From a virus (taxonomy: Duplodnaviria > Caudoviricetes), in the IMG/VR virus record IMGVR_UViG_3300045001_000016, positions 36,850-100,849 of that record: 64,000 nt of DNA; one strand, given 5' to 3'. The notes under the pieces are model-generated. The model made no database searches. It was not told the DNA's origin and saw only the letters and a list, made by a program, of their open reading frames with translations. Numbering within the stretch: the stretch's first letter is position 1; every line of letters starts with the position of its first letter. A program made the position numbers and the translations under genes. Shown piece after piece: positions 1-64,000 of the stretch.

Positions 1-674
1 TGCTCGACCAGGTCATAGAAGTCGTTGTTGCCGGTGAGCGCGGGCTGCACGACGTGCGCATAGTTCGATGCGCCGATCACACCGTTGATGGCGTAGCTCG
101 TCGTATGCCCCTTGGTGAAGAAGGCCGTGATCGTGGTGCCCGTGGTGGCCGGTGCTGACGGCCCGGAGACCTGCAGCACGATGACGGTTTCCTGGCTGCC
201 GCCCGTGTCGACTTGCACGGACATGCCGGGGTAAATGGTGCCCGAGACGGTGCCCGTCAGCGGCACGCTGGCCACCGTATTGGCCGTGACGGCGGCGGTG
301 CCCGTGGCCGAGAGGACGTTGGCGTTGCTGACCACCGTATCCGAGCCCGTGCCCGCGAAGGCCGTCAGGTAGAGCGGGATCTCCACGGCGCGCGGGGCAA
401 AGATGTGCTTGGCCTGTCCGTAGTTGAGCTTGCGGTAGCCGAGCGACTCACCGCGCGAGCCATCACCTTCGAACTCGAAGGCATAGTCCATCTTGGGCGT
501 GAGCATCGAGCCCTGGCGCCACTTGATCCAGTAGCCCGAACTGGTGCCCTGGGTGGTGTCGGCTTTGGTGGAGGTATTCCACGTCGGGTATGACCCCGAC
601 GCGAGGTAGCCGCCGCTCGCGTTCTTTTGCAGTCCGAACTGTGCGACACGGCCCGGAAGTGTTTGTGTAGCCAT
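1..674 (-). CDS. Probable tail tube (major tail) protein, truncated by the window edge
   Basis: Own translation from ATG at 674 (MATQTLPGRVAQFGLQKNASGG...), open to position 1; Thr/Gly/Val-rich; lies directly after the neck and tail-terminator genes. Confidence 0.6.
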   Translation of the reverse strand, partial: MATQTLPGRVAQFGLQKNASGGYLASGSYPTWNTSTKADTTQGTSSGYWIKWRQGSMLTPKMDYAFEFEGDGSRGESLGYRKLNYGQAKHIFAPRAVEIPLYLTAFAGTGSDTVVSNANVLSATGTAAVTANTVASVPLTGTVSGTIYPGMSVQVDTGGSQETVIVLQVSGPSAPATTGTTITAFFTKGHTTSYAINGVIGASNYAHVVQPALTGNNDFYDLVE

Positions 675-721
675 GGGGGGGGAGGGGGTCCTTTACATGC
701 AGAAGGGAGGGGGAGATGTGG

Positions 722-928
722 CTAGCCGCCGGTGCTCTGGAGGGGATCGCCCGGATCGCCTACGGCGACCTCAAGAGTGGCCTGTTCGGCGCGGATGAGC
801 GCCGTGGCGTAGTCATCCAGGTCAAAGGAGACCACAGCTCCCTCGGGATACGTCGTCGTGGTGGGCGGGTCGGTGCGGCCGTCGTAGACCGTGAGGCCGC
901 CGGGGTTGGTGATGCGTACGGTGGTCAT
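722..928 (-). CDS. Small hypothetical virion-module protein (68 aa)
   Basis: ORF track; fits the tightly packed minus-strand operon; AAGGA SD upstream. Confidence 0.6.
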   Translation of the reverse strand: MTTVRITNPGGLTVYDGRTDPPTTTTYPEGAVVSFDLDDYATALIRAEQATLEVAVGDPGDPLQSTGG

Positions 929-942
929 GAGCGGAAGAGTCC

Positions 943-1416
943 TTATTGTCCGACAAAGTCGAGGGTATCCACATCAATGGGCAGGCAGTATAAGGGCACG
1001 TTGCCCAGGCCCTGCACGATGCCGGCGTCCCCATAGTGGATGGTCACGCCGTCGCCCTTGCCCGCCCATAGGCAGGCACCGCCCAGTGTATAGTCAGAGC
1101 GCAGGTTGGCCCGGATGGCCGTGGCAATGGCGCGCATGTTGGCCATCACCTGGGAGACGCGCAAATTGGACATCTCGCCCAGCTCATCGAAGCACAGGAC
1201 GCTATACGTCCCCTGGATCTGGTTTCCTGAGTGGGGATCACCAGCCTCCACGGGCGCATCGGTGAGCGTGCCCGGCTGGATCAGAAGCCACGGCGCTGGA
1301 ACGATATCCGTCTGAAGGTCAGGCAGATCAGTCAGGATTGTCTTGACCAACGAGGAGATCGTTGGATCATTCTGGAAGGCTGTTTTGAAGCCCGCAAGAA
1401 TGGTTGCTTCGCTCAT
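943..1416 (-). CDS. Putative tail terminator / tail completion protein
   Basis: 157 aa; 'LRSDYTLGG' type motif and position between neck and tail tube genes. Confidence 0.55.
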   Translation of the reverse strand: MSEATILAGFKTAFQNDPTISSLVKTILTDLPDLQTDIVPAPWLLIQPGTLTDAPVEAGDPHSGNQIQGTYSVLCFDELGEMSNLRVSQVMANMRAIATAIRANLRSDYTLGGACLWAGKGDGVTIHYGDAGIVQGLGNVPLYCLPIDVDTLDFVGQ

Positions 1417-2102
1417 AACACCCGACGCTCCGTGCTCTGGCGCCGTCCGTTCGCGCCTACAAACTCTTCGATGATGTGCAGCATGGCTTCGGCGCTGCCC
1501 TTTTGCAGGCGGCTCTTGATGCCGGGCGCATCAGCGCTGCGCAGGGCCCTGCTCACGATGCCCTGCGGCTTAAAGCCGGGGTGGGTGACCCAGTCGGCCT
1601 GGACCATGCCCGCTTGCTCGGGGCGCGCGCCCCTGGGGCGGCGCATGGAGGCATCCTGGGCATAGAGTCCGCGCTGATGATGGTGGTAGCCCGCACGCTC
1701 GGGGAAGATGAGCTTGTCTTTCTCGCGCGGCCCGTAGGAGTGTGTCTTGGCCCCATGCATCAGCACGGCGAGCAGCGCGTGCTGCATGCCCGGCGCGCGC
1801 ACGGGGTTGGTGATCTCGACGGAGAGGCGTGTGTCGCTGGTACCCTCCGCGACGAGGTCCTCGGGACGGCCCCAGCCCTTGCGCAAGGCCCCCACGGGGG
1901 CGCGGTACTCCGACGGCTTTTCCCCTGGCTCCAGACGCGAGATGGGTGTGGCCTTGCGCAGCGCGTCGCGCAGGCGCCCCGCCTCCGCCTTGAGCGGGGC
2001 GCGCAGGCTGTTCTGGAGCGCACGGTTCAGGTTCGGGCTAATGAAGCGCCCGCCCTCCCCGCGCAAACCCTGCACGTCGAGGCGAAAACCAGCCGAGGCC
2101 AT
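1413..2102 (-). CDS. Putative neck / tail-completion protein (HK97 gp10-like position)
   Basis: Basic protein with 'KATP..GALRKGW' and 'VTHPGFKPQ' motifs; 4-nt overlap with the next gene. Confidence 0.55.
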   Translation of the reverse strand: MASAGFRLDVQGLRGEGGRFISPNLNRALQNSLRAPLKAEAGRLRDALRKATPISRLEPGEKPSEYRAPVGALRKGWGRPEDLVAEGTSDTRLSVEITNPVRAPGMQHALLAVLMHGAKTHSYGPREKDKLIFPERAGYHHHQRGLYAQDASMRRPRGARPEQAGMVQADWVTHPGFKPQGIVSRALRSADAPGIKSRLQKGSAEAMLHIIEEFVGANGRRQSTERRVL

Positions 2103-2116
2103 AGTGGTCCGCTCTC

Positions 2117-2422
2117 CTACTGCTCGGGGCTGGAGAGGATGCAGCGCTGGTAGGGACTGCGCCCGGTGACTTGGCTCTGCTGCACGACGCGCCAGGTGCG
2201 CGCCGCCCAGGTGAGGCGGTCGTCGCGCTGCAGGGTCGGCGCGATCGGCGCGACCATGGTGGCCAATCTCTCGCGCCCCACGGCGTCGATCGCGTCCTCC
2301 AGGCGCAGCGGCTGGATGCGCACGCGCAGGGTCCCCAGCGTGCTGGTCTGCCCGGTCTGGCGTCCCTGGCTATCACGCGTGGGGCGGGTGATGGTCACCT
2401 GTTCTGTGGTGCCAAGCATCAA
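2117..2422 (-). CDS. Head closure / head-tail adaptor (SPP1 gp16-like)
   Basis: 101 aa, beta-rich, 'VTITR..RD..G....DRLTW..RTWRV' pattern; synteny. Confidence 0.65.
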   Translation of the reverse strand: MMLGTTEQVTITRPTRDSQGRQTGQTSTLGTLRVRIQPLRLEDAIDAVGRERLATMVAPIAPTLQRDDRLTWAARTWRVVQQSQVTGRSPYQRCILSSPEQ

Positions 2423-3264
2423 AGTAGCCTGACCTTCTCAGCACTCGTGCGGCGGTAGGTGGACAGGAGTTGCGAGGCCCACATGCCCTGCTGCGTGCCG
2501 CGCAGGAGCAGACTGCTGTCGCTATCCTTGATCTCCACGCGGTCGTAGCGCTCGGTGTACTCCATGTTGGTAAAGCCCTGCAGCACGCCCGAGACGGCGG
2601 CGTCCACCGCACTAGAGACGCGCGTCGCCTGCCCCAGGAGCACTTCGACCATCAGCGCACAGGCCAGTTGCATGTCAGGCGGGACCACGAGGGCTGTGGG
2701 ATAGGCCGCCACATCGGCGGCCGTAATCGCGTAGCCGGCGGTGTACGTCGCGCGATAGCCGGTGGCCCCGGTCTGGGCCATGCCGTACGTGCTGGCCCCG
2801 TACTGAAAGCCCAGGCCCGTCGTGCCCAAGTTGAGCCAGCCGACCATGATGCGCCCCGATGTTTGCTGGCAGCGCACCGTATCGCCCAGGCCCGCCGTGC
2901 CCACGCCCAGGTAGGCGACACCCGGCGTGATGCCGCCCGCCGCCAAAGCGTCCAGGTCTGGTAGCGGCAGCGCGTAGGTCAAATAGAGCGAGGAGAAGAG
3001 CAGGCCGGGGTCGCGTGAGGTCAGCGGCTGGTGCTTCAGACGCAGCACCGTGGAGCCAACCTCGCGCCCGGAGTGCGCCAGGGTGACGGGTCCCTCTTCG
3101 TTCGTGTGCGTCTGCACGGCGGGGTCATAGCCCAGGTAGCCCGCGCAGATCAGGTGCGCCGCCGTGCAGATGCTCTGCAGGTAGGGGCCCTGGTAGCTCG
3201 AGTAGTCCACCTGGCTGAACTGGGGGAGCGTGGCGGGACTGACCAGTGTTGACGGAGCGGTCAT
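2419..3264 (-). CDS. Head-tail connector / adaptor protein
   Basis: 'ATYTAGY...VPPDMQLAC...LLSTYRR' C-terminal pattern typical of gp6/gp15-like adaptors; synteny. Confidence 0.7.
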   Translation of the reverse strand: MTAPSTLVSPATLPQFSQVDYSSYQGPYLQSICTAAHLICAGYLGYDPAVQTHTNEEGPVTLAHSGREVGSTVLRLKHQPLTSRDPGLLFSSLYLTYALPLPDLDALAAGGITPGVAYLGVGTAGLGDTVRCQQTSGRIMVGWLNLGTTGLGFQYGASTYGMAQTGATGYRATYTAGYAITAADVAAYPTALVVPPDMQLACALMVEVLLGQATRVSSAVDAAVSGVLQGFTNMEYTERYDRVEIKDSDSSLLLRGTQQGMWASQLLSTYRRTSAEKVRLL

Positions 3265-3280
3265 GGGATCGGGGTCCTAC

Positions 3281-3664
3281 CTACAGGGATGAGGGGGAGA
3301 TGACGGTGCCGTCGGGGCGCACGGGCAGCCCGGTGCCGGAGTCGATACGGATGCCCGAGGGTGCGGGCATCATGCTGGCGCGGCTCCAGCGCTGCGCAGG
3401 ACCCACCGCAACGGATGGTGCCGGCATCGGCACGGGCCGCTCGGGAAGGCGGGCCAGGCGCTCTTTGAGCGCGTCCAGGACCGTGTCCACTGTGGCCGTG
3501 GGGGGCACGGCGTCGGGTGAGGTGGCGGGAGGCAGGCGCGTGGCCCACCCGGCGGCGACCTGGGCGTCGGCCTCCGACTCGGTCACCACGTCGTAGGGCG
3601 TGCCAGGGATGCGCGTGATGTCCCCGGCGTAGCGTCGCGCGCCACTGTCCCAGAGGCGAGGCAT
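3281..3664 (-). CDS. Small head-associated protein sharing its N-terminal module with the ORF at 15975-17747
   Basis: ORF track; AAGGAG SD; N-terminal ~45 aa align by eye with the beta-helix protein N-terminus. Confidence 0.7.
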   Translation of the reverse strand: MPRLWDSGARRYAGDITRIPGTPYDVVTESEADAQVAAGWATRLPPATSPDAVPPTATVDTVLDALKERLARLPERPVPMPAPSVAVGPAQRWSRASMMPAPSGIRIDSGTGLPVRPDGTVISPSSL

Positions 3665-3723
3665 GGGGACTCCTTTAGGGAGAGTGGAAGGGAGATGCTG
3701 ATGCTCCCTTCCGCTCCTCTGCT

Positions 3724-4083
3724 CTAGATGGTGACCATCTCGCCCGGCGTCTGGTTGCCGTCGAGCTGGGCAACCGATACGAAGCCGGTGACCGCGGTGT
3801 TCGAGGCCGTCCAGACGACCTGGTCGCCGGCCGCGAGGTAGACCGTGCCCACGTTACTGAGCAGGTTGCTGGTCGCGCCCGCTGCCACCGAGGCAGCGGA
3901 GATGAGGGTGTTGGCGGCCGAGGCCGCGCCACCCGCCGGCACCACGTTGATGGTGACGGTATAGCTGGAGCCGCCGGTGTTGCAGGCCACCAGGCCCGTG
4001 AGCTTGGCTGGGGCGGTGACGGTGAGCGCCGCAGTGGCCGACGTCGGGATCGCGCCCACCACGCGCTGAGTGGATGCTGCCAT
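3724..4083 (-). CDS. Putative capsid decoration protein (beta-sandwich-like, 119 aa)
   Basis: Ala/Thr/Val-rich; immediately downstream of the major capsid gene; GGAGG SD. Confidence 0.5.
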   Translation of the reverse strand: MAASTQRVVGAIPTSATAALTVTAPAKLTGLVACNTGGSSYTVTINVVPAGGAASAANTLISAASVAAGATSNLLSNVGTVYLAAGDQVVWTASNTAVTGFVSVAQLDGNQTPGEMVTI

Positions 4084-4125
4084 GGAAAGTGATCCTCCAA
4101 AGAGAAGAGATGAAGCGAAGGACGT

Positions 4126-4175
4126 GTCCAGGGAGGCGGTCGATAACGTCGGGGACGAGCGCCACCTCCCTGGAC
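4126..4175 (-). terminator. Stem-loop downstream of the major capsid gene (attenuator or mRNA stabiliser)
   Basis: 11-bp inverted repeat GTCCAGGGAGG/CCTCCCTGGAC. Confidence 0.45.
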
Positions 4176-4205
4176 GGATCTACCGCGTCAGCAGGCTACT
4201 GAACT

Positions 4206-5702
4206 TTAGTACCCGGTGATGCCGTAGAGGATGGAGAGGGCCTGCGGCGCGGTCATCGTGATGTCCACGCGCTCGATCGCTCTAAAGAGGATCTGGTTGC
4301 GGATGAAGGCCGACTGCTCGCTCGAGCCGCCGTTGTCGACGTAGCTGGCGTCGGTCGAGGTCGTGATCTCCAGCGTGCCGCGCTGGCCGATCTTGACGTA
4401 GTCCATGTCCAAGAGGGCCAGCTTGGTGGCGTTTGAGGCCGTGCCCTGCGTGTCGTTGGTCGGGATCTGCTGCGACATGAACACCGGGAAGCCGAACATC
4501 GAGGGCACGCGGACGATCGAGTTGGCCCCGGAGAGCGAGCCCTGCTGGATGTCCATGTAGTCGACCATGAGCGGGCGGCCCTGGTTGTCTTTCAGCTTGC
4601 GGATGCCGCCGAAGAGCAAGGGGTTCATCAGCCAGCACGCCTTGTTCATCGGCACGCCGTTGCCCATCAGGCTGGTGATCATGTTCACCAGGTCGTCATA
4701 GGTGAGCGCGCCGCCGTTGGTGCCCTTCGAGACTTGCACGCAGCCGTCGGTCGCATTCGTGTACTTGAGCAGGCCCTTGATCACCGGGCTGGTGCCTGAG
4801 CCGATCAGGAAGTTGCGGTCCTCGATCGCCGCGATCGACTGCACGAGCGCGTTGCGCAGCACAGCCTCCACCGTCGGGTCCGAATCGACCACCAACTGCC
4901 GGCTGACCGCCACGATCACCGCCAGCTCCTGCGGGCGCAGGGTGCGCTGGCCGAAGGCCATCGTGGTCGCCGGGATCACCGCCGCCTCCGAGGTGAAGGC
5001 GGGCAGCGGGTTCATCGCCGGGTCCTGGCCGAAGTTCGACCCCGAGGGGTTGAGGATGCGCGGCATGATCATCTCGGCGGCGGTCAGGTTCCACTGCTCC
5101 GCGCCGGCCTTGCGCACGATCACGTTCGGCCACAGGTAGTCGATGATCTGCTGGTTGAGCTGCACGGGCGCCAGGGCGCCACCGGTGCCCAAATCAGCGC
5201 CGGTGTTGCTGACCACGGCGAGGTTGCCCTCGGCCAGGGCCTTTTGGTCCAGCTCGTAGCGGATCGTGTCCACCAGGTCCATCGAGGTGCGGCCCAGGGC
5301 CTTGAGGCCGAGCGCCACGATCCACTTGTGGACGCTAGGGTTGCTCTTGATGTCACTGGTCAGGCGCAGGTAGGCGGGGCCACCGGCCTGTGTCGGGGCG
5401 ACCGAGCCGGTCTCGAAGTCGTGGGTGCGCCCGCTGGTGCCGGGAGCACGCAGGGCGGCGACGGCCTCGGCCAGCGTCTTCATGCTGGTCGTGACCTCGC
5501 CCATCGTACCCGAGAACTCTTTGCGCGAGACGCCCTTGGGCGTCTTGACCTTGGCGGTCTTCTCGCTCTTGGTGCTGGCGGTGGCCTCGACCACAGGCGT
5601 GGTCTCGGCGGCCGGGGTCGCGGCCTCCGCTGCGGGCGCAGTCGGGGCCGGGGTGCCGAGCTTACTGTTCAGCTCGGCCAGGATCTTCTGGAGTTCGTCC
5701 AT
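4206..5702 (-). CDS. Major capsid protein, HK97 fold, with N-terminal scaffold-like extension
   Basis: Motifs 'GGALAP', 'VSRQLVVDS', 'EDRNFLIGSG', 'WLMNP....IRKLKDNQGRPL', 'FGFPV', 'FRAIERVD'. Confidence 0.93.
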   Translation of the reverse strand: MDELQKILAELNSKLGTPAPTAPAAEAATPAAETTPVVEATASTKSEKTAKVKTPKGVSRKEFSGTMGEVTTSMKTLAEAVAALRAPGTSGRTHDFETGSVAPTQAGGPAYLRLTSDIKSNPSVHKWIVALGLKALGRTSMDLVDTIRYELDQKALAEGNLAVVSNTGADLGTGGALAPVQLNQQIIDYLWPNVIVRKAGAEQWNLTAAEMIMPRILNPSGSNFGQDPAMNPLPAFTSEAAVIPATTMAFGQRTLRPQELAVIVAVSRQLVVDSDPTVEAVLRNALVQSIAAIEDRNFLIGSGTSPVIKGLLKYTNATDGCVQVSKGTNGGALTYDDLVNMITSLMGNGVPMNKACWLMNPLLFGGIRKLKDNQGRPLMVDYMDIQQGSLSGANSIVRVPSMFGFPVFMSQQIPTNDTQGTASNATKLALLDMDYVKIGQRGTLEITTSTDASYVDNGGSSEQSAFIRNQILFRAIERVDITMTAPQALSILYGITGY

Positions 5703-5787
5703 TGTGGTGGGGAGTTCCTAGAGGAGGGGAAATGGGGGACAGCAGGAGCGCATGTCCTGCTCTTGAGGGCTAGCCGAGGAGGTGTGG

Positions 5788-7485
5788 CTAGCTCTTCTTT
5801 GCGGGTGTCTTGGCGGGACCCGTCGGGGATGACGAGGCGCTAGACCCCGTGTTCGGGGTCGTATCCGCTGCTGGCTTCTTGTCTTTGCCCGCGTCCTGGT
5901 CCTGTGTCGGTTGGACCGGCTCCAGGTCAGGGGCGTACTTGTCGAGCCAGGCGTGCAACTCCTGCCCGGCCTGAACGACCTGGGAGGCGAAGCCGCGCAG
6001 GGCAGCCAGCGAGAGACCGGAGAGCGTCCGGCCCGCTTTCCCGTCAATGTCGGTGGTGGTCCCGTCCGTCTCCACAGCGTCCGCACCGTCCGTCTCGTGA
6101 CGAGGGGACAGGTTGGCGTGCAGGTGGGCGAGATCGACACTGAGCGAGAGCAGGGTCGCCATCCGGGTGGGAAGGGAGGTGGGGGAGAGTGTTTTGACGG
6201 AGACCGTGACATCACCTGTCTCGGCCATCGTCTCGTCACCGATCGTCGAGCCCTCTCCCGTCTCGACGTGGTCTTTCTTGCCTGGTGCGGCAGGCGTATC
6301 GTCCGTAAAGCCGACGGCCTGCCGCAAGGGCTGCAGTTTCTTGATGATGGCCTCTTCGCCCTGCGCCGACGCCCGTGCGTACGCATTGGCGACGGCGTGC
6401 GTGTTGAGCGCGCCATCGGCCTCGTAGACGGGGTAGCGCCAGGTCGATCGGTGGTCGGGATCGCCCTGGTCCAGGTACGACGAGCGTGGCAGGTCGCTTT
6501 TATCAACCTGGCTCCACGGTTTGTCACTGATGCGTAGGGCCTTGATGCCCGTGATCACCCGCCGATAGGAGCAGACGCCGCAGTCCTCGGGGTCGTGCGC
6601 CCCTTGCGCCTCGGACGGGTAATTATCCGTGTGCAGGAGATGGTCGTGCAGCTGCAGGCTCTTCTCGGCCAGGGCGACCTTGAGCGCCTTGGCGTGTCCC
6701 TTGCGCGAGAGACCCACCTGGGGTTCGCACATGTCTTTGTCGTCGGGGGTCATATCGTCCTCTCCGGCCGATTGGTCCATGTCGTAGGCCCCGATGGCCC
6801 CTGGCATGCAGTCCTTAGAGCCGGGCTGATACTGAATGGCCTGCTGGATCTGCTGTGCGATCAGCGCGCCGATCTCACCCGCGATCTCGTCGCCCAGGCT
6901 GGAGCGCTTGATCACGAGCGGGCGTCCACCAGGACCGGACATGGCCTCGGTGACCGCCGGCAGGCTCTTCTGGGCCAGCTGGAAGCGCGCCGAATCCAGA
7001 CACGGGATCGGCGTAATGGAGACCTCATAGAGGCCCACGCTCTTGATGGCGCGGCCCAGCCGGCCGAAGACGCCGCCAATGGAGAAGCCGTTCAGCAGTC
7101 CGTTACGGACCGCCTCATAGACCTCCTGGGCCTTGCGCCCCACCGCATCACCCTTCTTCGCGTCGGGCGGCTTGGGCAAGAAGGCTTTGATCCACAGGCC
7201 CACGCTGTCGATCTTCCAGTCCACGATGCGCCCGATGCGCTTCGTCGAAAGGGTCTGATCGAGGCCGTGATGGTACAGAATCGGAACAGGGCCGTTGCCG
7301 CCGTCATCGAAGAACGTGCGCGCGGCCGAGGAGAGCGCGTCGGGGGTGACGTGCTCGTCTTCTTGGTCCACTTCGTTGAACCTGGTCGCGTAGCCCTGAA
7401 CGAGCACGCCCTCCTGGCCCTCGTACTGGGTCTCGCCTTCGGACTTGAACCCGAAGTCGATGCTGAAATGCTGTGTCTGGAGCAC
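5788..7485 (-). CDS. Prohead protease (HK97 family) with long C-terminal extension
   Basis: 'GYATRFNEVD', 'PILYHH', 'GFSIGG', 'LYEVSITPIP' motifs; lies between portal and capsid genes. Confidence 0.88.
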   Translation of the reverse strand: MLQTQHFSIDFGFKSEGETQYEGQEGVLVQGYATRFNEVDQEDEHVTPDALSSAARTFFDDGGNGPVPILYHHGLDQTLSTKRIGRIVDWKIDSVGLWIKAFLPKPPDAKKGDAVGRKAQEVYEAVRNGLLNGFSIGGVFGRLGRAIKSVGLYEVSITPIPCLDSARFQLAQKSLPAVTEAMSGPGGRPLVIKRSSLGDEIAGEIGALIAQQIQQAIQYQPGSKDCMPGAIGAYDMDQSAGEDDMTPDDKDMCEPQVGLSRKGHAKALKVALAEKSLQLHDHLLHTDNYPSEAQGAHDPEDCGVCSYRRVITGIKALRISDKPWSQVDKSDLPRSSYLDQGDPDHRSTWRYPVYEADGALNTHAVANAYARASAQGEEAIIKKLQPLRQAVGFTDDTPAAPGKKDHVETGEGSTIGDETMAETGDVTVSVKTLSPTSLPTRMATLLSLSVDLAHLHANLSPRHETDGADAVETDGTTTDIDGKAGRTLSGLSLAALRGFASQVVQAGQELHAWLDKYAPDLEPVQPTQDQDAGKDKKPAADTTPNTGSSASSSPTGPAKTPAKKS

Positions 7486-7577
7486 GGATATTGTCCTGGC
7501 GGGAGATAGGCCCCGTGGGGGACGGGTCTGGTAGAGTACAGGGCGGAGGAGTCCTGGTGAAGGGAGTGCGCGCTCTG

Positions 7578-7979
7578 ATGAGTTATCTGGATCAATTGCA
7601 GGCGCAGTGGGACCAGATGCAGAGCGATGTCGCGGCCCTGCGCATCCAGCAGCAGGCCCTCGTTGACCTTTTGACGCCGCTGATGGGAGGAGTGATGTCC
7701 AATCTTGACCGCATCCAGGCCGACGTGCAGCAGATCCTGGCCGGGGAAGCGACCCTGGGCCAACAGATCGCGGCTCTCTTGACCCAACTCGGGACGATCC
7801 AGCAGCAGCTAGCGGCGGCGCAGGCGGCGGGGTCGGGGATCACCGACGAAGCGCTCGCGCCCATCGTCCAGCAGCTCGACCAGGTCATCACGCAGGGGCG
7901 CACCCTGGTGGAGCAGACCGCGCCGGGGACCAGCGCGGGGACCACGCCACCGACGCCGCCCGCCGCGCCCGCGACCTAG
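7578..7979 (+). CDS. Gln-rich coiled-coil small protein on the opposite strand
   Basis: Fills the portal-protease gap exactly; heptad-like Q/L pattern; AAGGGAG upstream. Confidence 0.55.
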   Translation: MSYLDQLQAQWDQMQSDVAALRIQQQALVDLLTPLMGGVMSNLDRIQADVQQILAGEATLGQQIAALLTQLGTIQQQLAAAQAAGSGITDEALAPIVQQLDQVITQGRTLVEQTAPGTSAGTTPPTPPAAPAT

Positions 7980-7981
7980 AT

Positions 7982-9673
7982 CTACAGGACCACGACGGCG
8001 TCGCCCAGGACGCCGGCCAGGCCGGGGAACGCCTGCCCGCGCCACATTTCCTTGGCGACGCCGTAGCGCATCTGGTCCAGGCTGTAGCGCCGCCTGCGCG
8101 CCTCGATCATCACCTCGTCCACCGCGCGGGCGTGGTGCGGGCAGACGCCCAGATCAAGGGCGGTCAGGCCCTTGTGGCTGACCTGCACCTGCACGGGGCA
8201 CCCGCAGGGCGCTCTCAGATAGCCCCCTTTTTTTCTGGGTGTCCCTGGATCGGTCGGGAGCTTGCCTAATTGGGGCGTCGGCAGGGTGTGGTCTGGAACG
8301 TGCCCCGGTTGTACCAGCCCCGGTGGGCTGGGATCTGTGGCCCTTTGCGGGGTTTGGCCAGACCCGGGTCCGGCCAGGGCCGCTTCCTGCATCGGGCCGC
8401 CGACGCCAAAGACGGTCATCGTGGTGGGACCGACGACCTCGTCCCCGCGCGCGTCGTCCTTCTCCATGCGCGCCTGGCCCGAGACTTCTCTAATCTCGTC
8501 CCTCGTAAAGCTGGCACTCTGCGCCATGTAGTGCGCCGTGACCGCTTTGTCGTAGTAGTCGACGACCACCTTCTCGTGGTGCTTATACTCCCAGGTCGGG
8601 TTAAAGCAGCGCACGATCTCCGTCCAGCCCTCGTTACTGCCCCGGTAGATGGGCAGCATCGTCTCGGCCTGGAAGAAGCTATCAGCCTCGATCGAGCGGT
8701 AGTTGGCGTCTTCAAAGATGCCGATCTTCTGCTTGGGGACGCCAAAGAGCGTTAAGACTTCGTCGCGCGCCTCTTTAGAGAGCGCTTCCATACCCGTGCC
8801 GTGCGCCAGGATGTCCGACTGCACCGGCTGATAGGTCATGCCCGACTGCAGGACGGCGGTCTTGAATTCGCCCGATTGGCCCTCGTCAAAGAGCCGCCAG
8901 TCGTCTCTGAGGGCCGCTTCCTGGTCTTCAGAGAGGATGCCGTCATACGTTAAGACCCCCTTGACGCGCGCGCCCGAATCGAAGTAGTTGCCGACGGTGC
9001 GCATGATGGCGCGCAGCTTATTGAAGGTGGCTTCGCCCGGCTCGATGACGCCCAGGCCCCAGTACTCATCGCGCGGGTTGGCCCGCCGGAACCAGACGAC
9101 CTGCTCGGGGCTGTAGCGCTTGATCTTGCCGTTGACCTCGTAGAAGAAGGCATTGATGTACTTCTTGGGGTCGGGCTGTATCCTGACGCGCGAGGGCCGC
9201 AGCAAATAGAGTTCGCCAGGCACGCCCATCTCATCGATCTCGTCTTTGAGGACGAAGACGTTGCCGGTCAGCTCCCAGTGCCAGCACAGCTTCTCCCTGA
9301 AGTGAGAGCCGGTCTGCCAGGGGTTGGGGTGCTTTAGGAGCTTACGCAACCGCCGGAGTTGGGGGTCGTCTTTATCGATACGGTCGCCGGTCTCCTCATC
9401 CGTGATGTGGAAGTCGGCGGCGGCGTACGCCCCGGCCACCGTACTGCCGGCCTGGTAGACCCAGCTAATGGTGACGGCATTGAGATACGATTCGTAGTCG
9501 CGCAACCTATTCTCGCGCACCATGCCGACCGAGGAGCCGGTACCGCCCTGCCAGGTGGCCGCCTTGATACCCGGCGTCCGATCGACGCGTTCCTGGCCCC
9601 TGGGGCTGCGCAGCGTGCGTGTGCTGCCGGGGAGCGCGACGCCCGAGGCCAGCGTGATAACATCAGACGACAT
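7982..9673 (-). CDS. Portal protein, HK97 family
   Basis: 'LLKHPNPWQT', 'LTGNVF', 'ELYLLRPSRV', 'YWGLG', 'FGVP....G' motifs. Confidence 0.93.
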   Translation of the reverse strand: MSSDVITLASGVALPGSTRTLRSPRGQERVDRTPGIKAATWQGGTGSSVGMVRENRLRDYESYLNAVTISWVYQAGSTVAGAYAAADFHITDEETGDRIDKDDPQLRRLRKLLKHPNPWQTGSHFREKLCWHWELTGNVFVLKDEIDEMGVPGELYLLRPSRVRIQPDPKKYINAFFYEVNGKIKRYSPEQVVWFRRANPRDEYWGLGVIEPGEATFNKLRAIMRTVGNYFDSGARVKGVLTYDGILSEDQEAALRDDWRLFDEGQSGEFKTAVLQSGMTYQPVQSDILAHGTGMEALSKEARDEVLTLFGVPKQKIGIFEDANYRSIEADSFFQAETMLPIYRGSNEGWTEIVRCFNPTWEYKHHEKVVVDYYDKAVTAHYMAQSASFTRDEIREVSGQARMEKDDARGDEVVGPTTMTVFGVGGPMQEAALAGPGSGQTPQRATDPSPPGLVQPGHVPDHTLPTPQLGKLPTDPGTPRKKGGYLRAPCGCPVQVQVSHKGLTALDLGVCPHHARAVDEVMIEARRRRYSLDQMRYGVAKEMWRGQAFPGLAGVLGDAVVVL

Positions 9674-9713
9674 GGGGCAGGAGTCCTCTACTGGGGAGAA
9701 GGAGGAAAGACGG

Positions 9714-10001
9714 GTGCAGGGATCCGCAGCAGATCAACCGGGGTCAGTGGGACCGCCGCCGGGCGAGCCGCTCTACCACGTCACCAGGGTGAACATCAGG
9801 AGCCTGCGCGCCGAGGTGCTCTTTGGACTCGGCCAGCAGCAGTACGACATCATTGGCCGCTCGATCGACGATGAGGACGTGCTGCTCTTCCAGCAGCGCG
9901 CCGGCTTTATCCCGTCCCATCACGACCAGGAGATGAGCGCCGGGCCCGGCTCCCCCGAGGCTGAGGGACCGCGCCGGGTCGAGGGCGCGGTGATCGGCTA
10001 G
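9714..10001 (+). CDS. Small hypothetical protein on the opposite strand
   Basis: GTG at 9714 after GGAGG; fills the gap between portal and the repeat protein. Confidence 0.45.
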   Translation: MQGSAADQPGSVGPPPGEPLYHVTRVNIRSLRAEVLFGLGQQQYDIIGRSIDDEDVLLFQQRAGFIPSHHDQEMSAGPGSPEAEGPRRVEGAVIG

Positions 10002-10029
10002 CAGGAGAGAGAGAGGGAGAGGGGAGGCG

Positions 10030-11604
10030 CTAGCTGTCCTGCGTGCAGGCGATGGAGACGCGCAGCGCCAGGGCCGGGGCCAGGCCAAAGGCCACGCCAG
10101 CCAGGTTGACCTGCACCGTGATGTCGTAGGTCTGGTCCAGCGTCTGCTGGCCGGTGCCCACCGAGAGCTTGACCGTGGTGCCGGTGCCCTCCAGCGCCGC
10201 CACAAAGGCGTTGGTGTACGGCGTCCCTGCGGCGGGGGCGGCGGTGCTGTAGCGGCTGGCCACGGAGGTGAGGCCAACCGAGGCAATGGTCGCCCCAGCC
10301 AGCGGCCCAACAAGGGCCGGGGAGAGATCGACGTAGAAGGGCTTGTTGCTATCGCCGGGGGCGATGGTGGCGGTGGCCCCGGCGGTGGTGGGAAGGGCGA
10401 TCATCTGGGAGGTGCTCCGTCCAATCGTGGCGGCGAGCGAGAGACCCTGGCCAAAGAGCGCGCTCACGCCGAGCGAGAGCGCCTGGCCCCACGTGGCCAG
10501 GACCGCAAGGTTGGGGAGAAGGGACTCCCCGCTCGTCTTGCTCCAGGAGAGGGCACCCAGCCCGCTCTGCGCCGCGCCCAACGCCTTCGTGATCGTCTTG
10601 GGCACCGCGCCGAGTGTGCCCTGCGCCACCCCCAGACCCTTGCCGATGGCCTTGGTCAGCACGGGCGCGCTGCCCTGCGTGACGGTGAGCGCTTTGCCGA
10701 CGCCGCGCGCCAGGGCCGCCGTCGTGCCCTGGGTGGCCAGCAGGCTGACGATATGGCTCCTAAGGGTCGCGAGTGCGCCGACCGTGGCTTGGGTCGCGAC
10801 AAGAGCCTTCGCCACGCCCTTCGCCACGACGCCCAGGCTCGCCTGGGTGGCCCCGAGGGCCTTGCCAATGGCTCTCGTGATCTGGGCGGCGCTGGCCTGC
10901 TGCGCGGCCACGCTCTTGGCGATGGCGCGTCCCAGGGTGGCCGCCTGGGCTTGCGTGGCCAGCAGGCTCACGATGCGCGACTTCAGGGTCGCGAGGGTGG
11001 GCGTCGTGCCCTGGGTCAGCACGAGGACTTTCGTGATGGCCCGCCCGAGGGCGGCCGCCGTGCCCTGGCCGGCGGCGAGCGCCTTGCCGATGGTCCGGGC
11101 GATGGCAGGGCTTGTGCCCTGCGTGGCGACCAGGGCGACCAGGCGTGACTTCAGCGTCGAGATCGCCGCCGTGCTACCCTGGGTGGCCGCCAGAACTTTG
11201 CCGATGACCTTTTGCAGGCTGGGCGTGCTGGCCTGGCTCACGGTGAGCACTTTTGTCACGGCACGCACAATGGTCGCGGTCGTGGCCTGCGTGGCGACCA
11301 GACTGACGATGCGCGCGCGCAAGGCACCCAGCGTCGGCGTCGTGCCCTGCGTCGCCGCCAGGAGATTGGTCACGGTCTTGAGCAGGCTGCCGAGCGTGCC
11401 CTGCGTGGCCGCGAGCGCCTTGCCCACGGCGCGCATGAGGGTGGCCGCGGTCCCCTGGGTGACGCTGACCACCTTGCCCACGCCCCGCGTCATCTGGGCG
11501 CTCTGCCCTTGTGTCGCGGATAGGGACTGCGGCGTGGTCTGGAAAAGCAGGGGATGCGCGGCCTGCTGCGGCTGCGGCGGCGGGCGAAAGACGTAGCTCG
11601 ACAC
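10030..11604 (-). CDS. Tandem-repeat fibre-like protein (18/20-aa TQG repeats)
   Basis: About 18 repeats of the form TQGTxxxLxRAxGKALAA followed by a C-terminal beta-rich domain. Confidence 0.75.
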   Translation of the reverse strand: MSSYVFRPPPQPQQAAHPLLFQTTPQSLSATQGQSAQMTRGVGKVVSVTQGTAATLMRAVGKALAATQGTLGSLLKTVTNLLAATQGTTPTLGALRARIVSLVATQATTATIVRAVTKVLTVSQASTPSLQKVIGKVLAATQGSTAAISTLKSRLVALVATQGTSPAIARTIGKALAAGQGTAAALGRAITKVLVLTQGTTPTLATLKSRIVSLLATQAQAATLGRAIAKSVAAQQASAAQITRAIGKALGATQASLGVVAKGVAKALVATQATVGALATLRSHIVSLLATQGTTAALARGVGKALTVTQGSAPVLTKAIGKGLGVAQGTLGAVPKTITKALGAAQSGLGALSWSKTSGESLLPNLAVLATWGQALSLGVSALFGQGLSLAATIGRSTSQMIALPTTAGATATIAPGDSNKPFYVDLSPALVGPLAGATIASVGLTSVASRYSTAAPAAGTPYTNAFVAALEGTGTTVKLSVGTGQQTLDQTYDITVQVNLAGVAFGLAPALALRVSIACTQDS

Positions 11605-11647
11605 AGCGCGCCTCCAGGGGATGGCTGTCTGCTAGGCGTACCGCAAA

Positions 11648-12037
11648 CTATGTGTACTGCAAACTAATGTTGATTGTGATGCTGTCCCCGTTGGCCAAGG
11701 CGACTCCCGCGAAGTCACCTTTCACGAGGCCATTCCCGTTTGTGGACGCATCGAAGTTTCCCGCATTCGTCACGGTTTGCGCGGCACCAGCGGTGAAGCT
11801 TCCGCTCCATTTGATCGTGTCTGAGGCAACTGAAGTGGTGGCCCGTGTCGGCGTCGCATTCACGCGGGCGTAGCCCGTCCACGTGCCGGTGGTGTACTCG
11901 GTAAAGAGGGTGGTATCGGTGACGGCGGATGTACCGGCACCCGAGCCGATGGCGATATAGTTGGGGGCGGTGCCGCCCAGACCGGAGACGAGGTTGGTCT
12001 GAATTGCCCGACCGGCGTTGGTGACCACTGTAGCCAC
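11648..12037 (-). CDS. Putative virion structural protein (fibre or collar anchor-like)
   Basis: 'VVTNAG...YIAIGSG.G....DTTLFTE...VTNAGNFDASTNGN...GDSI' pattern recalled from phage structural proteins. Confidence 0.6.
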   Translation of the reverse strand: MATVVTNAGRAIQTNLVSGLGGTAPNYIAIGSGAGTSAVTDTTLFTEYTTGTWTGYARVNATPTRATTSVASDTIKWSGSFTAGAAQTVTNAGNFDASTNGNGLVKGDFAGVALANGDSITINISLQYT

Positions 12038-12043
12038 TGTTGT

Positions 12044-12274
12044 CTACTCCTGCGGGGTACTGGAGTCGCCACTCTGACCCGCCATGGGGCCAAAGAGCTG
12101 CTCTTCGGTGATGTGTTGGCCCAGGCGCTGGCGCACCGCGAAGAGGGCGCGCTTGAGCGGATTGGTGCTGTGATAAGCCACCACGCCGAGGTCTTCGACG
12201 GTCCCATCGGCGCGCGTAATCTGGATGCTGATGGCCGCGTTCTTGACGGGCTGCGTGGTCTGGATACCGGACAT
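12044..12274 (-). CDS. Small hypothetical protein
   Basis: ORF track; AGGAG SD; 'ITRADGTVEDLGVVAY' motif. Confidence 0.6.
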   Translation of the reverse strand: MSGIQTTQPVKNAAISIQITRADGTVEDLGVVAYHSTNPLKRALFAVRQRLGQHITEEQLFGPMAGQSGDSSTPQE

Positions 12275-12385
12275 GCGCTATATCTCCTGGCCGAGTGCCG
12301 TGTTATACTGAGGCACGCAAAAGCCCACGCGTTGCTTGCGACAACCGTGGGCATGGCCAACACTCATGAAGGGAGTGCTGACGTT

Positions 12386-13087
12386 ATGAGGCTACACGAT
12401 TCCTCGCAGACCGGCCCAGGCACGTCCAGGACGCCGCACCACGGGTGGGTCCACCAGGTCTGTCTTCACTGCACGGGCGACTTCTGGGTATGGCCGTCAA
12501 AGGCGAAGAAGGGTCCCAAGTACTGCTGCACGGCGTGTCGCACGGCCCATCTACGTGGACCGAACCATCACCAGTGGAAGGGTGAGCGGACCGATACAGA
12601 TGGCCGCGTCTTCATCAGCATCTCTGGTCGCGGAACTGTTGCCCGTGCCCGCCTCGTGATGGAGGACCATCTGGGACGCCAACTGCGCTCCGATGAACAG
12701 GTACACCACATAAATCTGGATCCCTCAGACGACCGTCTGGAGAACCTCATGGTCCTGAGCCATGAGGAGCACCGGCACATCCACGCGATCGGTCGATGGT
12801 CCTATGTCCATCAGCGGTGCGTGTCCTGCGGGACAACCGAACGCCCTCACGTGGGACACGGATATTGCCGTCTGTGCTACGACACCGTCTATTGGCCCAT
12901 GCGTGAGGGTCGATGGGCACGGGACTACGACGCCTGCGTCTCCTGCGGCGGTACAGACCGACCGCATGGAGCGTGGGGCCTGTGCGTCCGCTGCTACAAC
13001 AACCTGAGGTATCAGACATCCCATCCGACCAAGCATCGCCGGTGGGCGCCCATCAACCAGGATCACGCACCACGACAGACCGACTAA
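12386..13087 (+). CDS. HNH homing endonuclease with Zn-finger modules
   Basis: 'MEDHLGRQLRSDEQVHHINLDPSDDRLENL..L...EH...H' HNH motif plus several CxxC; upstream TGTTATACT extended -10. Confidence 0.88.
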   Translation: MRLHDSSQTGPGTSRTPHHGWVHQVCLHCTGDFWVWPSKAKKGPKYCCTACRTAHLRGPNHHQWKGERTDTDGRVFISISGRGTVARARLVMEDHLGRQLRSDEQVHHINLDPSDDRLENLMVLSHEEHRHIHAIGRWSYVHQRCVSCGTTERPHVGHGYCRLCYDTVYWPMREGRWARDYDACVSCGGTDRPHGAWGLCVRCYNNLRYQTSHPTKHRRWAPINQDHAPRQTD

Positions 13088-13090
13088 CGA

Positions 13091-13555
13091 TCACCCGAGT
13101 TCCTGGTAGACGATATTGCAATCCCACGTCGATGACGGGACAGTGCCAAGTAACTTGACACAAAACCAACTGGACGCAGGGATGACGATGCGCTCTTCGG
13201 GAACCGGCAGGTACAGATAGGACGACAAAGAATTGAAGCCGTCCTCAATCAGGTTGGTCGGACTCGTGCCGTCGCTGGCTGAGGTGCCCCAAGCCGTGAC
13301 GGTCGATGACGCTGCGGCATCGCTCGGGTTAAGCTTGGCTGGCGTCACCGTGGTTGGGCTGGTCCAGGTCATGGTAGCGCCGCCCTTGTAGAGCAGCACG
13401 CCCAGGCCCGATGAGGTCGTGTAGCCTTCCTGCGAGACCGAAACACGGATGATCTGGATGGGCTTGGTGGAGGGTGTGGCGATCTGCACGATCGTCTGCG
13501 CCGTGGCAAACGACGCCTTCGACGTGGTCACCACGTAGGTGTTGGCCGATGCCAT
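13091..13555 (-). CDS. Putative virion accessory protein (154 aa, Ser/Thr-rich)
   Basis: ORF track; AAGGAG SD; located in the structural block. Confidence 0.65.
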   Translation of the reverse strand: MASANTYVVTTSKASFATAQTIVQIATPSTKPIQIIRVSVSQEGYTTSSGLGVLLYKGGATMTWTSPTTVTPAKLNPSDAAASSTVTAWGTSASDGTSPTNLIEDGFNSLSSYLYLPVPEERIVIPASSWFCVKLLGTVPSSTWDCNIVYQELG

Positions 13556-13570
13556 GGGGCAGGAGACTCC

Positions 13571-13675
13571 TTAGATGGAGGGGATGTTCAGCGTGAGCTG
13601 GATCACGGGCAGCGTCGTCGAGCTGGAGAGGCTCGTCGCCACGAGACGGGCGACGAACGTGCCGGGTGCGGCCAT
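13571..13675 (-). CDS. 34-aa small protein (MAAPGTFVARLVATSLSSSTTLPVIQLTLNIPSI)
   Basis: Own translation; its stop codon abuts the SD of the next gene and its ATG directly abuts the mini-element end. Confidence 0.5.
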   Translation of the reverse strand: MAAPGTFVARLVATSLSSSTTLPVIQLTLNIPSI

Positions 13676-14075
13676 AGAATTACCTCCAGGGGACTGTCGC
13701 CTTTAGGTGACAGCGGAATGGAGCGTGCTGCCACGTCGGCGACGAGCAGCGCACTTCTGTTGCAATCTGCCAACAACCCCGACACTGTGCGATACTGAAA
13801 CCGGAGTACCGGCGCGGAGATGGCGGCAACGGCGCTCGGGCGTGCCCGAGATGCCTCTGGCTTGGGGTGTGCCCCACGCGGACGGGAAACATGCTCGTGG
13901 GGGCAAGGCGAGGGGTAACCCTCCCGGTGCGTAGTGGCTTGCGCCGTCCGCCGCGAGCGGGCCGTTGTGGTCTAGCCAGCCCGTCAGCCGGCCTGATGTC
14001 TGGCATGACCGGCGCCTCCTTGCGTGGCGCCGGATCGCACGGACAAGCTGGTGGCTTTAGCCATCGGTTGCTGAC
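13676..14075 (+). mobile_element. Non-autonomous IS200/IS605 mini-element A1 containing a TnpB-type omegaRNA-like structured RNA
   Basis: Subterminal TTTA-loop hairpins at both ends; right end ...TTGCTGAC; CCAT at the left junction; related copy at 54405-54824. Confidence 0.8.
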
Positions 14076-14085
14076 AGGGTCAGGT

Positions 14086-14116
14086 TCCTAGGCTCCTAGG
14101 CTCCTAGGCTCCTAGG
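14086..14116. repeat. 8-bp tandem repeat TCCTAGGC x4
   Basis: Read directly; on the minus strand each unit contains TAG and AGGA(G). Confidence 0.9.
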
Positions 14117-14880
14117 ATGAGGGCGGGCTGCACCAGGTCGCCTGGTGCCCGCATTCTGTAGCAGGCATTCTGATTGAGGGCCAGCAACGGGATGTCGTAG
14201 GCCAGGGGGAAGGGATCGCTGGCGCCGGCCGGGGCCGCCTTGATCTCGGCGGCCACGATATGTCCAAAGTCGCTGGCCACCGTAAAGCCCATGGTCACGC
14301 TGCCGCCGGGCGTGGCGTAGTAGGAGCCGCCGATGTTGTCGCCCGAGGTATTGCTGCTGACGTTGAGCTTGTACGACTGGGTACTCGGGCTGTCGGCGCT
14401 GGTAATGCTGGTGCCCGTGGCACAGACGGCCAGGACGATACTGCCCGCCGTGGTGCCGGCCAGGGTCACCTGCTCGTCGGTAATGTTGGAGCTGTTGTCC
14501 TCGTGCTTGCCGTGCACGCCGATGGGCGTGCTCTGGTTCGCGCCTTTGAGCGCGATGGCCCCGCCCAGGATATCGGGCGCCCCGGCACTGGAGGCGATGG
14601 TCACCGTGACGGTGTTGCTGCCGGTCGGCGGGCTGAGCAGGTAATAGAGGCCCAGCTGCGTGTGGAAGTTCTGGTCCGTCGTATAGCCGTCGATGAAGGT
14701 GAGCGCCTGCCCGCCGTAGGTCACGCTGCTGATGCTGCTTGAGGCCTGGGTGGCGTTGGTGCTGATCGCGCCGACGATGAGGATGTCGCCGGCCGTGTTG
14801 GTAAAGGACCAGGAGAGCGTGCCCGCGTTGGCGTGGTGCGCCGCCCCGCTCGCTTCCTGGCTATCAACAACAAGCGCCAT
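14104..14880 (-). CDS. Putative virion accessory beta-sandwich protein
   Basis: 258 aa, 'SSVTYGGQALT', 'YYLLSPPTGSNTVTVT'; two similar halves. Confidence 0.65.
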   Translation of the reverse strand: MALVVDSQEASGAAHHANAGTLSWSFTNTAGDILIVGAISTNATQASSSISSVTYGGQALTFIDGYTTDQNFHTQLGLYYLLSPPTGSNTVTVTIASSAGAPDILGGAIALKGANQSTPIGVHGKHEDNSSNITDEQVTLAGTTAGSIVLAVCATGTSITSADSPSTQSYKLNVSSNTSGDNIGGSYYATPGGSVTMGFTVASDFGHIVAAEIKAAPAGASDPFPLAYDIPLLALNQNACYRMRAPGDLVQPALILGA

Positions 14881-14883
14881 GGG

Positions 14884-15240
14884 CTAGCTCTCCTGACCAG
14901 GCGTTAGGCGTCGGGCTACGGCTTGTGGCAAAGCCGCAAGCTCGTCAGGCGTCCGTAAGGCGTCACGTGCGGCCGTCATAGAGGCCAGCCGCTGGCGCAG
15001 GTCATCCCGTTCGTGTTCCACCTGCTTGATGTGCTCGTGCAACGCTGTTCTCTCTGAATCCATATGCCGGACCTGCGCCTCGAGCTCGGCCACGCGTTTG
15101 CGCAGGCTACTGAGTTCCTGGTCCTTGACGGCGATCTGGGCCTGTAAGGCCGGGATCTGCGCCTCCAGGTTGGCCAGCCGGGTGGCCGTGTCCTGGTGCG
15201 CGGTCCCCGACGTTTCCTGGATGGCGACAGAGAGGGGCAT
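14884..15240 (-). CDS. Coiled-coil protein
   Basis: Heptad pattern over ~80 aa. Confidence 0.65.
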   Translation of the reverse strand: MPLSVAIQETSGTAHQDTATRLANLEAQIPALQAQIAVKDQELSSLRKRVAELEAQVRHMDSERTALHEHIKQVEHERDDLRQRLASMTAARDALRTPDELAALPQAVARRLTPGQES

Positions 15241-15244
15241 CGGG

Positions 15245-15946
15245 CTACGTCACGTCGCAAAAGACGAGGATGCCCGCTGCCGTGCCCCCGTTGACCGTCT
15301 TGCCCGCCGCGCCATAGATGGCGCACCAGGCCCAGGGCTCCCCCGATGTAAAGCTCGCGCCATTGCCAACGGCCTGGTCGCCCTGCGTCGCCGCCACCTG
15401 GCTGCCCAGGTCGGGCGAGCCAAACACGTAGATGGTGCCGCCCGATTGGTTCTGCACCTGCACCACGCCGCAGGCGCGGTTGGTCGGGTACGCCGAGGTA
15501 TTGCTGGCCGGGGGCTGGCCCGCGCCCACCGTGCCGGTATCGGCATAGCTCACGGTGCTCCCTGAGCCAATGGTGGTCAGCAGCGAGGAGGCCCCATACG
15601 ACCCAGAGGTCGTGCTGCGGTAGATCTTGTAGCCGCTGGCGTCCTTGACCTGGGTCCAGCCTAGCGTCACCTGGTTGGTGCTGGTGCCACTGGGCGGCGT
15701 GTAGCTCTGCTCGGCACCCTGCAGGGACTCGCCCTGGCTATTGGTGGCTGTCACCACGTAGTAGTAGGTGGTGCCGCCCACCAGCTGCCCGCCCGCCGTA
15801 CTGGGTGCGGAGAAGGTGTAGGAGAGCGGGGCGGCCAGTTGGGCCTGCGCCAGGTAGAAGGGGAAGATATCGTTGGTCGAGCCGCCCCCGGTCAGCGTGG
15901 TGCTGCCACCGCGCGGGGCGTTGCTGGGGTAGATGCGTGCAGGCAT
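15245..15946 (-). CDS. Fibronectin-III/Ig-like domain virion protein
   Basis: 'TYYYVVTATNSQGES', 'VTLGWTQV..ASGYKIYRSTTSG' FN3-like motifs. Confidence 0.7.
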   Translation of the reverse strand: MPARIYPSNAPRGGSTTLTGGGSTNDIFPFYLAQAQLAAPLSYTFSAPSTAGGQLVGGTTYYYVVTATNSQGESLQGAEQSYTPPSGTSTNQVTLGWTQVKDASGYKIYRSTTSGSYGASSLLTTIGSGSTVSYADTGTVGAGQPPASNTSAYPTNRACGVVQVQNQSGGTIYVFGSPDLGSQVAATQGDQAVGNGASFTSGEPWAWCAIYGAAGKTVNGGTAAGILVFCDVT

Positions 15947-15974
15947 GGGGTCGAACGTGCTCCTGCCCTAGGGG

Positions 15975-17747
15975 CTAGATCTTGTTGACGATGAACCAGT
16001 TCGCGCCATCGCTCTGGACGGTGACCGCCGAGAACGCACTGGCGAGCGTGTAGGTGCTGGCCCCATCGATGGTCCCGCCGGCCGAGGCCACCGTTGTGCT
16101 GGTGACCCCGGAGCCGTTCTTGATGGTGATGGTCTGGCTACCCAGGCCGGCGCTGGCCGCTGAGGGCAGCGTCATGGTCAGGCTCGAGTTGGTGGAGACC
16201 AGCACCATGCCGCCGAAGTCCATGCTCGAGAGCGTCGTGCTGGCCGTTAGCGTACGCTGGCCCATCTGCACGCCGCGATTGTTGCGGCTGATCGAGTGCG
16301 CGCCGAGCAGGGTCACACTGCCCTGCGAGCCATTGGGCAGGACATTACCCTCAAACGTCGTGTAGTCGGTGCTATTGTGCTCCTGCACGGAGCGCGAGAG
16401 GACGTTGCCACTGACGCGCGTGGAGGCGGTGTTGCCATCCAGGAAGATCGCCGAACCCGCGCCCCCGCCAAAGACGTTGGAGTCGATGGTGCCGTACTGC
16501 GCGAAGTTGGTGGTGCGCAGGGCGGCGTTGGGCGCCCCGGCGAAGCAGCAGCCGCGCACCGTATAATAGGTGGCCTGGCTGAGCTGGATATTGTTGCTGG
16601 CCTGCGTGCCCCCGCCCGCCGTATGGAAGTGGCACTCACTAATCGAGAGCTGGCTGATGGCGTTGCTCGTGCCATCGACGTAGATGTCCATGCCCGGCGT
16701 ATTGGCCGTGGGGTTGACGAGCGCGTCCTGCGTATTGGTGCCCGCCGTGACGTTGTTGCCGTAGAACGAGGACCCGCTGATGCGCACGTCATTGATGGCA
16801 CCGGCGGAGGCTTGCAGGTAGATGCCGTGCTGCCCGTTGGTCTCGTACTCTCCACCCACGATTTGCGTCGCGCCGCCCCTGGTCTGGAAGAAGCCGTGAT
16901 TGGTGAAGAAGTAGGGGTGGCACAGGCTGAACTTGTTCTCGTAGCCCTGGTTGTAGAACCCGAGGCGCCCGCCCAGCGCGCCCGGCGTCGCACCGGTGCC
17001 CCCGGCGGCGCGGCACAGGTGCCACTCCGAGCTAGAGACGCCGTTGTCGATGACGTAGGCGTCACGCCCACACTGGATCACGTAGCAGTTCTCGGTGTAG
17101 TTGTCGAAGAGCGTGCCGCTTTGGACGGAGTAGTGGATACCGTCGCGGGGCATCTGCTGCACGCGTAGGTCGCGCAGCGTGCAGTCGCCCCCAAAGAGGA
17201 GTATGCCATCGCCTGCGGCGTTGGTGTTGTGCACGCCGTTCAGGCCAAGGTTCGCGATGCGGCATCCGGTCACGTTCTGCGTCACGCCCCACTGCAGCAT
17301 GCAGGCGAGGCTGGCCCCGCTGGCGACGGTGAGGTAGGCGCCGCGGCGCAGGCCCATGCCGACGAGCGAGACGTAGCTGGCATCGTTCTGCAGGGGGGCC
17401 GTCAGGGTGTAGGTTCCATCACTGAGCTGGACCGTGCCGCCCGTGGCCGCACACGCGGCCAGCGCCGCGTTGATCACGGTGGCAGCATCCGTCCCAGAGA
17501 ACTCAAATGCCCCCGTCTGCGCGTTGCGCGCCAGGATGGTGCCAGAGGCGTCCTGCGCGACCACGTAGCTGGCCGGCAGACCGGTCACGGTCTCGGTCAA
17601 GAGGCCGCTAGGCGCATAGGTCGCCCAGCCCGCACTCACGTGGGCGGCGGCCTCCTCCGGGCGGATCACGCTGTAGGGCGTGCCCTTGGCGCGCACAATG
17701 TCACCGGGCCAGCGCTGCACGCCGGTATCGTAAAGCAGAGTGGACAT
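15975..17747 (-). CDS. Right-handed beta-helix (pectate-lyase-like) fibre or depolymerase
   Basis: 'INAALAACAATGGTVQLSDGTY' cap followed by repeated beta-helix rungs; C-terminal 'TLPSA...TIKN...IDGA...SDGANW' fibre domain. Confidence 0.8.
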   Translation of the reverse strand: MSTLLYDTGVQRWPGDIVRAKGTPYSVIRPEEAAAHVSAGWATYAPSGLLTETVTGLPASYVVAQDASGTILARNAQTGAFEFSGTDAATVINAALAACAATGGTVQLSDGTYTLTAPLQNDASYVSLVGMGLRRGAYLTVASGASLACMLQWGVTQNVTGCRIANLGLNGVHNTNAAGDGILLFGGDCTLRDLRVQQMPRDGIHYSVQSGTLFDNYTENCYVIQCGRDAYVIDNGVSSSEWHLCRAAGGTGATPGALGGRLGFYNQGYENKFSLCHPYFFTNHGFFQTRGGATQIVGGEYETNGQHGIYLQASAGAINDVRISGSSFYGNNVTAGTNTQDALVNPTANTPGMDIYVDGTSNAISQLSISECHFHTAGGGTQASNNIQLSQATYYTVRGCCFAGAPNAALRTTNFAQYGTIDSNVFGGGAGSAIFLDGNTASTRVSGNVLSRSVQEHNSTDYTTFEGNVLPNGSQGSVTLLGAHSISRNNRGVQMGQRTLTASTTLSSMDFGGMVLVSTNSSLTMTLPSAASAGLGSQTITIKNGSGVTSTTVASAGGTIDGASTYTLASAFSAVTVQSDGANWFIVNKI

Positions 17748-17772
17748 GGGGGGATGGGTCTCCTACGGACGA

Positions 17773-17916
17773 TTACAGAAGGGCGCCTGCGGCCAGCGCG
17801 GCGGCGCGCACGACGGGTCGCGCCAGGGACGTGATCTCCAGGACCTCCTCCACCAGGGAGACGACCTCGACTATCAGGTGCAGCACGGTGAGGGCGCGTC
17901 GTAGGAAGCGGCGCAT
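17773..17916 (-). CDS. 47-aa hydrophobic peptide
   Basis: Own translation MRRFLRRALTVLHLIVEVVSLVEEVLEITSLARPVVRAAALAAGALL; TGGAG SD. Confidence 0.45.
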   Translation of the reverse strand: MRRFLRRALTVLHLIVEVVSLVEEVLEITSLARPVVRAAALAAGALL

Positions 17917-18272
17917 AGCAGTCTCCAGATGAGTGACCGTAATTCGATTCTGAATTACGGTCAGTAGGCGAAAGTGGAGAAGGAGAAGGACAAGAAGCCA
18001 GGGTCAGCCGACTACCCAAGGGCCGGCAATGCGCCCCCCACTGATGGGGCCAGTGTCCCCTGGTCGGGAACGCTACAGGAGCGCGATCTTGGGTGCACCC
18101 TTTGCGAGGAAACAGCAGGCGTACCTAATTCCGTCGCACGCGGAGCGGCGATGGGTGACCGCTGGACGCGGCTGCCTGAAGAGGAGTAGACTGTAGGCGG
18201 GGTAAAGAACGAGCCACCACGCGTCGGAAGCGCATGATGGCTCTAGCCACAGGACACGTAGGAGGTGTCACC

Positions 18273-19112
18273 ATGGCCCTAGGTAAAGACTACCATCAAC
18301 TCCCCATGTTTGGCGAGCCGCCCACCGTCCCCGTGCGCGCTGATGTCGGGGGCGTGGTGCGCGAAGTCGTCGTCTATCGCGGTCGCGCGTACGTGCGGTA
18401 TCCAGAGAGCGCGAATCGCTCACTGCGCGCGTATTTCTCCTGCACCTACAGTCGGGGTGGCGGCGAGCGACAGCGCCACTTCTTGCACCGCGACCTGTGG
18501 GAGGACGTGTATGGGCCGATTCCGCCCAAGCACCACGTACACCACATTAATGAGGACCCGCTTGACAATCGCCTTGAAAATCTGGCCTGCAAGAGCGGGC
18601 GTGATCACCTCTCCGACCATGGACACGCGCCCTGGCGTCAGGAATTATCCCGACAACAGGCTGAGCGTATGCGCCCGCTCACCAAGGAGTGGCATGGCTC
18701 AGAGGAGGGGCGTGCATGGCATCGCGAGCACGGCAGGGACGTCCACGAGAGCATGCCTCTCGTGACCCTCACCTGTGCGCAGTGTGGTACCCTTTTCCAG
18801 ACGAAGCAGCTTCGCGCAACCTATGCGCTCTTCTGTTCCAATGCGTGCAAGTCCGCAGCGCGTCGAGCAAGCGGAGTAGACGACGAAGATCGTGCGTGCA
18901 TCGTCTGCGGTACGATGTTCCGCATCAATCGCTACCGCAAAACCCTCACCTGCTCTGTTGCATGTGCCCGCGCGCTGACCGATCAGCCCATCGAGAAGAT
19001 CTGCGAGGAGTGCGGCACACTGTATCAAGGATCGCCGCGCTATGGGCGCTTTTGCTCACGATCTTGCGGCTGGCAATCGTGGCGCAGGAGGCGCAATGAT
19101 GGCCAACACTAG
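18273..19112 (+). CDS. HNH homing endonuclease with multiple CxxC...CS..C Zn fingers
   Basis: 'LHRDLWEDVYGPIPPKHHVHHINEDPLDNRLENL'; AGGAGG SD before ATG at 18273. Confidence 0.9.
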   Translation: MALGKDYHQLPMFGEPPTVPVRADVGGVVREVVVYRGRAYVRYPESANRSLRAYFSCTYSRGGGERQRHFLHRDLWEDVYGPIPPKHHVHHINEDPLDNRLENLACKSGRDHLSDHGHAPWRQELSRQQAERMRPLTKEWHGSEEGRAWHREHGRDVHESMPLVTLTCAQCGTLFQTKQLRATYALFCSNACKSAARRASGVDDEDRACIVCGTMFRINRYRKTLTCSVACARALTDQPIEKICEECGTLYQGSPRYGRFCSRSCGWQSWRRRRNDGQH

Positions 19113-20590
19113 ATGAGAGAAATCTTCGCGGGACCCCTTACGAGGACATTTGTGCAATAGCGTAATGCGTCTGCGTGGTGATCCGCCCGCTTCAGAACCA
19201 CATCGGAGACCGTGCCGCCGATTTCGCGGTAGGCGTAGGCGGCCATCTCGGTGGGGATGTAGTCGAGGCGATCCGAGAAGATCATCGTGGGTCGCTTGGG
19301 GCCATCGGGGTCTCTGGGGTCAATGGGACGCTGGCCAGCGAGCGCTCCGTAGACCAGGCCAATACCCTGCTTCACATCCTTGATGGCCTTGATCGCCGGC
19401 AGGCCCGCACGGCGCAAGGCGTCGATCGCGTCACTATCCCAGTCGGCGGCCAGCTTGGTAAATGCATAGGTCCGACTCATGGAGCGCGCGATCTTGACCC
19501 AGGTCAGTTGATGGGGGTCTTCGGCCACGACGGGGATCTCGGCCCCATAGTAGCCATCGATCTCCACGATGGTCCCGTCCTTGGCTATGCCGGCGATGAC
19601 CAGGCAGCCGGGCTGGGACATGTTGAAGTCGATGCCCGCCGCGACATAGTCCAGGGTGAAGGTCCCGTAGCGCTTGGTGGTGACGGTGCGCGTGCGCGGG
19701 TCGTAGCGCAGGCTCTCCATGTGCGTGCCCCGGTCGAAGACGGGGTAGACGAGGGCCTGGTTCGCGGCAAACGCCTCGGTATAGACAGCGGGGTATTCGC
19801 GCTTGCGCTGGGTCTCGCTGTAGTCAGCGGTCTCGCGCGCCAGCCACTCAGGAGTACGCCCCGGATGGGCAAACCAGGGGATGAAGACGGCGCGCAACTT
19901 GCCTTTGCGCTGCATGGCCTGGCCGTAGAGATCGTGGAAGAACCTCATGGGCCCCTGCGACGTGGAGGCGATGATGAGTTGACCGCCGGGACCGTCAACA
20001 GTAGGCTTGACCGCGCTATATAACGCCGCCAAGTCAGCCACGTAGTCGGCCTCGTCAATGAAGACCAAGCTTGCCGTGTCTGAACGCCCCGCCCCCTCGG
20101 TGGCGGCCATCGACTCAACCTTGGAGCCATTTCCAAAGGAGATCGTCTGGTTGTTCCAGATGTCGGCAGGTGGACAGAACTCCTTCATCCACGCGGGCAG
20201 GCGCTCATAGGTCGCCTTGATGCGTTCCAGGAGCTTGGTGGCCTCGGGCTCACGTTTGCTCAGGAGCAGGATGTAGGCGTTGCTTTTGTACATGGCCCGC
20301 CAGAGCACATAGGCGCAGACCGTGGTCGTGATGCCCAACTGCCGCGCCTTGAGGATGCAGAAGTGCTCCTCGTTCTTCTGGAACGCCGCGATGAGTTGCT
20401 GCTGGAACTTCCAGAGGACGAAGGGTTCGTAGAGCCGGCTGCCGTCATCGTTGCGGATCAGAATCTTGCAGTAGGTCTCGATCCAGTAGATGGCGCTCTG
20501 TGCGGAGAGGGCTAGCTCGATCGCAATCTGCTCGGGTGAGAGTGCCTGGTCTAGGTTCTGGGGTTCTTGCTTGGGTCGGCGGGCTGGCAT
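19109..20590 (-). CDS. terL: Terminase large subunit
   Basis: 'ILKARQLGIT' Walker A, 'VFIDEAD' Walker B, 'ASTSQG', RNase-H-like 'GIDF...DHHADALRY'. Confidence 0.93.
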   Translation of the reverse strand: MPARRPKQEPQNLDQALSPEQIAIELALSAQSAIYWIETYCKILIRNDDGSRLYEPFVLWKFQQQLIAAFQKNEEHFCILKARQLGITTTVCAYVLWRAMYKSNAYILLLSKREPEATKLLERIKATYERLPAWMKEFCPPADIWNNQTISFGNGSKVESMAATEGAGRSDTASLVFIDEADYVADLAALYSAVKPTVDGPGGQLIIASTSQGPMRFFHDLYGQAMQRKGKLRAVFIPWFAHPGRTPEWLARETADYSETQRKREYPAVYTEAFAANQALVYPVFDRGTHMESLRYDPRTRTVTTKRYGTFTLDYVAAGIDFNMSQPGCLVIAGIAKDGTIVEIDGYYGAEIPVVAEDPHQLTWVKIARSMSRTYAFTKLAADWDSDAIDALRRAGLPAIKAIKDVKQGIGLVYGALAGQRPIDPRDPDGPKRPTMIFSDRLDYIPTEMAAYAYREIGGTVSDVVLKRADHHADALRYCTNVLVRGPAKISLI

Positions 20591-20637
20591 AGGGGGTCTC
20601 TCGTCCAGTGGTGCCGGGTCAGGGGAGGGAGGATGCG

Positions 20638-21348
20638 CTACAGACCGATATCTCCGAGGGGATCGGGATCATCGGGCGACGGCAGACCGCGCTCAAGGGT
20701 GATCTCGTTTTTCATGATGATCGCCTTCTCGACGGAGAGCCGCAGCATGTCGGGCGTCAGCCTGAACGCCGTACCCTCATCGTCGTCGCGATCGACATTG
20801 CTGCCCAATACACTCCGCTCGATGTCCCGGGCTTCCTTCAGGAATGCAAGAGCCACCTGTGCTTTGGAGGGATCGCAGCCCTTGACCAGGACTGTCTTTG
20901 TCGGCTCGTCGATGACGCCTTCAAGCTCCCGCTCGCGTAAGTAGCTGAATGCCTTTCCCCGCAGGAGCAACGCAACCTTGAGCTGGTCGCTCTCGCGCTT
21001 GCGTCGTTCCTTGTCCTTCTCCGCGCGCTCGGCCTCCCTGATGGCCTGGCGTTGCTGCCGGTCATGGTCGCGGGCCAGCGCCGTCCACTCGCCCGTCTTG
21101 GCCCAGCGGCCTAGCGTGCTGGCGGGGAGTCCGGTGGTGCGGGCAAGCTCGGCAAGGGTGCGTCCTGGGCCGAGCGCGAGGTAGTCTTTGAGGGCATCCT
21201 CAGCCGTAGGGTCGGGGCTGACCGCCACGTCAGCAGCAGGCGCGCGGGCCGCCACGCGTGCGGCTCCCTGGGGAACCAGCGCATGCTCGCCAGCGGAGGC
21301 ATCCATGTCTCCTCCGACGTGTCCACTGGGATGTTGAGCCGGTTGCAC
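20638..21348 (-). CDS. Probable terminase small subunit (HTH); start codon uncertain
   Basis: 'YLALGPGRTLAELA.....STLGRWAK...W...AR.HD' HTH pattern, directly upstream of TerL. Confidence 0.7.
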   Translation of the reverse strand: MQPAQHPSGHVGGDMDASAGEHALVPQGAARVAARAPAADVAVSPDPTAEDALKDYLALGPGRTLAELARTTGLPASTLGRWAKTGEWTALARDHDRQQRQAIREAERAEKDKERRKRESDQLKVALLLRGKAFSYLRERELEGVIDEPTKTVLVKGCDPSKAQVALAFLKEARDIERSVLGSNVDRDDDEGTAFRLTPDMLRLSVEKAIIMKNEITLERGLPSPDDPDPLGDIGL

Positions 21349-22024
21349 AGGTCCTCCAGTTGGGCGTCGGTCAGGCGGTCCAGCATGGCGTACAGCGCAT
21401 CGTCCCCCAGGTCATGCCTCGGCCGGAGGTCCGACTGGGGGCGGGGTTGCGCCGTCATCGATGTCGCCATCGTGCTCCTCCGGGGTCGTGGCCGGCACGG
21501 CTTTGATCTGCGCGCGCCGCTCCTCCGGTGATTGCAGGTGCAGGGGCACGGTATCCGCTGAGGCTGAGGCAGATGTCACACCTGATGGTGGGGTCAACAG
21601 TGTGGGCATCGGCTCACTGGTGGTGATTGTCCAGGTGCCCTGCGGGACCATCGCACTACCCTGCGGCAGCGTGTAGGTCTTCGGATCAGCCCAGATCATC
21701 TGGATGTCTCCACTCACCACCTTGTTGCTGGGGACAAAGGCAATGGGTCCGGGATCGGGCTGGTGGAAGCCCTCCTCCAGACGCGGGGAGACAGGCTCAT
21801 CGCGGGTGCGCCGCGCGCGTGCCTCTTCGCGCAAGGAGACGAATAGGTCGCCCACGATCACGATGGCGCAGGCGATCATGACCAGCGTAAAGAGCGGGTT
21901 CGGATGGGCGGGTGAGGGTCCGTGAGGACCTGAGTCGGAGAGCGCGGCGTCCAGGAAGAGGCCCGCCATGGCCAGGGTGCCCAGGGCCCAGAGTGCGGCG
22001 AGCACCCCGTTGTAGAGATGGCGC

Positions 22025-22819
22025 CTACTGAGCCGACGCATAGGACGCCTCCAGCAGCATATCCGCCGCGTCATCAGCGCCCTTCTGGACGGTCACCGAC
22101 GTGATCCCGACGTCAATGGTGATGAGGTCAACCCCGGACACATCGATGGTGTGTCGACCCAGGCCGTAGCGCTCGCCGCTCAGAGTCTCGGGCGCGATCT
22201 TGCCAGGAACAGCCCCCTTGGGCGCTTTCGCCTTGGGGTGACGCCCCTTGCCTTTCGCTTGTGGCGTCGGCTGTTCTGGTGCGGTGTCGGGGACAGGCGT
22301 CGGGGGCGCTGGCGCTGGCTCAGGGTCCGTCGGACGAACCGCCAGGTTCCCTTCGCTCAGGGCATCCTCGACGGACGGCGGCAGCACCAGCGACCCGACG
22401 CTCTGCACGATGTCATCGATCTGTCCTGTTTGCAGGGCGACCGTGTCCAGGTCGTACTCCTGGGCGTCTAGCTCCAGGATCAGGTCGCGCAGCAGCACGC
22501 TATCGAATTCGGCAAACCCTGCGTTCAGGCTGACGTTGGCCGCACGCTGCGTCGCCTCATCGTAGTCCACGATGACGGCGGGCACCTCGGTCATGCCCAG
22601 GCGCGCAGCGGCGATAACGCGCTGGTGGCCCGCCACCAGGTAGCCCGTTCTCCTATTGAAGACGACGGGCTGCGTGAAGCCGTACGTCCTGATGGACTGC
22701 ACCAGGCGGTCGAGAGCCTCGGGCGTAATGGTGCGCGGGTTCTTTGGATCGGCGCGTAGCTCACCAATCGCGATCATCCGCGTCGGGAGGGCCGTCTGCT
22801 TAGGCTCCATGCGCAGCAT
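22025..22819 (-). CDS. ParB/Srx N-terminal domain protein
   Basis: 'L..DPKNPR.I...L..SIRTYGFTQPVVFN...LVAGHQRV.AA..LG..EVP'. Confidence 0.88.
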   Translation of the reverse strand: MLRMEPKQTALPTRMIAIGELRADPKNPRTITPEALDRLVQSIRTYGFTQPVVFNRRTGYLVAGHQRVIAAARLGMTEVPAVIVDYDEATQRAANVSLNAGFAEFDSVLLRDLILELDAQEYDLDTVALQTGQIDDIVQSVGSLVLPPSVEDALSEGNLAVRPTDPEPAPAPPTPVPDTAPEQPTPQAKGKGRHPKAKAPKGAVPGKIAPETLSGERYGLGRHTIDVSGVDLITIDVGITSVTVQKGADDAADMLLEASYASAQ

Positions 22820-23246
22820 CTCCCTCTACCTCGTCCTGGTCATCGGCCATCTCGGCCATCGTGAACGCCTCAGCCGTGGTGTGCGCGGCGAAGATGCTGG
22901 CGCTGATCACGGCAAGAGGGTCGTCCGCATCCGTGCAGCCCAGGTCCTCCAGGCGGTCAATAAGCGACTCCACCAGGTCCTGCGCTTCAGAGAGCAGGCG
23001 GCGGATGTGCTCCAATGCATCGTCGGCCGCCGCCAGGTCCTGCGCGCGCTGGGCGCGGGCGGCAACCGCGCGCATGCGCGCGCGCTCTTTGGCTTGCTCT
23101 TCCTTGATGGTCTGCAAGAGGGAGCCCACCGGTACGCGGGAGATGTCGATCTCCAGGCGGGCGGGTTGGTAGGTGCCGAATCCGGCGCTAGGCTGATAGG
23201 TCAGGGTCTTGGTCGTAGCGGCCGTCTGCGTGAGGGGGTTGGTCAT
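22800..23246 (-). CDS. Hypothetical helical protein
   Basis: ORF track; overlaps the ParB-like gene start; GAGGA SD. Confidence 0.6.
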   Translation of the reverse strand: MTNPLTQTAATTKTLTYQPSAGFGTYQPARLEIDISRVPVGSLLQTIKEEQAKERARMRAVAARAQRAQDLAAADDALEHIRRLLSEAQDLVESLIDRLEDLGCTDADDPLAVISASIFAAHTTAEAFTMAEMADDQDEVEGDAAHGA

Positions 23247-23272
23247 GGGCCGAGTCCTCTGTTGTTGGTTCG

Positions 23273-24304
23273 TTATCGTCGGGGGAGAGGGTCACCTAGG
23301 TGATGGAGATCTGCTGCGGCAATGTGGCAGGAGGCGACGGCGCGCCCGTCGGCGCTGTAGTAGAGGTCGATGCCCCCGTCGCGCCACTGGGCCGCCGCGG
23401 GCATGACCGAGCCATGCCGGGCAGGATGCCCGTCCTCTTTGGTGCCACGTTCATAGAGCGCCTGGGGACTCAGGAGCGGGCGGTGACTTCGCGCCCAGGG
23501 CAGACCGGTCCGCGTATCCAGGCGCAGGGCTCCAACGGAGATAAGCGAGCGTCCTGTGGGACCGCGGCGGTCCCCCCAGTAGAAGAGGATGTCACCCGCG
23601 GAACTTCCCAGGAGACAGCCAGCACCCAGGCCGTCCATTTCCCAGTCCTCACGCGCCGCTGCCAGCAGCGTGTGCTGCTCGAAGATCACGGTGGGCAGGC
23701 CCGTCCCCTGAATCGGCAGGTAGCTGATCCAGATCTCGGCGGGTGCGGTGCCGATGCCGTCTGGGCGTGGGCTATGGATGAGGCCCCAGGCGCGTCTGCC
23801 ATCGGGGGCGCGCAGCGGCCAAGGCAAGAAGACGGCGTGTCCGTTGGCGCAGCGGCACAAGGGGGGCGCGCCGGTCTCGGGCACGAACTCGACTGGGGTG
23901 CCACTCGTCCACTCCCGACCGTCGGGCGAGAACGCGAGGGCGATCCTGGGCACGGGACCATCCAGCGTGGTGTAGGCCATGACGTACTGGCCGCACAGCG
24001 GCACGTAGGTCACGCGCGCGTCGCGCACCCCACTCCAGGGCAGGGCCAGTCCCAGGCGGCGGACCCCCGCCGGTCGCCCATCGGGGTGCCGCGTCACCTG
24101 GCACAGGCCAATGCGGGCGGCAGCGCCCGCATCGATCAGCGTCGGGTAGAGATAGAACTGGGATGGGCCGCTCCCCAGGGACATCTGCTCGGCACCGCCG
24201 GGTGACGTCACTCCACCCTCTTCACGCTCCAGGCCCGGGCGGGGCTGCATCAGCAGACCGTAGCGCTGAGGGCTCGCGACCCGTTTGCTGCGCGCTTGAG
24301 CCAT
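23273..24304 (-). CDS. GH130-like five-bladed beta-propeller glycosidase, divergent
   Basis: 'RRLGLAL....DARVTYVP..GQYVMAYT......PRIALA.S.D..EW' and 'P...YE..G...V.P.A..R...DLYY' resemble GH130. Confidence 0.6.
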   Translation of the reverse strand: MAQARSKRVASPQRYGLLMQPRPGLEREEGGVTSPGGAEQMSLGSGPSQFYLYPTLIDAGAAARIGLCQVTRHPDGRPAGVRRLGLALPWSGVRDARVTYVPLCGQYVMAYTTLDGPVPRIALAFSPDGREWTSGTPVEFVPETGAPPLCRCANGHAVFLPWPLRAPDGRRAWGLIHSPRPDGIGTAPAEIWISYLPIQGTGLPTVIFEQHTLLAAAREDWEMDGLGAGCLLGSSAGDILFYWGDRRGPTGRSLISVGALRLDTRTGLPWARSHRPLLSPQALYERGTKEDGHPARHGSVMPAAAQWRDGGIDLYYSADGRAVASCHIAAADLHHLGDPLPRR

Positions 24305-24685
24305 TTAGGCGGCCCCAGACTGAAAGAGGCCGTCCAGATCGAGGGATGAGAGCATGCTAAGGGCGTGCTCGCGCCGCCGCGCCTCCAACAGCGCGCGCCA
24401 GATCTTGGTCATTAAGGGGCGCTGCGTCTGGGGCTGGCTGACGTGCACGCGGACCATGCGCACGATCGCCTCAAGCTCGCGCACTTCGACCAATAGGGCG
24501 AAGTCGCCTCCGTCGTCGTGTCCGGAACGCGCCAAATCATCGGCGTCGCAGACGATCTGCGCGCAGCGCTCGGCTAGATCATCCAGCCGCGGGTTCAGGT
24601 TCATGCCCACGTCGATCAGCAGCGCGGCTTCGTCCTTGCTCACCAAGAGTGCCGTGGTCGCAAAGAGTCCGTTAGGCGCGCTCAC
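24305..24685 (-). CDS. Hypothetical protein
   Basis: ORF track; tightly packed in the operon. Confidence 0.6.
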   Translation of the reverse strand: MSAPNGLFATTALLVSKDEAALLIDVGMNLNPRLDDLAERCAQIVCDADDLARSGHDDGGDFALLVEVRELEAIVRMVRVHVSQPQTQRPLMTKIWRALLEARRREHALSMLSSLDLDGLFQSGAA

Positions 24686-24918
24686 CGGGGGCCTGCTTTC
24701 GGGAACTCACGAAAGTTCTTGTTGAAGGCCGAACTTGACGAATAACTGGTCGGCGTAAAGGGGATCAGCATGCGCATCGGCGCGTCGCAGGCCGTACAGG
24801 TGATCTTGGGCCGCTCATCGCGCGGGTGCTCGTACTCAATGACGCTCTTGCAGATTGCGCAGGCAAAGTCATGCCGGCAGACGGCCACGGTGGTGCCATC
24901 AGGCTCTACGCGCAGCAT
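24682..24918 (-). CDS. FmdB-like zinc-ribbon protein
   Basis: 'DFACAIC...E.........CTACDAPMRMLI'. Confidence 0.7.
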   Translation of the reverse strand: MLRVEPDGTTVAVCRHDFACAICKSVIEYEHPRDERPKITCTACDAPMRMLIPFTPTSYSSSSAFNKNFREFPKAGPR

Positions 24919-25130
24919 CAGGACACCTCCACGTTTGCATCTGGCGCGTACAGGGCGGCGAAGTGCTCGGGCGCTAGCACACTCGTAAAGAGGCGTCCGT
25001 CGATGATCGTGCGCACGATACTATCGCCCGGCTCGGCCAAGAGCAGGCCGCGATCGGTCATCACGGGCGTGCGCACCGGGACCGTGTAGGCGTCGGCCTC
25101 CAGACGGGCGGTGCTGCGGTACTGGGCCAT
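24918..25130 (-). CDS. Small hypothetical protein
   Basis: ORF track; 'AEPGD.IV....F...Y' pattern; AAAGGA SD. Confidence 0.6.
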   Translation of the reverse strand: MAQYRSTARLEADAYTVPVRTPVMTDRGLLLAEPGDSIVRTIIDGRLFTSVLAPEHFAALYAPDANVEVS

Positions 25131-25494
25131 AGGGGCTGTCCTTTCCGTGTTCGCACAGGGCGCGTCTTTCGGTGCCTGTGCGGAGCGGCGGGTCTAGTCT
25201 GTAATCACTGCGAAAGACTGCAACGAGAGTGCAACTAGGATTCAAAAGCGGATGCAAAGCGCGCTCCTGGGCGCGCGGGGGTAGGCCGCGGTCCCAGGAG
25301 CGCGCTTGCGCCAGGGCACCGAAGCGCGCCTGGGGGGGCATGGTAGGCAGGGCAGGGCCGTGGGGGCTGGACCCGTGCCCGATGAGCAGGAGTGCGGGTG
25401 AGGGTGGGTTCACCCGAGTCACCCGCTCCGGCGAGGGTGAGCACGCCGTCCTACCGTGATGGGCAGGTGTGCTCATGGGGGGCCACCCGCCGGG

Positions 25495-25578
25495 TCCGCG
25501 CGCTGGAGTCGAACCAGCATGGCTCTGCACCTATGCCTGGCTGTGCAGAGGCGCCGTCTCCAGGCGACGGCGCGCGGC
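25495..25578 (-). ncRNA. tRNA-like structure, non-canonical
   Basis: T-arm GCTGG-TTCGACT-CCAGC, acceptor-like CCGCGC/GCGCGG, D-like GCCGTC/GACGGC, 8-bp stem with 12-nt loop; no CCA. Confidence 0.5.
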
Positions 25579-25595
25579 ATGTAAACTAGACGTAG

Positions 25596-26009
25596 ATGAG
25601 TAGCGATGCGTACGAAAACGAGGTGCTGCTGGTGCAGAGTTACCCAGGACCCGATCTCGGGCCCATCGAGGTGGAGTTCCGCCTGGGCACGGGGACCTTG
25701 CGCGTGCGCACGCGCCGAGTGGGCGGGCCGTGGGCCAGCGTGGACTACCAGGTTGTCCCGGCAGAGGTGCCAGGGTGCGGGGGACTGGGCTGGGTACCGG
25801 TCCCCGTGCCGCTCCCGCAGGCCACAGGGCAGGGGGAGAGCATCGGGACGCACACGGCGGCGCTGCTTGACGGGGTGCACGGCCTCTTCGTGGACGTGGG
25901 CTTTGCCCAGTGGCTGCGCCAGATGCACCAGGAGACCTATGGCTCGGCGCAGGAGGCGTACGCGCAGGTCGCCCGGCAGCTGGGACTCAGTCTGGACAAC
26001 CCCGCATAA
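25596..26009 (+). CDS. Hypothetical protein
   Basis: ORF track; fills the gap, convergent with the methyltransferase. Confidence 0.55.
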   Translation: MSSDAYENEVLLVQSYPGPDLGPIEVEFRLGTGTLRVRTRRVGGPWASVDYQVVPAEVPGCGGLGWVPVPVPLPQATGQGESIGTHTAALLDGVHGLFVDVGFAQWLRQMHQETYGSAQEAYAQVARQLGLSLDNPA

Positions 26010-26021
26010 CGCGTCCGGCGT

Positions 26022-27191
26022 CTAGGCCGCGCTCGTGCGCTCCTGCTCCTGCTCCAGGCGGTCAAGGCGCGCCGCAGCCAGAGGAATGTAGTCGGGATTG
26101 AGTTCAATCCCCAGGGCGCGTCGGCCCAGGCGCACGGCACAGGAGAGCGTTGTGCCAGACCCACAGAACGGATCGAGGACCGTCGCGGGGACGACAGGCG
26201 CGCCGGGATGCTCGCAGGTGGGTTCCCACCCAACCGTGCTGACGGTGGCGAGCGCGGTCATCGTGTCGGCAAGGCCGTCCGTGGTACGCATGCCCGGCAG
26301 TCCCTTGCTCGTGCCCGGACGCAGATGCATGGGCGTGCGCACGGTCACCCGCCTGTAGGGCGCGCCACACGTGCCGCAGCAGCCATGGGCGCTCGTCGAG
26401 GAGAGAATGCAGGGTTCGACCAGGGCTTCGGGGTAGGCGGCAAAGTGCTCGATGTCGGCGACACCGTAGCTTTTGGCGCTGAAGGGCACCGTGGGGACGC
26501 TCCAGACGGTGCGCCGTGAGCGCCATCCATCGTCGCGGCGCGGACCCTCCCAATCGTTCGGTTGATGGCCCGCCGTCTTGCCCCGCGTGAACGACGAACC
26601 TGCGGCACCCTTGACGGCTGGCTCGCGGACGGCCACGTCGTCGTAGTAGTAGTGTTCGCTCGGGCTGAACAGGAAGAGGTACTCGTGGTCGCGGACGGGG
26701 CGGTCGCGCACGCTGGAGGGCATCGCGTTCGGCTTGTGCCAGACACAATCCGCTCTGAGGTACCACCCATCTTCGCGCAGGGCGAAGGCCACCATCCAGG
26801 GAATGCCGATGAGATCTTTGCGCTTGAGCCCGCCCGTGACGGGGGCGCGGCCCTGCTGCGGCATCATCCTGCCGGATGTGGTGCGCCGGTGGCTCTCCGC
26901 ACCGCCGCCGCCCGATCCAGCCGCGTAGGAGTCGCCCAGGTTGAGCCAGAAGACGCCGTCCGGCCGCAGCACGCGGCGCAGTTCCCGAAAGACGCCGACC
27001 AGGCGCAGCACGTACTCCGTGGGCGTCTGTTCACGCCCGATCTCCTGCTCGCCCGCGCCATACGATCGTAAATTGAAGTAGGGAGGAGAGGTGACCGCGC
27101 AGTGGACGCTGTCGTCGGGCATAGCCCGAAGCAGCTGTGCGGCCTCACCCTGATAGAGCGCGCCCCAGTTTCCGGAGATGGCAGGGTCCAT
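26022..27191 (-). CDS. N4-C/N6-A DNA methyltransferase (beta class) with a Cys-rich insertion
   Basis: 'VTSPPY' catalytic motif before the '[10 protein letters not shown]' SAM-binding motif. Confidence 0.93.
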
Positions 27192-27193
27192 GG

Positions 27194-27760
27194 CTAGGAG
27201 GTCGCAGACGCGCTCAGGCGGTCGAGGATCTGGCGCAGCTCTGTGGCGAAGGTGTTCTCGGTCCGCTGCCCGCCCCAGTACTTCTTGTAGGTGCCCAGTT
27301 CGCCCTGCTCCAGGCGCGCGCGCAGCGCCTCTATGCTGGTTTCTTCAGCCTGCCACTGACCCTGGAGGTTATAGCATGAGCAGTGCGTGGCGTTGACCTC
27401 GTAGAGCTTACCGGTGTAGCGGCCCTGCAGGAGCACGAACGCCGTCCACTCGTAGCTATCGGCGGGGTCGCCGTAGTAGGCCAGCAGCACCCAGTAGGGT
27501 TCCAGCGCCGTGCGCTCAATCCCGAAGGCGTCGGTGATGTCGTCCTGGTTCGTAAAGTCGCCCAGGAAGACGGGGGTCAGCGCCTTCTCGCGCTCGGCGG
27601 CCACGTCGCTAAAGAAGGCGGCGAGGCCCGAGACGCTGAAGTAGACGCGTCCGGTCTCCTGGTCGTAGACACACAACGGCATGGCGCTCAGGGGTATCGT
27701 GTCCGTACTCGCGAGCGCGGTGAGGTTAGTGACGAGGTTGTCTAGGGAGGCTGATGCCAT
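27194..27760 (-). CDS. Hypothetical phage protein
   Basis: 'SYEWTAFVL....GKLYEV...HCSCYNL.GQW' conserved-looking block. Confidence 0.65.
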
Positions 27761-29597
27761 TGGGTATTTCCATAATCGTGGTCGCCGCCTCAAGATGAGG
27801 ACGTGCGGGGCGATCGGTCAAGAGGTGCAGGGGAGACGAGTCCAACGTCTCGATGCACAACTCCGCTACCGAGGCAGCGGTAGGGGACGCGGTCCCTTAC
27901 CCGGCGTGATGGCTAGAGTTGGTCGCAACTGGGCAGGTCGCGTGCGCGCCAGACGCGCGTCGCTAGTGTGAGGTTGCGGTGCGCGAGCAAGCGGGTGCGG
28001 CTGGTGTGATCGGCGTCGCGCGTGTGCGGGCGCGCGGGACGTGTACCGTCGTGGGTGCGCGCCCAGCGCTGCGCTAGGTCGGCAGCACTGAGGGGGTCAG
28101 CGTCCTGGATGTGCGGCATGGGCGGGCAAGGGGGCAGGGTCTACATAAGAGAAAAGCCGCCAACTCCTCGTGCAGGATAGACGTCTCCTGCGGAGTGGCG
28201 GCGGTGTTCTTTGCCGGGTGCCGGTGGGCGAACACAGTGGGGGTGCTCGGCCCTGTACCTTCATTATCCCATGATGGACCGCTCTTTGGCTATAGCCCTG
28301 CTGGGTGATAAGACTACCCAAGCCGGCATCTTGACAGGCCCCAGGGTCAATGTTGCTCCCAAATCAATCATGAGCGCGGCACGCAGATGTGTGCCTGGGC
28401 CGCCCCGAGACATAGCGACCGGCCGGAGGAGAGTCTGCGAGCGACACTGGTGGTTGGCCCGACGCCTGATGCGCCCGATTCTATGGTGTCATACCCATCG
28501 CATCGTGATGGTTGATAGAGGCGCGTCAGCGCCAAACGGACGCGTAGCGCAGGTGGTCGCTCCAGATGCGTGGACAGCAGTGGGCTGTCCCGTCCCAGAA
28601 GAGGTGTGCGTCTAGAGCGTTGGGGCGTCTAGGGCTTTCCAAATCTATGATCCCCATCATCCACACACATTGGCTAGGGGACGGTCGTCCCTCCCCCCAG
28701 CCCTGCCCCAAGGAATACCCTGCCCATACCCCTCCGGCCCTGCCCACCTCATGGAACGTGATGCATGGGTACCGGAGGATACGCCGATGCATGGGGAGTG
28801 CACTGGCGACAATGCACCTACTCTCAGGCTGCGCTCTCGTGCCCTGCTCCCGCACTGTGCGTGTTTGAGAGCATCGCATCGCCATGGCGTCTATCGCCCG
28901 CGGCCAGCTGCGCCGGCCGGCGCATGCCGCGCGCCATAAGGATACGCACACGTCACACGCGCGTAGCACACTGCACTATCGTCACACACTGGATAAGCCG
29001 TACAGTAAATATCTTCCGCGCCCGGCTAGATCGTCCGAAGAATATCGTCACTGTACGGCTTATAGTTGTAGGTGTGATCGGCAAGCGCCGACACGAGCGA
29101 AACGGAGCCCAAGGGGCGATGCAAGCTACCAGCCCGACGTAACGGAGGTCAATCTATCGCATGATCTAAGCGGCGCGCATGGCGCGTACACACCACCTCG
29201 GCCGAGCTAGCACAAGGGCTAGCTAGAGTTATCATCCCACAACAGGGATGCGCATGCATGTTGCCTTGCAGCGACATGAGACTGAAAAGTGCGCACTCGG
29301 GATGCGGTCTGAGCGTTCAGTAGGATATCGGATGACTTGCAGAATTGCAGGGGTAGGCAGTAGTAACGTGCTGCCTGTAAGCGCCGCTTGCACCTGTGGG
29401 GGTATCCGTAAACAGCGTGGAAAGGGTAGCTGCGCACACCTAAACGTAAGAGGATACGGGCGGTGGTCAACAAGCCTTGAGCAGGCGGCGCGGCCGGCAT
29501 AACAAGCCTTAGACGTATCCCCTGCCATTCAATCGCGCTTCTCTCTCCACACGGTACGAACAGCCAATAAGCACACACGAGAAACGGAGAACCAACC

Positions 29598-30350
29598 GTG
29601 GGTAACATCGTCAACATTACCACGCAATTCCTGTCCGATCTGCACGACGTGATCGCTAACCCGCGCGCCGCACAAGCCATGGAACAGGTCCGCAAGGGTA
29701 ACTTGCCCTATCTTAACCGCGTCGTCGGCACGCTCAAGAATCCGTACCATCGCTATGTGGACGATCGGTTGTGCGATGAGGCGAGCTTGCGCGCGCAATT
29801 CCTAGAAGTTGATGCGGCGTTCTGCGAATCGCAAGGGCTTGACGACGAGGCGCGCAAGAAGTTGCAACTCTTGGCGCGCATGATCGCAACGGCCCTGGGT
29901 GAAACGGATCCGACATTCAAGGTCGATTCGCATGAGCTGGCCGCCCTGCGCAGCACCTACGATGCGGCAATGACGGCGGCGGCCAAGAGGCGCAGTGACC
30001 TGGCCGCCTTCGGACTGCAGGGGTACTACGCGGCACGCAAGCGCACCAAGGGTATGTCCACGCTCCACTTCTATACGGCCCTGCGCCGCGCCGCGATCAA
30101 GGGTAACTCTGAAGATGTGGCCACGGCCACCGAGTGCGCCGCACAGGCCAAGACTCATTTTGACGCGGCCTACGCGCAAGCGGCCAACTTGATCCGGGCC
30201 TTGACGGCCGACGACCTATCCGAGATTGACAACGCGTATGAGACGCTGCGCGCGGCCGAACAGTCCGCCGAACAGTCCGCCGAACAGTCCACGGATACGG
30301 CCACGGATACGGCCACGGATACGGCCACGGCCGAACAGCCGGCCGCCTAA
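29598..30350 (+). CDS. Hypothetical helical protein, first gene of the plus-strand arm, with C-terminal SAEQ/TATD repeats
   Basis: ORF track; CACACAC+GGAG leader; 12-bp tandem repeats near the 3' end. Confidence 0.75.
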   Translation: MGNIVNITTQFLSDLHDVIANPRAAQAMEQVRKGNLPYLNRVVGTLKNPYHRYVDDRLCDEASLRAQFLEVDAAFCESQGLDDEARKKLQLLARMIATALGETDPTFKVDSHELAALRSTYDAAMTAAAKRRSDLAAFGLQGYYAARKRTKGMSTLHFYTALRRAAIKGNSEDVATATECAAQAKTHFDAAYAQAANLIRALTADDLSEIDNAYETLRAAEQSAEQSAEQSTDTATDTATDTATAEQPAA

Positions 30351-30790
30351 TCAATCGACGAGCCTGGCCGGCACTGGGTGACTGGTGCCGGCCGCCACAG
30401 GGGGATGCGACTATGGCAGCAAAACGCCCGGCGCGCCATGTCAGGCGTGCTGACTGGCTAGCTAATGAGCAGTACGACAGGATCATGCGCAAGGCGCACG
30501 CCTACGCGCGCGTGTCCGATATGAAATGGGTTAACAGCAAGGGTGAAACCTTGCGTGATAGTGCCGAAACGATGAGGTATGAGCGATGAATCTTCTGTAT
30601 GATCGCGCGTATGTCGCCCAAGCCTATAAGCATGCACTGGCTTCGAGGGATGCGGCCTATGCGGGTCAACGTGACCAGGCGTATCATATCTATTGCCACC
30701 TGGCTAAAGAGTTGTACGCACTGCTAGAGTTGATCGATAGGGATAACGCCGACAATGGCTAAACTTTAGTTCAACAGCTGCGATCTATCG

Positions 30791-30832
30791 CCCGGCCAGG
30801 CCGCATCAAGCGGCCTGCGCCGGGCTTTGTTG
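30791..30832 (+). terminator. Probable intrinsic terminator
   Basis: GC stem CCCGGC-CAGGCCGC/GCGGCCTG-C-GCCGGG followed by CTTTGTT. Confidence 0.55.
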
Positions 30833-31050
30833 TGCCCAGCGGCCGCATCGCGCGCCCTGCGCGCCATCGGCACCTGGGCGGTGCCGTTTTGGGGTGGTTT
30901 TTGAAAGCCTCCTTTGAGAGCGTTTTTTGTTTTTCGCTGGAGCCTTTTTATAGGCGCTCGGTGGCTATCGCGGCTATAGGCGGCTTGTTTGAACGGGGAT
31001 GGTCACCATGCCACCCTCCCTGCAGCGTTTAGACGGAGGTTTTTTGTCCT

Positions 31051-32058
31051 ATGGCAAAACGGCCGGCACCCGAGATACGGCGTCATCACTGGCAGGTCGA
31101 GCGGCGTTTTGACGACGAATTGAGCAGGCTACAGCTCGCGCCTGGGCGCAACCCGTATGCGCAGGTGCGTTCGCATGACTGGGCCGACGTGCGCGCGGCC
31201 ATGGGCGCGCCCGCACGTGACGAAGCGGATTCGGTGACCCAGGACCGCGACGCGCGCGGCTTCGGTATCGACGCGCGCCAAAAGCCGAAGCCCGCACTCC
31301 TGAGCGCCGCGCAGGTCAGGGCGGCGGCGTTTCGCTACGGGCAAACGCTGCGCCGCGAGCGCGGCCACCCACAGCCGTACCCGGAGGCGCAGGCGCGCGC
31401 TCTGGCCAGCATCTACTGGGAGGCGTTTCGGCGCAGGGTGCGCCTGACGCGGGTACAACCCGATCACCAGGCGGCCTACCTGGCCGGCTGCTATGAGGGC
31501 CTGCGCGCCGACCTGGTGGCGGATCGGCCCGTGCTGCTCGGGCCGCACCATCCCTACCTGGACTGGACGCCCGAGGAACGGGCGCGCTTCAGCGAGCAGT
31601 ATCATCAGCGCCAGGATGCGGCCCTGGCGCACCAGGTTGAACCCGAGCAGCGGGAGCCGGCGGGTCGTGAGCCGCTCTGTCCGGGCAACCCGAGCCGGCC
31701 CGATGCAACCTCGGCCGACATCGAGCGCTGGTGGCAGCAGGAGTACCTGCCCCGGCACCAGGAAAGTGCGCCTGCGGTGCCCGGGCCCGAGCCGCACGAG
31801 CCCCAGACCAGGGCGCAGTGGGCCGCGGCGGTGCGCCTGGGCCTGAAAACGCCGCGCGAGTTTGAGGCGTGGCTAGATCAGCAGCCCCGACCGATGCCGG
31901 CCCCCCGTCCGCAACCGGCCGCGCCCGCAGATGCACCTGCGCCCAGGACAGCGCATGTTGTGACAGCGCCCATGACGGCGCGGCGCTATCGCATCGGGGA
32001 GGACGGCCACAACGCCACGGTGCTCAAGCTAGCCGCGATGAAGCTGCGCCAGGGCTAA
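31051..32058 (+). CDS. Hypothetical protein
   Basis: 335 aa; GGAGG SD. Confidence 0.7.
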   Translation: MAKRPAPEIRRHHWQVERRFDDELSRLQLAPGRNPYAQVRSHDWADVRAAMGAPARDEADSVTQDRDARGFGIDARQKPKPALLSAAQVRAAAFRYGQTLRRERGHPQPYPEAQARALASIYWEAFRRRVRLTRVQPDHQAAYLAGCYEGLRADLVADRPVLLGPHHPYLDWTPEERARFSEQYHQRQDAALAHQVEPEQREPAGREPLCPGNPSRPDATSADIERWWQQEYLPRHQESAPAVPGPEPHEPQTRAQWAAAVRLGLKTPREFEAWLDQQPRPMPAPRPQPAAPADAPAPRTAHVVTAPMTARRYRIGEDGHNATVLKLAAMKLRQG

Positions 32059-32218
32059 CCCATCCCTCATCAGCCCTATGGCTGCGACCCACCGCGACGG
32101 CGCTAGATCGAATCTGGCCGCAGCCGCCCCTGTACGCACCTGCGTACAGCCGAAGAATCCCGCTGCCGCTCCGGGTAAAGAGCGGCATTCGTTTGCCCTT
32201 GAAAGGAGGGCCATCCAG

Positions 32219-35200
32219 ATGTTCCGCGCTATCCGTTTCCGCATCGCCTGGGACGCCACGAGCGCCATCAACCTGCACGCCCCGCGCGGCCACTACGGGG
32301 CCATGGCCGCGCTCACCCTCATCATCTACCTGTGCGGGTTTCGCATCGTGCGCGATGCGGAAGCGCCCTGCCTCGCCTTTATGTTCGACGACCGCTAGCC
32401 AGGAGAAGGAGGATCATCATGACCACGACCCGCACGCGCTACTTTGTCGCCAGGCGCACCGGCCTGGGCTTGCCCAGCTGGCGCATCTGGGATACCGCTA
32501 CCCAGAGCTACGTCCAGAACCCGGTGACGCTGCAGGACCGCGTTTACGCCGACGAAGGCAGCGCCCGCGCCCAGATGGGCCTGCTGGAGATGAAGCACCG
32601 CTATGGCTGGGATTTTGAGCCGCGCTAGTAGCCCGCCATCCGCACAGCCCGACAAGTTAGCCATCACACAGCTCACAGTCAGCCATCCATCACCATACAA
32701 GGAGAGTACGACCATGATCCGCGATTGCATCCTTCCCGCCACCATCAGCGCTCTAGAGGGCCGTGTTGCGCGCGCCGAAGAGCGCTGCCGGCGCGCCCAT
32801 GCGCGCCTGTGCGCCAACCCCCAGAACGCGGCCGTGCGTCGGGCCTACCAGGACGCCGCGAGCGACCTGTACGCGGCCGAGATGGACCTGGCATTGATGA
32901 CCATCAGCGAGGTGGCCTGATGGGTGCCACGCTAAAAGACGTGCGCCGCAGCATGACGACCGTCATCTGTGGCCAGCGCATTGCCGCCGCGATCCTGGGC
33001 AAAGCGGTCGTGCTCTACGTGGATGACCATCCCCAGGCCGCGCTGCCCATCCCCATGGGCGTTGACCCGGAGCGCTTCCGTTCCTACGTCTTCGCCGCGC
33101 ACTGCCAGCAGGTGCGCGACGCGCAGCAGTATCTTAATGCCTATCACCGCAAAGGAGCCTTTTAGCCATGTATCCCCAGAACAACGTGCTGCGCCGACCC
33201 GCCCAGTTTACGCGCGAGGAGATGCTCGCCCTGCTCGCCCAGCGCGAGCGCTTCAAGGACACGCGCGACCTACTCACCGAGGCCGAGGTCGCGCACCTGC
33301 GCTTCGTGTGCTACCTCTACGAGACTGGGCGCATTGACCACTAGATGCACACACGAGGAGGGAGACCATCCATGTCAGCATCGACCACCAGAACGATACG
33401 CGCCGATCGCCTGCGCGTGGGCCTACGCTTTCGCCTGCCCGATGACCCCGTAACGGTGTACGAATGCCACGCTAGGCAGGCATTCCCCAACGGCCGGGTC
33501 ATCATCGATATCGGCACGGGTCCATGGGAGTTCATTGACATCCCGCGCGACTGGGCCATCACCATCGTACCCACACACAGCTAAAGGAGGGGACCATCCA
33601 GCCATGCGCCACGTCTACATCACCATCGACGACATCGACTGGCACGGCGTGCTCTGCCCCTGCGGCCTGTGCAACCACGCCGGCAAAAGCTACGGCGCGG
33701 CCATCTACGCAGCCGGGCGCCGTCGCGTGCTCATCGAGCGCCTCTATGCGCGCACCGAGCAGAGCGCCGAGGACCAGGCGCACGCCTACGCCCAGGAGCA
33801 GGGCTGGTATGTCGTCGGATCGCCAGCACGATAACAGGAGGTGTGCTAGCCGACAATTGGAAGACTTTTTTGCGCGCCAAAAACAGCCCGCTTGTGCAGC
33901 CACCGGAAAGGAGATGCCATCATGTCCGCACGCTACGTCAGGAAGAGTTGGTTCGATGCCGAGAGAAGCCTGCTCAACCCACCCATCAATCCGCGCTACG
34001 AGATCAGCACCATTGGCCCCTGGGATGATTTCGTGCGCGTCCCGGAAACGGTGATCTTTAGCGAACCCGAGGGCGCAACCCTGTGGCGGGCCACGCACGG
34101 GTATGACCTCGATGAGGCACATGAGGAGATCTGCCGCCGCTTTATGGCCGGCGAGATCGACCTCGGACCCACCGAGAGCGGATACCCGAGCGTCCACCTC
34201 GATAGATAGCCGTGCGCGCGCCTCGTTGCACACGCTATTGCACACCTCGGCGGCTTTCCGCCGTGAACAGAAAGCCGCCGGTCCATTGCCGTCCACCCCT
34301 GTAAGAAGGAGAGCAGCAACGATGTACTGTACCCGAAATTTCAGGACCAAGAAAGACCTTAAAGCGGCCGTTGCCGCAGGCGAGCGCGTCACCGTCTTCC
34401 AGCCCGGACCTTTCGGCGGCAACGAGCCGCGTGAGGGGACGGTCTTTCTTGAAGGGCCGCATTTTCCGGCCAGCCATTCATGGTACGCGCAAGCAACCCT
34501 GCGTGATGGCGTGGTCATCGCTGTTAAGTAGCACACACGCGAAAGGAGAGCCGACCCATGTACGATCCCCGCTTCCCCCTATCGACCGACGGCGGCATCG
34601 ACTGGAGCGATGGCAGCCTCAATGTCGATCACCAGACCGGCATCCACTACGGCGTCATCCCCGCCGCAGATGTTGGCCAGGTCTGGTGGGATAACGTGGA
34701 GCCTGTCTACGGCCCGCCAACGTGCCCGCGCTGCGGCAGCGAGAACCTGGTGCCCTACGACCTGACGGCGGGGCGCGAGTCGTTACGACCCGAGGAGGAC
34801 AACATGCGCTGCCGTCGCTGCGGCATCATCAGCCTTCAGGAGTGCTGCGCGCCCGAGGACCCCATCGCCTGGGTCTTCCAGGGCGAGCAGTATGTATTGC
34901 ACCAGTCCCAGGGCAGCCCGGACATATTTGTCCTCAGGAGTCCGTACCTCACGTTCGGACGCTATTGCAGCCCGTGCGCACCAGGTGCTGTCTACTTGAA
35001 GGACTACCATCGCTTCGGTGCGCCCGCATTCTGCCTTGACCCAAGCTGGTTTGATGGCGGCGTCGCGCCCTACGGCGTCTGGCGTATCGACGACCACACG
35101 CTCGTGCAGCCCGCACCCACAGGAGAGGAGGACTAACCATGCCCGCGTTCGATAGCACCTACACCGTCCATGACAAAGACGAAAACGGGACACAGCTCAC

Positions 35201-35561
35201 CTTCGACATCTTCTACAGCCGCGCGGATGCAGAAGCGTTCATCGCCAAGCGCCAGGCCGACATCGCGCGCTGCGGCTATCAGGCCGTCGTGATCGCCCAT
35301 CCCTATCCCGTGCGCTATATCATCACCGACCTTCGTGCCGTCGCGGAGGGCTACCTGGGCTTCGGTGCACGCCCGGTCCGGGTCGAGGCCATGCCGCACC
35401 CAGGAGCAGGCAACTGGGTCATCCTGAGTGTGCCCGCAGAGCATACCGCATGGCAAGCCATGCGCCTGCAATCCGGGTTACACGGGGCGAGTGTGCATGA
35501 CACGCTCGATGACGCGCAAGCCTTCATCGCGCGGTGGCAACAGCAAGCCAACAGCCACTAG
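32219..35561 (+). other. Cluster of ~12 short early-type hypothetical genes (e.g. 32219-32398, 32419-32628, 32714-32920, 32920-33165, 33168-33344, 33372-33584, 33604-33834, 34322-34531, 34558-35136, 35139-35561)
   Basis: Most have a strong AAGGAG/GGAGG SD and they tile the plus strand. Confidence 0.7.
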
Positions 35562-35627
35562 CCAGCCCGACACAGCCCACCCCCCTCGTTCACAGCCCTC
35601 CCGTCCACACACAGGAGGAGTCCACGC

Positions 35628-36290
35628 ATGTCCGCATCGCTGCCCGTCATGACGGTTGACCTCGCGCGCCAGATCACCGGCGGTCTATCCAAGACCTCAA
35701 AGATGGATCATGGCGTCTATAGCTTTGGCCTGCCCACGCACGCCTGCCAGACGGGAAGCCGTCTCGCCCAGGTCAAGGGATCAACCTGCCGTATCTGTTA
35801 CGCAAAACGGGGTCGTTACCCGACTGCGGGCGTGCAGCGTGCCTTGGAGCGCCGCCTTGCGCGCCTGGACCATCCCCGCTGGGTGGAGGCCATGACCTTC
35901 CAGGTGCGCGCCTTCTCGCCCGAATGGATGCGCTGGTTTGATAGCGGGGATATCAGGGACATGGCCATGCTGGAGCGCATCATTGAGGTGTGCCGGCGTA
36001 CCCCCCAGACCAAACACTGGTTGCCAACCCAGGAGCGCCACCTCATCATGCAATACATGCGAGCGGGAGGGGAGATACCAGACAACCTGTGCGTCAGGAT
36101 CAGCGCGCCCATGATCGGCGGCGTCGTGCCCACGTACCGGCAACTGCCCATGGTCACGGCCTCGATTGTGGTGCGTTCGCCGAGGTCCGACGTGTTCATG
36201 TGCCCGGCCCGCCAGCAAAACAACCGCTGTGGAGCCTGCAGGTCCTGCTGGTCGCGTGACGTGCGCGTCGTGGCCTATCAGGCCCACTAG
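35628..36290 (+). CDS. Phage Gp88-like Cys-rich protein (possible Fe-S or radical-SAM-related)
   Basis: 'C.TGS.LA.V.GS.C..CYA', 'RWFDSGD', 'HWLPT.E', 'NL.VR.S', 'CPA..Q.N.CG.CR.CW'. Confidence 0.75.
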   Translation: MSASLPVMTVDLARQITGGLSKTSKMDHGVYSFGLPTHACQTGSRLAQVKGSTCRICYAKRGRYPTAGVQRALERRLARLDHPRWVEAMTFQVRAFSPEWMRWFDSGDIRDMAMLERIIEVCRRTPQTKHWLPTQERHLIMQYMRAGGEIPDNLCVRISAPMIGGVVPTYRQLPMVTASIVVRSPRSDVFMCPARQQNNRCGACRSCWSRDVRVVAYQAH

Positions 36291-37522
36291 AACGAGAAAG
36301 GAGTTATCCCCCACCACGGCCACCTGTCCACCTAAAACAGCCCGTTATCCCCATCACACACACGAAAACGGAGCAACCCCATGCCAAGAACCATTCGCAA
36401 CTTCTGGGTACGCACGCGCGTCGATGGCCGCGCCACCAGCGACGAAAGCGGTCCGCCCTCCAAAGATGGCGGCTTTCGGACCACGATCTTCTACCGCTTT
36501 GACGGCGCGATCGCGCCTGTGCCCCTGGAGATCGAGGGGCACGTCCGCTCAGATGGACGCCTGGTGATCGAGGTGCGCGACGATGGACGCGTCGTGCACC
36601 GCATCGATAGCATCCGCTAGCACCCCATCACCCACAGCGTACACCACACACACCACACGCACGAAGGAGATAGACCCATGTCCTGGCTTGCCCTCTGCAT
36701 CTGGATGATCGTCGCCATCGTCGGCGCACACATGGCCGGCGGCAAAGGACGCCGCCGCCCGCTCTGGTTCGCCCTGTGCTTTTGCTTCGGGTTATGCGCG
36801 CTGTGCGTGCTGGCGTGCCTCTCGCCGGTGAGCGCGTAAGCAATGGCGAGCCACGTGTTGCCCGCGCACCGCTGGACGCGCCACGAGCGCAGGACCATCC
36901 TGCGCATCCACCGCCTCTACCGCACGGCGCCCGATGACCCGGTGGTCAAAGCCCTGATGGCCGGGGTTGAATTGGCGCGCGAGATGCGCCGGGGCACGAC
37001 CACGCGCGACCATGCGCGTGGCATCCTGGCCTGCGTCAGCCTACAGGCACAGACAGCCGGCTACTATCGGCTCGACTAGTCTCACTAGGGAGAAGAGCAT
37101 GCCCATGACGCAGACCTACTACGTCTTCCTGGTCTACGAGGAGGGCGCGCAGTACCAACTCTCGATCTTCGCCTACGATGCGCAGAGCGGCCTTGACTTC
37201 GACGCTGCCTTCCTTGATGCATGCCTGGACCTGCTGGAGCGCTATCCCGTCGAGGACACACCCCTGCACGGGACCACGTTCGCGACGTGCTTCGGCGGGT
37301 GCTGCGAGCGCTTCGAGGAAGGGCACGACGACGACATACTAGCCGGCTACGGCCTGCGACGCGCCACCCAGATGGCAGCGCTGCCCGGACCAGTGTTGGA
37401 GTGGTACGACGCGCCGCTGCCGCGCGACGAGAGGGGGTGATTGAGGCCAGGGACCACGAACGACGACCCATCACGAGAGCAGCCCACCATGCACACACAG
37501 CAGAGCAAGGAGAGCGTCATCC

Positions 37523-38818
37523 GTGTCCACGAAGAATAAACCCGACGGCGCCGCCGCAGTCGAGAACACCGCCCAGAACACACAGCAGAAGGAGCAGACC
37601 ATGACCGCCGAGACGATCCCGACCGAGACCGCCCAGACCGACGCCGCGCAGGAGGATCTCTTCCCCGCCCATGTGATGCGTCAGTACGCCGCGGCTCTGG
37701 CCCAGGAGGCTGAGGCCAGGGCCGCCGTGCAGAGCGCGCAGCAGGCGCTTGAGGAGCGCGACGCCGACCTGGCCCTGGCCCTGGAAGGAGACAGCGAGGA
37801 GGCCATCACGGCGGCGCAGGGCCAGAAGCACGCCGCCGAGGCGCTGCGCAAAGAGGCCCAGGCCGCGCTGGATGCGGCGGGCAAGGCGCTCGCGCGCTGG
37901 CGGCAGCCGGCGGCGTTCCTGAACCTGGCCGAGGCGCTGCGCGACTTTGCCTCCGACCTGGAGACGCAGGTGCGGGCGACGGAGGAGGCCGCCGGACTGA
38001 CCCCCGAGCAGCGCGAGGCGGCCATCAAGGAGGCGCAGCGACCCCTGCGCGCCCAGAAGCGTGCCCTGGAGCGCCAGGCGATAGACCTGGACCAGCAGAT
38101 GGCCGACCTGGAGGAGGCCGGTGAGGACGTGTCCGTCGAGCTGCAGGCCCGCTACACGACCCTGCGCAAGGGGATCGCCGACCTGGAGAAGGAGATCGCC
38201 GCCGTCCCGAGCCGCTTCCCCGAGGCCGGCGCTTCTCCCAGCTACCCCATCCCGCAGATGCCCGAGCGCCTGGCCAGGGCGCTCTCGGAGGTCGGTCTCT
38301 CCGGGGGACGGGCGGCCCGGACCTCTGGTGGTGCCCCCTCAGGCGCGACCAAGGGGACCAGATCGCCGGGACAGCGCGTCTCTGCCGGTGACGGACGCCT
38401 AGGCAGCCCGTTCAAGAACGGCGGATCGGGCGGTCAGAAGGCGTCCCCGCTCAACAAGGTCATCTACGCCCTGGACCATCACCAAGGCAAGAACCCAAGC
38501 GAGTACGCCGACTGCGGCCCGGTGATCGACATCCCCAACCCGAGTGGCAAGGGCAAGGCCATCATCCGTGGTCTAGCCCACCCCGAGAACCTGACCCCCG
38601 CACGCCACCCCGGCGCCTTCGGGTACCGCCTCATCGATCCGACGGGGCAGAGCGACTGCCTGCGCGACGCCGAGGGCAACGTCGTCTACTTCGTGCACGA
38701 CGGCGTAGACATCAGCCAGGTCCCCGACCTCTCGCCCGCGATGCGTGAGGAGGCGTACCGCTTGCAGCAGCAGTATGCCGGCACCACCTCGCGCGATGAG
38801 ACTGCGGCGTCAGTCTAG
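37523..38818 (+). CDS. Coiled-coil hypothetical protein
   Basis: 431 aa, Ala/Glu/Gln heptads; CA+AAGGAG leader. Confidence 0.75.
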   Translation: MSTKNKPDGAAAVENTAQNTQQKEQTMTAETIPTETAQTDAAQEDLFPAHVMRQYAAALAQEAEARAAVQSAQQALEERDADLALALEGDSEEAITAAQGQKHAAEALRKEAQAALDAAGKALARWRQPAAFLNLAEALRDFASDLETQVRATEEAAGLTPEQREAAIKEAQRPLRAQKRALERQAIDLDQQMADLEEAGEDVSVELQARYTTLRKGIADLEKEIAAVPSRFPEAGASPSYPIPQMPERLARALSEVGLSGGRAARTSGGAPSGATKGTRSPGQRVSAGDGRLGSPFKNGGSGGQKASPLNKVIYALDHHQGKNPSEYADCGPVIDIPNPSGKGKAIIRGLAHPENLTPARHPGAFGYRLIDPTGQSDCLRDAEGNVVYFVHDGVDISQVPDLSPAMREEAYRLQQQYAGTTSRDETAASV

Positions 38819-38839
38819 CATCTCTGTTTAATTGAGTGA

Positions 38840-38879
38840 GTTGGCGGTGCGCGCATTTTTAGGCGCGCGCACCGCCAAC
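38840..38879. terminator. 15-bp inverted-repeat stem-loop
   Basis: GTTGGCGGTGCGCGC/GCGCGCACCGCCAAC. Confidence 0.55.
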
Positions 38880-38902
38880 CATGCACAGACAGGAGATCAT
38901 AG

Positions 38903-39487
38903 ATGGGATACTCGACCAGCTTCTCAGGGGAATGGACCATCACGCCGCCGCTCGAAGCGCGGCACGCCCAGTACCTACGCGCCTTTAACGAGACGCGGCG
39001 CATGACGCGCAACGCCGTGCTCACCGCCCAGATGCCCGACGGCCTGCGCGAACGCGCCATGCTCCCGGTCGGCGAGGAGGGCGGCTACTATGTTGGCGCC
39101 CGCGGTCCCTTTGGCCAGGACCTGACCCCGGACATTCTCGACTATAACCGTCCACCCGCAGGGCAGCCGGGCCTGTGGTGTCAGTGGACACCGAACGAGG
39201 ACGGCACGGCCCTGGTCTGGGACGAGGGCGAGAAGTTCTACTTCTACGTCGAGTGGCTCACGTACCTGATCGGCCACTTCCTTGAGCCCTGGGGCTACCG
39301 CCTGAACGGGGAGGTGCGCTGGCAGGGAGAGGACTCCGACGACCGCGGCGTGATCTACGTCCGAGACAACCAGGTCGCCGCCGCCCTGGACAGAATCACC
39401 AATGAGCCGCCGTGGTCAGGCGATCACGAGATCGCTGCTGACCATGCATCGCGCACGAAGGGAGAGAGGAGCCATGGTGCTGATTGA
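38903..39487 (+). CDS. Conserved-looking hypothetical phage protein
   Basis: 'MGYST.F.G...PGLWCQW...W..GEKFY.Y.EWL.YLI.HFL.PWGY.LNG'. Confidence 0.75.
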   Translation: MGYSTSFSGEWTITPPLEARHAQYLRAFNETRRMTRNAVLTAQMPDGLRERAMLPVGEEGGYYVGARGPFGQDLTPDILDYNRPPAGQPGLWCQWTPNEDGTALVWDEGEKFYFYVEWLTYLIGHFLEPWGYRLNGEVRWQGEDSDDRGVIYVRDNQVAAALDRITNEPPWSGDHEIAADHASRTKGERSHGAD

Positions 39488-40852
39488 CGAGGGTGGCATC
39501 GCCATCCTGACCGTAGACGACCCCGAGATGTGGACGGAGGAGACCGAGATCTGCTCCTGGACGCGCAGCGAGTGGGAAGAAGATCCGAGTGTGGTCGCTG
39601 TGATCGCTAACGCCCTGCGCATCTACTACACGATGGGGCCAGCCATGCTGGCCCAGACCGTGGGCAAGGTGCTGACCTGCGCGCTACGGGAGGACGTACA
39701 GCCATGACCGACATCTACGAAGCCACCATTACCGCGCACGTCCTGCTGCTCGGGAAGGGAGTTCCCGCCGTGGTCCTGCGCGTACTCGACGACGTCCTGG
39801 CCGCCCAGGAGCCGCACATCCCCCACCACATCAGCCTGCGCGGCAGCAGCAGTCTCATTCCCGCGCCACCCGAACCCGCGCCACCGCAGTACGCCGCCGC
39901 CTTGCTCAGGATGTGGGGCTACGATCTAGACGACCTCTCCCCCCAGTGGCGCTACGCCCTTGATCTGAGCGAGACCCAACCGATGGGGGAAGCGGACGAG
40001 GAGACCGATCATGCCCCGCCGCCGTGAGCAAGACGCACCACCTCTCCAGCCCTTCGTCACCCCCGCGACCCTGGAGCGCGCCCGTGCCCAGGAGAAAATG
40101 CGCCGCCGCGTCTACGATCGCCTCTTCTCTGCCTGCCTGTCTGCCGAGCGCGATCCTGCCCTCTCGCCCACCGTGCTGGGCGCCTGCGCGCAGTGGCACT
40201 ATGCCCGCGCGCACGTCTGGCGGCTGCAGAGCGCCCTGGTCCCGGAGGGGCTCTCTGCCCTGGGGCGCGCCCATCTCGACTATCGCATCGCACAAGCGCA
40301 AGCCGCCCGCCACATGGCCGACCACTGGGGCTGGCTCAAGCTAGACCTGTTGCACCCCCCGACCACGCCCGAGGAGTCGCACTGGCGCAACAAGCAGCGG
40401 GAGGTGAACCAGCGCGCCTACGATGAATCGTTTCTTCACGACAAGGAGGTCATCCGCACGCTAGAAGAGGAGTTTCCCGAGGTCACGCATCTGGATAGCA
40501 ACGAAGGAGACGAGGAGTGAGCCACAATCAGGACAAAGACGAAGACCGTGACGAGGAGCGCGCCGTCCTGGGGGCCGGTATCGTGGGGGTCAGGATCACC
40601 GACCTGCGCCCGCTGAGCGATGAGGAGATGGCCGGCGAGGGCTGGTATCCCAGCCGCGTGCATGGCCGACCCATGGCCCTGGTGCTGGAGAACGGCGTGG
40701 TGCTCTACGCCGCCGCCGACCCTGAGGGCAATGGGCCGGGGTGCCTCTTTGGCCTGGACGCGCTGGGCGAGGCGTTTAGGATCGGTGGCTTCCCCGATGA
40801 TATGAGCGAGGACGAGCGTGATGCGTGAATGTGGTCTGATGAACCACTGGCT

Positions 40853-42216
40853 GTGACCATCACCACGACCAGAAGGTGCGATGATTCTGCCGCTGGGTCA
40901 GGGGACCCCGACACGGGCCAGCCCAGCCCGGATAAGCATGGTGCGTGCGGAATTATGATCGCGCTGGATGCTTGTTCCGCAGGCGCAGGAGTGCCAGCGT
41001 TCATCCAGGTCTTTGGGGACACTGGCCCCGCAACCGCTACACTCCTGGCTCGTGCCTGCTGGGTTAACCGCCACCACAACACGCCCAGCGTCTGCCGCTT
41101 TGTACGTGAGGATGGTGAGGAATTGTGCCCAACCAGCATCATGAATCGACTTGTTCAGACCGCCCTTGGCGCTCGCGCCGTTGGGAAGATAACACCCCTC
41201 ATCGTCCTGGCGGGGCGCGGGCCGCCGCACCATATTATGCACCTGCAAGCGCTCAACGGCCAGCGCCCCTGCGCGGGCGATCAGGTCGCAGGCCACCTTG
41301 TGGTGAAAGTCGCGCCGTTGGTCACGTGTTTTGCGGTGCGCCTTGGCGACCAGCGTTCTGGCCCGCAGGCTATTGTTGCTGCCACGTGCCTTGCGCGCCA
41401 CGGCATGCTGGCGGCGTGCGATGGTCGCCTCTGCGCGCCGGAAGTGGCGGGGGTTGGGGATGTGCTCGCCCGTCGAGAGCGTGGCGAAATGCTCCAGGCC
41501 CACGTCGATCCCGATAGCGGGCAAATCTGGAGCTTCTTGCACGGAGATATCGACAAGACAAGAGAAGCAGACATACCACTGGTCGGCGCTGCGTCGCACC
41601 GTGACGGTCTTGACCGTGCCCTCTAGAGGGCGATGCCAGCGCACCTTGAGCGCCCCAATAGCCCGTAGGTGCAGCCGACCGTCATTCACCTTCCATCCAT
41701 TTTGCTGGAAGGTGAATGAGTCGTAGCGTGCGCGCCCACGGAAACGTGGATACCCGGCTTTATGTCCGGCACGCACGCGACGGAAGAAACCGGCAAAGGC
41801 CAGATCCACGCGCTTTAGGACATCGCGCACCATCTGCGCGTCGAGGAGACGGTACTCAGGACGTACCTCCTTGATAGCAGGCAACTGGCGCGCTTGGTCA
41901 TAGTAGTTGATGCGCTGGTGGCGCATGCGCCACGCCTCACGGCGCTCTTCGAGTGCGGCGTTGTAGAGTTCGCGGCACCTACCCAGTATATGCTGCATTG
42001 CCGCATCTTGCGCGTGCGTGGGATAGATCCGGTACTTGAATGCGCGGTGGACGGTGCGCGTGCCGGCCATAGAGAGGAGCCTCCGCAATCTCCGGGCGTC
42101 GTGTCACGGAGCGCCAGGGGAGACGCGAAGGCATAGAAAAACGCCCCAACCTGGAAAGCTCCGTGACATCTCCATCATACTCCATGAGAGGGTGGCTTGT
42201 CTAGCCCCCTCACGGA
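40853..42216 (-). mobile_element. IS200/IS605-family (IS1341-like) tnpB-only element
   Basis: tnpB ORF; right-end bulged hairpin ending ...GGTCAC at 40853; left-end hairpin at ~42180-42217 next to TTGAC. Left boundary is approximate. Confidence 0.75.
40898..42070 (-). CDS. tnpB: RNA-guided endonuclease TnpB with an intact RuvC D-E-D triad
   Basis: 'AFKYRIYPT', 'GIDVG', 'VERL', 'TSQECSGCG', 'RDHNSA'. Confidence 0.95.
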   Translation of the reverse strand: MAGTRTVHRAFKYRIYPTHAQDAAMQHILGRCRELYNAALEERREAWRMRHQRINYYDQARQLPAIKEVRPEYRLLDAQMVRDVLKRVDLAFAGFFRRVRAGHKAGYPRFRGRARYDSFTFQQNGWKVNDGRLHLRAIGALKVRWHRPLEGTVKTVTVRRSADQWYVCFSCLVDISVQEAPDLPAIGIDVGLEHFATLSTGEHIPNPRHFRRAEATIARRQHAVARKARGSNNSLRARTLVAKAHRKTRDQRRDFHHKVACDLIARAGALAVERLQVHNMVRRPAPRQDDEGCYLPNGASAKGGLNKSIHDAGWAQFLTILTYKAADAGRVVVAVNPAGTSQECSGCGASVPKDLDERWHSCACGTSIQRDHNSARTMLIRAGLARVGVP

Positions 42217-44589
42217 GTCAAGAAAGGCAGTGACCTTATGACCATGCAGAAAGCCGCTAACGAGTTCGTCGTGACCGAGGGCGACGCCCACCTGACGATC
42301 CTGGGCATGGACATCGTCATCCATCGCTCGCCCGACGACGGGGCACTCGTCATCGATATCGACACGGCCAACGTGGAGAGCGGCGATCGGATCGAGCCGC
42401 GCGGCGTGCCCGTGCTGCGCGTCTGGGTCAATGAGATGCTCGTCCATAACCCCGAAGACGACGGATGGGTGCCGCCTTCCCAGGACGATGCGTTTGATGG
42501 TGGACATCTCGTGGACGCGGATAAAGAGAAAGGCTGACAGGATGTTGCTATCTGTGACAGTGATAGTGATTCTAGCGGCCCTGGCGCTGGCCGTGGTAGC
42601 GAGCCTCTTGCGCGCGCTGGCATCCGTTGGACCCGCGCCCCCAGGGTGCGGGGGGAGAGAGTATCAGGGCTGGCAGGACGAAGAGGACATGGAAGCGCCA
42701 CCAAGTGTGTGGGGAGGCGGGCAGTAGCGGTAGATCACGCACAGGAGAGTCAACGATGGGACCATACGACAACGAGGCGGGCGTCTACATGGACAACCCG
42801 ACCATCATCCAGGACTGGCAGTGGATCACCGACGAAGCGGGCAACCTGTACCTCGTTCCACCGCCTGGTACGGTGGCCGAGATCGAGGGTGACGGGCCAG
42901 CTGGCGGGATCATCGCCCACCTCGCGCGTGTGCATGGACGCATCCCGCAGTCTATCCTGCAGATGCTCAGTCTCTACAACGTGCCGCCGCCACTGCGGCG
43001 CTTCACACCCGAGGACGGCTACTACGTGGCGTAGCACACAGAAAGGAGGGATCACGATGAAAACACCGGGTCAGCAAAGCGAGGATTATGGGCGCCAGAA
43101 GCAAAAGTTTCCCTTTCCGGTGCGCCTCTCCGAGGAGATCGCGGGGGGGCTGATTCTGGAAGCGGACCTGACTGCCTACGCCCACGAGCCTCTTGGTCAG
43201 ACACACCACCGCACGCACACGGAACGTCATCCCGAGGTCTTGCGTCAGCTAGGTCTGCCCGACGAGGCCGACGCTATAGGCTTCTATCAGCGCGAGACGG
43301 TGATCGACCAGGAGACAGGCGTGCCCCACGCTCAGTTGCGCCTGTTGGGTGCGTACTGGAACGAGCGGTCGGACGGCACCTTGCACGCCGTCTGGTTCGA
43401 GCCGCGCACGCACGTCACCTTTGGCGTGGCCCACCCGCAGGCGGCTGTCTGGTGGCTGGAGCGCTACGCGCCCATCATGGGGCAACTCGTGAACGCCATC
43501 CGGCGGGCCGCAGAGATGGGGGTTGATGTCGAGGCGGCGCTCATGCGCGCGCAGGAGGAGACGGAGGAGGACGAGGACGCGCATGCAGCTAAAGACCATC
43601 TGGGCTAAACCCATCACCGCCACCTGGACGGGTGATGGAGAGGAGACGGGGCTGGAGGGCAACACGCAGATCACCGCCGAAGAGGCCATCAGCTACCTCA
43701 TCTTCGACCGTGCCCGGAACACGGACGAGGGTGTCCTCTCGGAGGAGGACTGCGCGGACCTAGGGCGAGAGATCCTGCTGATGATCGCCTGCGAACTGCG
43801 TCCCGACCTGGTGTGGCTCGACCTATAGGACCCAAGACACACAAGCAAAAGGAGAATACCCGATGCACTGGTACAACGGAGGAGTGACCTCGATCAACCT
43901 GGAGCGGGTGACCCATTACCTGACCTATCGACGGGAAGACGGCACACTACAGTCGGTCAGCGTCTACATCACCGCGTCTGAGCCGCGCTGGGAAGGTGAG
44001 GATATGCTTGGCCAGGCCCAGGCATTCCTGGTGCTGCGCGGCCAGGAAGCCGCTGGGTTCTTGCGCGCTGTCGCGCGTGCGGCGCAGGCTGGCGCACCCG
44101 AGGGCACGAAGCAGGAGGAGCGCACCACGCTGGCCACGACGACGGCACCGCCCGAGCAGGTCGCCGCCAAAGAGGAACGCATCCGGGCGCACCGCGAGCA
44201 GGTCATGAAGCGCTACAGCCGCCAGAGCACGGGCCAGGAGCAGGGCGATGTTTAAGATCGAGGTCACCGACGAGCCGGTCTGGTGCGAGAGTAGCGATAG
44301 CTTCCTTGGCCAGGCCATGATCCTGGGCTGCCCGCACCACGTCGAGCTTCTTCCTGTCGTGACACCACAGGAGTATCTGGACGACGAGGAGGGCGCGTTC
44401 CGCCAAGAGATCGCGTCTGGGCCGGACCCGCGCTGGGATGCCCTGGTCGAGGGCTTCCTGTCGGAGGCTGCGTTCCAGACGATCACGTACCAAGGGAAGG
44501 AGTGCGTCTGTGTCATAACACCTCACAATAGCTGATCTCGTTCATGAGCACAGCCCGCACACACAGGAAACAAGGGAGTCACACACCCG

Positions 44590-45879
44590 ATGAGTGAGCC
44601 AATCACGGCAAGCGCCGATCTAACACTGATCCGTCGCACCCTCGCACGTGTCAAGAGCCAGCTGAGCCGGCGCTTCTACGAGAGAAGCGCGCTCGTCCAC
44701 CTTCTCCTGTTGGCCCTAGTCGATGAGGCCAACATCCTGGTGGTCGGAAGTCCGGGCACTGGCAAGACAATGCTGGCCAAACACCTTGTCAAGCGCCACC
44801 TGGTGGGCATGCAGATGTTCCTCTATCTGCTCACCAAGTTCACGGACCCGAGCGAAATATGGGGCCCGCCCAACGTACGGGCCCTGCAAGAGGGACGCTA
44901 CGAGCGCGTGCTCACGGGTCGGGCCGCCGAGGCAACGGTCATCCTCTTTGACGAGGTGGGCAAGGCGTCGAGCGCGATCCTGAACACCTCGCTCACCGCC
45001 ATGAACGAACACACCTTTTTCGATGGCGGCAAGGAGATCGATCTGCCTGTCAGGACGTTCATCGGCCTGACCAACGAGGAGCTGACGAGCCGCGATGAAG
45101 CGGCGGCGCTCAATGATCGCTTCGAGCTGCGCCTGCAGGTGGGCTATCTCTCGTCGGCCAATCGCGAGAGGCTGGCTCTGGACCAGATCGGGCAGACCGC
45201 GCGCGACCTAGCCGAGGAGGAGCCGGCGCGTCTCTCGCTTGGCGACCTGGAGGCCCTGGGCGCGCAGGCCCGCACCGTCCAGATGTCACCCGGCATGGTC
45301 GCCCGGTACAACCAGATAATAGACGACCTGGCGCGTGAGGGCATCACCGTTAGCGACCGGCGCTTCGTGCAGGGACTCTCGCTGCTGCGCACCCACGCCC
45401 TCCTCAGCGCGCCGCCTGAGCGCCCTATCGAGAAGGTCGCCGTGACCGATGAATCGTGGTCGATCCTGGAGTACGTGTTGCCGACCCGACTGGACGAAGC
45501 CGCCAAGATTAGGGCGGTACTGGCCCGCTACGAGGTCAGCTACCGGGCCAGGATCACGGAGTTGCGCGATGAGGCCCAGTCGTGCTTTGAAACACTCGCG
45601 GCGCTGCAGAACGATCCATCAGCCGCGTCCTCGGGTCCGGCGCGCGCCGCCGCGTTGCAGGCGCAGCACATGCGCCTCACCAAGATTGAGACGGACGATC
45701 TTGCGACCATCAAGGAGACACTTGAGGGGGAGGGCAAGGACACCTCACAGGTGGACGAGGTGATCAGCCAGGTGCGCGACTGGCGCATGGCGAGCGCTCG
45801 TGGCATGACGGCGGCGATCGGCATCTCGCCCGACCGCTTCCGCAGCCTGGTCAACAGCCGCCTGGGAGGACAACCATGA
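44590..45879 (+). CDS. MoxR/RavA-like AAA+ ATPase
   Basis: 'GSPGTGKT', 'YLLTKFTDPSEIWGP', 'FDEVGKASSAILNTSL..MNE', 'AL.DRF'. Confidence 0.9.
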   Translation: MSEPITASADLTLIRRTLARVKSQLSRRFYERSALVHLLLLALVDEANILVVGSPGTGKTMLAKHLVKRHLVGMQMFLYLLTKFTDPSEIWGPPNVRALQEGRYERVLTGRAAEATVILFDEVGKASSAILNTSLTAMNEHTFFDGGKEIDLPVRTFIGLTNEELTSRDEAAALNDRFELRLQVGYLSSANRERLALDQIGQTARDLAEEEPARLSLGDLEALGAQARTVQMSPGMVARYNQIIDDLAREGITVSDRRFVQGLSLLRTHALLSAPPERPIEKVAVTDESWSILEYVLPTRLDEAAKIRAVLARYEVSYRARITELRDEAQSCFETLAALQNDPSAASSGPARAAALQAQHMRLTKIETDDLATIKETLEGEGKDTSQVDEVISQVRDWRMASARGMTAAIGISPDRFRSLVNSRLGGQP

Positions 45880-46161
45880 GCGCGCAGGATAAGGACAAGG
45901 ACGAGGTCACCCTACCACCTGCTCTGTACTATCTCGCCCTAGCCATCTGGCGCGCTGACCGAGCGCTCTACGAGGCACGCTGCCTGGGCCTGCTCACCGA
46001 CGACGAGGATGAAGACATCGCTGAAACGCTGGCGCACCTCTACAAAGCGCTGGAGGCCGTACAGTCGCGTCACATGGGTCGGCGCTACGACGCGCTGGAG
46101 GAAGCGGGTCTGGTCTAGCACACTCACGCACACACGCACAGCAGAAGGAGATCACATAGAC

Positions 46162-47883
46162 ATGTCCGATATCATCCGCGCCGTCGCCGCCAGTGAGAGT
46201 GCAACCTGGTGGCAGGATATCGAGGTGCCCAGGCTCCAGAAACCGGTGAGCATCGATGCCGTCGTCTGCGACAGCATCGACGGTCGGCGCTGGGACCTGG
46301 TGCTCAAGCACGCGCCCGACCTCTCGGGCAGCGTCGGGAAGATCGCCGCCGAGTATCCCACGTTCACCGAGCTGGCCAAGGCGGCGTTCCATAGCCTGGA
46401 CCAGTCTGATCCCCAGCTAGAGGACGCGGGGCGGCTCCTGCCGCGCTACCGGGTGCACCGCGCCGTCATGGCTGAGGTGATGGGCCTGAAGGAATGGGTA
46501 GCCTTGCGGCGCTCCACCGTCGGGGACCTGTACTACGCGGCGCTGGGCACGGGCGCGCTGGTGGAGGAACTGCGCGAGATCTACCAGCGCCTCTATACCG
46601 AAGACGAGCGGTGCCGCCAGCAGGAGATGGAGGACCTGGGCAACCAGCTAGAGGATCTATCGCAGGCCCTGCATCAGATCCTGGAGACCGCGCCCGAGGG
46701 GTCGCCCCAGGACCAGCCCACACTGGAGCAGCAGGCCCGCGCCCTCGCGCAGCAGATGCAGCAGATCATGCAACAACTAGCAGACCTGGAGGCAGAGCAA
46801 GAGGAGGCCGCCGAGGACGAAGGCCGAGCCATCCGGGCGGCCGGACGCGCCGCCAGCACCAACGCCAGTGAGCAGATTGAGGAGGTGCAGGAGGCTGAAG
46901 AATTGGCTGAAGCCATCGGCTTTGATGGGGGCCAACCGGGCGGGTCCGGTTGGTCACCCTTTGGCCATGGAGGGAAGGTAGACAGCGGACCCTTCGATCA
47001 GCAGCTGCGTATTGCCGAGATGGTCAAGCAGCATCGCATCCTCATGGAGGTGGCCAAGGTGCTCGGCCGTCTGGAGCGACGGGCTCGTTCGGCAAGAGGT
47101 AAGAAGAAGGTCCATGGTATGGATGAGGTATCGGATACCACGCTGGGCCGCGATATCTCCCGTCAGACGAGCAGCGAGATGGCACGCATGGCCGACCCGA
47201 ACCAGAACCTGCTGTGGGCTGCTGACTTCAGCGAGGGCAAGCTGCTCAACGTCGAGATGGATGAGGAGGCGGCGCACGAGCAGGGCGGCCCGGCGATGAT
47301 CGCGCGTGACACGAGCGGGTCAACGTTCAGCCCCATCGATACGGTGGCGGGCCAGCCCATCTCGGCGACCGCCGTCTTTGGGGCCATCACGCTGGCCATG
47401 AAAGCGACGGTGGTCAATGAGGATCGACGGCCGCTGCTTGTGTTGCCCTTCAGTGGCGAGCACCGACCAGAGGACGTGCCGGTCTATGAGCTAGATCCTG
47501 ATGCGCCAGGCGGCATCGACCCGAACGTCGTCCTGCAGGCCATCACGCACACGCAGGGGGGCGGCACCAATTACACCGGATGGATGAAGCGTGTGATCCG
47601 GGAGCTAACCGCCGAGAACGAGAAGCCCTGGCGCAATGCTGATTTGCTGGTTCTGACGGACGGCCTCTGCTCGATCCCCTCGGACACCCTGGAGGATTTT
47701 CTCGCCGCCAAGCGTGAGCACGATTTAAGAGTCGTCACGGTATTGGTGGGGCAGCCAGCCAACAATGCTGATGGGACGCTGACACCGGCGGGGACGCTGC
47801 TCTTCTCCTTTAGTGATGTGCTCCTGGAGATGAACAGCCTGGCCGACGCCGACAAGGTGGTAGACGCGGCCTTTGGCGCGTAG
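46162..47883 (+). CDS. VWA-domain protein (ViaA-like partner of the AAA+ ATPase)
   Basis: MIDAS 'DTSGS', 'GGGTN', 'LTDG'; central coiled coil. Confidence 0.87.
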   Translation: MSDIIRAVAASESATWWQDIEVPRLQKPVSIDAVVCDSIDGRRWDLVLKHAPDLSGSVGKIAAEYPTFTELAKAAFHSLDQSDPQLEDAGRLLPRYRVHRAVMAEVMGLKEWVALRRSTVGDLYYAALGTGALVEELREIYQRLYTEDERCRQQEMEDLGNQLEDLSQALHQILETAPEGSPQDQPTLEQQARALAQQMQQIMQQLADLEAEQEEAAEDEGRAIRAAGRAASTNASEQIEEVQEAEELAEAIGFDGGQPGGSGWSPFGHGGKVDSGPFDQQLRIAEMVKQHRILMEVAKVLGRLERRARSARGKKKVHGMDEVSDTTLGRDISRQTSSEMARMADPNQNLLWAADFSEGKLLNVEMDEEAAHEQGGPAMIARDTSGSTFSPIDTVAGQPISATAVFGAITLAMKATVVNEDRRPLLVLPFSGEHRPEDVPVYELDPDAPGGIDPNVVLQAITHTQGGGTNYTGWMKRVIRELTAENEKPWRNADLLVLTDGLCSIPSDTLEDFLAAKREHDLRVVTVLVGQPANNADGTLTPAGTLLFSFSDVLLEMNSLADADKVVDAAFGA

Positions 47884-48004
47884 AGGAATCGATTATACTG
47901 GCGACGTGGGTAGGACTGCGACCCCTACCCACGCCTGCGGTCTATCGTGAAAGGAGCACGACGACCATGGCCACAGCATACCCCACGGACCGGGGAGCGC
48001 GTCC

Positions 48005-49081
48005 ATGAGCGCCCCGCATCTGCGTTCAGACGCACCATTAGTGAGGCACCTCGCGACCCGTTACGATCCCCTCATCGCGCGGGCCTGGCAGGACCTGCCC
48101 CTGATCCAGATGCCCCCCAAAGCGCTGGAGACTCGTCCCCTGCGCGACGACCCCGACGCACAGATGCGCGGCTTTACGGAGCGCCCCTTCGAGGACTTCG
48201 TGCTCGACCTGGACGCGCGGGGGTACACGATCTTCGACGTCGAGCGCGCGGGCCTGGGCCACTACTGGTTCCGCGTCTCGGGCATCTGGCGCTTCCAGGA
48301 GACCTACCCCCGCGATCGCCCCTGGTGGCAGGGCCTACGCATCACCACGAAAGAGGTACGCCAGCAGATGGGCCTGGACCCAGGCCGCCCGGAGCACCCA
48401 AATCCGGCTGATCACGATTCAGGCCCAGCTCCCCAGGTCGCGGGCGCGCGCCGCATCGGCGTGGTCGACTCGCGCCGGCCACTAGGGGTCCCGACGGACT
48501 ACCGGCGGGGCGAAGCGGTGGTCATCGAATGTTGGGCGCTGCACCCGGATGTCGGCCACTTCCTGCCGGTGCCCGAGACCACGGTCATCGAGCCGACGAG
48601 CGGGCGCTCGCTCGTGCTGCAGACGCCGCTCGAGCGTGCCACCTACGCGCGCTGTACGCCCGAGGAGCAGAAGATGATGGTCAACGAGCAGAAGCGCCAC
48701 GTGCTCTTCTGCAAGGTGCTGCTCTACCACCTCGCCCTGCGCACCGACTACCTGGTGGAGGAGCGGCCCGCGCAGCAACCGCGCAAGCCCCGCCCGGACA
48801 AAGACAAGAAGCCGTGGTGCTACATGTATTTGCCACGGGTCATCCTGTTGCCGCCACAGCACCTAGCCGCGCCCAGGACGCCCTCGAGCGCGCCCCAGGG
48901 GTCGCCCCCCGAGGAAGGCAGCCATATGGGCAAGCGCCCCCACCAGCGCCGCAGCCACTGGCGCACGCTGCGTAGCGAGCGCTACGGGCAGAATAGGGGT
49001 CGGCGCATCCGCGTGCGTGAGGCGTGGATTGGCCCCCGTGAGTTCTGCATGAATGGTAATGTGTACCGGGTCATCGATTAG
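48005..49081 (+). CDS. Hypothetical phage protein with a C-terminal PHxRRxHWR motif
   Basis: 358 aa; 'KRPHQRRSHWR...VREAWIG'. Confidence 0.7.
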   Translation: MSAPHLRSDAPLVRHLATRYDPLIARAWQDLPLIQMPPKALETRPLRDDPDAQMRGFTERPFEDFVLDLDARGYTIFDVERAGLGHYWFRVSGIWRFQETYPRDRPWWQGLRITTKEVRQQMGLDPGRPEHPNPADHDSGPAPQVAGARRIGVVDSRRPLGVPTDYRRGEAVVIECWALHPDVGHFLPVPETTVIEPTSGRSLVLQTPLERATYARCTPEEQKMMVNEQKRHVLFCKVLLYHLALRTDYLVEERPAQQPRKPRPDKDKKPWCYMYLPRVILLPPQHLAAPRTPSSAPQGSPPEEGSHMGKRPHQRRSHWRTLRSERYGQNRGRRIRVREAWIGPREFCMNGNVYRVID

Positions 49082-49096
49082 AGGAGGGCTTCACCT

Positions 49097-49678
49097 ATGA
49101 CAAAGGCAACGATGACGGGCATCGTTCTGACGGCCGCCGTCCTGGACGTTCTGGCCAACTGGCTCGCCGCACACTACCTGATCAGTGTGGGGTGGCTGAT
49201 CTTTCCGGCTGGCACGCTCGCTTTTGCGCTCAGTTTTACCCTATACGATGCCCTGCGCCGCTTCGGCGGACTGGGGCCCACGCTGACGGCGGTGTCCCTC
49301 GGGTTCGCCTGCTCGGTCGCGGCGGGCTTGTGGGTTGGCGGCGGCATCACGCGCATCGCCGTCGCCGGGGTCATCGCGCTGGCCTGCTCCTCGCTCACCG
49401 ATCTGGCGGCGCAGTCCGTGACGCTGCGTCTGCCGATCTGGCGCTACGTCCTCACCAGTAACGCGCTCAGCCTGTTTGTGGACAGCCTTGTCTTCGTCGG
49501 CATCGCCTTTGCCGCTCTACCGACCGATGTGCGCCTGCGCCTGGTGGTCGGGCAGTATGCGGCCAAGATCGCGATGAGCGTCCTGAGCATCCCCCTCGTC
49601 TACCTGGCTCGGCACAGGCTGCGCGCCCCCGGCCCGGGCGCCGACTCCCGTAGGGACACGGGCGCCCGCCTGGCCTGA
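49097..49678 (+). CDS. VUT (YhhQ/Vut_1) family queuosine-precursor transporter-like membrane protein
   Basis: Several TM segments; 'LANW', 'PAGT..F...F.L.D', 'SN..S..VDS.VF..IAF', 'GQY.AK'. Confidence 0.82.
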   Translation: MTKATMTGIVLTAAVLDVLANWLAAHYLISVGWLIFPAGTLAFALSFTLYDALRRFGGLGPTLTAVSLGFACSVAAGLWVGGGITRIAVAGVIALACSSLTDLAAQSVTLRLPIWRYVLTSNALSLFVDSLVFVGIAFAALPTDVRLRLVVGQYAAKIAMSVLSIPLVYLARHRLRAPGPGADSRRDTGARLA

Positions 49679-49684
49679 GCGACG

Positions 49685-50476
49685 ATGCGGATGATGCAGA
49701 CGATGACGCCGTTCACGTTCTACCTAGGCACGCACCACGTGGACTGGCTCGCCCGCGCGGGCGTGCCGCTGATGGTCTCGCGCCGTCGCCTGGCCGGGCG
49801 CAAGACGCTCCCCCACGCCATCAGCCCCTGGATGCTCGATTCGGGCGGCTATTCCGAACTCAGCCTGTTCGGATGCTGGACCATCACGCCCGCGCGGTAC
49901 GCGCGGCTGGCCGACCTCTATCGCGTCGAGGTCGGCCACCTGGCCTACGCCGCGCCGCAGGACTGGATGTGCGAACCACACATCGTCCTGAAAACGGGCC
50001 TCTCCATTGCAGAGCATATGCGGCGCACCGTCCAGAACTACATGGACCTCCGCGCGTTGGCTCCGCATCTACCGTGGATGCCCGTGCTGCAAGGCTTCGC
50101 CCTGGACGACTACCTACGCTGCCTGGACCTCTATACCGCGGCCGGCATTGACCTATGGGCGGTGCCGTGCGTCGGTGTTGGCACGCTGTGCCGCCGGCAG
50201 GGGACCCAGGAGGCGCGCGCGATCCTGGCGCGTCTGTATGGGCTGGGCCTGCCGCTGCACGGCTTCGGGTTCAAAATCACGGGGTTGCCAGACGCGATGG
50301 GCGCGCTGCGCTCGGCTGATTCGATGGCCTGGAGTTACGCCGCGCGGCGCGAGCCACCGCTGCCGGGCTGCGTGCGTCACAAGTGCTGTGCCAACTGCCT
50401 GCGCTATGCGCTGCGCTGGAGGGAGCGCGTGCTCGGTCTGCAGGCGCGCCCCGTGCAGTTGCCCCTGCCGCTATGA
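49685..50476 (+). CDS. Queuine tRNA-ribosyltransferase (TGT)/DpdA-like protein
   Basis: 'LDSGGYS', 'PQDWMCEP', 'PVLQG', 'VGVG..CRR', 'LHGFG.K', 'SADSMAW'. Confidence 0.8.
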   Translation: MRMMQTMTPFTFYLGTHHVDWLARAGVPLMVSRRRLAGRKTLPHAISPWMLDSGGYSELSLFGCWTITPARYARLADLYRVEVGHLAYAAPQDWMCEPHIVLKTGLSIAEHMRRTVQNYMDLRALAPHLPWMPVLQGFALDDYLRCLDLYTAAGIDLWAVPCVGVGTLCRRQGTQEARAILARLYGLGLPLHGFGFKITGLPDAMGALRSADSMAWSYAARREPPLPGCVRHKCCANCLRYALRWRERVLGLQARPVQLPLPL

Positions 50477-50597
50477 TGGGGAGGTGAACAAAAGAGCGAC
50501 GCCGCGCCACCTCCCTGGACCCCGCGAGCCCCCTTTCACGGTACCCAGGACAAGAACAGCGCGGCGCGCACCAGACCATGAAGGAGCAGACCCGCGC

Positions 50598-51158
50598 ATG
50601 AAGCGCACAACCTACGCGGCGCTACCTGTATGCCTAGCAGTAGCACTCTCCGTACCACCCGCAGCCGCGCACGCCGTCGGGGCGCAGGGTCGGCCCGCGC
50701 CCCTGCACGTCAAAGAGGCTGAAGTGATCCTGCAATCCAGCAGCGTGCAGGTCCAGCGCTGCTCGGAAACACTGCCTCCCCTGGACAGTGACTTTGGCAT
50801 CCTGGCCCAGGACTTTGATGCCGGTGTAGCACCCAACGCGGCGGGCTTGCGCGCCGATGCCCGGGCCACGCAGCAGACCTGCGGGGCGGCCAGCGTAAAA
50901 ATCGCCCGCATCCCCATCCCGTCCGCGCTACGACGGGTGGCAGCGCTGCGCCGCCTCGTCGTCCAGTTAGTCCAGATGACCCAGGACTTTCGGGCGGCGG
51001 GGGGGCACCTGGGCGTGGTGGCGGATGACTACGATCAGGGGACGCTGGGCACGGTGCAGGCGGAGTACAGCGCGGCCCTGGCCGCCTGGAACGGGGCGGG
51101 GGCCCACGCGCGCGACGCGGGGGTGGCGCTAACGGTCCTGCGCCAGGAGGGATTTTGA
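50598..51158 (+). CDS. Secreted helical protein
   Basis: Signal-peptide-like 'MKRTTYAALPVCLAVALSVPPAAAHA'; AAGGAG SD. Confidence 0.6.
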   Translation: MKRTTYAALPVCLAVALSVPPAAAHAVGAQGRPAPLHVKEAEVILQSSSVQVQRCSETLPPLDSDFGILAQDFDAGVAPNAAGLRADARATQQTCGAASVKIARIPIPSALRRVAALRRLVVQLVQMTQDFRAAGGHLGVVADDYDQGTLGTVQAEYSAALAAWNGAGAHARDAGVALTVLRQEGF

Positions 51159-52040
51159 CCCGCCAGGAGAAAGGAACAGAGAAGACTGGAAAGGACGAGG
51201 CCCCCACCATGAGCACCGCCCACGAACGCCACCACGCGGACGCGCTGGCCGCCCAGATGTCGCTGCCTGACCCGACGCTCGGAGAACGCGCCTACGTGTT
51301 GCGTTGCTATACCTGCGAGCGCACGGACGCAGGCGAGGGCGACGGCGCAGATATGGCTCACCTCTTAGCCCTGCTCAGCTACGCCGAGGGCTGGAGAGCG
51401 CGCAGGGGCAAGGTGTTTTGTCCCCGTTGCGCGCAGGGCGAGTAACCACTAACCACACACACACACCACCCACAGAAGGAGACCCCCCATGCGAGACCCC
51501 GAAGAGATCGAGGCCATCGTCGGAGTCCTGCGCGCGATGAACGCCGCGTGCGCCGACCTGGCCAGCTTCGCGCGGCAAGACGCCGTGGAAACGATCATTA
51601 ACAACTGGCAGGACGCCCTGCACACGGGGCATGACCTGGCCGCCCTGATCATCGACATCGACGACACCATCGCGGAATTGGCGCCGTATCGCGCCAACGT
51701 GTGCGCGCACTTTGGACTCGTGCGCAAGGAGGGCGTCGCATGAGCGAGCACGTCGACCGTGCCGTGCTGGATGAGCTGGCCGAGCGGGTGCAGGTCTACC
51801 ACCGCACGGAGTACTACGCCGTTTGCTCTTCCTGTGACTATGAGGAAGAGGATAGCGACTGGGAGGATGTGGGCGAGGCGGCGCGCACGCTCTATCTGCG
51901 CCATTGGCGCGTGCTAGGAGATAGCCTGCTCTGCCCCGATTGCGCCGAAGAGGCCGAGCAGATGCGTCCTGCAGTCCAGGAGTTCGTGCGCATCCTGGAC
52001 ACGGACGCCACAGACACACACGAGAGGGAGAACACGACCG

Positions 52041-52346
52041 ATGAATAGCTATAAGATGACCCAGGTGATTGACGGTCTTCGGTATGACACGGAGAAAGCC
52101 ACGTTAATCGCCCACGATTGTTACCATGATGGCCGCAATTTCGAGCGTCATGGGCGCAATCGGTATCTCTACCGCACCCCAAACGGACGCTTCTTCATCC
52201 AGCATCTGACCATGTGGCAAGGAGAACGGGATCGCCTGGAGGCCATCAGCGAAGAGGACGCGGTGCTTTTCTACGAGGGGTCGCTGACCGAGCACATGCT
52301 TGAATGGGATGAGGCGTTCCCCTCACGCGAGTTACGCGACGCCTAG
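52041..52346 (+). CDS. Conserved-looking hypothetical protein
   Basis: 'IDGLRYDTEKA..IA....LYRT.NGRFF'. Confidence 0.7.
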   Translation: MNSYKMTQVIDGLRYDTEKATLIAHDCYHDGRNFERHGRNRYLYRTPNGRFFIQHLTMWQGERDRLEAISEEDAVLFYEGSLTEHMLEWDEAFPSRELRDA

Positions 52347-54248
52347 CGAGATGACAGGGACAGCAGCGCCGGTCGTGGCCCATCAACACGATCGGCGCTG
52401 CCTCGCCCATGAGGAGGTGGATAGGCCGTACGCCCCACGGGTGCACCCCAGGGACATCGGTCTGTACGCCTGGAGAATACCACACACCAAGAGAGGAGAG
52501 CAGTAGGGTGGCAGGCCACATTCAGAAGGCATTTCGCGATCCCATCGTGGTGGCCAAGGACCCCCTTGGCCACGTGCGCGTGGTGCGCAGCACAGACGAC
52601 CCAGCACAGACGCGGGTCGAGGAGTGGATTGGCCAGGACGCCCCAGGCCAGCAGGACGGCCCTGACCCAAAGCGACCGGCGTGGCGGGCCTACTCGCGCA
52701 GCGCGTCGTGGATGCGCAGCGCGATTGGCGGCCTGGAGCGCATCGTCCTGGAGCAGGAGCGGCGCATCGCTGAGCTAGAAGCGCAGTACAGCGGGCTGGA
52801 GCGGGCCATGACACACGCGAGGATGCACCCGCGCGCTGAGGCGCATGCGGAGCCGGAGCACGCAGCAGATCCCCTGGACCTGCCGGGTGACCCAAGCGAT
52901 CCGCGCACCCCGGTCGCCTGGGCCATCCTGGAGGCCATCAAGGGACGCAACAACGCGGAGGTGGAGCGCCTCTCGGGCCTCTTGTGGGCCTTGCAGGAAC
53001 GCATCGCTGCGCGCACACACGAAGGAGAGCAAGAGACATGAGCACGGGCCTAGAGTGCGCCATCGTCGAGTGGGAGCCAAGGCGCTGGATGCTGGTCCTG
53101 CAGAACTGGGACTGCCCGCGCGGAGCCTTTGACTGGCGCGAGTGGGCGACGAGTTATGGCTTCTTCTTGAGCGAGGAAGAGGCTGAGGAGTTCTTACGCC
53201 AACACTTCGCCAATCCGGGCGGGCACGTGATCCTCACGCATGAGGACGTGCAGCAGTGGTCCGATCCAGCATGGTCAACCCTCGCCCGTACGGCGGAACG
53301 CAATCGCGGGGAGGTGGAGCGCACCAGCCTGGGTGGAGGCGTCTGGCTGCGCCTTGGTCACGCGCCCCGTCATGATCGGCGCTAATGCATAGCACACAAA
53401 GGAGAAGGAGAGAGAGGAATGATGGTCGCAACCTGTCCCTACTGCGGGTCGTCCCGCCTGCGCGTCCACTTCACGGAGCGCCGCGCCGCAGGCGTGCAGG
53501 TCGAGAACGGAGACCTCTCCTACGACCTGGACGTGCTGGACGAGCTGGTCGATACCATTGGCGACGAGGAGTACTTCTGCGATGACTGCGGGGCCTGCCA
53601 GATCAGCCCGCGCATCACGACGAAAGAGGAGCACACCCGATGATGCAGATTGACGCCCTCTACCGAGACTACGTCCACAAATGGCAGGTCCGTGCCGCAT
53701 TGGCCGAGCTATCCCAGGAGTACGCGTGGGTGGACGGCCTGCCTGAGCGTATCGATGAGATCGCCTCTGCCCTAGGGCTACTTGAGGATGAGGGAGAAGA
53801 GGAGGAGGAGGAGGAGGAGGACGATGAAGCATGTCCTGACCATTGACATCACCGGCGGCATCGGCACCATCGAGGGGGCCCCCGCCGAGGTGTGCGCGGG
53901 CGACCATATCCTGATCCGGGTGATCGATCGACCACCCGAGACGTACCCAGACTTTCCAGCGGGGCTGGAACAAGACGATCAAGGGCGATTTGTGCTCCTC
54001 AACGACGAACGTGAGATCGCCGTCGTCAATACGGCGATGCCCCTGCGCGTGGCGGCGCGCCAGCTCTGCGACCTGATCCTGCCCCCGCAGCGTAAGCGTG
54101 ACATCCTGCACAACCCCTACGAGGAGGTGCAGGCGGCACTCACCATCACGGACCCACTGGTGGAGGAGTGGACGGAGATGGACCTTGACGCGGTGAGTGC
54201 GGCGGCGGTCCATCTGGACGCGCTGCTCGCCCTCAACGAAGGACTGGA

Positions 54249-54950
54249 ATGATGGACCCCATCGAGAGTTTTGAGGCAACGGAGATGGCCTTCACGATCC
54301 TGTCCGATCCCGACGCCGAGGGCTACATTCAGGAGATGGCGCAGGGCGACGGCCTCACCTGGGACCAGGCCACGCGCACCTACGTACAGAACCGCCTGGT
54401 CGCCGTCAGCAACCGTCGCCTAAAGACGACGGCTTGTCCGTGCGATCCGGCACCACGCAAGGAGGCGACGGTCATGCCAGACATCAGGCCGGCTGACGGG
54501 TTGGCTAGACCACAACGACCCGCCTGGAGCGGACGGCACAAGCCACTACGCGCCGGATGCCTTGCGACACACCTTGCCCCTCCAGGCATGTTTCCCGTCC
54601 GCGTGGCGGGTGAGCGAACCCGCGTGAGCGAGTACACCCCAGGCCAGAGGCATCTCCCGCCACGCTGGGCAGGAGCGCCGTTGCCGCCATGTCCGCGTCG
54701 GTACTCCACTTTCAGTATCGCACCGTCCCGACGTTGTTGGCAGATTGCGACAGAAGCGTGCTGCTCGTCGCAGCACGCTCCATTCCTCTGGCGCCTAAAG
54801 GCGCCAGTCCCCTGGAGGTTTTCCATGGAAGACGAGCGGCGGGAGGAGGCCCTGGCGGACGCCGACCTGCGTGCGGTCGCTGCGGCCGAGGCGTGGGCCG
54901 CGCGCGTCATGGCGGCCATCGACTGGGACCTGATCCTGGAGGGAGACTGA
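54249..54950 (+). CDS. Small phage gene interrupted in-frame by mini-element A2
   Basis: Removing 54405-54824 gives ...QNRLVA|MEDERREE...; the frame is also open across the insert. Confidence 0.65.
   Translation: MMDPIESFEATEMAFTILSDPDAEGYIQEMAQGDGLTWDQATRTYVQNRLVAVSNRRLKTTACPCDPAPRKEATVMPDIRPADGLARPQRPAWSGRHKPLRAGCLATHLAPPGMFPVRVAGERTRVSEYTPGQRHLPPRWAGAPLPPCPRRYSTFSIAPSRRCWQIATEACCSSQHAPFLWRLKAPVPWRFSMEDERREEALADADLRAVAAAEAWAARVMAAIDWDLILEGD
54405..54824 (-). mobile_element. Non-autonomous IS200/IS605 mini-element A2 (relative of A1)
   Basis: Colinear with 13676-14075 in reverse complement; same CCAT junction motif and GCTGAC end. Confidence 0.8.
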
Positions 54951-54970
54951 TGACGAGCGATGCCCCTGTG

Positions 54971-55401
54971 GTCAGGTACCCCATGGCTAAAGCCAGGGGC
55001 TTGTACCCCCGGCTGTGGCCACGAGTTTTGGGGAGCCCTGCGCCATCGACCCAACGACCTCCCGGCACGGACCTCTGAGCGGCCTGACAGAGGGCGGCAC
55101 TGCCCCTAGCGCCCGTAGACGCCGCCGCTCCACGAGGACGGAGGGGAACCATGCATGCCTGACGTTCCCGGCAGATTTCTCGGCCCTAACCGCCTCGCCG
55201 CAGGATCGTCCTGCTGACCCACCACGCGCAGCCACTCCGGCAAACCGTTGTCCGGCCACGGGGCCGGTGCCTTACGGAGTCGCTGACTCCATCATAACAC
55301 GGATAGAAGGGAACTGACACAATGCAACAGAAGATGTCCATCGGACGCCTATCCGCTTTCCTCCCCACGGCTAAAGCCGGGGGCCTCCAGCGGAGCTTGT
55401 G
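54971..55401 (-). mobile_element. Non-autonomous IS200/IS605 mini-element B (second family)
   Basis: Both ends carry CCCC.(C/T)GGCTAAAGCC.GGGG hairpins; right end ...TACCTGAC; TCAC at the left junction; removal restores MTSDAPV|VILLNEY... Confidence 0.8.
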
Positions 55402-55598
55402 GTGATCCTGCTGAACGAGTACTCCTCTGAGGTGCAGGTGGAGGAGGCCCCCGCCTGGCTGGAGATCGAGGTGCGCGTCATCGCCGAGTACACCCTGGGC
55501 GAGTGGCGCGAGCAGCACGCGCGTGGCAACGACGTGCATCAGCACCCCGATGGCTATTGGTACCTGCGGCACCGCTTCCTGGGGCGGGCACGCCCCAG

Positions 55599-55931
55599 AT
55601 GAGCCTAGGGCTGGGCGAGAGGTTGCGCCGGGCGCGCAAAGCCGTCGGCCTCTCCCAGGAGGAGGCGTCAGCCCGCTCGGGCGTCTCGCGCGAGATGATT
55701 TCCTATTACGAGACGGGCGCGCGCACGCCGGGGCTGCGCGCGCTCTATCGCCTGGCCACCGTCTACGGCGTACCCCTGGATGACCTGGCCGCCGAGGACG
55801 GCGCAGGCGAGGATCGCTCAATCTGGAGCCGGCCCCGCGTCCCGACCCAGGGGAGCGCGCGCTCCTGGGGCGCTGGCGCACGCTGCGCGCCGCCGAGAGA
55901 AAGGAGGTGCTACGCTACCTGGACTACCTAG
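55599..55931 (+). CDS. XRE-family HTH regulator, apparently frameshifted in its C-terminal part
   Basis: 'LGERLRRARKAVGLSQEEA....GVSR..IS.YE.G.R.P....L..LA..YGV.LD.L'. Confidence 0.85.
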   Translation: MSLGLGERLRRARKAVGLSQEEASARSGVSREMISYYETGARTPGLRALYRLATVYGVPLDDLAAEDGAGEDRSIWSRPRVPTQGSARSWGAGARCAPPRERRCYATWTT

Positions 55932-56006
55932 CTTTTCGGCGCTACCACAAGCTGGACACGACCACCGACACACAGAGAACACACGCAGACACAGAAGGAG
56001 AGAGCC

Positions 56007-57029
56007 ATGGTGCAGATGACCGCAACGGAGAGCCTTGATGACCTAAAGCTCGCAGCCATCAAGGAGAAGGACGCGCTTTTGGGCGTTCTGGTCAGTTTTG
56101 ACATCGCGGGCGAGGTGGCCGACGACGTCGTGCAGGCGTCCTTTGGCACCGCCTTCGGGCGCGCCGATGGGCCACAGGGTCCGGGCACAGGGCGCGCCCT
56201 CTATAGCCCTGAACCCGTCTCGCCCGAAGTCGCCCACACGCGCGCCATCGATGACGCGACCAGGGGCATGAAGAACGTGAAAAAGACCCATCCGCAGGGA
56301 CGCGATGGGGTGTGGGACGTGACGATGGTGCCCTACGAGAACGGCGTGGCCCAGCCCAAGGTGGGCTTCCGCTCAGAGATCCAGGTCGATCAGTACGGCG
56401 TGCGCGTCTTCTGTAGCGGGCCCGACGCCGCCCAGTACGAGTACGCCATCCAGAGCGGTGTGCAGCACCACCTGCGCGTCCAGTCGGGGTCGGACATCAC
56501 GCAGAGCCTGGTCACGGACCTGATCCGGGGCCGCATGATGGGCGCGCGCTGGCGCAAGCGCGGCGGCATCTACTTCGTGCCGGCGGATGAGCACGGGCAC
56601 AACCTCGCCCTGCTCGATCAACTGGTTCAGGCCGTGCAGGGTGGGGTCGTGCTCGATCAGGCGGGCCAGGTCGCTCTGGACCGGCAGGGCAGGCCGAAGC
56701 GGGCCGGCGGCCTGAAGAACGGCGCGCGCGTGGACCTCGCGGGTAGCTATAACCACGCGCTCTTCCGCGCCAACGCCGCCGAACTCTTGCATGAGAGCCT
56801 GATGGACGACCTCGACCAGCTCGCGGCCGAACTGTCTGAGTTCGCCCAGGACACCAAGACGGGCAAGAAGGTCAAGGCTAGCACGATCGAGCAGCGCCTG
56901 GAGGCGTTCGAGTTCTTGCAAGGCCGGGCGCAGGTCTACGGGGACATCCTGGAGGCCCACTTTCTGGATGTTGGGGCGCGCGTGGAGCGGCTGCAAAAGG
57001 AGGCGCTGGCCTTGCTCGGGGTCGGGTGA
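56007..57029 (+). CDS. Hypothetical phage protein (DUF6744-like by recollection)
   Basis: 340 aa; 'GGIYFVP' and C-terminal 'T...RL..F..L..RA..Y..IL'. Confidence 0.6.
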   Translation: MVQMTATESLDDLKLAAIKEKDALLGVLVSFDIAGEVADDVVQASFGTAFGRADGPQGPGTGRALYSPEPVSPEVAHTRAIDDATRGMKNVKKTHPQGRDGVWDVTMVPYENGVAQPKVGFRSEIQVDQYGVRVFCSGPDAAQYEYAIQSGVQHHLRVQSGSDITQSLVTDLIRGRMMGARWRKRGGIYFVPADEHGHNLALLDQLVQAVQGGVVLDQAGQVALDRQGRPKRAGGLKNGARVDLAGSYNHALFRANAAELLHESLMDDLDQLAAELSEFAQDTKTGKKVKASTIEQRLEAFEFLQGRAQVYGDILEAHFLDVGARVERLQKEALALLGVG

Positions 57030-58323
57030 CAGCGGGGAACGCTGCATAGGAGACCCCGGGCGCATGATGCCAGCGCCTCCGCGATGCTCTTGGGTCAAAA
57101 GTGATCGACGAACAAAGGTGTTACTCACACGTCTTCCTAGGGCCTGACCCAGGACCCGGCCAAGGGCCTGGCCTGGCGCACCTGCGGAGGGGATCGCTCC
57201 ATCACCCCGTGGCCGAGAGCATGCGTCATCCTCTCCCACTGTCCACTGGCCGTTGACGACAGGTCATCCATGCCTGGGCACCTCCTCTCCTGCACATGCG
57301 CCCCCACTAGGCAGGGGAGCGGCTCTTGCCCGAGCACCGGACCCGCTGGCTGCGGACCGTCATCCCCATAGTACCAAGGAGGCCCCAACCCGTCTACGAT
57401 GTTGATGAACTAGCGCAACATACGAGGGATAAAGGAGGTAAGAATGCCCAAAGACCGTCACGCCCAGGAGCGCTACCGGCCGCGCTACCTGGTGCTGCCC
57501 GAGCCGCGCGGCAGCGTGGAGCACACGACATCCTGGGTGGTCGTGGATAGCGAGGTCTACGGCTCAGACCGGTACGAGCGGGGGCGCTTCCCCTTCACGC
57601 AGGGCGATCAGCGCGACCGGGCCCGGGCCTACAAGGAGGCCGAGGCGCTGGCTGGGCGTCTGAACGCTCGGCTGGCCTGGGAGCGCGCCCAATGAGGCGA
57701 GGCGTGCGCGGGGAGCAGGACGCGAGCAGCGCCCTGCCCCCCCGGTATCCGTTCGGCCATGCGCAGGCCACGCGTCAGTCTAGAGCCGCCCATCCATCCA
57801 CACACACGGCACACACGAAGGAGACCCCCGATGCCCGAGGAGCCCGAGGAGACCGCAGAACCCGCTAGACCCGACATAACGCACGCAGCGACGGACCCAG
57901 GCCCAGGCCGACGAGAGCGCACCGCGGCCCTGCAGCACCGCATCCGCCGCCTCCAGGGCGAGGTGCAGCGCACCAGCCGCCAGCTCGCCGCCCTGGAGCG
58001 ACGCAACCCCGACCCGCAGTGGCGCGACGTGCAGGTGCGCCGGCAGATCGACGCCTGGACGCTCACCTTACGCGAGCGCGAGCGCGAGCTGCGCGACAAC
58101 CAGGCCCTCCTGGCCCGCCTGGTGGGCGACCTAGATCAGGGACCGACGGACCACCAGGACGGGGCCGCACCCTAGGCCGCACCCTAGGCCGCACGTTCTA
58201 TATCCTTGGGGTTGGGCGTCCGCGTGACCCCACCGACCTGGCTCGGTGGCAGGCGCGGACGCCCACGAAAGCGGCACATCTTTGTTACAATGCAGACGAT
58301 CAGCCACACACACAGGAGATTCC

Positions 58324-58761
58324 ATGGCTACCAAGACAACACCCCAGGCGCACGGTGACCCGCGCGTGCGCCATCTCGGCGGCTCTATCTATGCCGTAAG
58401 ATCAGAGCCAGGGAAACCGGAGTATAGAGTCGACACGGCGGTACAATTCTGCTCCTGCAGCCACTGGCGCTTCCGCCTAGCCCAATTCCCTGTTGGGGAC
58501 GGTCGTCGCAGCTGCAAACACCTTAGGCTCGTTGGTCCGCCGCCGCCCGTGGGGGGTGGGGCTGACACGGCGGTGCTCAACGCCAAGATCAACGAGCTAG
58601 CGGGCCAGATCCAGCAACTCTGGGTGGAGCGGGAGATTTTTCGCATCAGGGCCGAGCGGGCCGAAGCGGGCCTGCCGGCACTGGACGAAGTTCAAATGGT
58701 GCAAGCACTGGAGGGCGCGGGGTTTGGCAGCGTCGTGATGGCTGAGGGAGCGCCCTCGTGA
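58324..58761 (+). CDS. SWIM zinc-finger protein
   Basis: 'FCSC..WRFR......CKH'; upstream TGTTACAAT extended -10 and CA+AGGAG leader. Confidence 0.8.
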   Translation: MATKTTPQAHGDPRVRHLGGSIYAVRSEPGKPEYRVDTAVQFCSCSHWRFRLAQFPVGDGRRSCKHLRLVGPPPPVGGGADTAVLNAKINELAGQIQQLWVEREIFRIRAERAEAGLPALDEVQMVQALEGAGFGSVVMAEGAPS

Positions 58762-61005
58762 GCGCGGATGACTCTTTGGGCGGCGTTCTGCCCTGGGTTC
58801 GCCTAGCGGGAGCGGTGCGCGCCGGCATCAGCCTGGAGTGCTCCTGCTGTCTACGCCTGCAGGAGGAGGGCTACCTGGCGTCCCCCGATCAGCGCCCCGA
58901 CATCTTCCTCTGCGACGCCTGCGCGCGCGCCCTGGCGCGCCTGGTCGGCACGACGCTGGCCCAGCAGCGCAAAGAGGCGAGGAGGTAAGCACACATGTCC
59001 CGATTCGTTGAGCGCCAAGCAAGCCTGGCGCAGGCCAAGCTCCAGGAAGCCGCGCGCATCGCCGTGGCCGAGGGCCAGACGCTCTACGTCTATCGCATCA
59101 GGAGCGTTCCCCCCGAGTACCTGTACTGCCATCACCGCTCGACCGCCGAGCGCAGCGGGATACTGGAGGGGATCGTGTACCCGGATGGACAGATTGAGCC
59201 GCTATGAAACGCACACAAGCAAGCAAGCGCAAAGCGGCAAAAGGTGGCCAGGGGCGTGCGAAGCTCCCCAAGAAGCGCTTTGGGGACTTTGAACGCCGCT
59301 TCGCCCAGAAGGCGGGCGCTGGAGGGTTCAGATGAGCGTCGAGCATAGCGAGACCGTGCAGGGACAGAATCTATCCGACTGGCGGGTGCGCTGCGTGCGC
59401 TACCTGATTGAAGGGTGCCACGCCGCCAAGCTCAGCCAGCACTTCGTGGCCGAGGCCCCTGGCGAGGAGCCGGACCTGTGCTACCTGCTCTACGAGCAGA
59501 CCAAAGGCGGCGAGAAGCAGACCAGCGTGGTGGCCGACGTCGAACGCGTCACCACCCTTGCGCCCATCCTGGGGGGCACCAGGGATGTGGTGGCCTACCA
59601 GGTGCACACGGTGCGCCACCGGGCGGCGACCCGCTATGAGCCAGAAGACCAGGAGCTGGTCAAGGAGGGGCCGCCGCGTTTCACTGAGGCGATCGCGGCG
59701 ACGGAAGCCGTGCTCTGGGTGGTGCGGCAGGCCGTGGAAGGGGCCATCGAGAGTGAGGCCATCACGATAGAGAGGGAGAGGGAGGGCGCGTCCGGGACGT
59801 CCGGGGGGGCGGGATGAGCAGCCAGAGCCACGGATGGGGCGAGGAGCAGCGTCTGCGGGACCTCTTGCGGCCAGCGCCCGGTGAGCCGGGGGAGATGGAC
59901 GACCCCTATCGGGTACACCTGCATCACAAGGGTCGCTTCGCAGAGGACCCACACGACGAGAAAGGAGAGAAGGCGTGGGGCGCGCATCGCACACCAAGCA
60001 GGAACGAGCAGAGCACTGGAAGAGGCGGGCCGCGCCGCCCCTGGAGCAGGCACTACAGGAGGTGGCCGTCGTAGAAGAGGCCGCGCTCGGCCCCGAGGAG
60101 TTGTGCGCGCCGCGCCTGCACCTCTTCTTGCCCGATGGCTCGGTCGTGCTGATCCTGCTAGCCACCCCGGGGGCGGGTCCTGAGTATGCGGCGCTGGCGC
60201 GCGCTCTGATCGCCAGCCGCCCCTACCCCGTCCAGGCGGCGGTCGTGGCCACCGAAGCCTGGATGGCCACGACCGTCTCTGAGCAGGGCGACCCAGGGGG
60301 AGAGCCCGACCCCTTCCTGCGCGACTGGCTCGCCCGACGCGCCGCGGGCGAGCCCCTTGGGGTCGTTGATCTGCCGCCCGACTACCGGCGCGAGGTGCTC
60401 GTGCTCTACGGCGAGGATAGGGAGGGCCATGACGCCGTGCGCCTGTACCAGATCACGCCGCGCGTGGGTCCCGCGCCCGCGAAGCGCGGTATCGTCCCGC
60501 TCACGCGGCGCGCAGGCACGGAGTCGGGCGGCGGCGGCAAGGGCTATGAGCGCATGCCCCAGAACCGCTTCCGCCCGCTCTTCGCCGTGCAGGCGGCGCT
60601 GCGGGCCGGGTACTCCGAGGAGTTCGCGCGCCAGGTGATGACGCTTGAGGTGGCATCCTTGGGCATCGACCTACGCTGCATCGTGGAGCGGCGGCTGTGA
60701 GCGCGCAGAGTGAGCGGGGTGGACCGGCCCAAGCGGTCATCAAGCACGCCAACCTGGAAGCCTGGTCGGCGTGGATCGAGCACCAAATCGCGCTTGCCGA
60801 GGGCGACAGAGCCGTGGCTGCCCGAACAGGGCAGGTCGGGAGCGCGCAGATGCAGGCGGCGCGCCCTCGCTGGTGGCCGCGCGCTTTCGGACGGGAGAGG
60901 AGGTCGTGCTGGACGAGGTCTGGGGCCGGCGTGCTGCCCTGGAGCGCGCCGGCTATTGGCGAGGTATCATCGACGCACAGAAGGAGAAGGAGGAGAGACC
61001 AAGAG

Positions 61006-61557
61006 ATGCATGAGACAGCCCGTGCCCGTAGTCGCTTTGCTATCGCCGCGCACCCCCGCTGCCGCTGCCGCCGTCCCCGTGCGCTTTGTGGCGTGCAGCG
61101 GCCCGGCATGGCCCGAGGGCGCTCCCCCTATCGGGGGTCGGCCCTGGCCAAACGGATCGTCCAGGGGGCGCTGCTCCTGCTCGTGCTGCTCGGGGCCAGC
61201 CTCTCGCCGGTCGACCCACCCTGGTCAGGCGGGGGGACGGCACCCGTGCGCACCGCGCAGGCCGATACGAGCCTGGCCATCCAGCACAGCCTGCTCGCAA
61301 TACACGACGCCGCCCTGCGCTACGGGATCTCGGAAGCCTGGCTGGACCGCATCGCCTGGTGCGAGAGTGGGACAGACCCTTTTGCGGTGGGCGACGGTGG
61401 ACTCGCGATAGGGATCTACCAATGGCACGAGCAGACCTGGGACTCCTGGGCGCTACCCATCGACATTGCAAAGGGAAGACAAAACTCCTGGGCTGCCGCT
61501 TATGAGACAGCGCGCGCTATCGCCGCAGGGCATGCCTCCTGGTGGACCTGCGCCTGA
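61006..61557 (+). CDS. Membrane-anchored lytic transglycosylase (SLT/Rpf-like); start uncertain
   Basis: TM segment then 'RIAWCESG.DP.AV....AIGIYQW...TW'. Confidence 0.75.
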   Translation: MHETARARSRFAIAAHPRCRCRRPRALCGVQRPGMARGRSPYRGSALAKRIVQGALLLLVLLGASLSPVDPPWSGGGTAPVRTAQADTSLAIQHSLLAIHDAALRYGISEAWLDRIAWCESGTDPFAVGDGGLAIGIYQWHEQTWDSWALPIDIAKGRQNSWAAAYETARAIAAGHASWWTCA

Positions 61558-61562
61558 CGACG

Positions 61563-61892
61563 ATGGTCTTCAATCAGTTAGCCGAGAGCGCGGAGCGGGG
61601 CGAGCTTGTCCTGGTCGAGGGCGGCCTGGCCCGCTTCTACGTGCGTCGGGACGGCATTGCCACGCTCAGCGAGATCCTGGTCCTGCCGCCATGCCAGGGC
61701 CAGGGGATCGGCACCGCTCTGCTTGAGACGGTGATGGCACAGGCACGGGCGCGCGGCGCGCACACCGTGCAGGCCCGCTGCCCTGCATCGCTACGAGCCA
61801 ACGACTGGTACCGTGCGCGCGGCTTTCGGCGCGTGGGAACATCCTGCACCCGGCGGGGGTCCGAGGTCATCCTGTGGCAGATCACCCTGTAG
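61563..61892 (+). CDS. GNAT acetyltransferase
   Basis: 'I.V.P..QGQGIG.ALL', 'AN.WY.ARGF'. Confidence 0.85.
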   Translation: MVFNQLAESAERGELVLVEGGLARFYVRRDGIATLSEILVLPPCQGQGIGTALLETVMAQARARGAHTVQARCPASLRANDWYRARGFRRVGTSCTRRGSEVILWQITL

Positions 61893-62575
61893 CCCTGGTC
61901 TACTGTGCGGGGGGCAACAAGCGCTACATGGCCATCGCGCGGCGCGCGGGCTGGCGCAGCGGGGCAGCCTCAAGCCACCACGTGAACGACGCGCATCGTC
62001 CCCTCTACTTCCTGGATGCACCCGTGCACGCGCCCCGGTGGGCACGCCACAGCGCGCTGGCCCGATGCGAACGCCCAGATGTCGTCGTCATACCCGACAT
62101 CCTCACGCCGGGCCAGGTGGGGCGCGCCCTTGAGCAGGCCGAGGAGGTGGCCCCCTATGCGCGCGCCCTCGTGTTCATCCCCAAGATGGACGGGATCATC
62201 GGTCGCCTGCCGCGCCAGGTCGGTGGAAAGGAGGTGATCCTGGGCTACAGCGTGCCCAGCCGCTACGGGTCCACGCCCCTGCCGGCCTTCTTCTTCCGTG
62301 GCTGGCCGGTACACCTGCTCGGGGGCACTCCCCTCCGTCAGCTCGCGCTGGCGTGCGCCGGGCTACAGGTGCGCTCGGCGGACGGCAATATGGCGCAGAA
62401 GATCGCGCGCTATGGGGCCGTCTTTTTGCCGACGGGATCGAACGCACCCTACGGGCGGGTCTACGCGCCCGTCGAGAGCGATCTGCCCTATGCGGCCTTC
62501 GCCTGCTCGCTGGAGAACATCGCGTCTCTCTGGCGCAGCGCCGGCTATCGCTTGCAGGCTGAGGATGACGAGTGA
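61874..62575 (+). CDS. DUF6610-like protein (possible TGT-like TIM barrel)
   Basis: 'VYCAGGNKR', 'FIPK', 'LGYSVPSRYG', 'PVHLLGG.P..Q', 'SADGN'; overlaps the GNAT stop codon. Confidence 0.6.
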   Translation: MADHPVALVYCAGGNKRYMAIARRAGWRSGAASSHHVNDAHRPLYFLDAPVHAPRWARHSALARCERPDVVVIPDILTPGQVGRALEQAEEVAPYARALVFIPKMDGIIGRLPRQVGGKEVILGYSVPSRYGSTPLPAFFFRGWPVHLLGGTPLRQLALACAGLQVRSADGNMAQKIARYGAVFLPTGSNAPYGRVYAPVESDLPYAAFACSLENIASLWRSAGYRLQAEDDE

Positions 62576-62589
62576 GGGTCCATGTGGCT

Positions 62590-62886
62590 CTATTTACTAC
62601 GGGCGCGCGTGCGGTAGCGCTTGGCCCGTCGGTCGTAGACTTGGGCGAGGGCCTCATAGAGGTCGCGCGTGTCGTAGCGGTCCTCTAGGTCCATCTGCTC
62701 TAAGACCGCTCGCGCCGCCACCAGGTCCGGCAACAGGCTGGAGACGACGCCGCGCACAAAGGTGTTGACGTCTTCGCCCAACTCGGCGGCGAAGGAGACC
62801 AAGTGATCGTGCTCCTCGGGCAAGAGGCGCAAAGTGACGCGCGCCCAGCGGCCCCGGTCGAGCGCTTTATCGGAGGAGGTCATCAT
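62590..62886 (-). CDS. Ribbon-helix-helix-like small DNA-binding protein
   Basis: 'RVTLRL.PEEH..L...A...G..VN.FVR'; divergent from tnpB. Confidence 0.55.
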   Translation of the reverse strand: MMTSSDKALDRGRWARVTLRLLPEEHDHLVSFAAELGEDVNTFVRGVVSSLLPDLVAARAVLEQMDLEDRYDTRDLYEALAQVYDRRAKRYRTRARSK

Positions 62887-63046
62887 ACTATGAGCCTTGT
62901 GTGTCCCATAGCCCCCAGCGCGCACGGTTGTCCTCGGTGCGCGCGGTCGAGCGGCGCGCCTGGCATCCGACTGTCTTGCCCCCAAGTTGGGCCGGACGCC
63001 AGGCGGACACTGCACAGGACGCAGTATACCGTATGCTGAGGGCGAG

Positions 63047-64000
63047 ATGAGACGCACGTTTAGTTACCGTTTGTACCCGACGTGCGCACAGAACGAGGCG
63101 CTACTGCGTACGTTGGACCTGTGTCGCGAATTGTACAATTCCGCGCTGGAGGAGCGGCGCACGGCGCATGCACATGGCGCACGTGTCGGCTTGTATAGCC
63201 AGCAGAGCCAATTACCCGCGATCAAAGACGCGCGCCCCGAATACCGGGAACTGGACGCGCAAATGCTACAGGAGGTCTTAACGCGCGTTGACCGCGCATT
63301 CCAGGGCTTCTTCCGGCGCGTACGCCAGGGACACAAGGGCGGATACCCGCGCTTTCGCTCGCGCGAGCGCTACGACTCGTTCACGTTTCGCCGCCAGGGA
63401 TGGAAGATATCCGGGAATCGACTGGACCTTCGCGGCATCGGGACGCTGAAGGTCCGGTGGAGTCGTCCCCTGGAGGGCACCGTCAAGACGGTCACGGTCC
63501 GTCGCGATGGTGATGAGTGGTATGTCTGCTTCTCCTGCGTCCTGGAGCGCTCCCGGCCTGCCACCCCCGATCGTCCACCACTAGGCGTCGACGTGGGCCT
63601 GGAGCACTTTGCCACGCTCTCGACGGGCGAGCATGTCGCCAACCCCCGCCATCTGCGGCATGGAGCCGCACTCCTAGCGCAACGTCAACAGGCTCTTGCG
63701 CGCAAGAAACGGGGTAGTCGGCGACGAACCAAGGCAAAGCGTCTGGTGCACAGGGCCTACCGCAAAGTGCGCAGGCAGCGCCTGGACTTTCACCACAAGA
63801 CCGCTAACTCCCTCGTCGCCCGTGCGGGTGGCCTTGCGGTGGAGCGTCTACGCATCGCCAACATGATGCACAACCACGCACTCGCTAAAAGTATTAGCGA
63901 TGTTGGCTGGGCCCAGTTTCTCGCGATGTTGGAGTGGAAAGCGGAGGATGCTGCCATTCCCTTTATCGTCGTCGACCCAGCGGGCACCAGTCAGACGTGT
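63047..64000 (+). CDS. tnpB: Second TnpB, truncated by the window edge
   Basis: Own translation MRRTFSYRLYPT...GVDVG...VERL...AKSISDVGWAQF...TSQTC; similar to the TnpB at 40898-42070. Confidence 0.93.
   Translation, partial: MRRTFSYRLYPTCAQNEALLRTLDLCRELYNSALEERRTAHAHGARVGLYSQQSQLPAIKDARPEYRELDAQMLQEVLTRVDRAFQGFFRRVRQGHKGGYPRFRSRERYDSFTFRRQGWKISGNRLDLRGIGTLKVRWSRPLEGTVKTVTVRRDGDEWYVCFSCVLERSRPATPDRPPLGVDVGLEHFATLSTGEHVANPRHLRHGAALLAQRQQALARKKRGSRRRTKAKRLVHRAYRKVRRQRLDFHHKTANSLVARAGGLAVERLRIANMMHNHALAKSISDVGWAQFLAMLEWKAEDAAIPFIVVDPAGTSQTC

Follow-up and report, generated by a model that had tools for sequence, protein, structure and literature searches.

Gene-less IS200/IS605 elements of a phage lie at start codons and have left ends that suggest a role in restarting translation

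A phage (Duplodnaviria; Caudoviricetes) was found to carry gene-less, non-autonomous IS200/IS605 elements of the PATE type, here named A1, A2, B and A4. We favour, with a probability of roughly 55%, the reading that these elements are docked at start codons and that a Shine-Dalgarno (SD) motif in the left end (LE), combined with an open frame antisense to the element, permits re-initiation of translation at the host codon and makes the insertion only weakly polar. The analysis started from a 64,000-nucleotide stretch of DNA (positions 36,850 to 100,849 of IMG/VR record IMGVR_UViG_3300045001_000016; hereafter the window), in which an original prediction made from the letters alone had placed three elements lacking tnpA and tnpB. 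The sequence bore out both the coordinates of these elements and the absence of the genes (Table 1).

Table 1 Positions of the mini-elements, their parts and the adjoining host sequences
Feature	Position	Strand	Description
A1	13676-14075	+ (top strand, tnpB/omegaRNA-type)	LE at 13676; RE ends CTGAC at 14075
A1 TAM CCAT	13672-13675	+	- strand reads ATGG, start of 34-aa ORF 13574-13675
A1 extended LE hairpin	13683-13724	+	basal helix CCTCCA/TGGAG, internal loop, 8-bp stem 13694-13713, TTTA loop; predicted fold
A1 extended -10-like motif TGCGATACT	13788-13796	+	~113 nt from LE
A1 RE hairpin TGGC-TTTA-GCCA	14052-14075	+	followed by 12 nt ending CTGAC
A1 gene-strand open frame	13680-14087	-	135 codons, spans whole A1; TAA at 13682-13680, 4 nt before host ATG
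A2	54405-54824	- (top strand)	420 nt, stop-free, in frame inside host ORF 54249-54950
A2 LE read on gene strand	54788-54828	+	hairpin 54788-54807, TCCCC, TGGAGG 54813-54818, spacer TTTTCC, ATGG 54825-54828
B	54971-55401	- (top strand)	RE side begins GTCAGG at 54971; LE tip GGAG 55392-55395
B junction GTGA	55402-55405	+	complement of TAM TCAC; GTG in frame with host gene; TGA ends 27-aa ORF 55322-55405
Host gene split by B	54950-55602	+	break after codon 7: MTSDAPV before element, 67 aa after
A4	G000 ~9980-10420, outside the window		fourth copy

The predicted membership in the IS200/IS605 family was upheld by the end hairpins, the TAM and ends held in common with TnpB-carrying relatives. A1 and A2 are inverted copies with 78-85% identity, A1 could be aligned end to end with A2, A4 and the related element L010, and B represents a second family whose ends are organised alike. 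In all five elements, hairpins with a CTTTAG loop were present in the same orientation at the LE and the right end (RE) of one strand. The end hairpins showed compensatory changes between copies and, as in other members of the IS200/IS605 family, are subterminal and imperfect, with no terminal inverted repeats. The common architecture comprises an extended LE hairpin, a -10-like motif, approximately 280 nt of structured RNA-like top strand and an RE hairpin followed by ...CTGAC. The LE-to-hairpin spacing is 18 nt and the hairpin-to-RE-end spacing 8-12 nt, similar to the end-to-hairpin spacings of IS608. The LE of A1 is shared with the TnpB elements L023 and L044, and this LE adjoins TnpB genes (417 aa and 374 aa, in L023/L044 and L031; Pfam OrfB_IS605 and Cas12f1-like_TNB). 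The RE layout is likewise shared with L023, in which the tnpB stop codon sits in the hairpin loop, and the RE part of A4 matches the 3' end of the tnpB element L072. The same single element was found with three different flanks, and the genome that carries L023 holds one copy of the element. Sequence comparison shows that the mini-elements stem from TnpB-only (IS1341-like) insertion sequences. A tblastn search with 30 TnpB proteins against the mini-elements gave a best E value of 0.005 and no tnpB remnant. No Y1_Tnp match was found in the 100.8-kb record, so mobilisation would require a host-encoded TnpA.

Two tnpB genes lie within the window, and their elements showed no nucleotide similarity to the mini-elements. 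Start-codon docking was considered for all six IS605-type elements of the phage and dropped, the ends of TnpB-1 and TnpB-2 not being definable. An ORF beside TnpB-2 resembles, by eye, an Arc/ribbon-helix-helix accessory gene; it had no match in Pfam.

RNAalifold on three sequences gave -109.8 kcal/mol with a covariation term of -4.5 for the top strand, compared to -92.3 kcal/mol with a covariation term of +1.2 for the gene strand, on which many G-U pairs turn into C-A mismatches. The predicted fold and the covariation therefore favour the tnpB strand, consistent with the claim that the strand opposite the hit gene expresses a guide RNA. Elements with guide RNAs are already known as PATEs (PMC10055086). 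A search of Rfam at the gathering threshold and even at E = 10 returned nothing relevant, group I and II introns included, and an intron or known-RNA identity was dropped on that ground. The L023 counterpart of the A1 -10-like motif, TGCTATACT, occupies the same position ahead of tnpB. A two-hexamer promoter scan at the A1 motif found nothing, and a sigma-70-like promoter with TG was seen on the - strand of B at 55320-55291. No terminator-like sites were detected within the elements.

PATEs, summarised by Meers et al. 2023 (PMC10055086), are gene-less IS200/IS605 elements that often have an omegaRNA needing TnpB and TnpA in trans. The mini-elements resemble them in having LE and RE IS605-type hairpins, no ORF, a TAM beside the LE and no target duplication. 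Unlike the PATEs of that paper, the copies studied here are in phage, and the paper describes neither start-codon docking nor an outward ribosome-binding site (RBS) or antisense open frames ('start codon' is absent from its text).

Comparison of the junctions shows that the elements integrate on the 3' side of CCAT in the A family and of TCAC in the B family, and that no target sequence is duplicated. With these TAMs the LE directly adjoins ATGG or GTGA on the complementary strand. In the wider family, each of the 36 distinct junctions reads ATGG (CCAT on the top strand), and no duplicated flank was present at any of the window copies. Genome G002, which has no element at the site occupied by L061, retains the ATGG; this comparison is clean on the LE side only, 672 nt being replaced on the RE side. 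The proposal that the TAM is complementary to a start codon was supported, and, as had been claimed, the junction codons of A1 (ATG 13675-13673), A2 and B are all in frame with the ORF that follows. Excising 420 nt (A2) or 431 nt (B) in silico restored the interrupted ORFs in frame; both of the intragenic insertions (2/2) are in frame. The gene split by B has its own strong SD at its native start and an ATGA overlap with the gene before it. No relatives of the A2/B neighbourhood were found among viral contigs, hence no empty site; the only other contig with the B host gene also has a 451-nt gap. At the A1 locus, relatives show further differences besides the element itself, and no empty site was found among them. 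The 34-aa ORF downstream of A1 has a GC3 of 0.94 and is absent from the two nearest relatives of the locus; the target gene of A1 is putative.

The placement antisense to the hit gene, another point of the original prediction, was seen in all four copies. The few copies of this phage alone are weak evidence for a pattern of frame and orientation; the family-wide sample of junction sequences places the pattern far from chance. We scored docking by evidence for the N-terminus instead of by ORF length, a test for an 'ORF >=100 aa behind ATG' having been rejected as uninformative (33% observed vs a 23% baseline in GC-rich DNA). At least 12 of the 36 junctions are gene starts, compared to about 3% expected for ATGG sites (p ~1e-7), in agreement with the expectation that the TAM would coincide with coding-strand starts more often than chance. 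PHROG backed the N-termini behind the docked ATG for a portal protein, an endolysin, a spanin-like protein, a large terminase subunit, an aldo-keto reductase and others, and one further docked gene encodes a signal peptide. The sample shows that surviving copies in phage genomes favour sites at which the ATG is the start codon of a gene. Where this is so, the element is necessarily antisense to the gene.

We also found the SD-like sequence predicted at the element end in each window copy: GGAGG 7 nt before the ATG in A1 (the complement of 13683-13687), GGAGG 6 nt before the ATG in A2 and GGAG 6 nt before the GTG in B. Across the family, an outward SD-like motif on the host-gene strand was present in 27 of 30 LE types. 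It was located in the tip in 9 types and abutting the helix in 19, the two positions being nearly mutually exclusive, and the complementary motif, counted as a control in the same census, was found once in the tip and never abutting the helix. In the phage's own copies the SD occupies the tip, at 5-10 nt from the ATG, and most relatives have it just before the hairpin. The census of positions led us to revise a reading of GGAGG as a pure structural by-product and suggests that these LE ends may be built to restart translation of the following gene.

The claim that the LE supplies an RBS gains from this census and from a geometry that suits a docked ATG, but the GGAGG is also the 3' arm of the basal helix. 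This helix covaries among at least 14 sequence variants, TGGAGG being one, and structural reasons alone could therefore account for the motif. Folding predictions place the GGAGG of A1, L010 and B in a paired region of the mRNA, the link between a tip SD and gene-start docking is weak (Fisher p = 0.03-0.12), and relatives without a tip SD dock at gene starts too. A less likely alternative is that these are ordinary PATE-type elements, in which the ATG is the TAM complement, the GGAGG is an LE helix arm for TnpA recognition, copies at gene starts are those that purifying selection has spared in a compact genome, and the hit genes are dispensable or poorly expressed. The free covariation of the helix and the predicted sequestration of the SD fit this account, as do the ORFs split by A2 and B and the lack of the A1 ORF in relatives. 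It leaves unexplained why a purine-rich bottom-strand SD recurs in nearly every LE type, at two exclusive and suitable positions, with the complementary motif near-absent.

The antisense frames bear on the same question. In A1 and A4 the open frame spans the entire element and stops 4 nt before the ATG, and in A2 it continues in frame into the host ATG; the gene-strand frames are short in L010 (36 aa) and B (27 aa). This layout, in which an internal ORF terminates at the host start or overlaps it, was found in A1, A2, A4, B and L010 and also in TnpB relatives, where the antisense frames in L023, L056, L081 and L125 run for 359-547 codons and end 2-10 nt from the ATG or overlap it. TTA, CTA and TCA codons are missing from four tnpB genes, compared to approximately 3-5 expected in each, and in three other tnpB genes synonymous-codon shuffles gave P = 0.001-0.004 for antisense-stop avoidance. 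The depletion of antisense stops includes an element of 40% GC. The claim that gene-strand frames reach or enter the host start thus extended to relatives, with statistical support for antisense-stop avoidance, but the A1/A2 frame itself carries no coding signature. Substitutions between A1 and A2 were distributed 22/13/22 by codon position, which indicates that this frame is not under protein selection, and a Pfam search of the 108-aa internal frame of A1 found no match. The internal SD and ATG that had been described are present in A1 (AAGGAGG-N6-ATG, 14006) and A2 (the same ATG, here at 54474 and continuous in frame with the host ATG), and B has its own short ORF, but the A1/A2 internal start is absent from L010. 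A protein encoded on the gene strand was rejected on these three observations. A GC-rich element of 400 nt would have any given frame open from end to end by chance with a probability of 3-5%, and the top strand of A2 also has one stop-free frame. That open frames are common in DNA of 66% GC, that the internal start is not kept in L010 and that the internal frame shows no coding signal all agree with ordinary PATE-type elements; the antisense-stop depletion in the tnpB genes of relatives, the 40% GC element included, is not explained by that alternative.

In the re-initiation reading that we prefer, host transcripts would read through the element, ribosomes would translate the antisense frame and melt the LE hairpin, and termination beside the freed GGAGG would be followed by re-initiation at the host codon, leaving the insertion only weakly polar. 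The top strand would yield an omegaRNA-like RNA needing TnpB in trans. The portable (re)initiation cassette of the original prediction is therefore partly retained, on the strength of the SD census, the open frames and the comparison of gene-start docking, and is qualified by the GGAGG being a helix arm, by the intragenic position of A2 and B and by the A1 target being putative. Its suggestion that the insertions are silent did not hold, because A2 and B lie inside genes and interrupt ORFs.

It is also conceivable, though quite improbable, that the motif works on the top strand as a CCTCC anti-Shine-Dalgarno sequence that folds onto the tnpB RBS in read-in transcripts, and not as an outward RBS. 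The motif is situated inward of the LE tip but ahead of the internal -10-like motif and would therefore be present in read-through transcripts only, and an analogy is available in the established regulation of IS10, IS50 and IS200, which protects these elements against outside activation. However, the L023 tnpB has no obvious SD to serve as the pairing partner, an anti-SD would not need the fixed geometry (abutting the helix or 5-10 nt from the ATG), and gene-less copies retain the motif though they have no tnpB. That self-splicing introns or a gene-strand protein render the insertions harmless is highly improbable: the in-frame, stop-free 420 nt of A2 and the A1-A2 indels of 24, 6 and 9 nt (plus 1 nt in the tip) would suit such a scheme, but Rfam gave no match at E = 10, the structure is better on the opposite strand, there is neither an excess of third-position substitutions nor a Pfam match, and a stop codon precedes the ATG in A1, A4 and L010.

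A literature search found no paper describing the start-codon layout for IS605. Targets of related elements were given by Kapitonov et al. 2016 (PMC4810608), who listed N|ATGA, GT|GA and GT|GG for IS605B and ISC elements. These are TnpB- or IscB-only and depend on a Y1 transposase in trans, and one strand of their 4-bp targets reads as a start codon; the GTGA of B matches their GT|GA class, whereas the CCAT/ATGG target of the A family differs, and that paper draws no link to start codons (the term occurs 0 times). The known analogue of the layout would be the MIRUs (mycobacterial interspersed repetitive units, reviewed in PMC12548453), small mobile repeats with insertion sites at start codons. 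Their internal ORF is coupled to the downstream gene, an arrangement considered to keep the effect on its expression small. This analogy is functional only, as MIRUs have no Y1/TAM chemistry, omegaRNA-like RNA or TnpB relatives. IStrons (bioRxiv 10.1101/2023.11.20.567912), in which an IS605/IS607 element is combined with a group I intron, are similar in being IS200/IS605-family elements that reduce the damage of insertion into genes. Unlike IStrons, which splice out of the sense transcript, the mini-elements have no intron and lie antisense, and any rescue would be translational. In phage T4 genes 25 and 38, a split RBS is used in which a hairpin brings the SD and the start codon into working distance. 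The 19 relatives with the SD abutting the LE helix resemble this arrangement; the T4 examples are fixed gene leaders and not transposon ends, and the window copies are of the contiguous tip type.

Cas12 descends from TnpB/IS605 elements, which are also in wide use as genome editors. To our knowledge, IS605 TAMs and ends have so far been interpreted solely via transposition and RNA-guided homing. If the LE is an RBS and the antisense strand a ribosome relay, this would explain the persistence of such elements in dense phage genomes and operons, and would give a reason why some TAMs mirror start codons and why some tnpB genes have odd codon usage. It would also be a natural, splicing-free route to place cargo between an RBS and a start codon, and it carries a warning for annotation, in that RBSs and short ORFs ahead of phage genes can be transposon ends. 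More tentatively, and with rather less than even confidence, we propose that IS200/IS605 lineages with a TAM complementary to a start codon (CCAT, TCAC, TCAT) may be specialised 'operon-safe' transposons, which would use start codons as landing pads, carry a portable LE RBS (contiguous or split by the TnpA hairpin) and keep the strand antisense to tnpB/omegaRNA free of stops to relay ribosomes. If this is true, host translation would shape TAM choice, LE sequence and tnpB codon usage, and would make possible the colonisation of phage genomes and essential operons.

The elements A1, A2 and B in the window, a fourth copy elsewhere in the 100,849-nt IMG/VR virus record and a fifth in a viral contig (L010) all carried hairpins with a CTTTAG loop close to both ends in one orientation, and the stems of these hairpins showed compensatory changes between copies. 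A1 and A2 were 78-85% identical. None of the mini-elements matched an Rfam family, even at E = 10. When other DNA was scanned for the end motif, the same end turned up next to opposite-strand TnpB genes (417 aa in L023/L044 and 374 aa in L031) with Pfam OrfB_IS605 and Cas12f1-like_TNB domains; one TnpB-carrying element was found with three different flanks, which diverged immediately past ATGG. On its tnpB strand, L023 begins with CCAT, 18 nt, a hairpin, the TGCTATACT motif and tnpB, and it closes with a hairpin containing the tnpB stop codon followed by 8 nt whose last bases are CTGAC. The left end (LE), the distance to the -10-like motif and the layout of the right end (RE) are common to L023 and the mini-elements. 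Because the ends are shared with TnpB elements, and because the mini-elements contain neither tnpB remnants nor a Pfam match, they are gene-less, non-autonomous IS200/IS605 elements of the PATE type.

Mini-elements and tnpB genes (window positions unless stated)
Feature	Position	Strand	Description
A1	13676-14075		inverted copy of A2
A2	54405-54824		inverted copy of A1
B	54971-55401		sequence unlike A1/A2, identical layout
A4	~9980-10420 of the record, beyond the window		fourth copy
L010 copy	unrelated viral contig		fifth copy, 500 nt
TnpB-1	40898-42070	-	full tnpB gene
TnpB-2	62987-64000	+	full tnpB gene

The two tnpB genes of the record belong to another subfamily, and no Y1 transposase was found in its 100,849 nt. 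The two genes form an inverted repeat (71% complementary), and both elements appear to abut the ATG of an opposite-strand ORF, at 42238 (+) and 62886 (-). The latter ORF (98 aa, 62593-62886, -) is divergent from TnpB-2, ribbon-helix-helix-like by eye and without a Pfam match; instead of belonging to the phage, it may be an Arc-type accessory gene carried by the insertion sequence. TnpB-1 shares 42% identity with the TnpB encoded in L063/L180, where the LE has a CTTTAG hairpin and a small ORF, also Arc/ribbon-helix-helix-like by eye, lies between LE and tnpB. A protein of this type is reportedly often present in IS605-family elements, according to a 2026 preprint. Separately, L046 and L031 agree in the flank downstream and in the second (3') half of the LE hairpin and part inside its loop, suggestive of recombination at the hairpin or of a break in the assembly there.

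The proposed target motifs (TAMs) CCAT and TCAC were upheld. Across the wider family, all 36 distinct junctions have ATGG after the LE, and the flank of the L061 insertion, a 1.7-kb TnpB element, is present without the element in the complete phage G002 with ATGG retained; ATGG is therefore target DNA, corresponding to TAM CCAT on the element strand. The two sequences are identical from ATGG on, and the RE side of G002 is 672 nt of unrelated sequence, reflecting either insertion with an adjacent deletion or mosaic exchange. The target of B is GTGA (TAM TCAC), a class already on the list of IS605B/ISC targets (PMC4810608). Since ATGG is the complement of the TAM, antisense orientation and an abutting ATG are one fact, not two.

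Junction codons coincided with gene starts more often than chance: the junction ATG is a true gene start in at least 12 of the 36 family junctions, as against ~3% of the ATGG sites of this phage (p ~1e-7). N-terminal PHROG profile alignments supported a portal protein, an endolysin, a spanin-like protein, a large terminase subunit, an aldo-keto reductase-like protein and two proteins of unknown function; a signal peptide backed one more. The sites in the window were less clear-cut. A2, in frame and stop-free, lies at Met53 of a 93-codon ORF, B lies past codon 7 of a gene with a strong start of its own, and neither the 34-aa ORF preceded by A1 (GC3 0.94) nor A1 itself is present in the two closest relatives of this locus.

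In place of the 34-aa ORF and the 18-nt trailer behind it (13556-13675, -), these two relatives have spacers of 8-48 nt; the trailer again ends AAGGAG-N13-ATGG, at a 154-aa gene, and the stretch might be a relic of an older insertion. At 14077-14152, a 258-aa protein extends 15 aa beyond the ...YRM end of its homologues L195 and L197 into an 8-nt unit repeated four times in tandem (CCTAGGAG), which puts a TAG into each of the three frames immediately ahead of the A1 RE. In contig L086 (reverse strand, 299-367 and 832-900), two solo 68-nt LE units, with GGGAGGAG immediately ahead of the hairpin and the remainder of the element absent, each lie ahead of the ATG of a lysis-type phage gene, in one case spanin-like and in the other an M23 endolysin.

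The main rival explanation is that TAM geometry, LE structure and survivorship produce all these features incidentally. Consistent with this, the TGGAGG hexamer pairs with a partner across the LE hairpin, the basal helix so formed shows covariation over at least 14 sequence variants, and folding predictions place the GGAGG-type motif in base-paired sequence in the A1, L010 and B mRNAs, which weakens the claim that the element end supplies a Shine-Dalgarno (SD) sequence. That claim is nevertheless favored by the occurrence of GGAG, GAGG or AGGA on the gene strand in 27 of 30 distinct LE types, either in the LE tip 5-10 nt from the ATG (9 types, including every window copy) or directly ahead of the basal helix (19 types), from where folding of the hairpin would draw it close to the ATG. 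A single type combines the two positions, and the complementary motif occurs in the same positions 1 and 0 times. Structure alone can hardly account for this pattern.

Frames running up to or into the junction codon were present in all five copies. In A1 and in A4, a single gene-strand frame stays open across the whole element and ends with TAA or TAG 4 nt ahead of the ATG, and that of A2 fuses in frame to the host ATG; shorter ORFs, each with an SD-like motif of its own, occur in L010 (36 aa, stop 4 nt ahead of the host ATG) and B (27 aa, TGA overlapping the host GTG). The A1/A2 frame has no coding signature, and in the mini-elements alone chance could account for the open frames (3-5% per frame). 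The TnpB-carrying relatives provide stronger evidence, with antisense frames of 359-547 codons that end 2-10 nt before the docked ATG or run into it as TGATG. Four tnpB genes contain no TTA, CTA or TCA codons (~3-5 expected in each); three others, one at 40% GC, have too few, and their open frames are rare under synonymous-codon shuffles (P = 0.001-0.004). Such avoidance is not seen in TnpB-1 and TnpB-2 of the window. No terminator-like sites were found within the elements. At 7080-7140 of L010, a 19-nt unit occurs three times; every unit includes a gene-strand AGGAG-N8-ATG, and the 36-aa frame starts at one of them.

A consensus fold of A1, A2 and L010 was better on the tnpB-type (top) strand (-109.8 kcal/mol, covariation term -4.5) than on the gene strand (-92.3 kcal/mol, +1.2), where many of its G-U pairs become C-A mismatches. 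The RE part of A4 matches the 3' end of the tnpB element L072, and a candidate omegaRNA-like RNA from the mini-elements thus fits, as already reported for PATEs (PMC10055086).

PATEs, omegaRNAs and start-like target sites have all been described before, and MIRUs offer a published analogue with start-codon docking and a coupled ORF (PMC12548453); literature searches found no paper linking IS200/IS605 ends to ribosome-binding sites or start codons. Judged on strong comparative signals, the best-supported model is one of ribosome delivery, only suggestive for A1, A2 and B, in which elements would land immediately ahead of start-type codons and the LE, together with a translatable frame, would let ribosomes reach the host codon.
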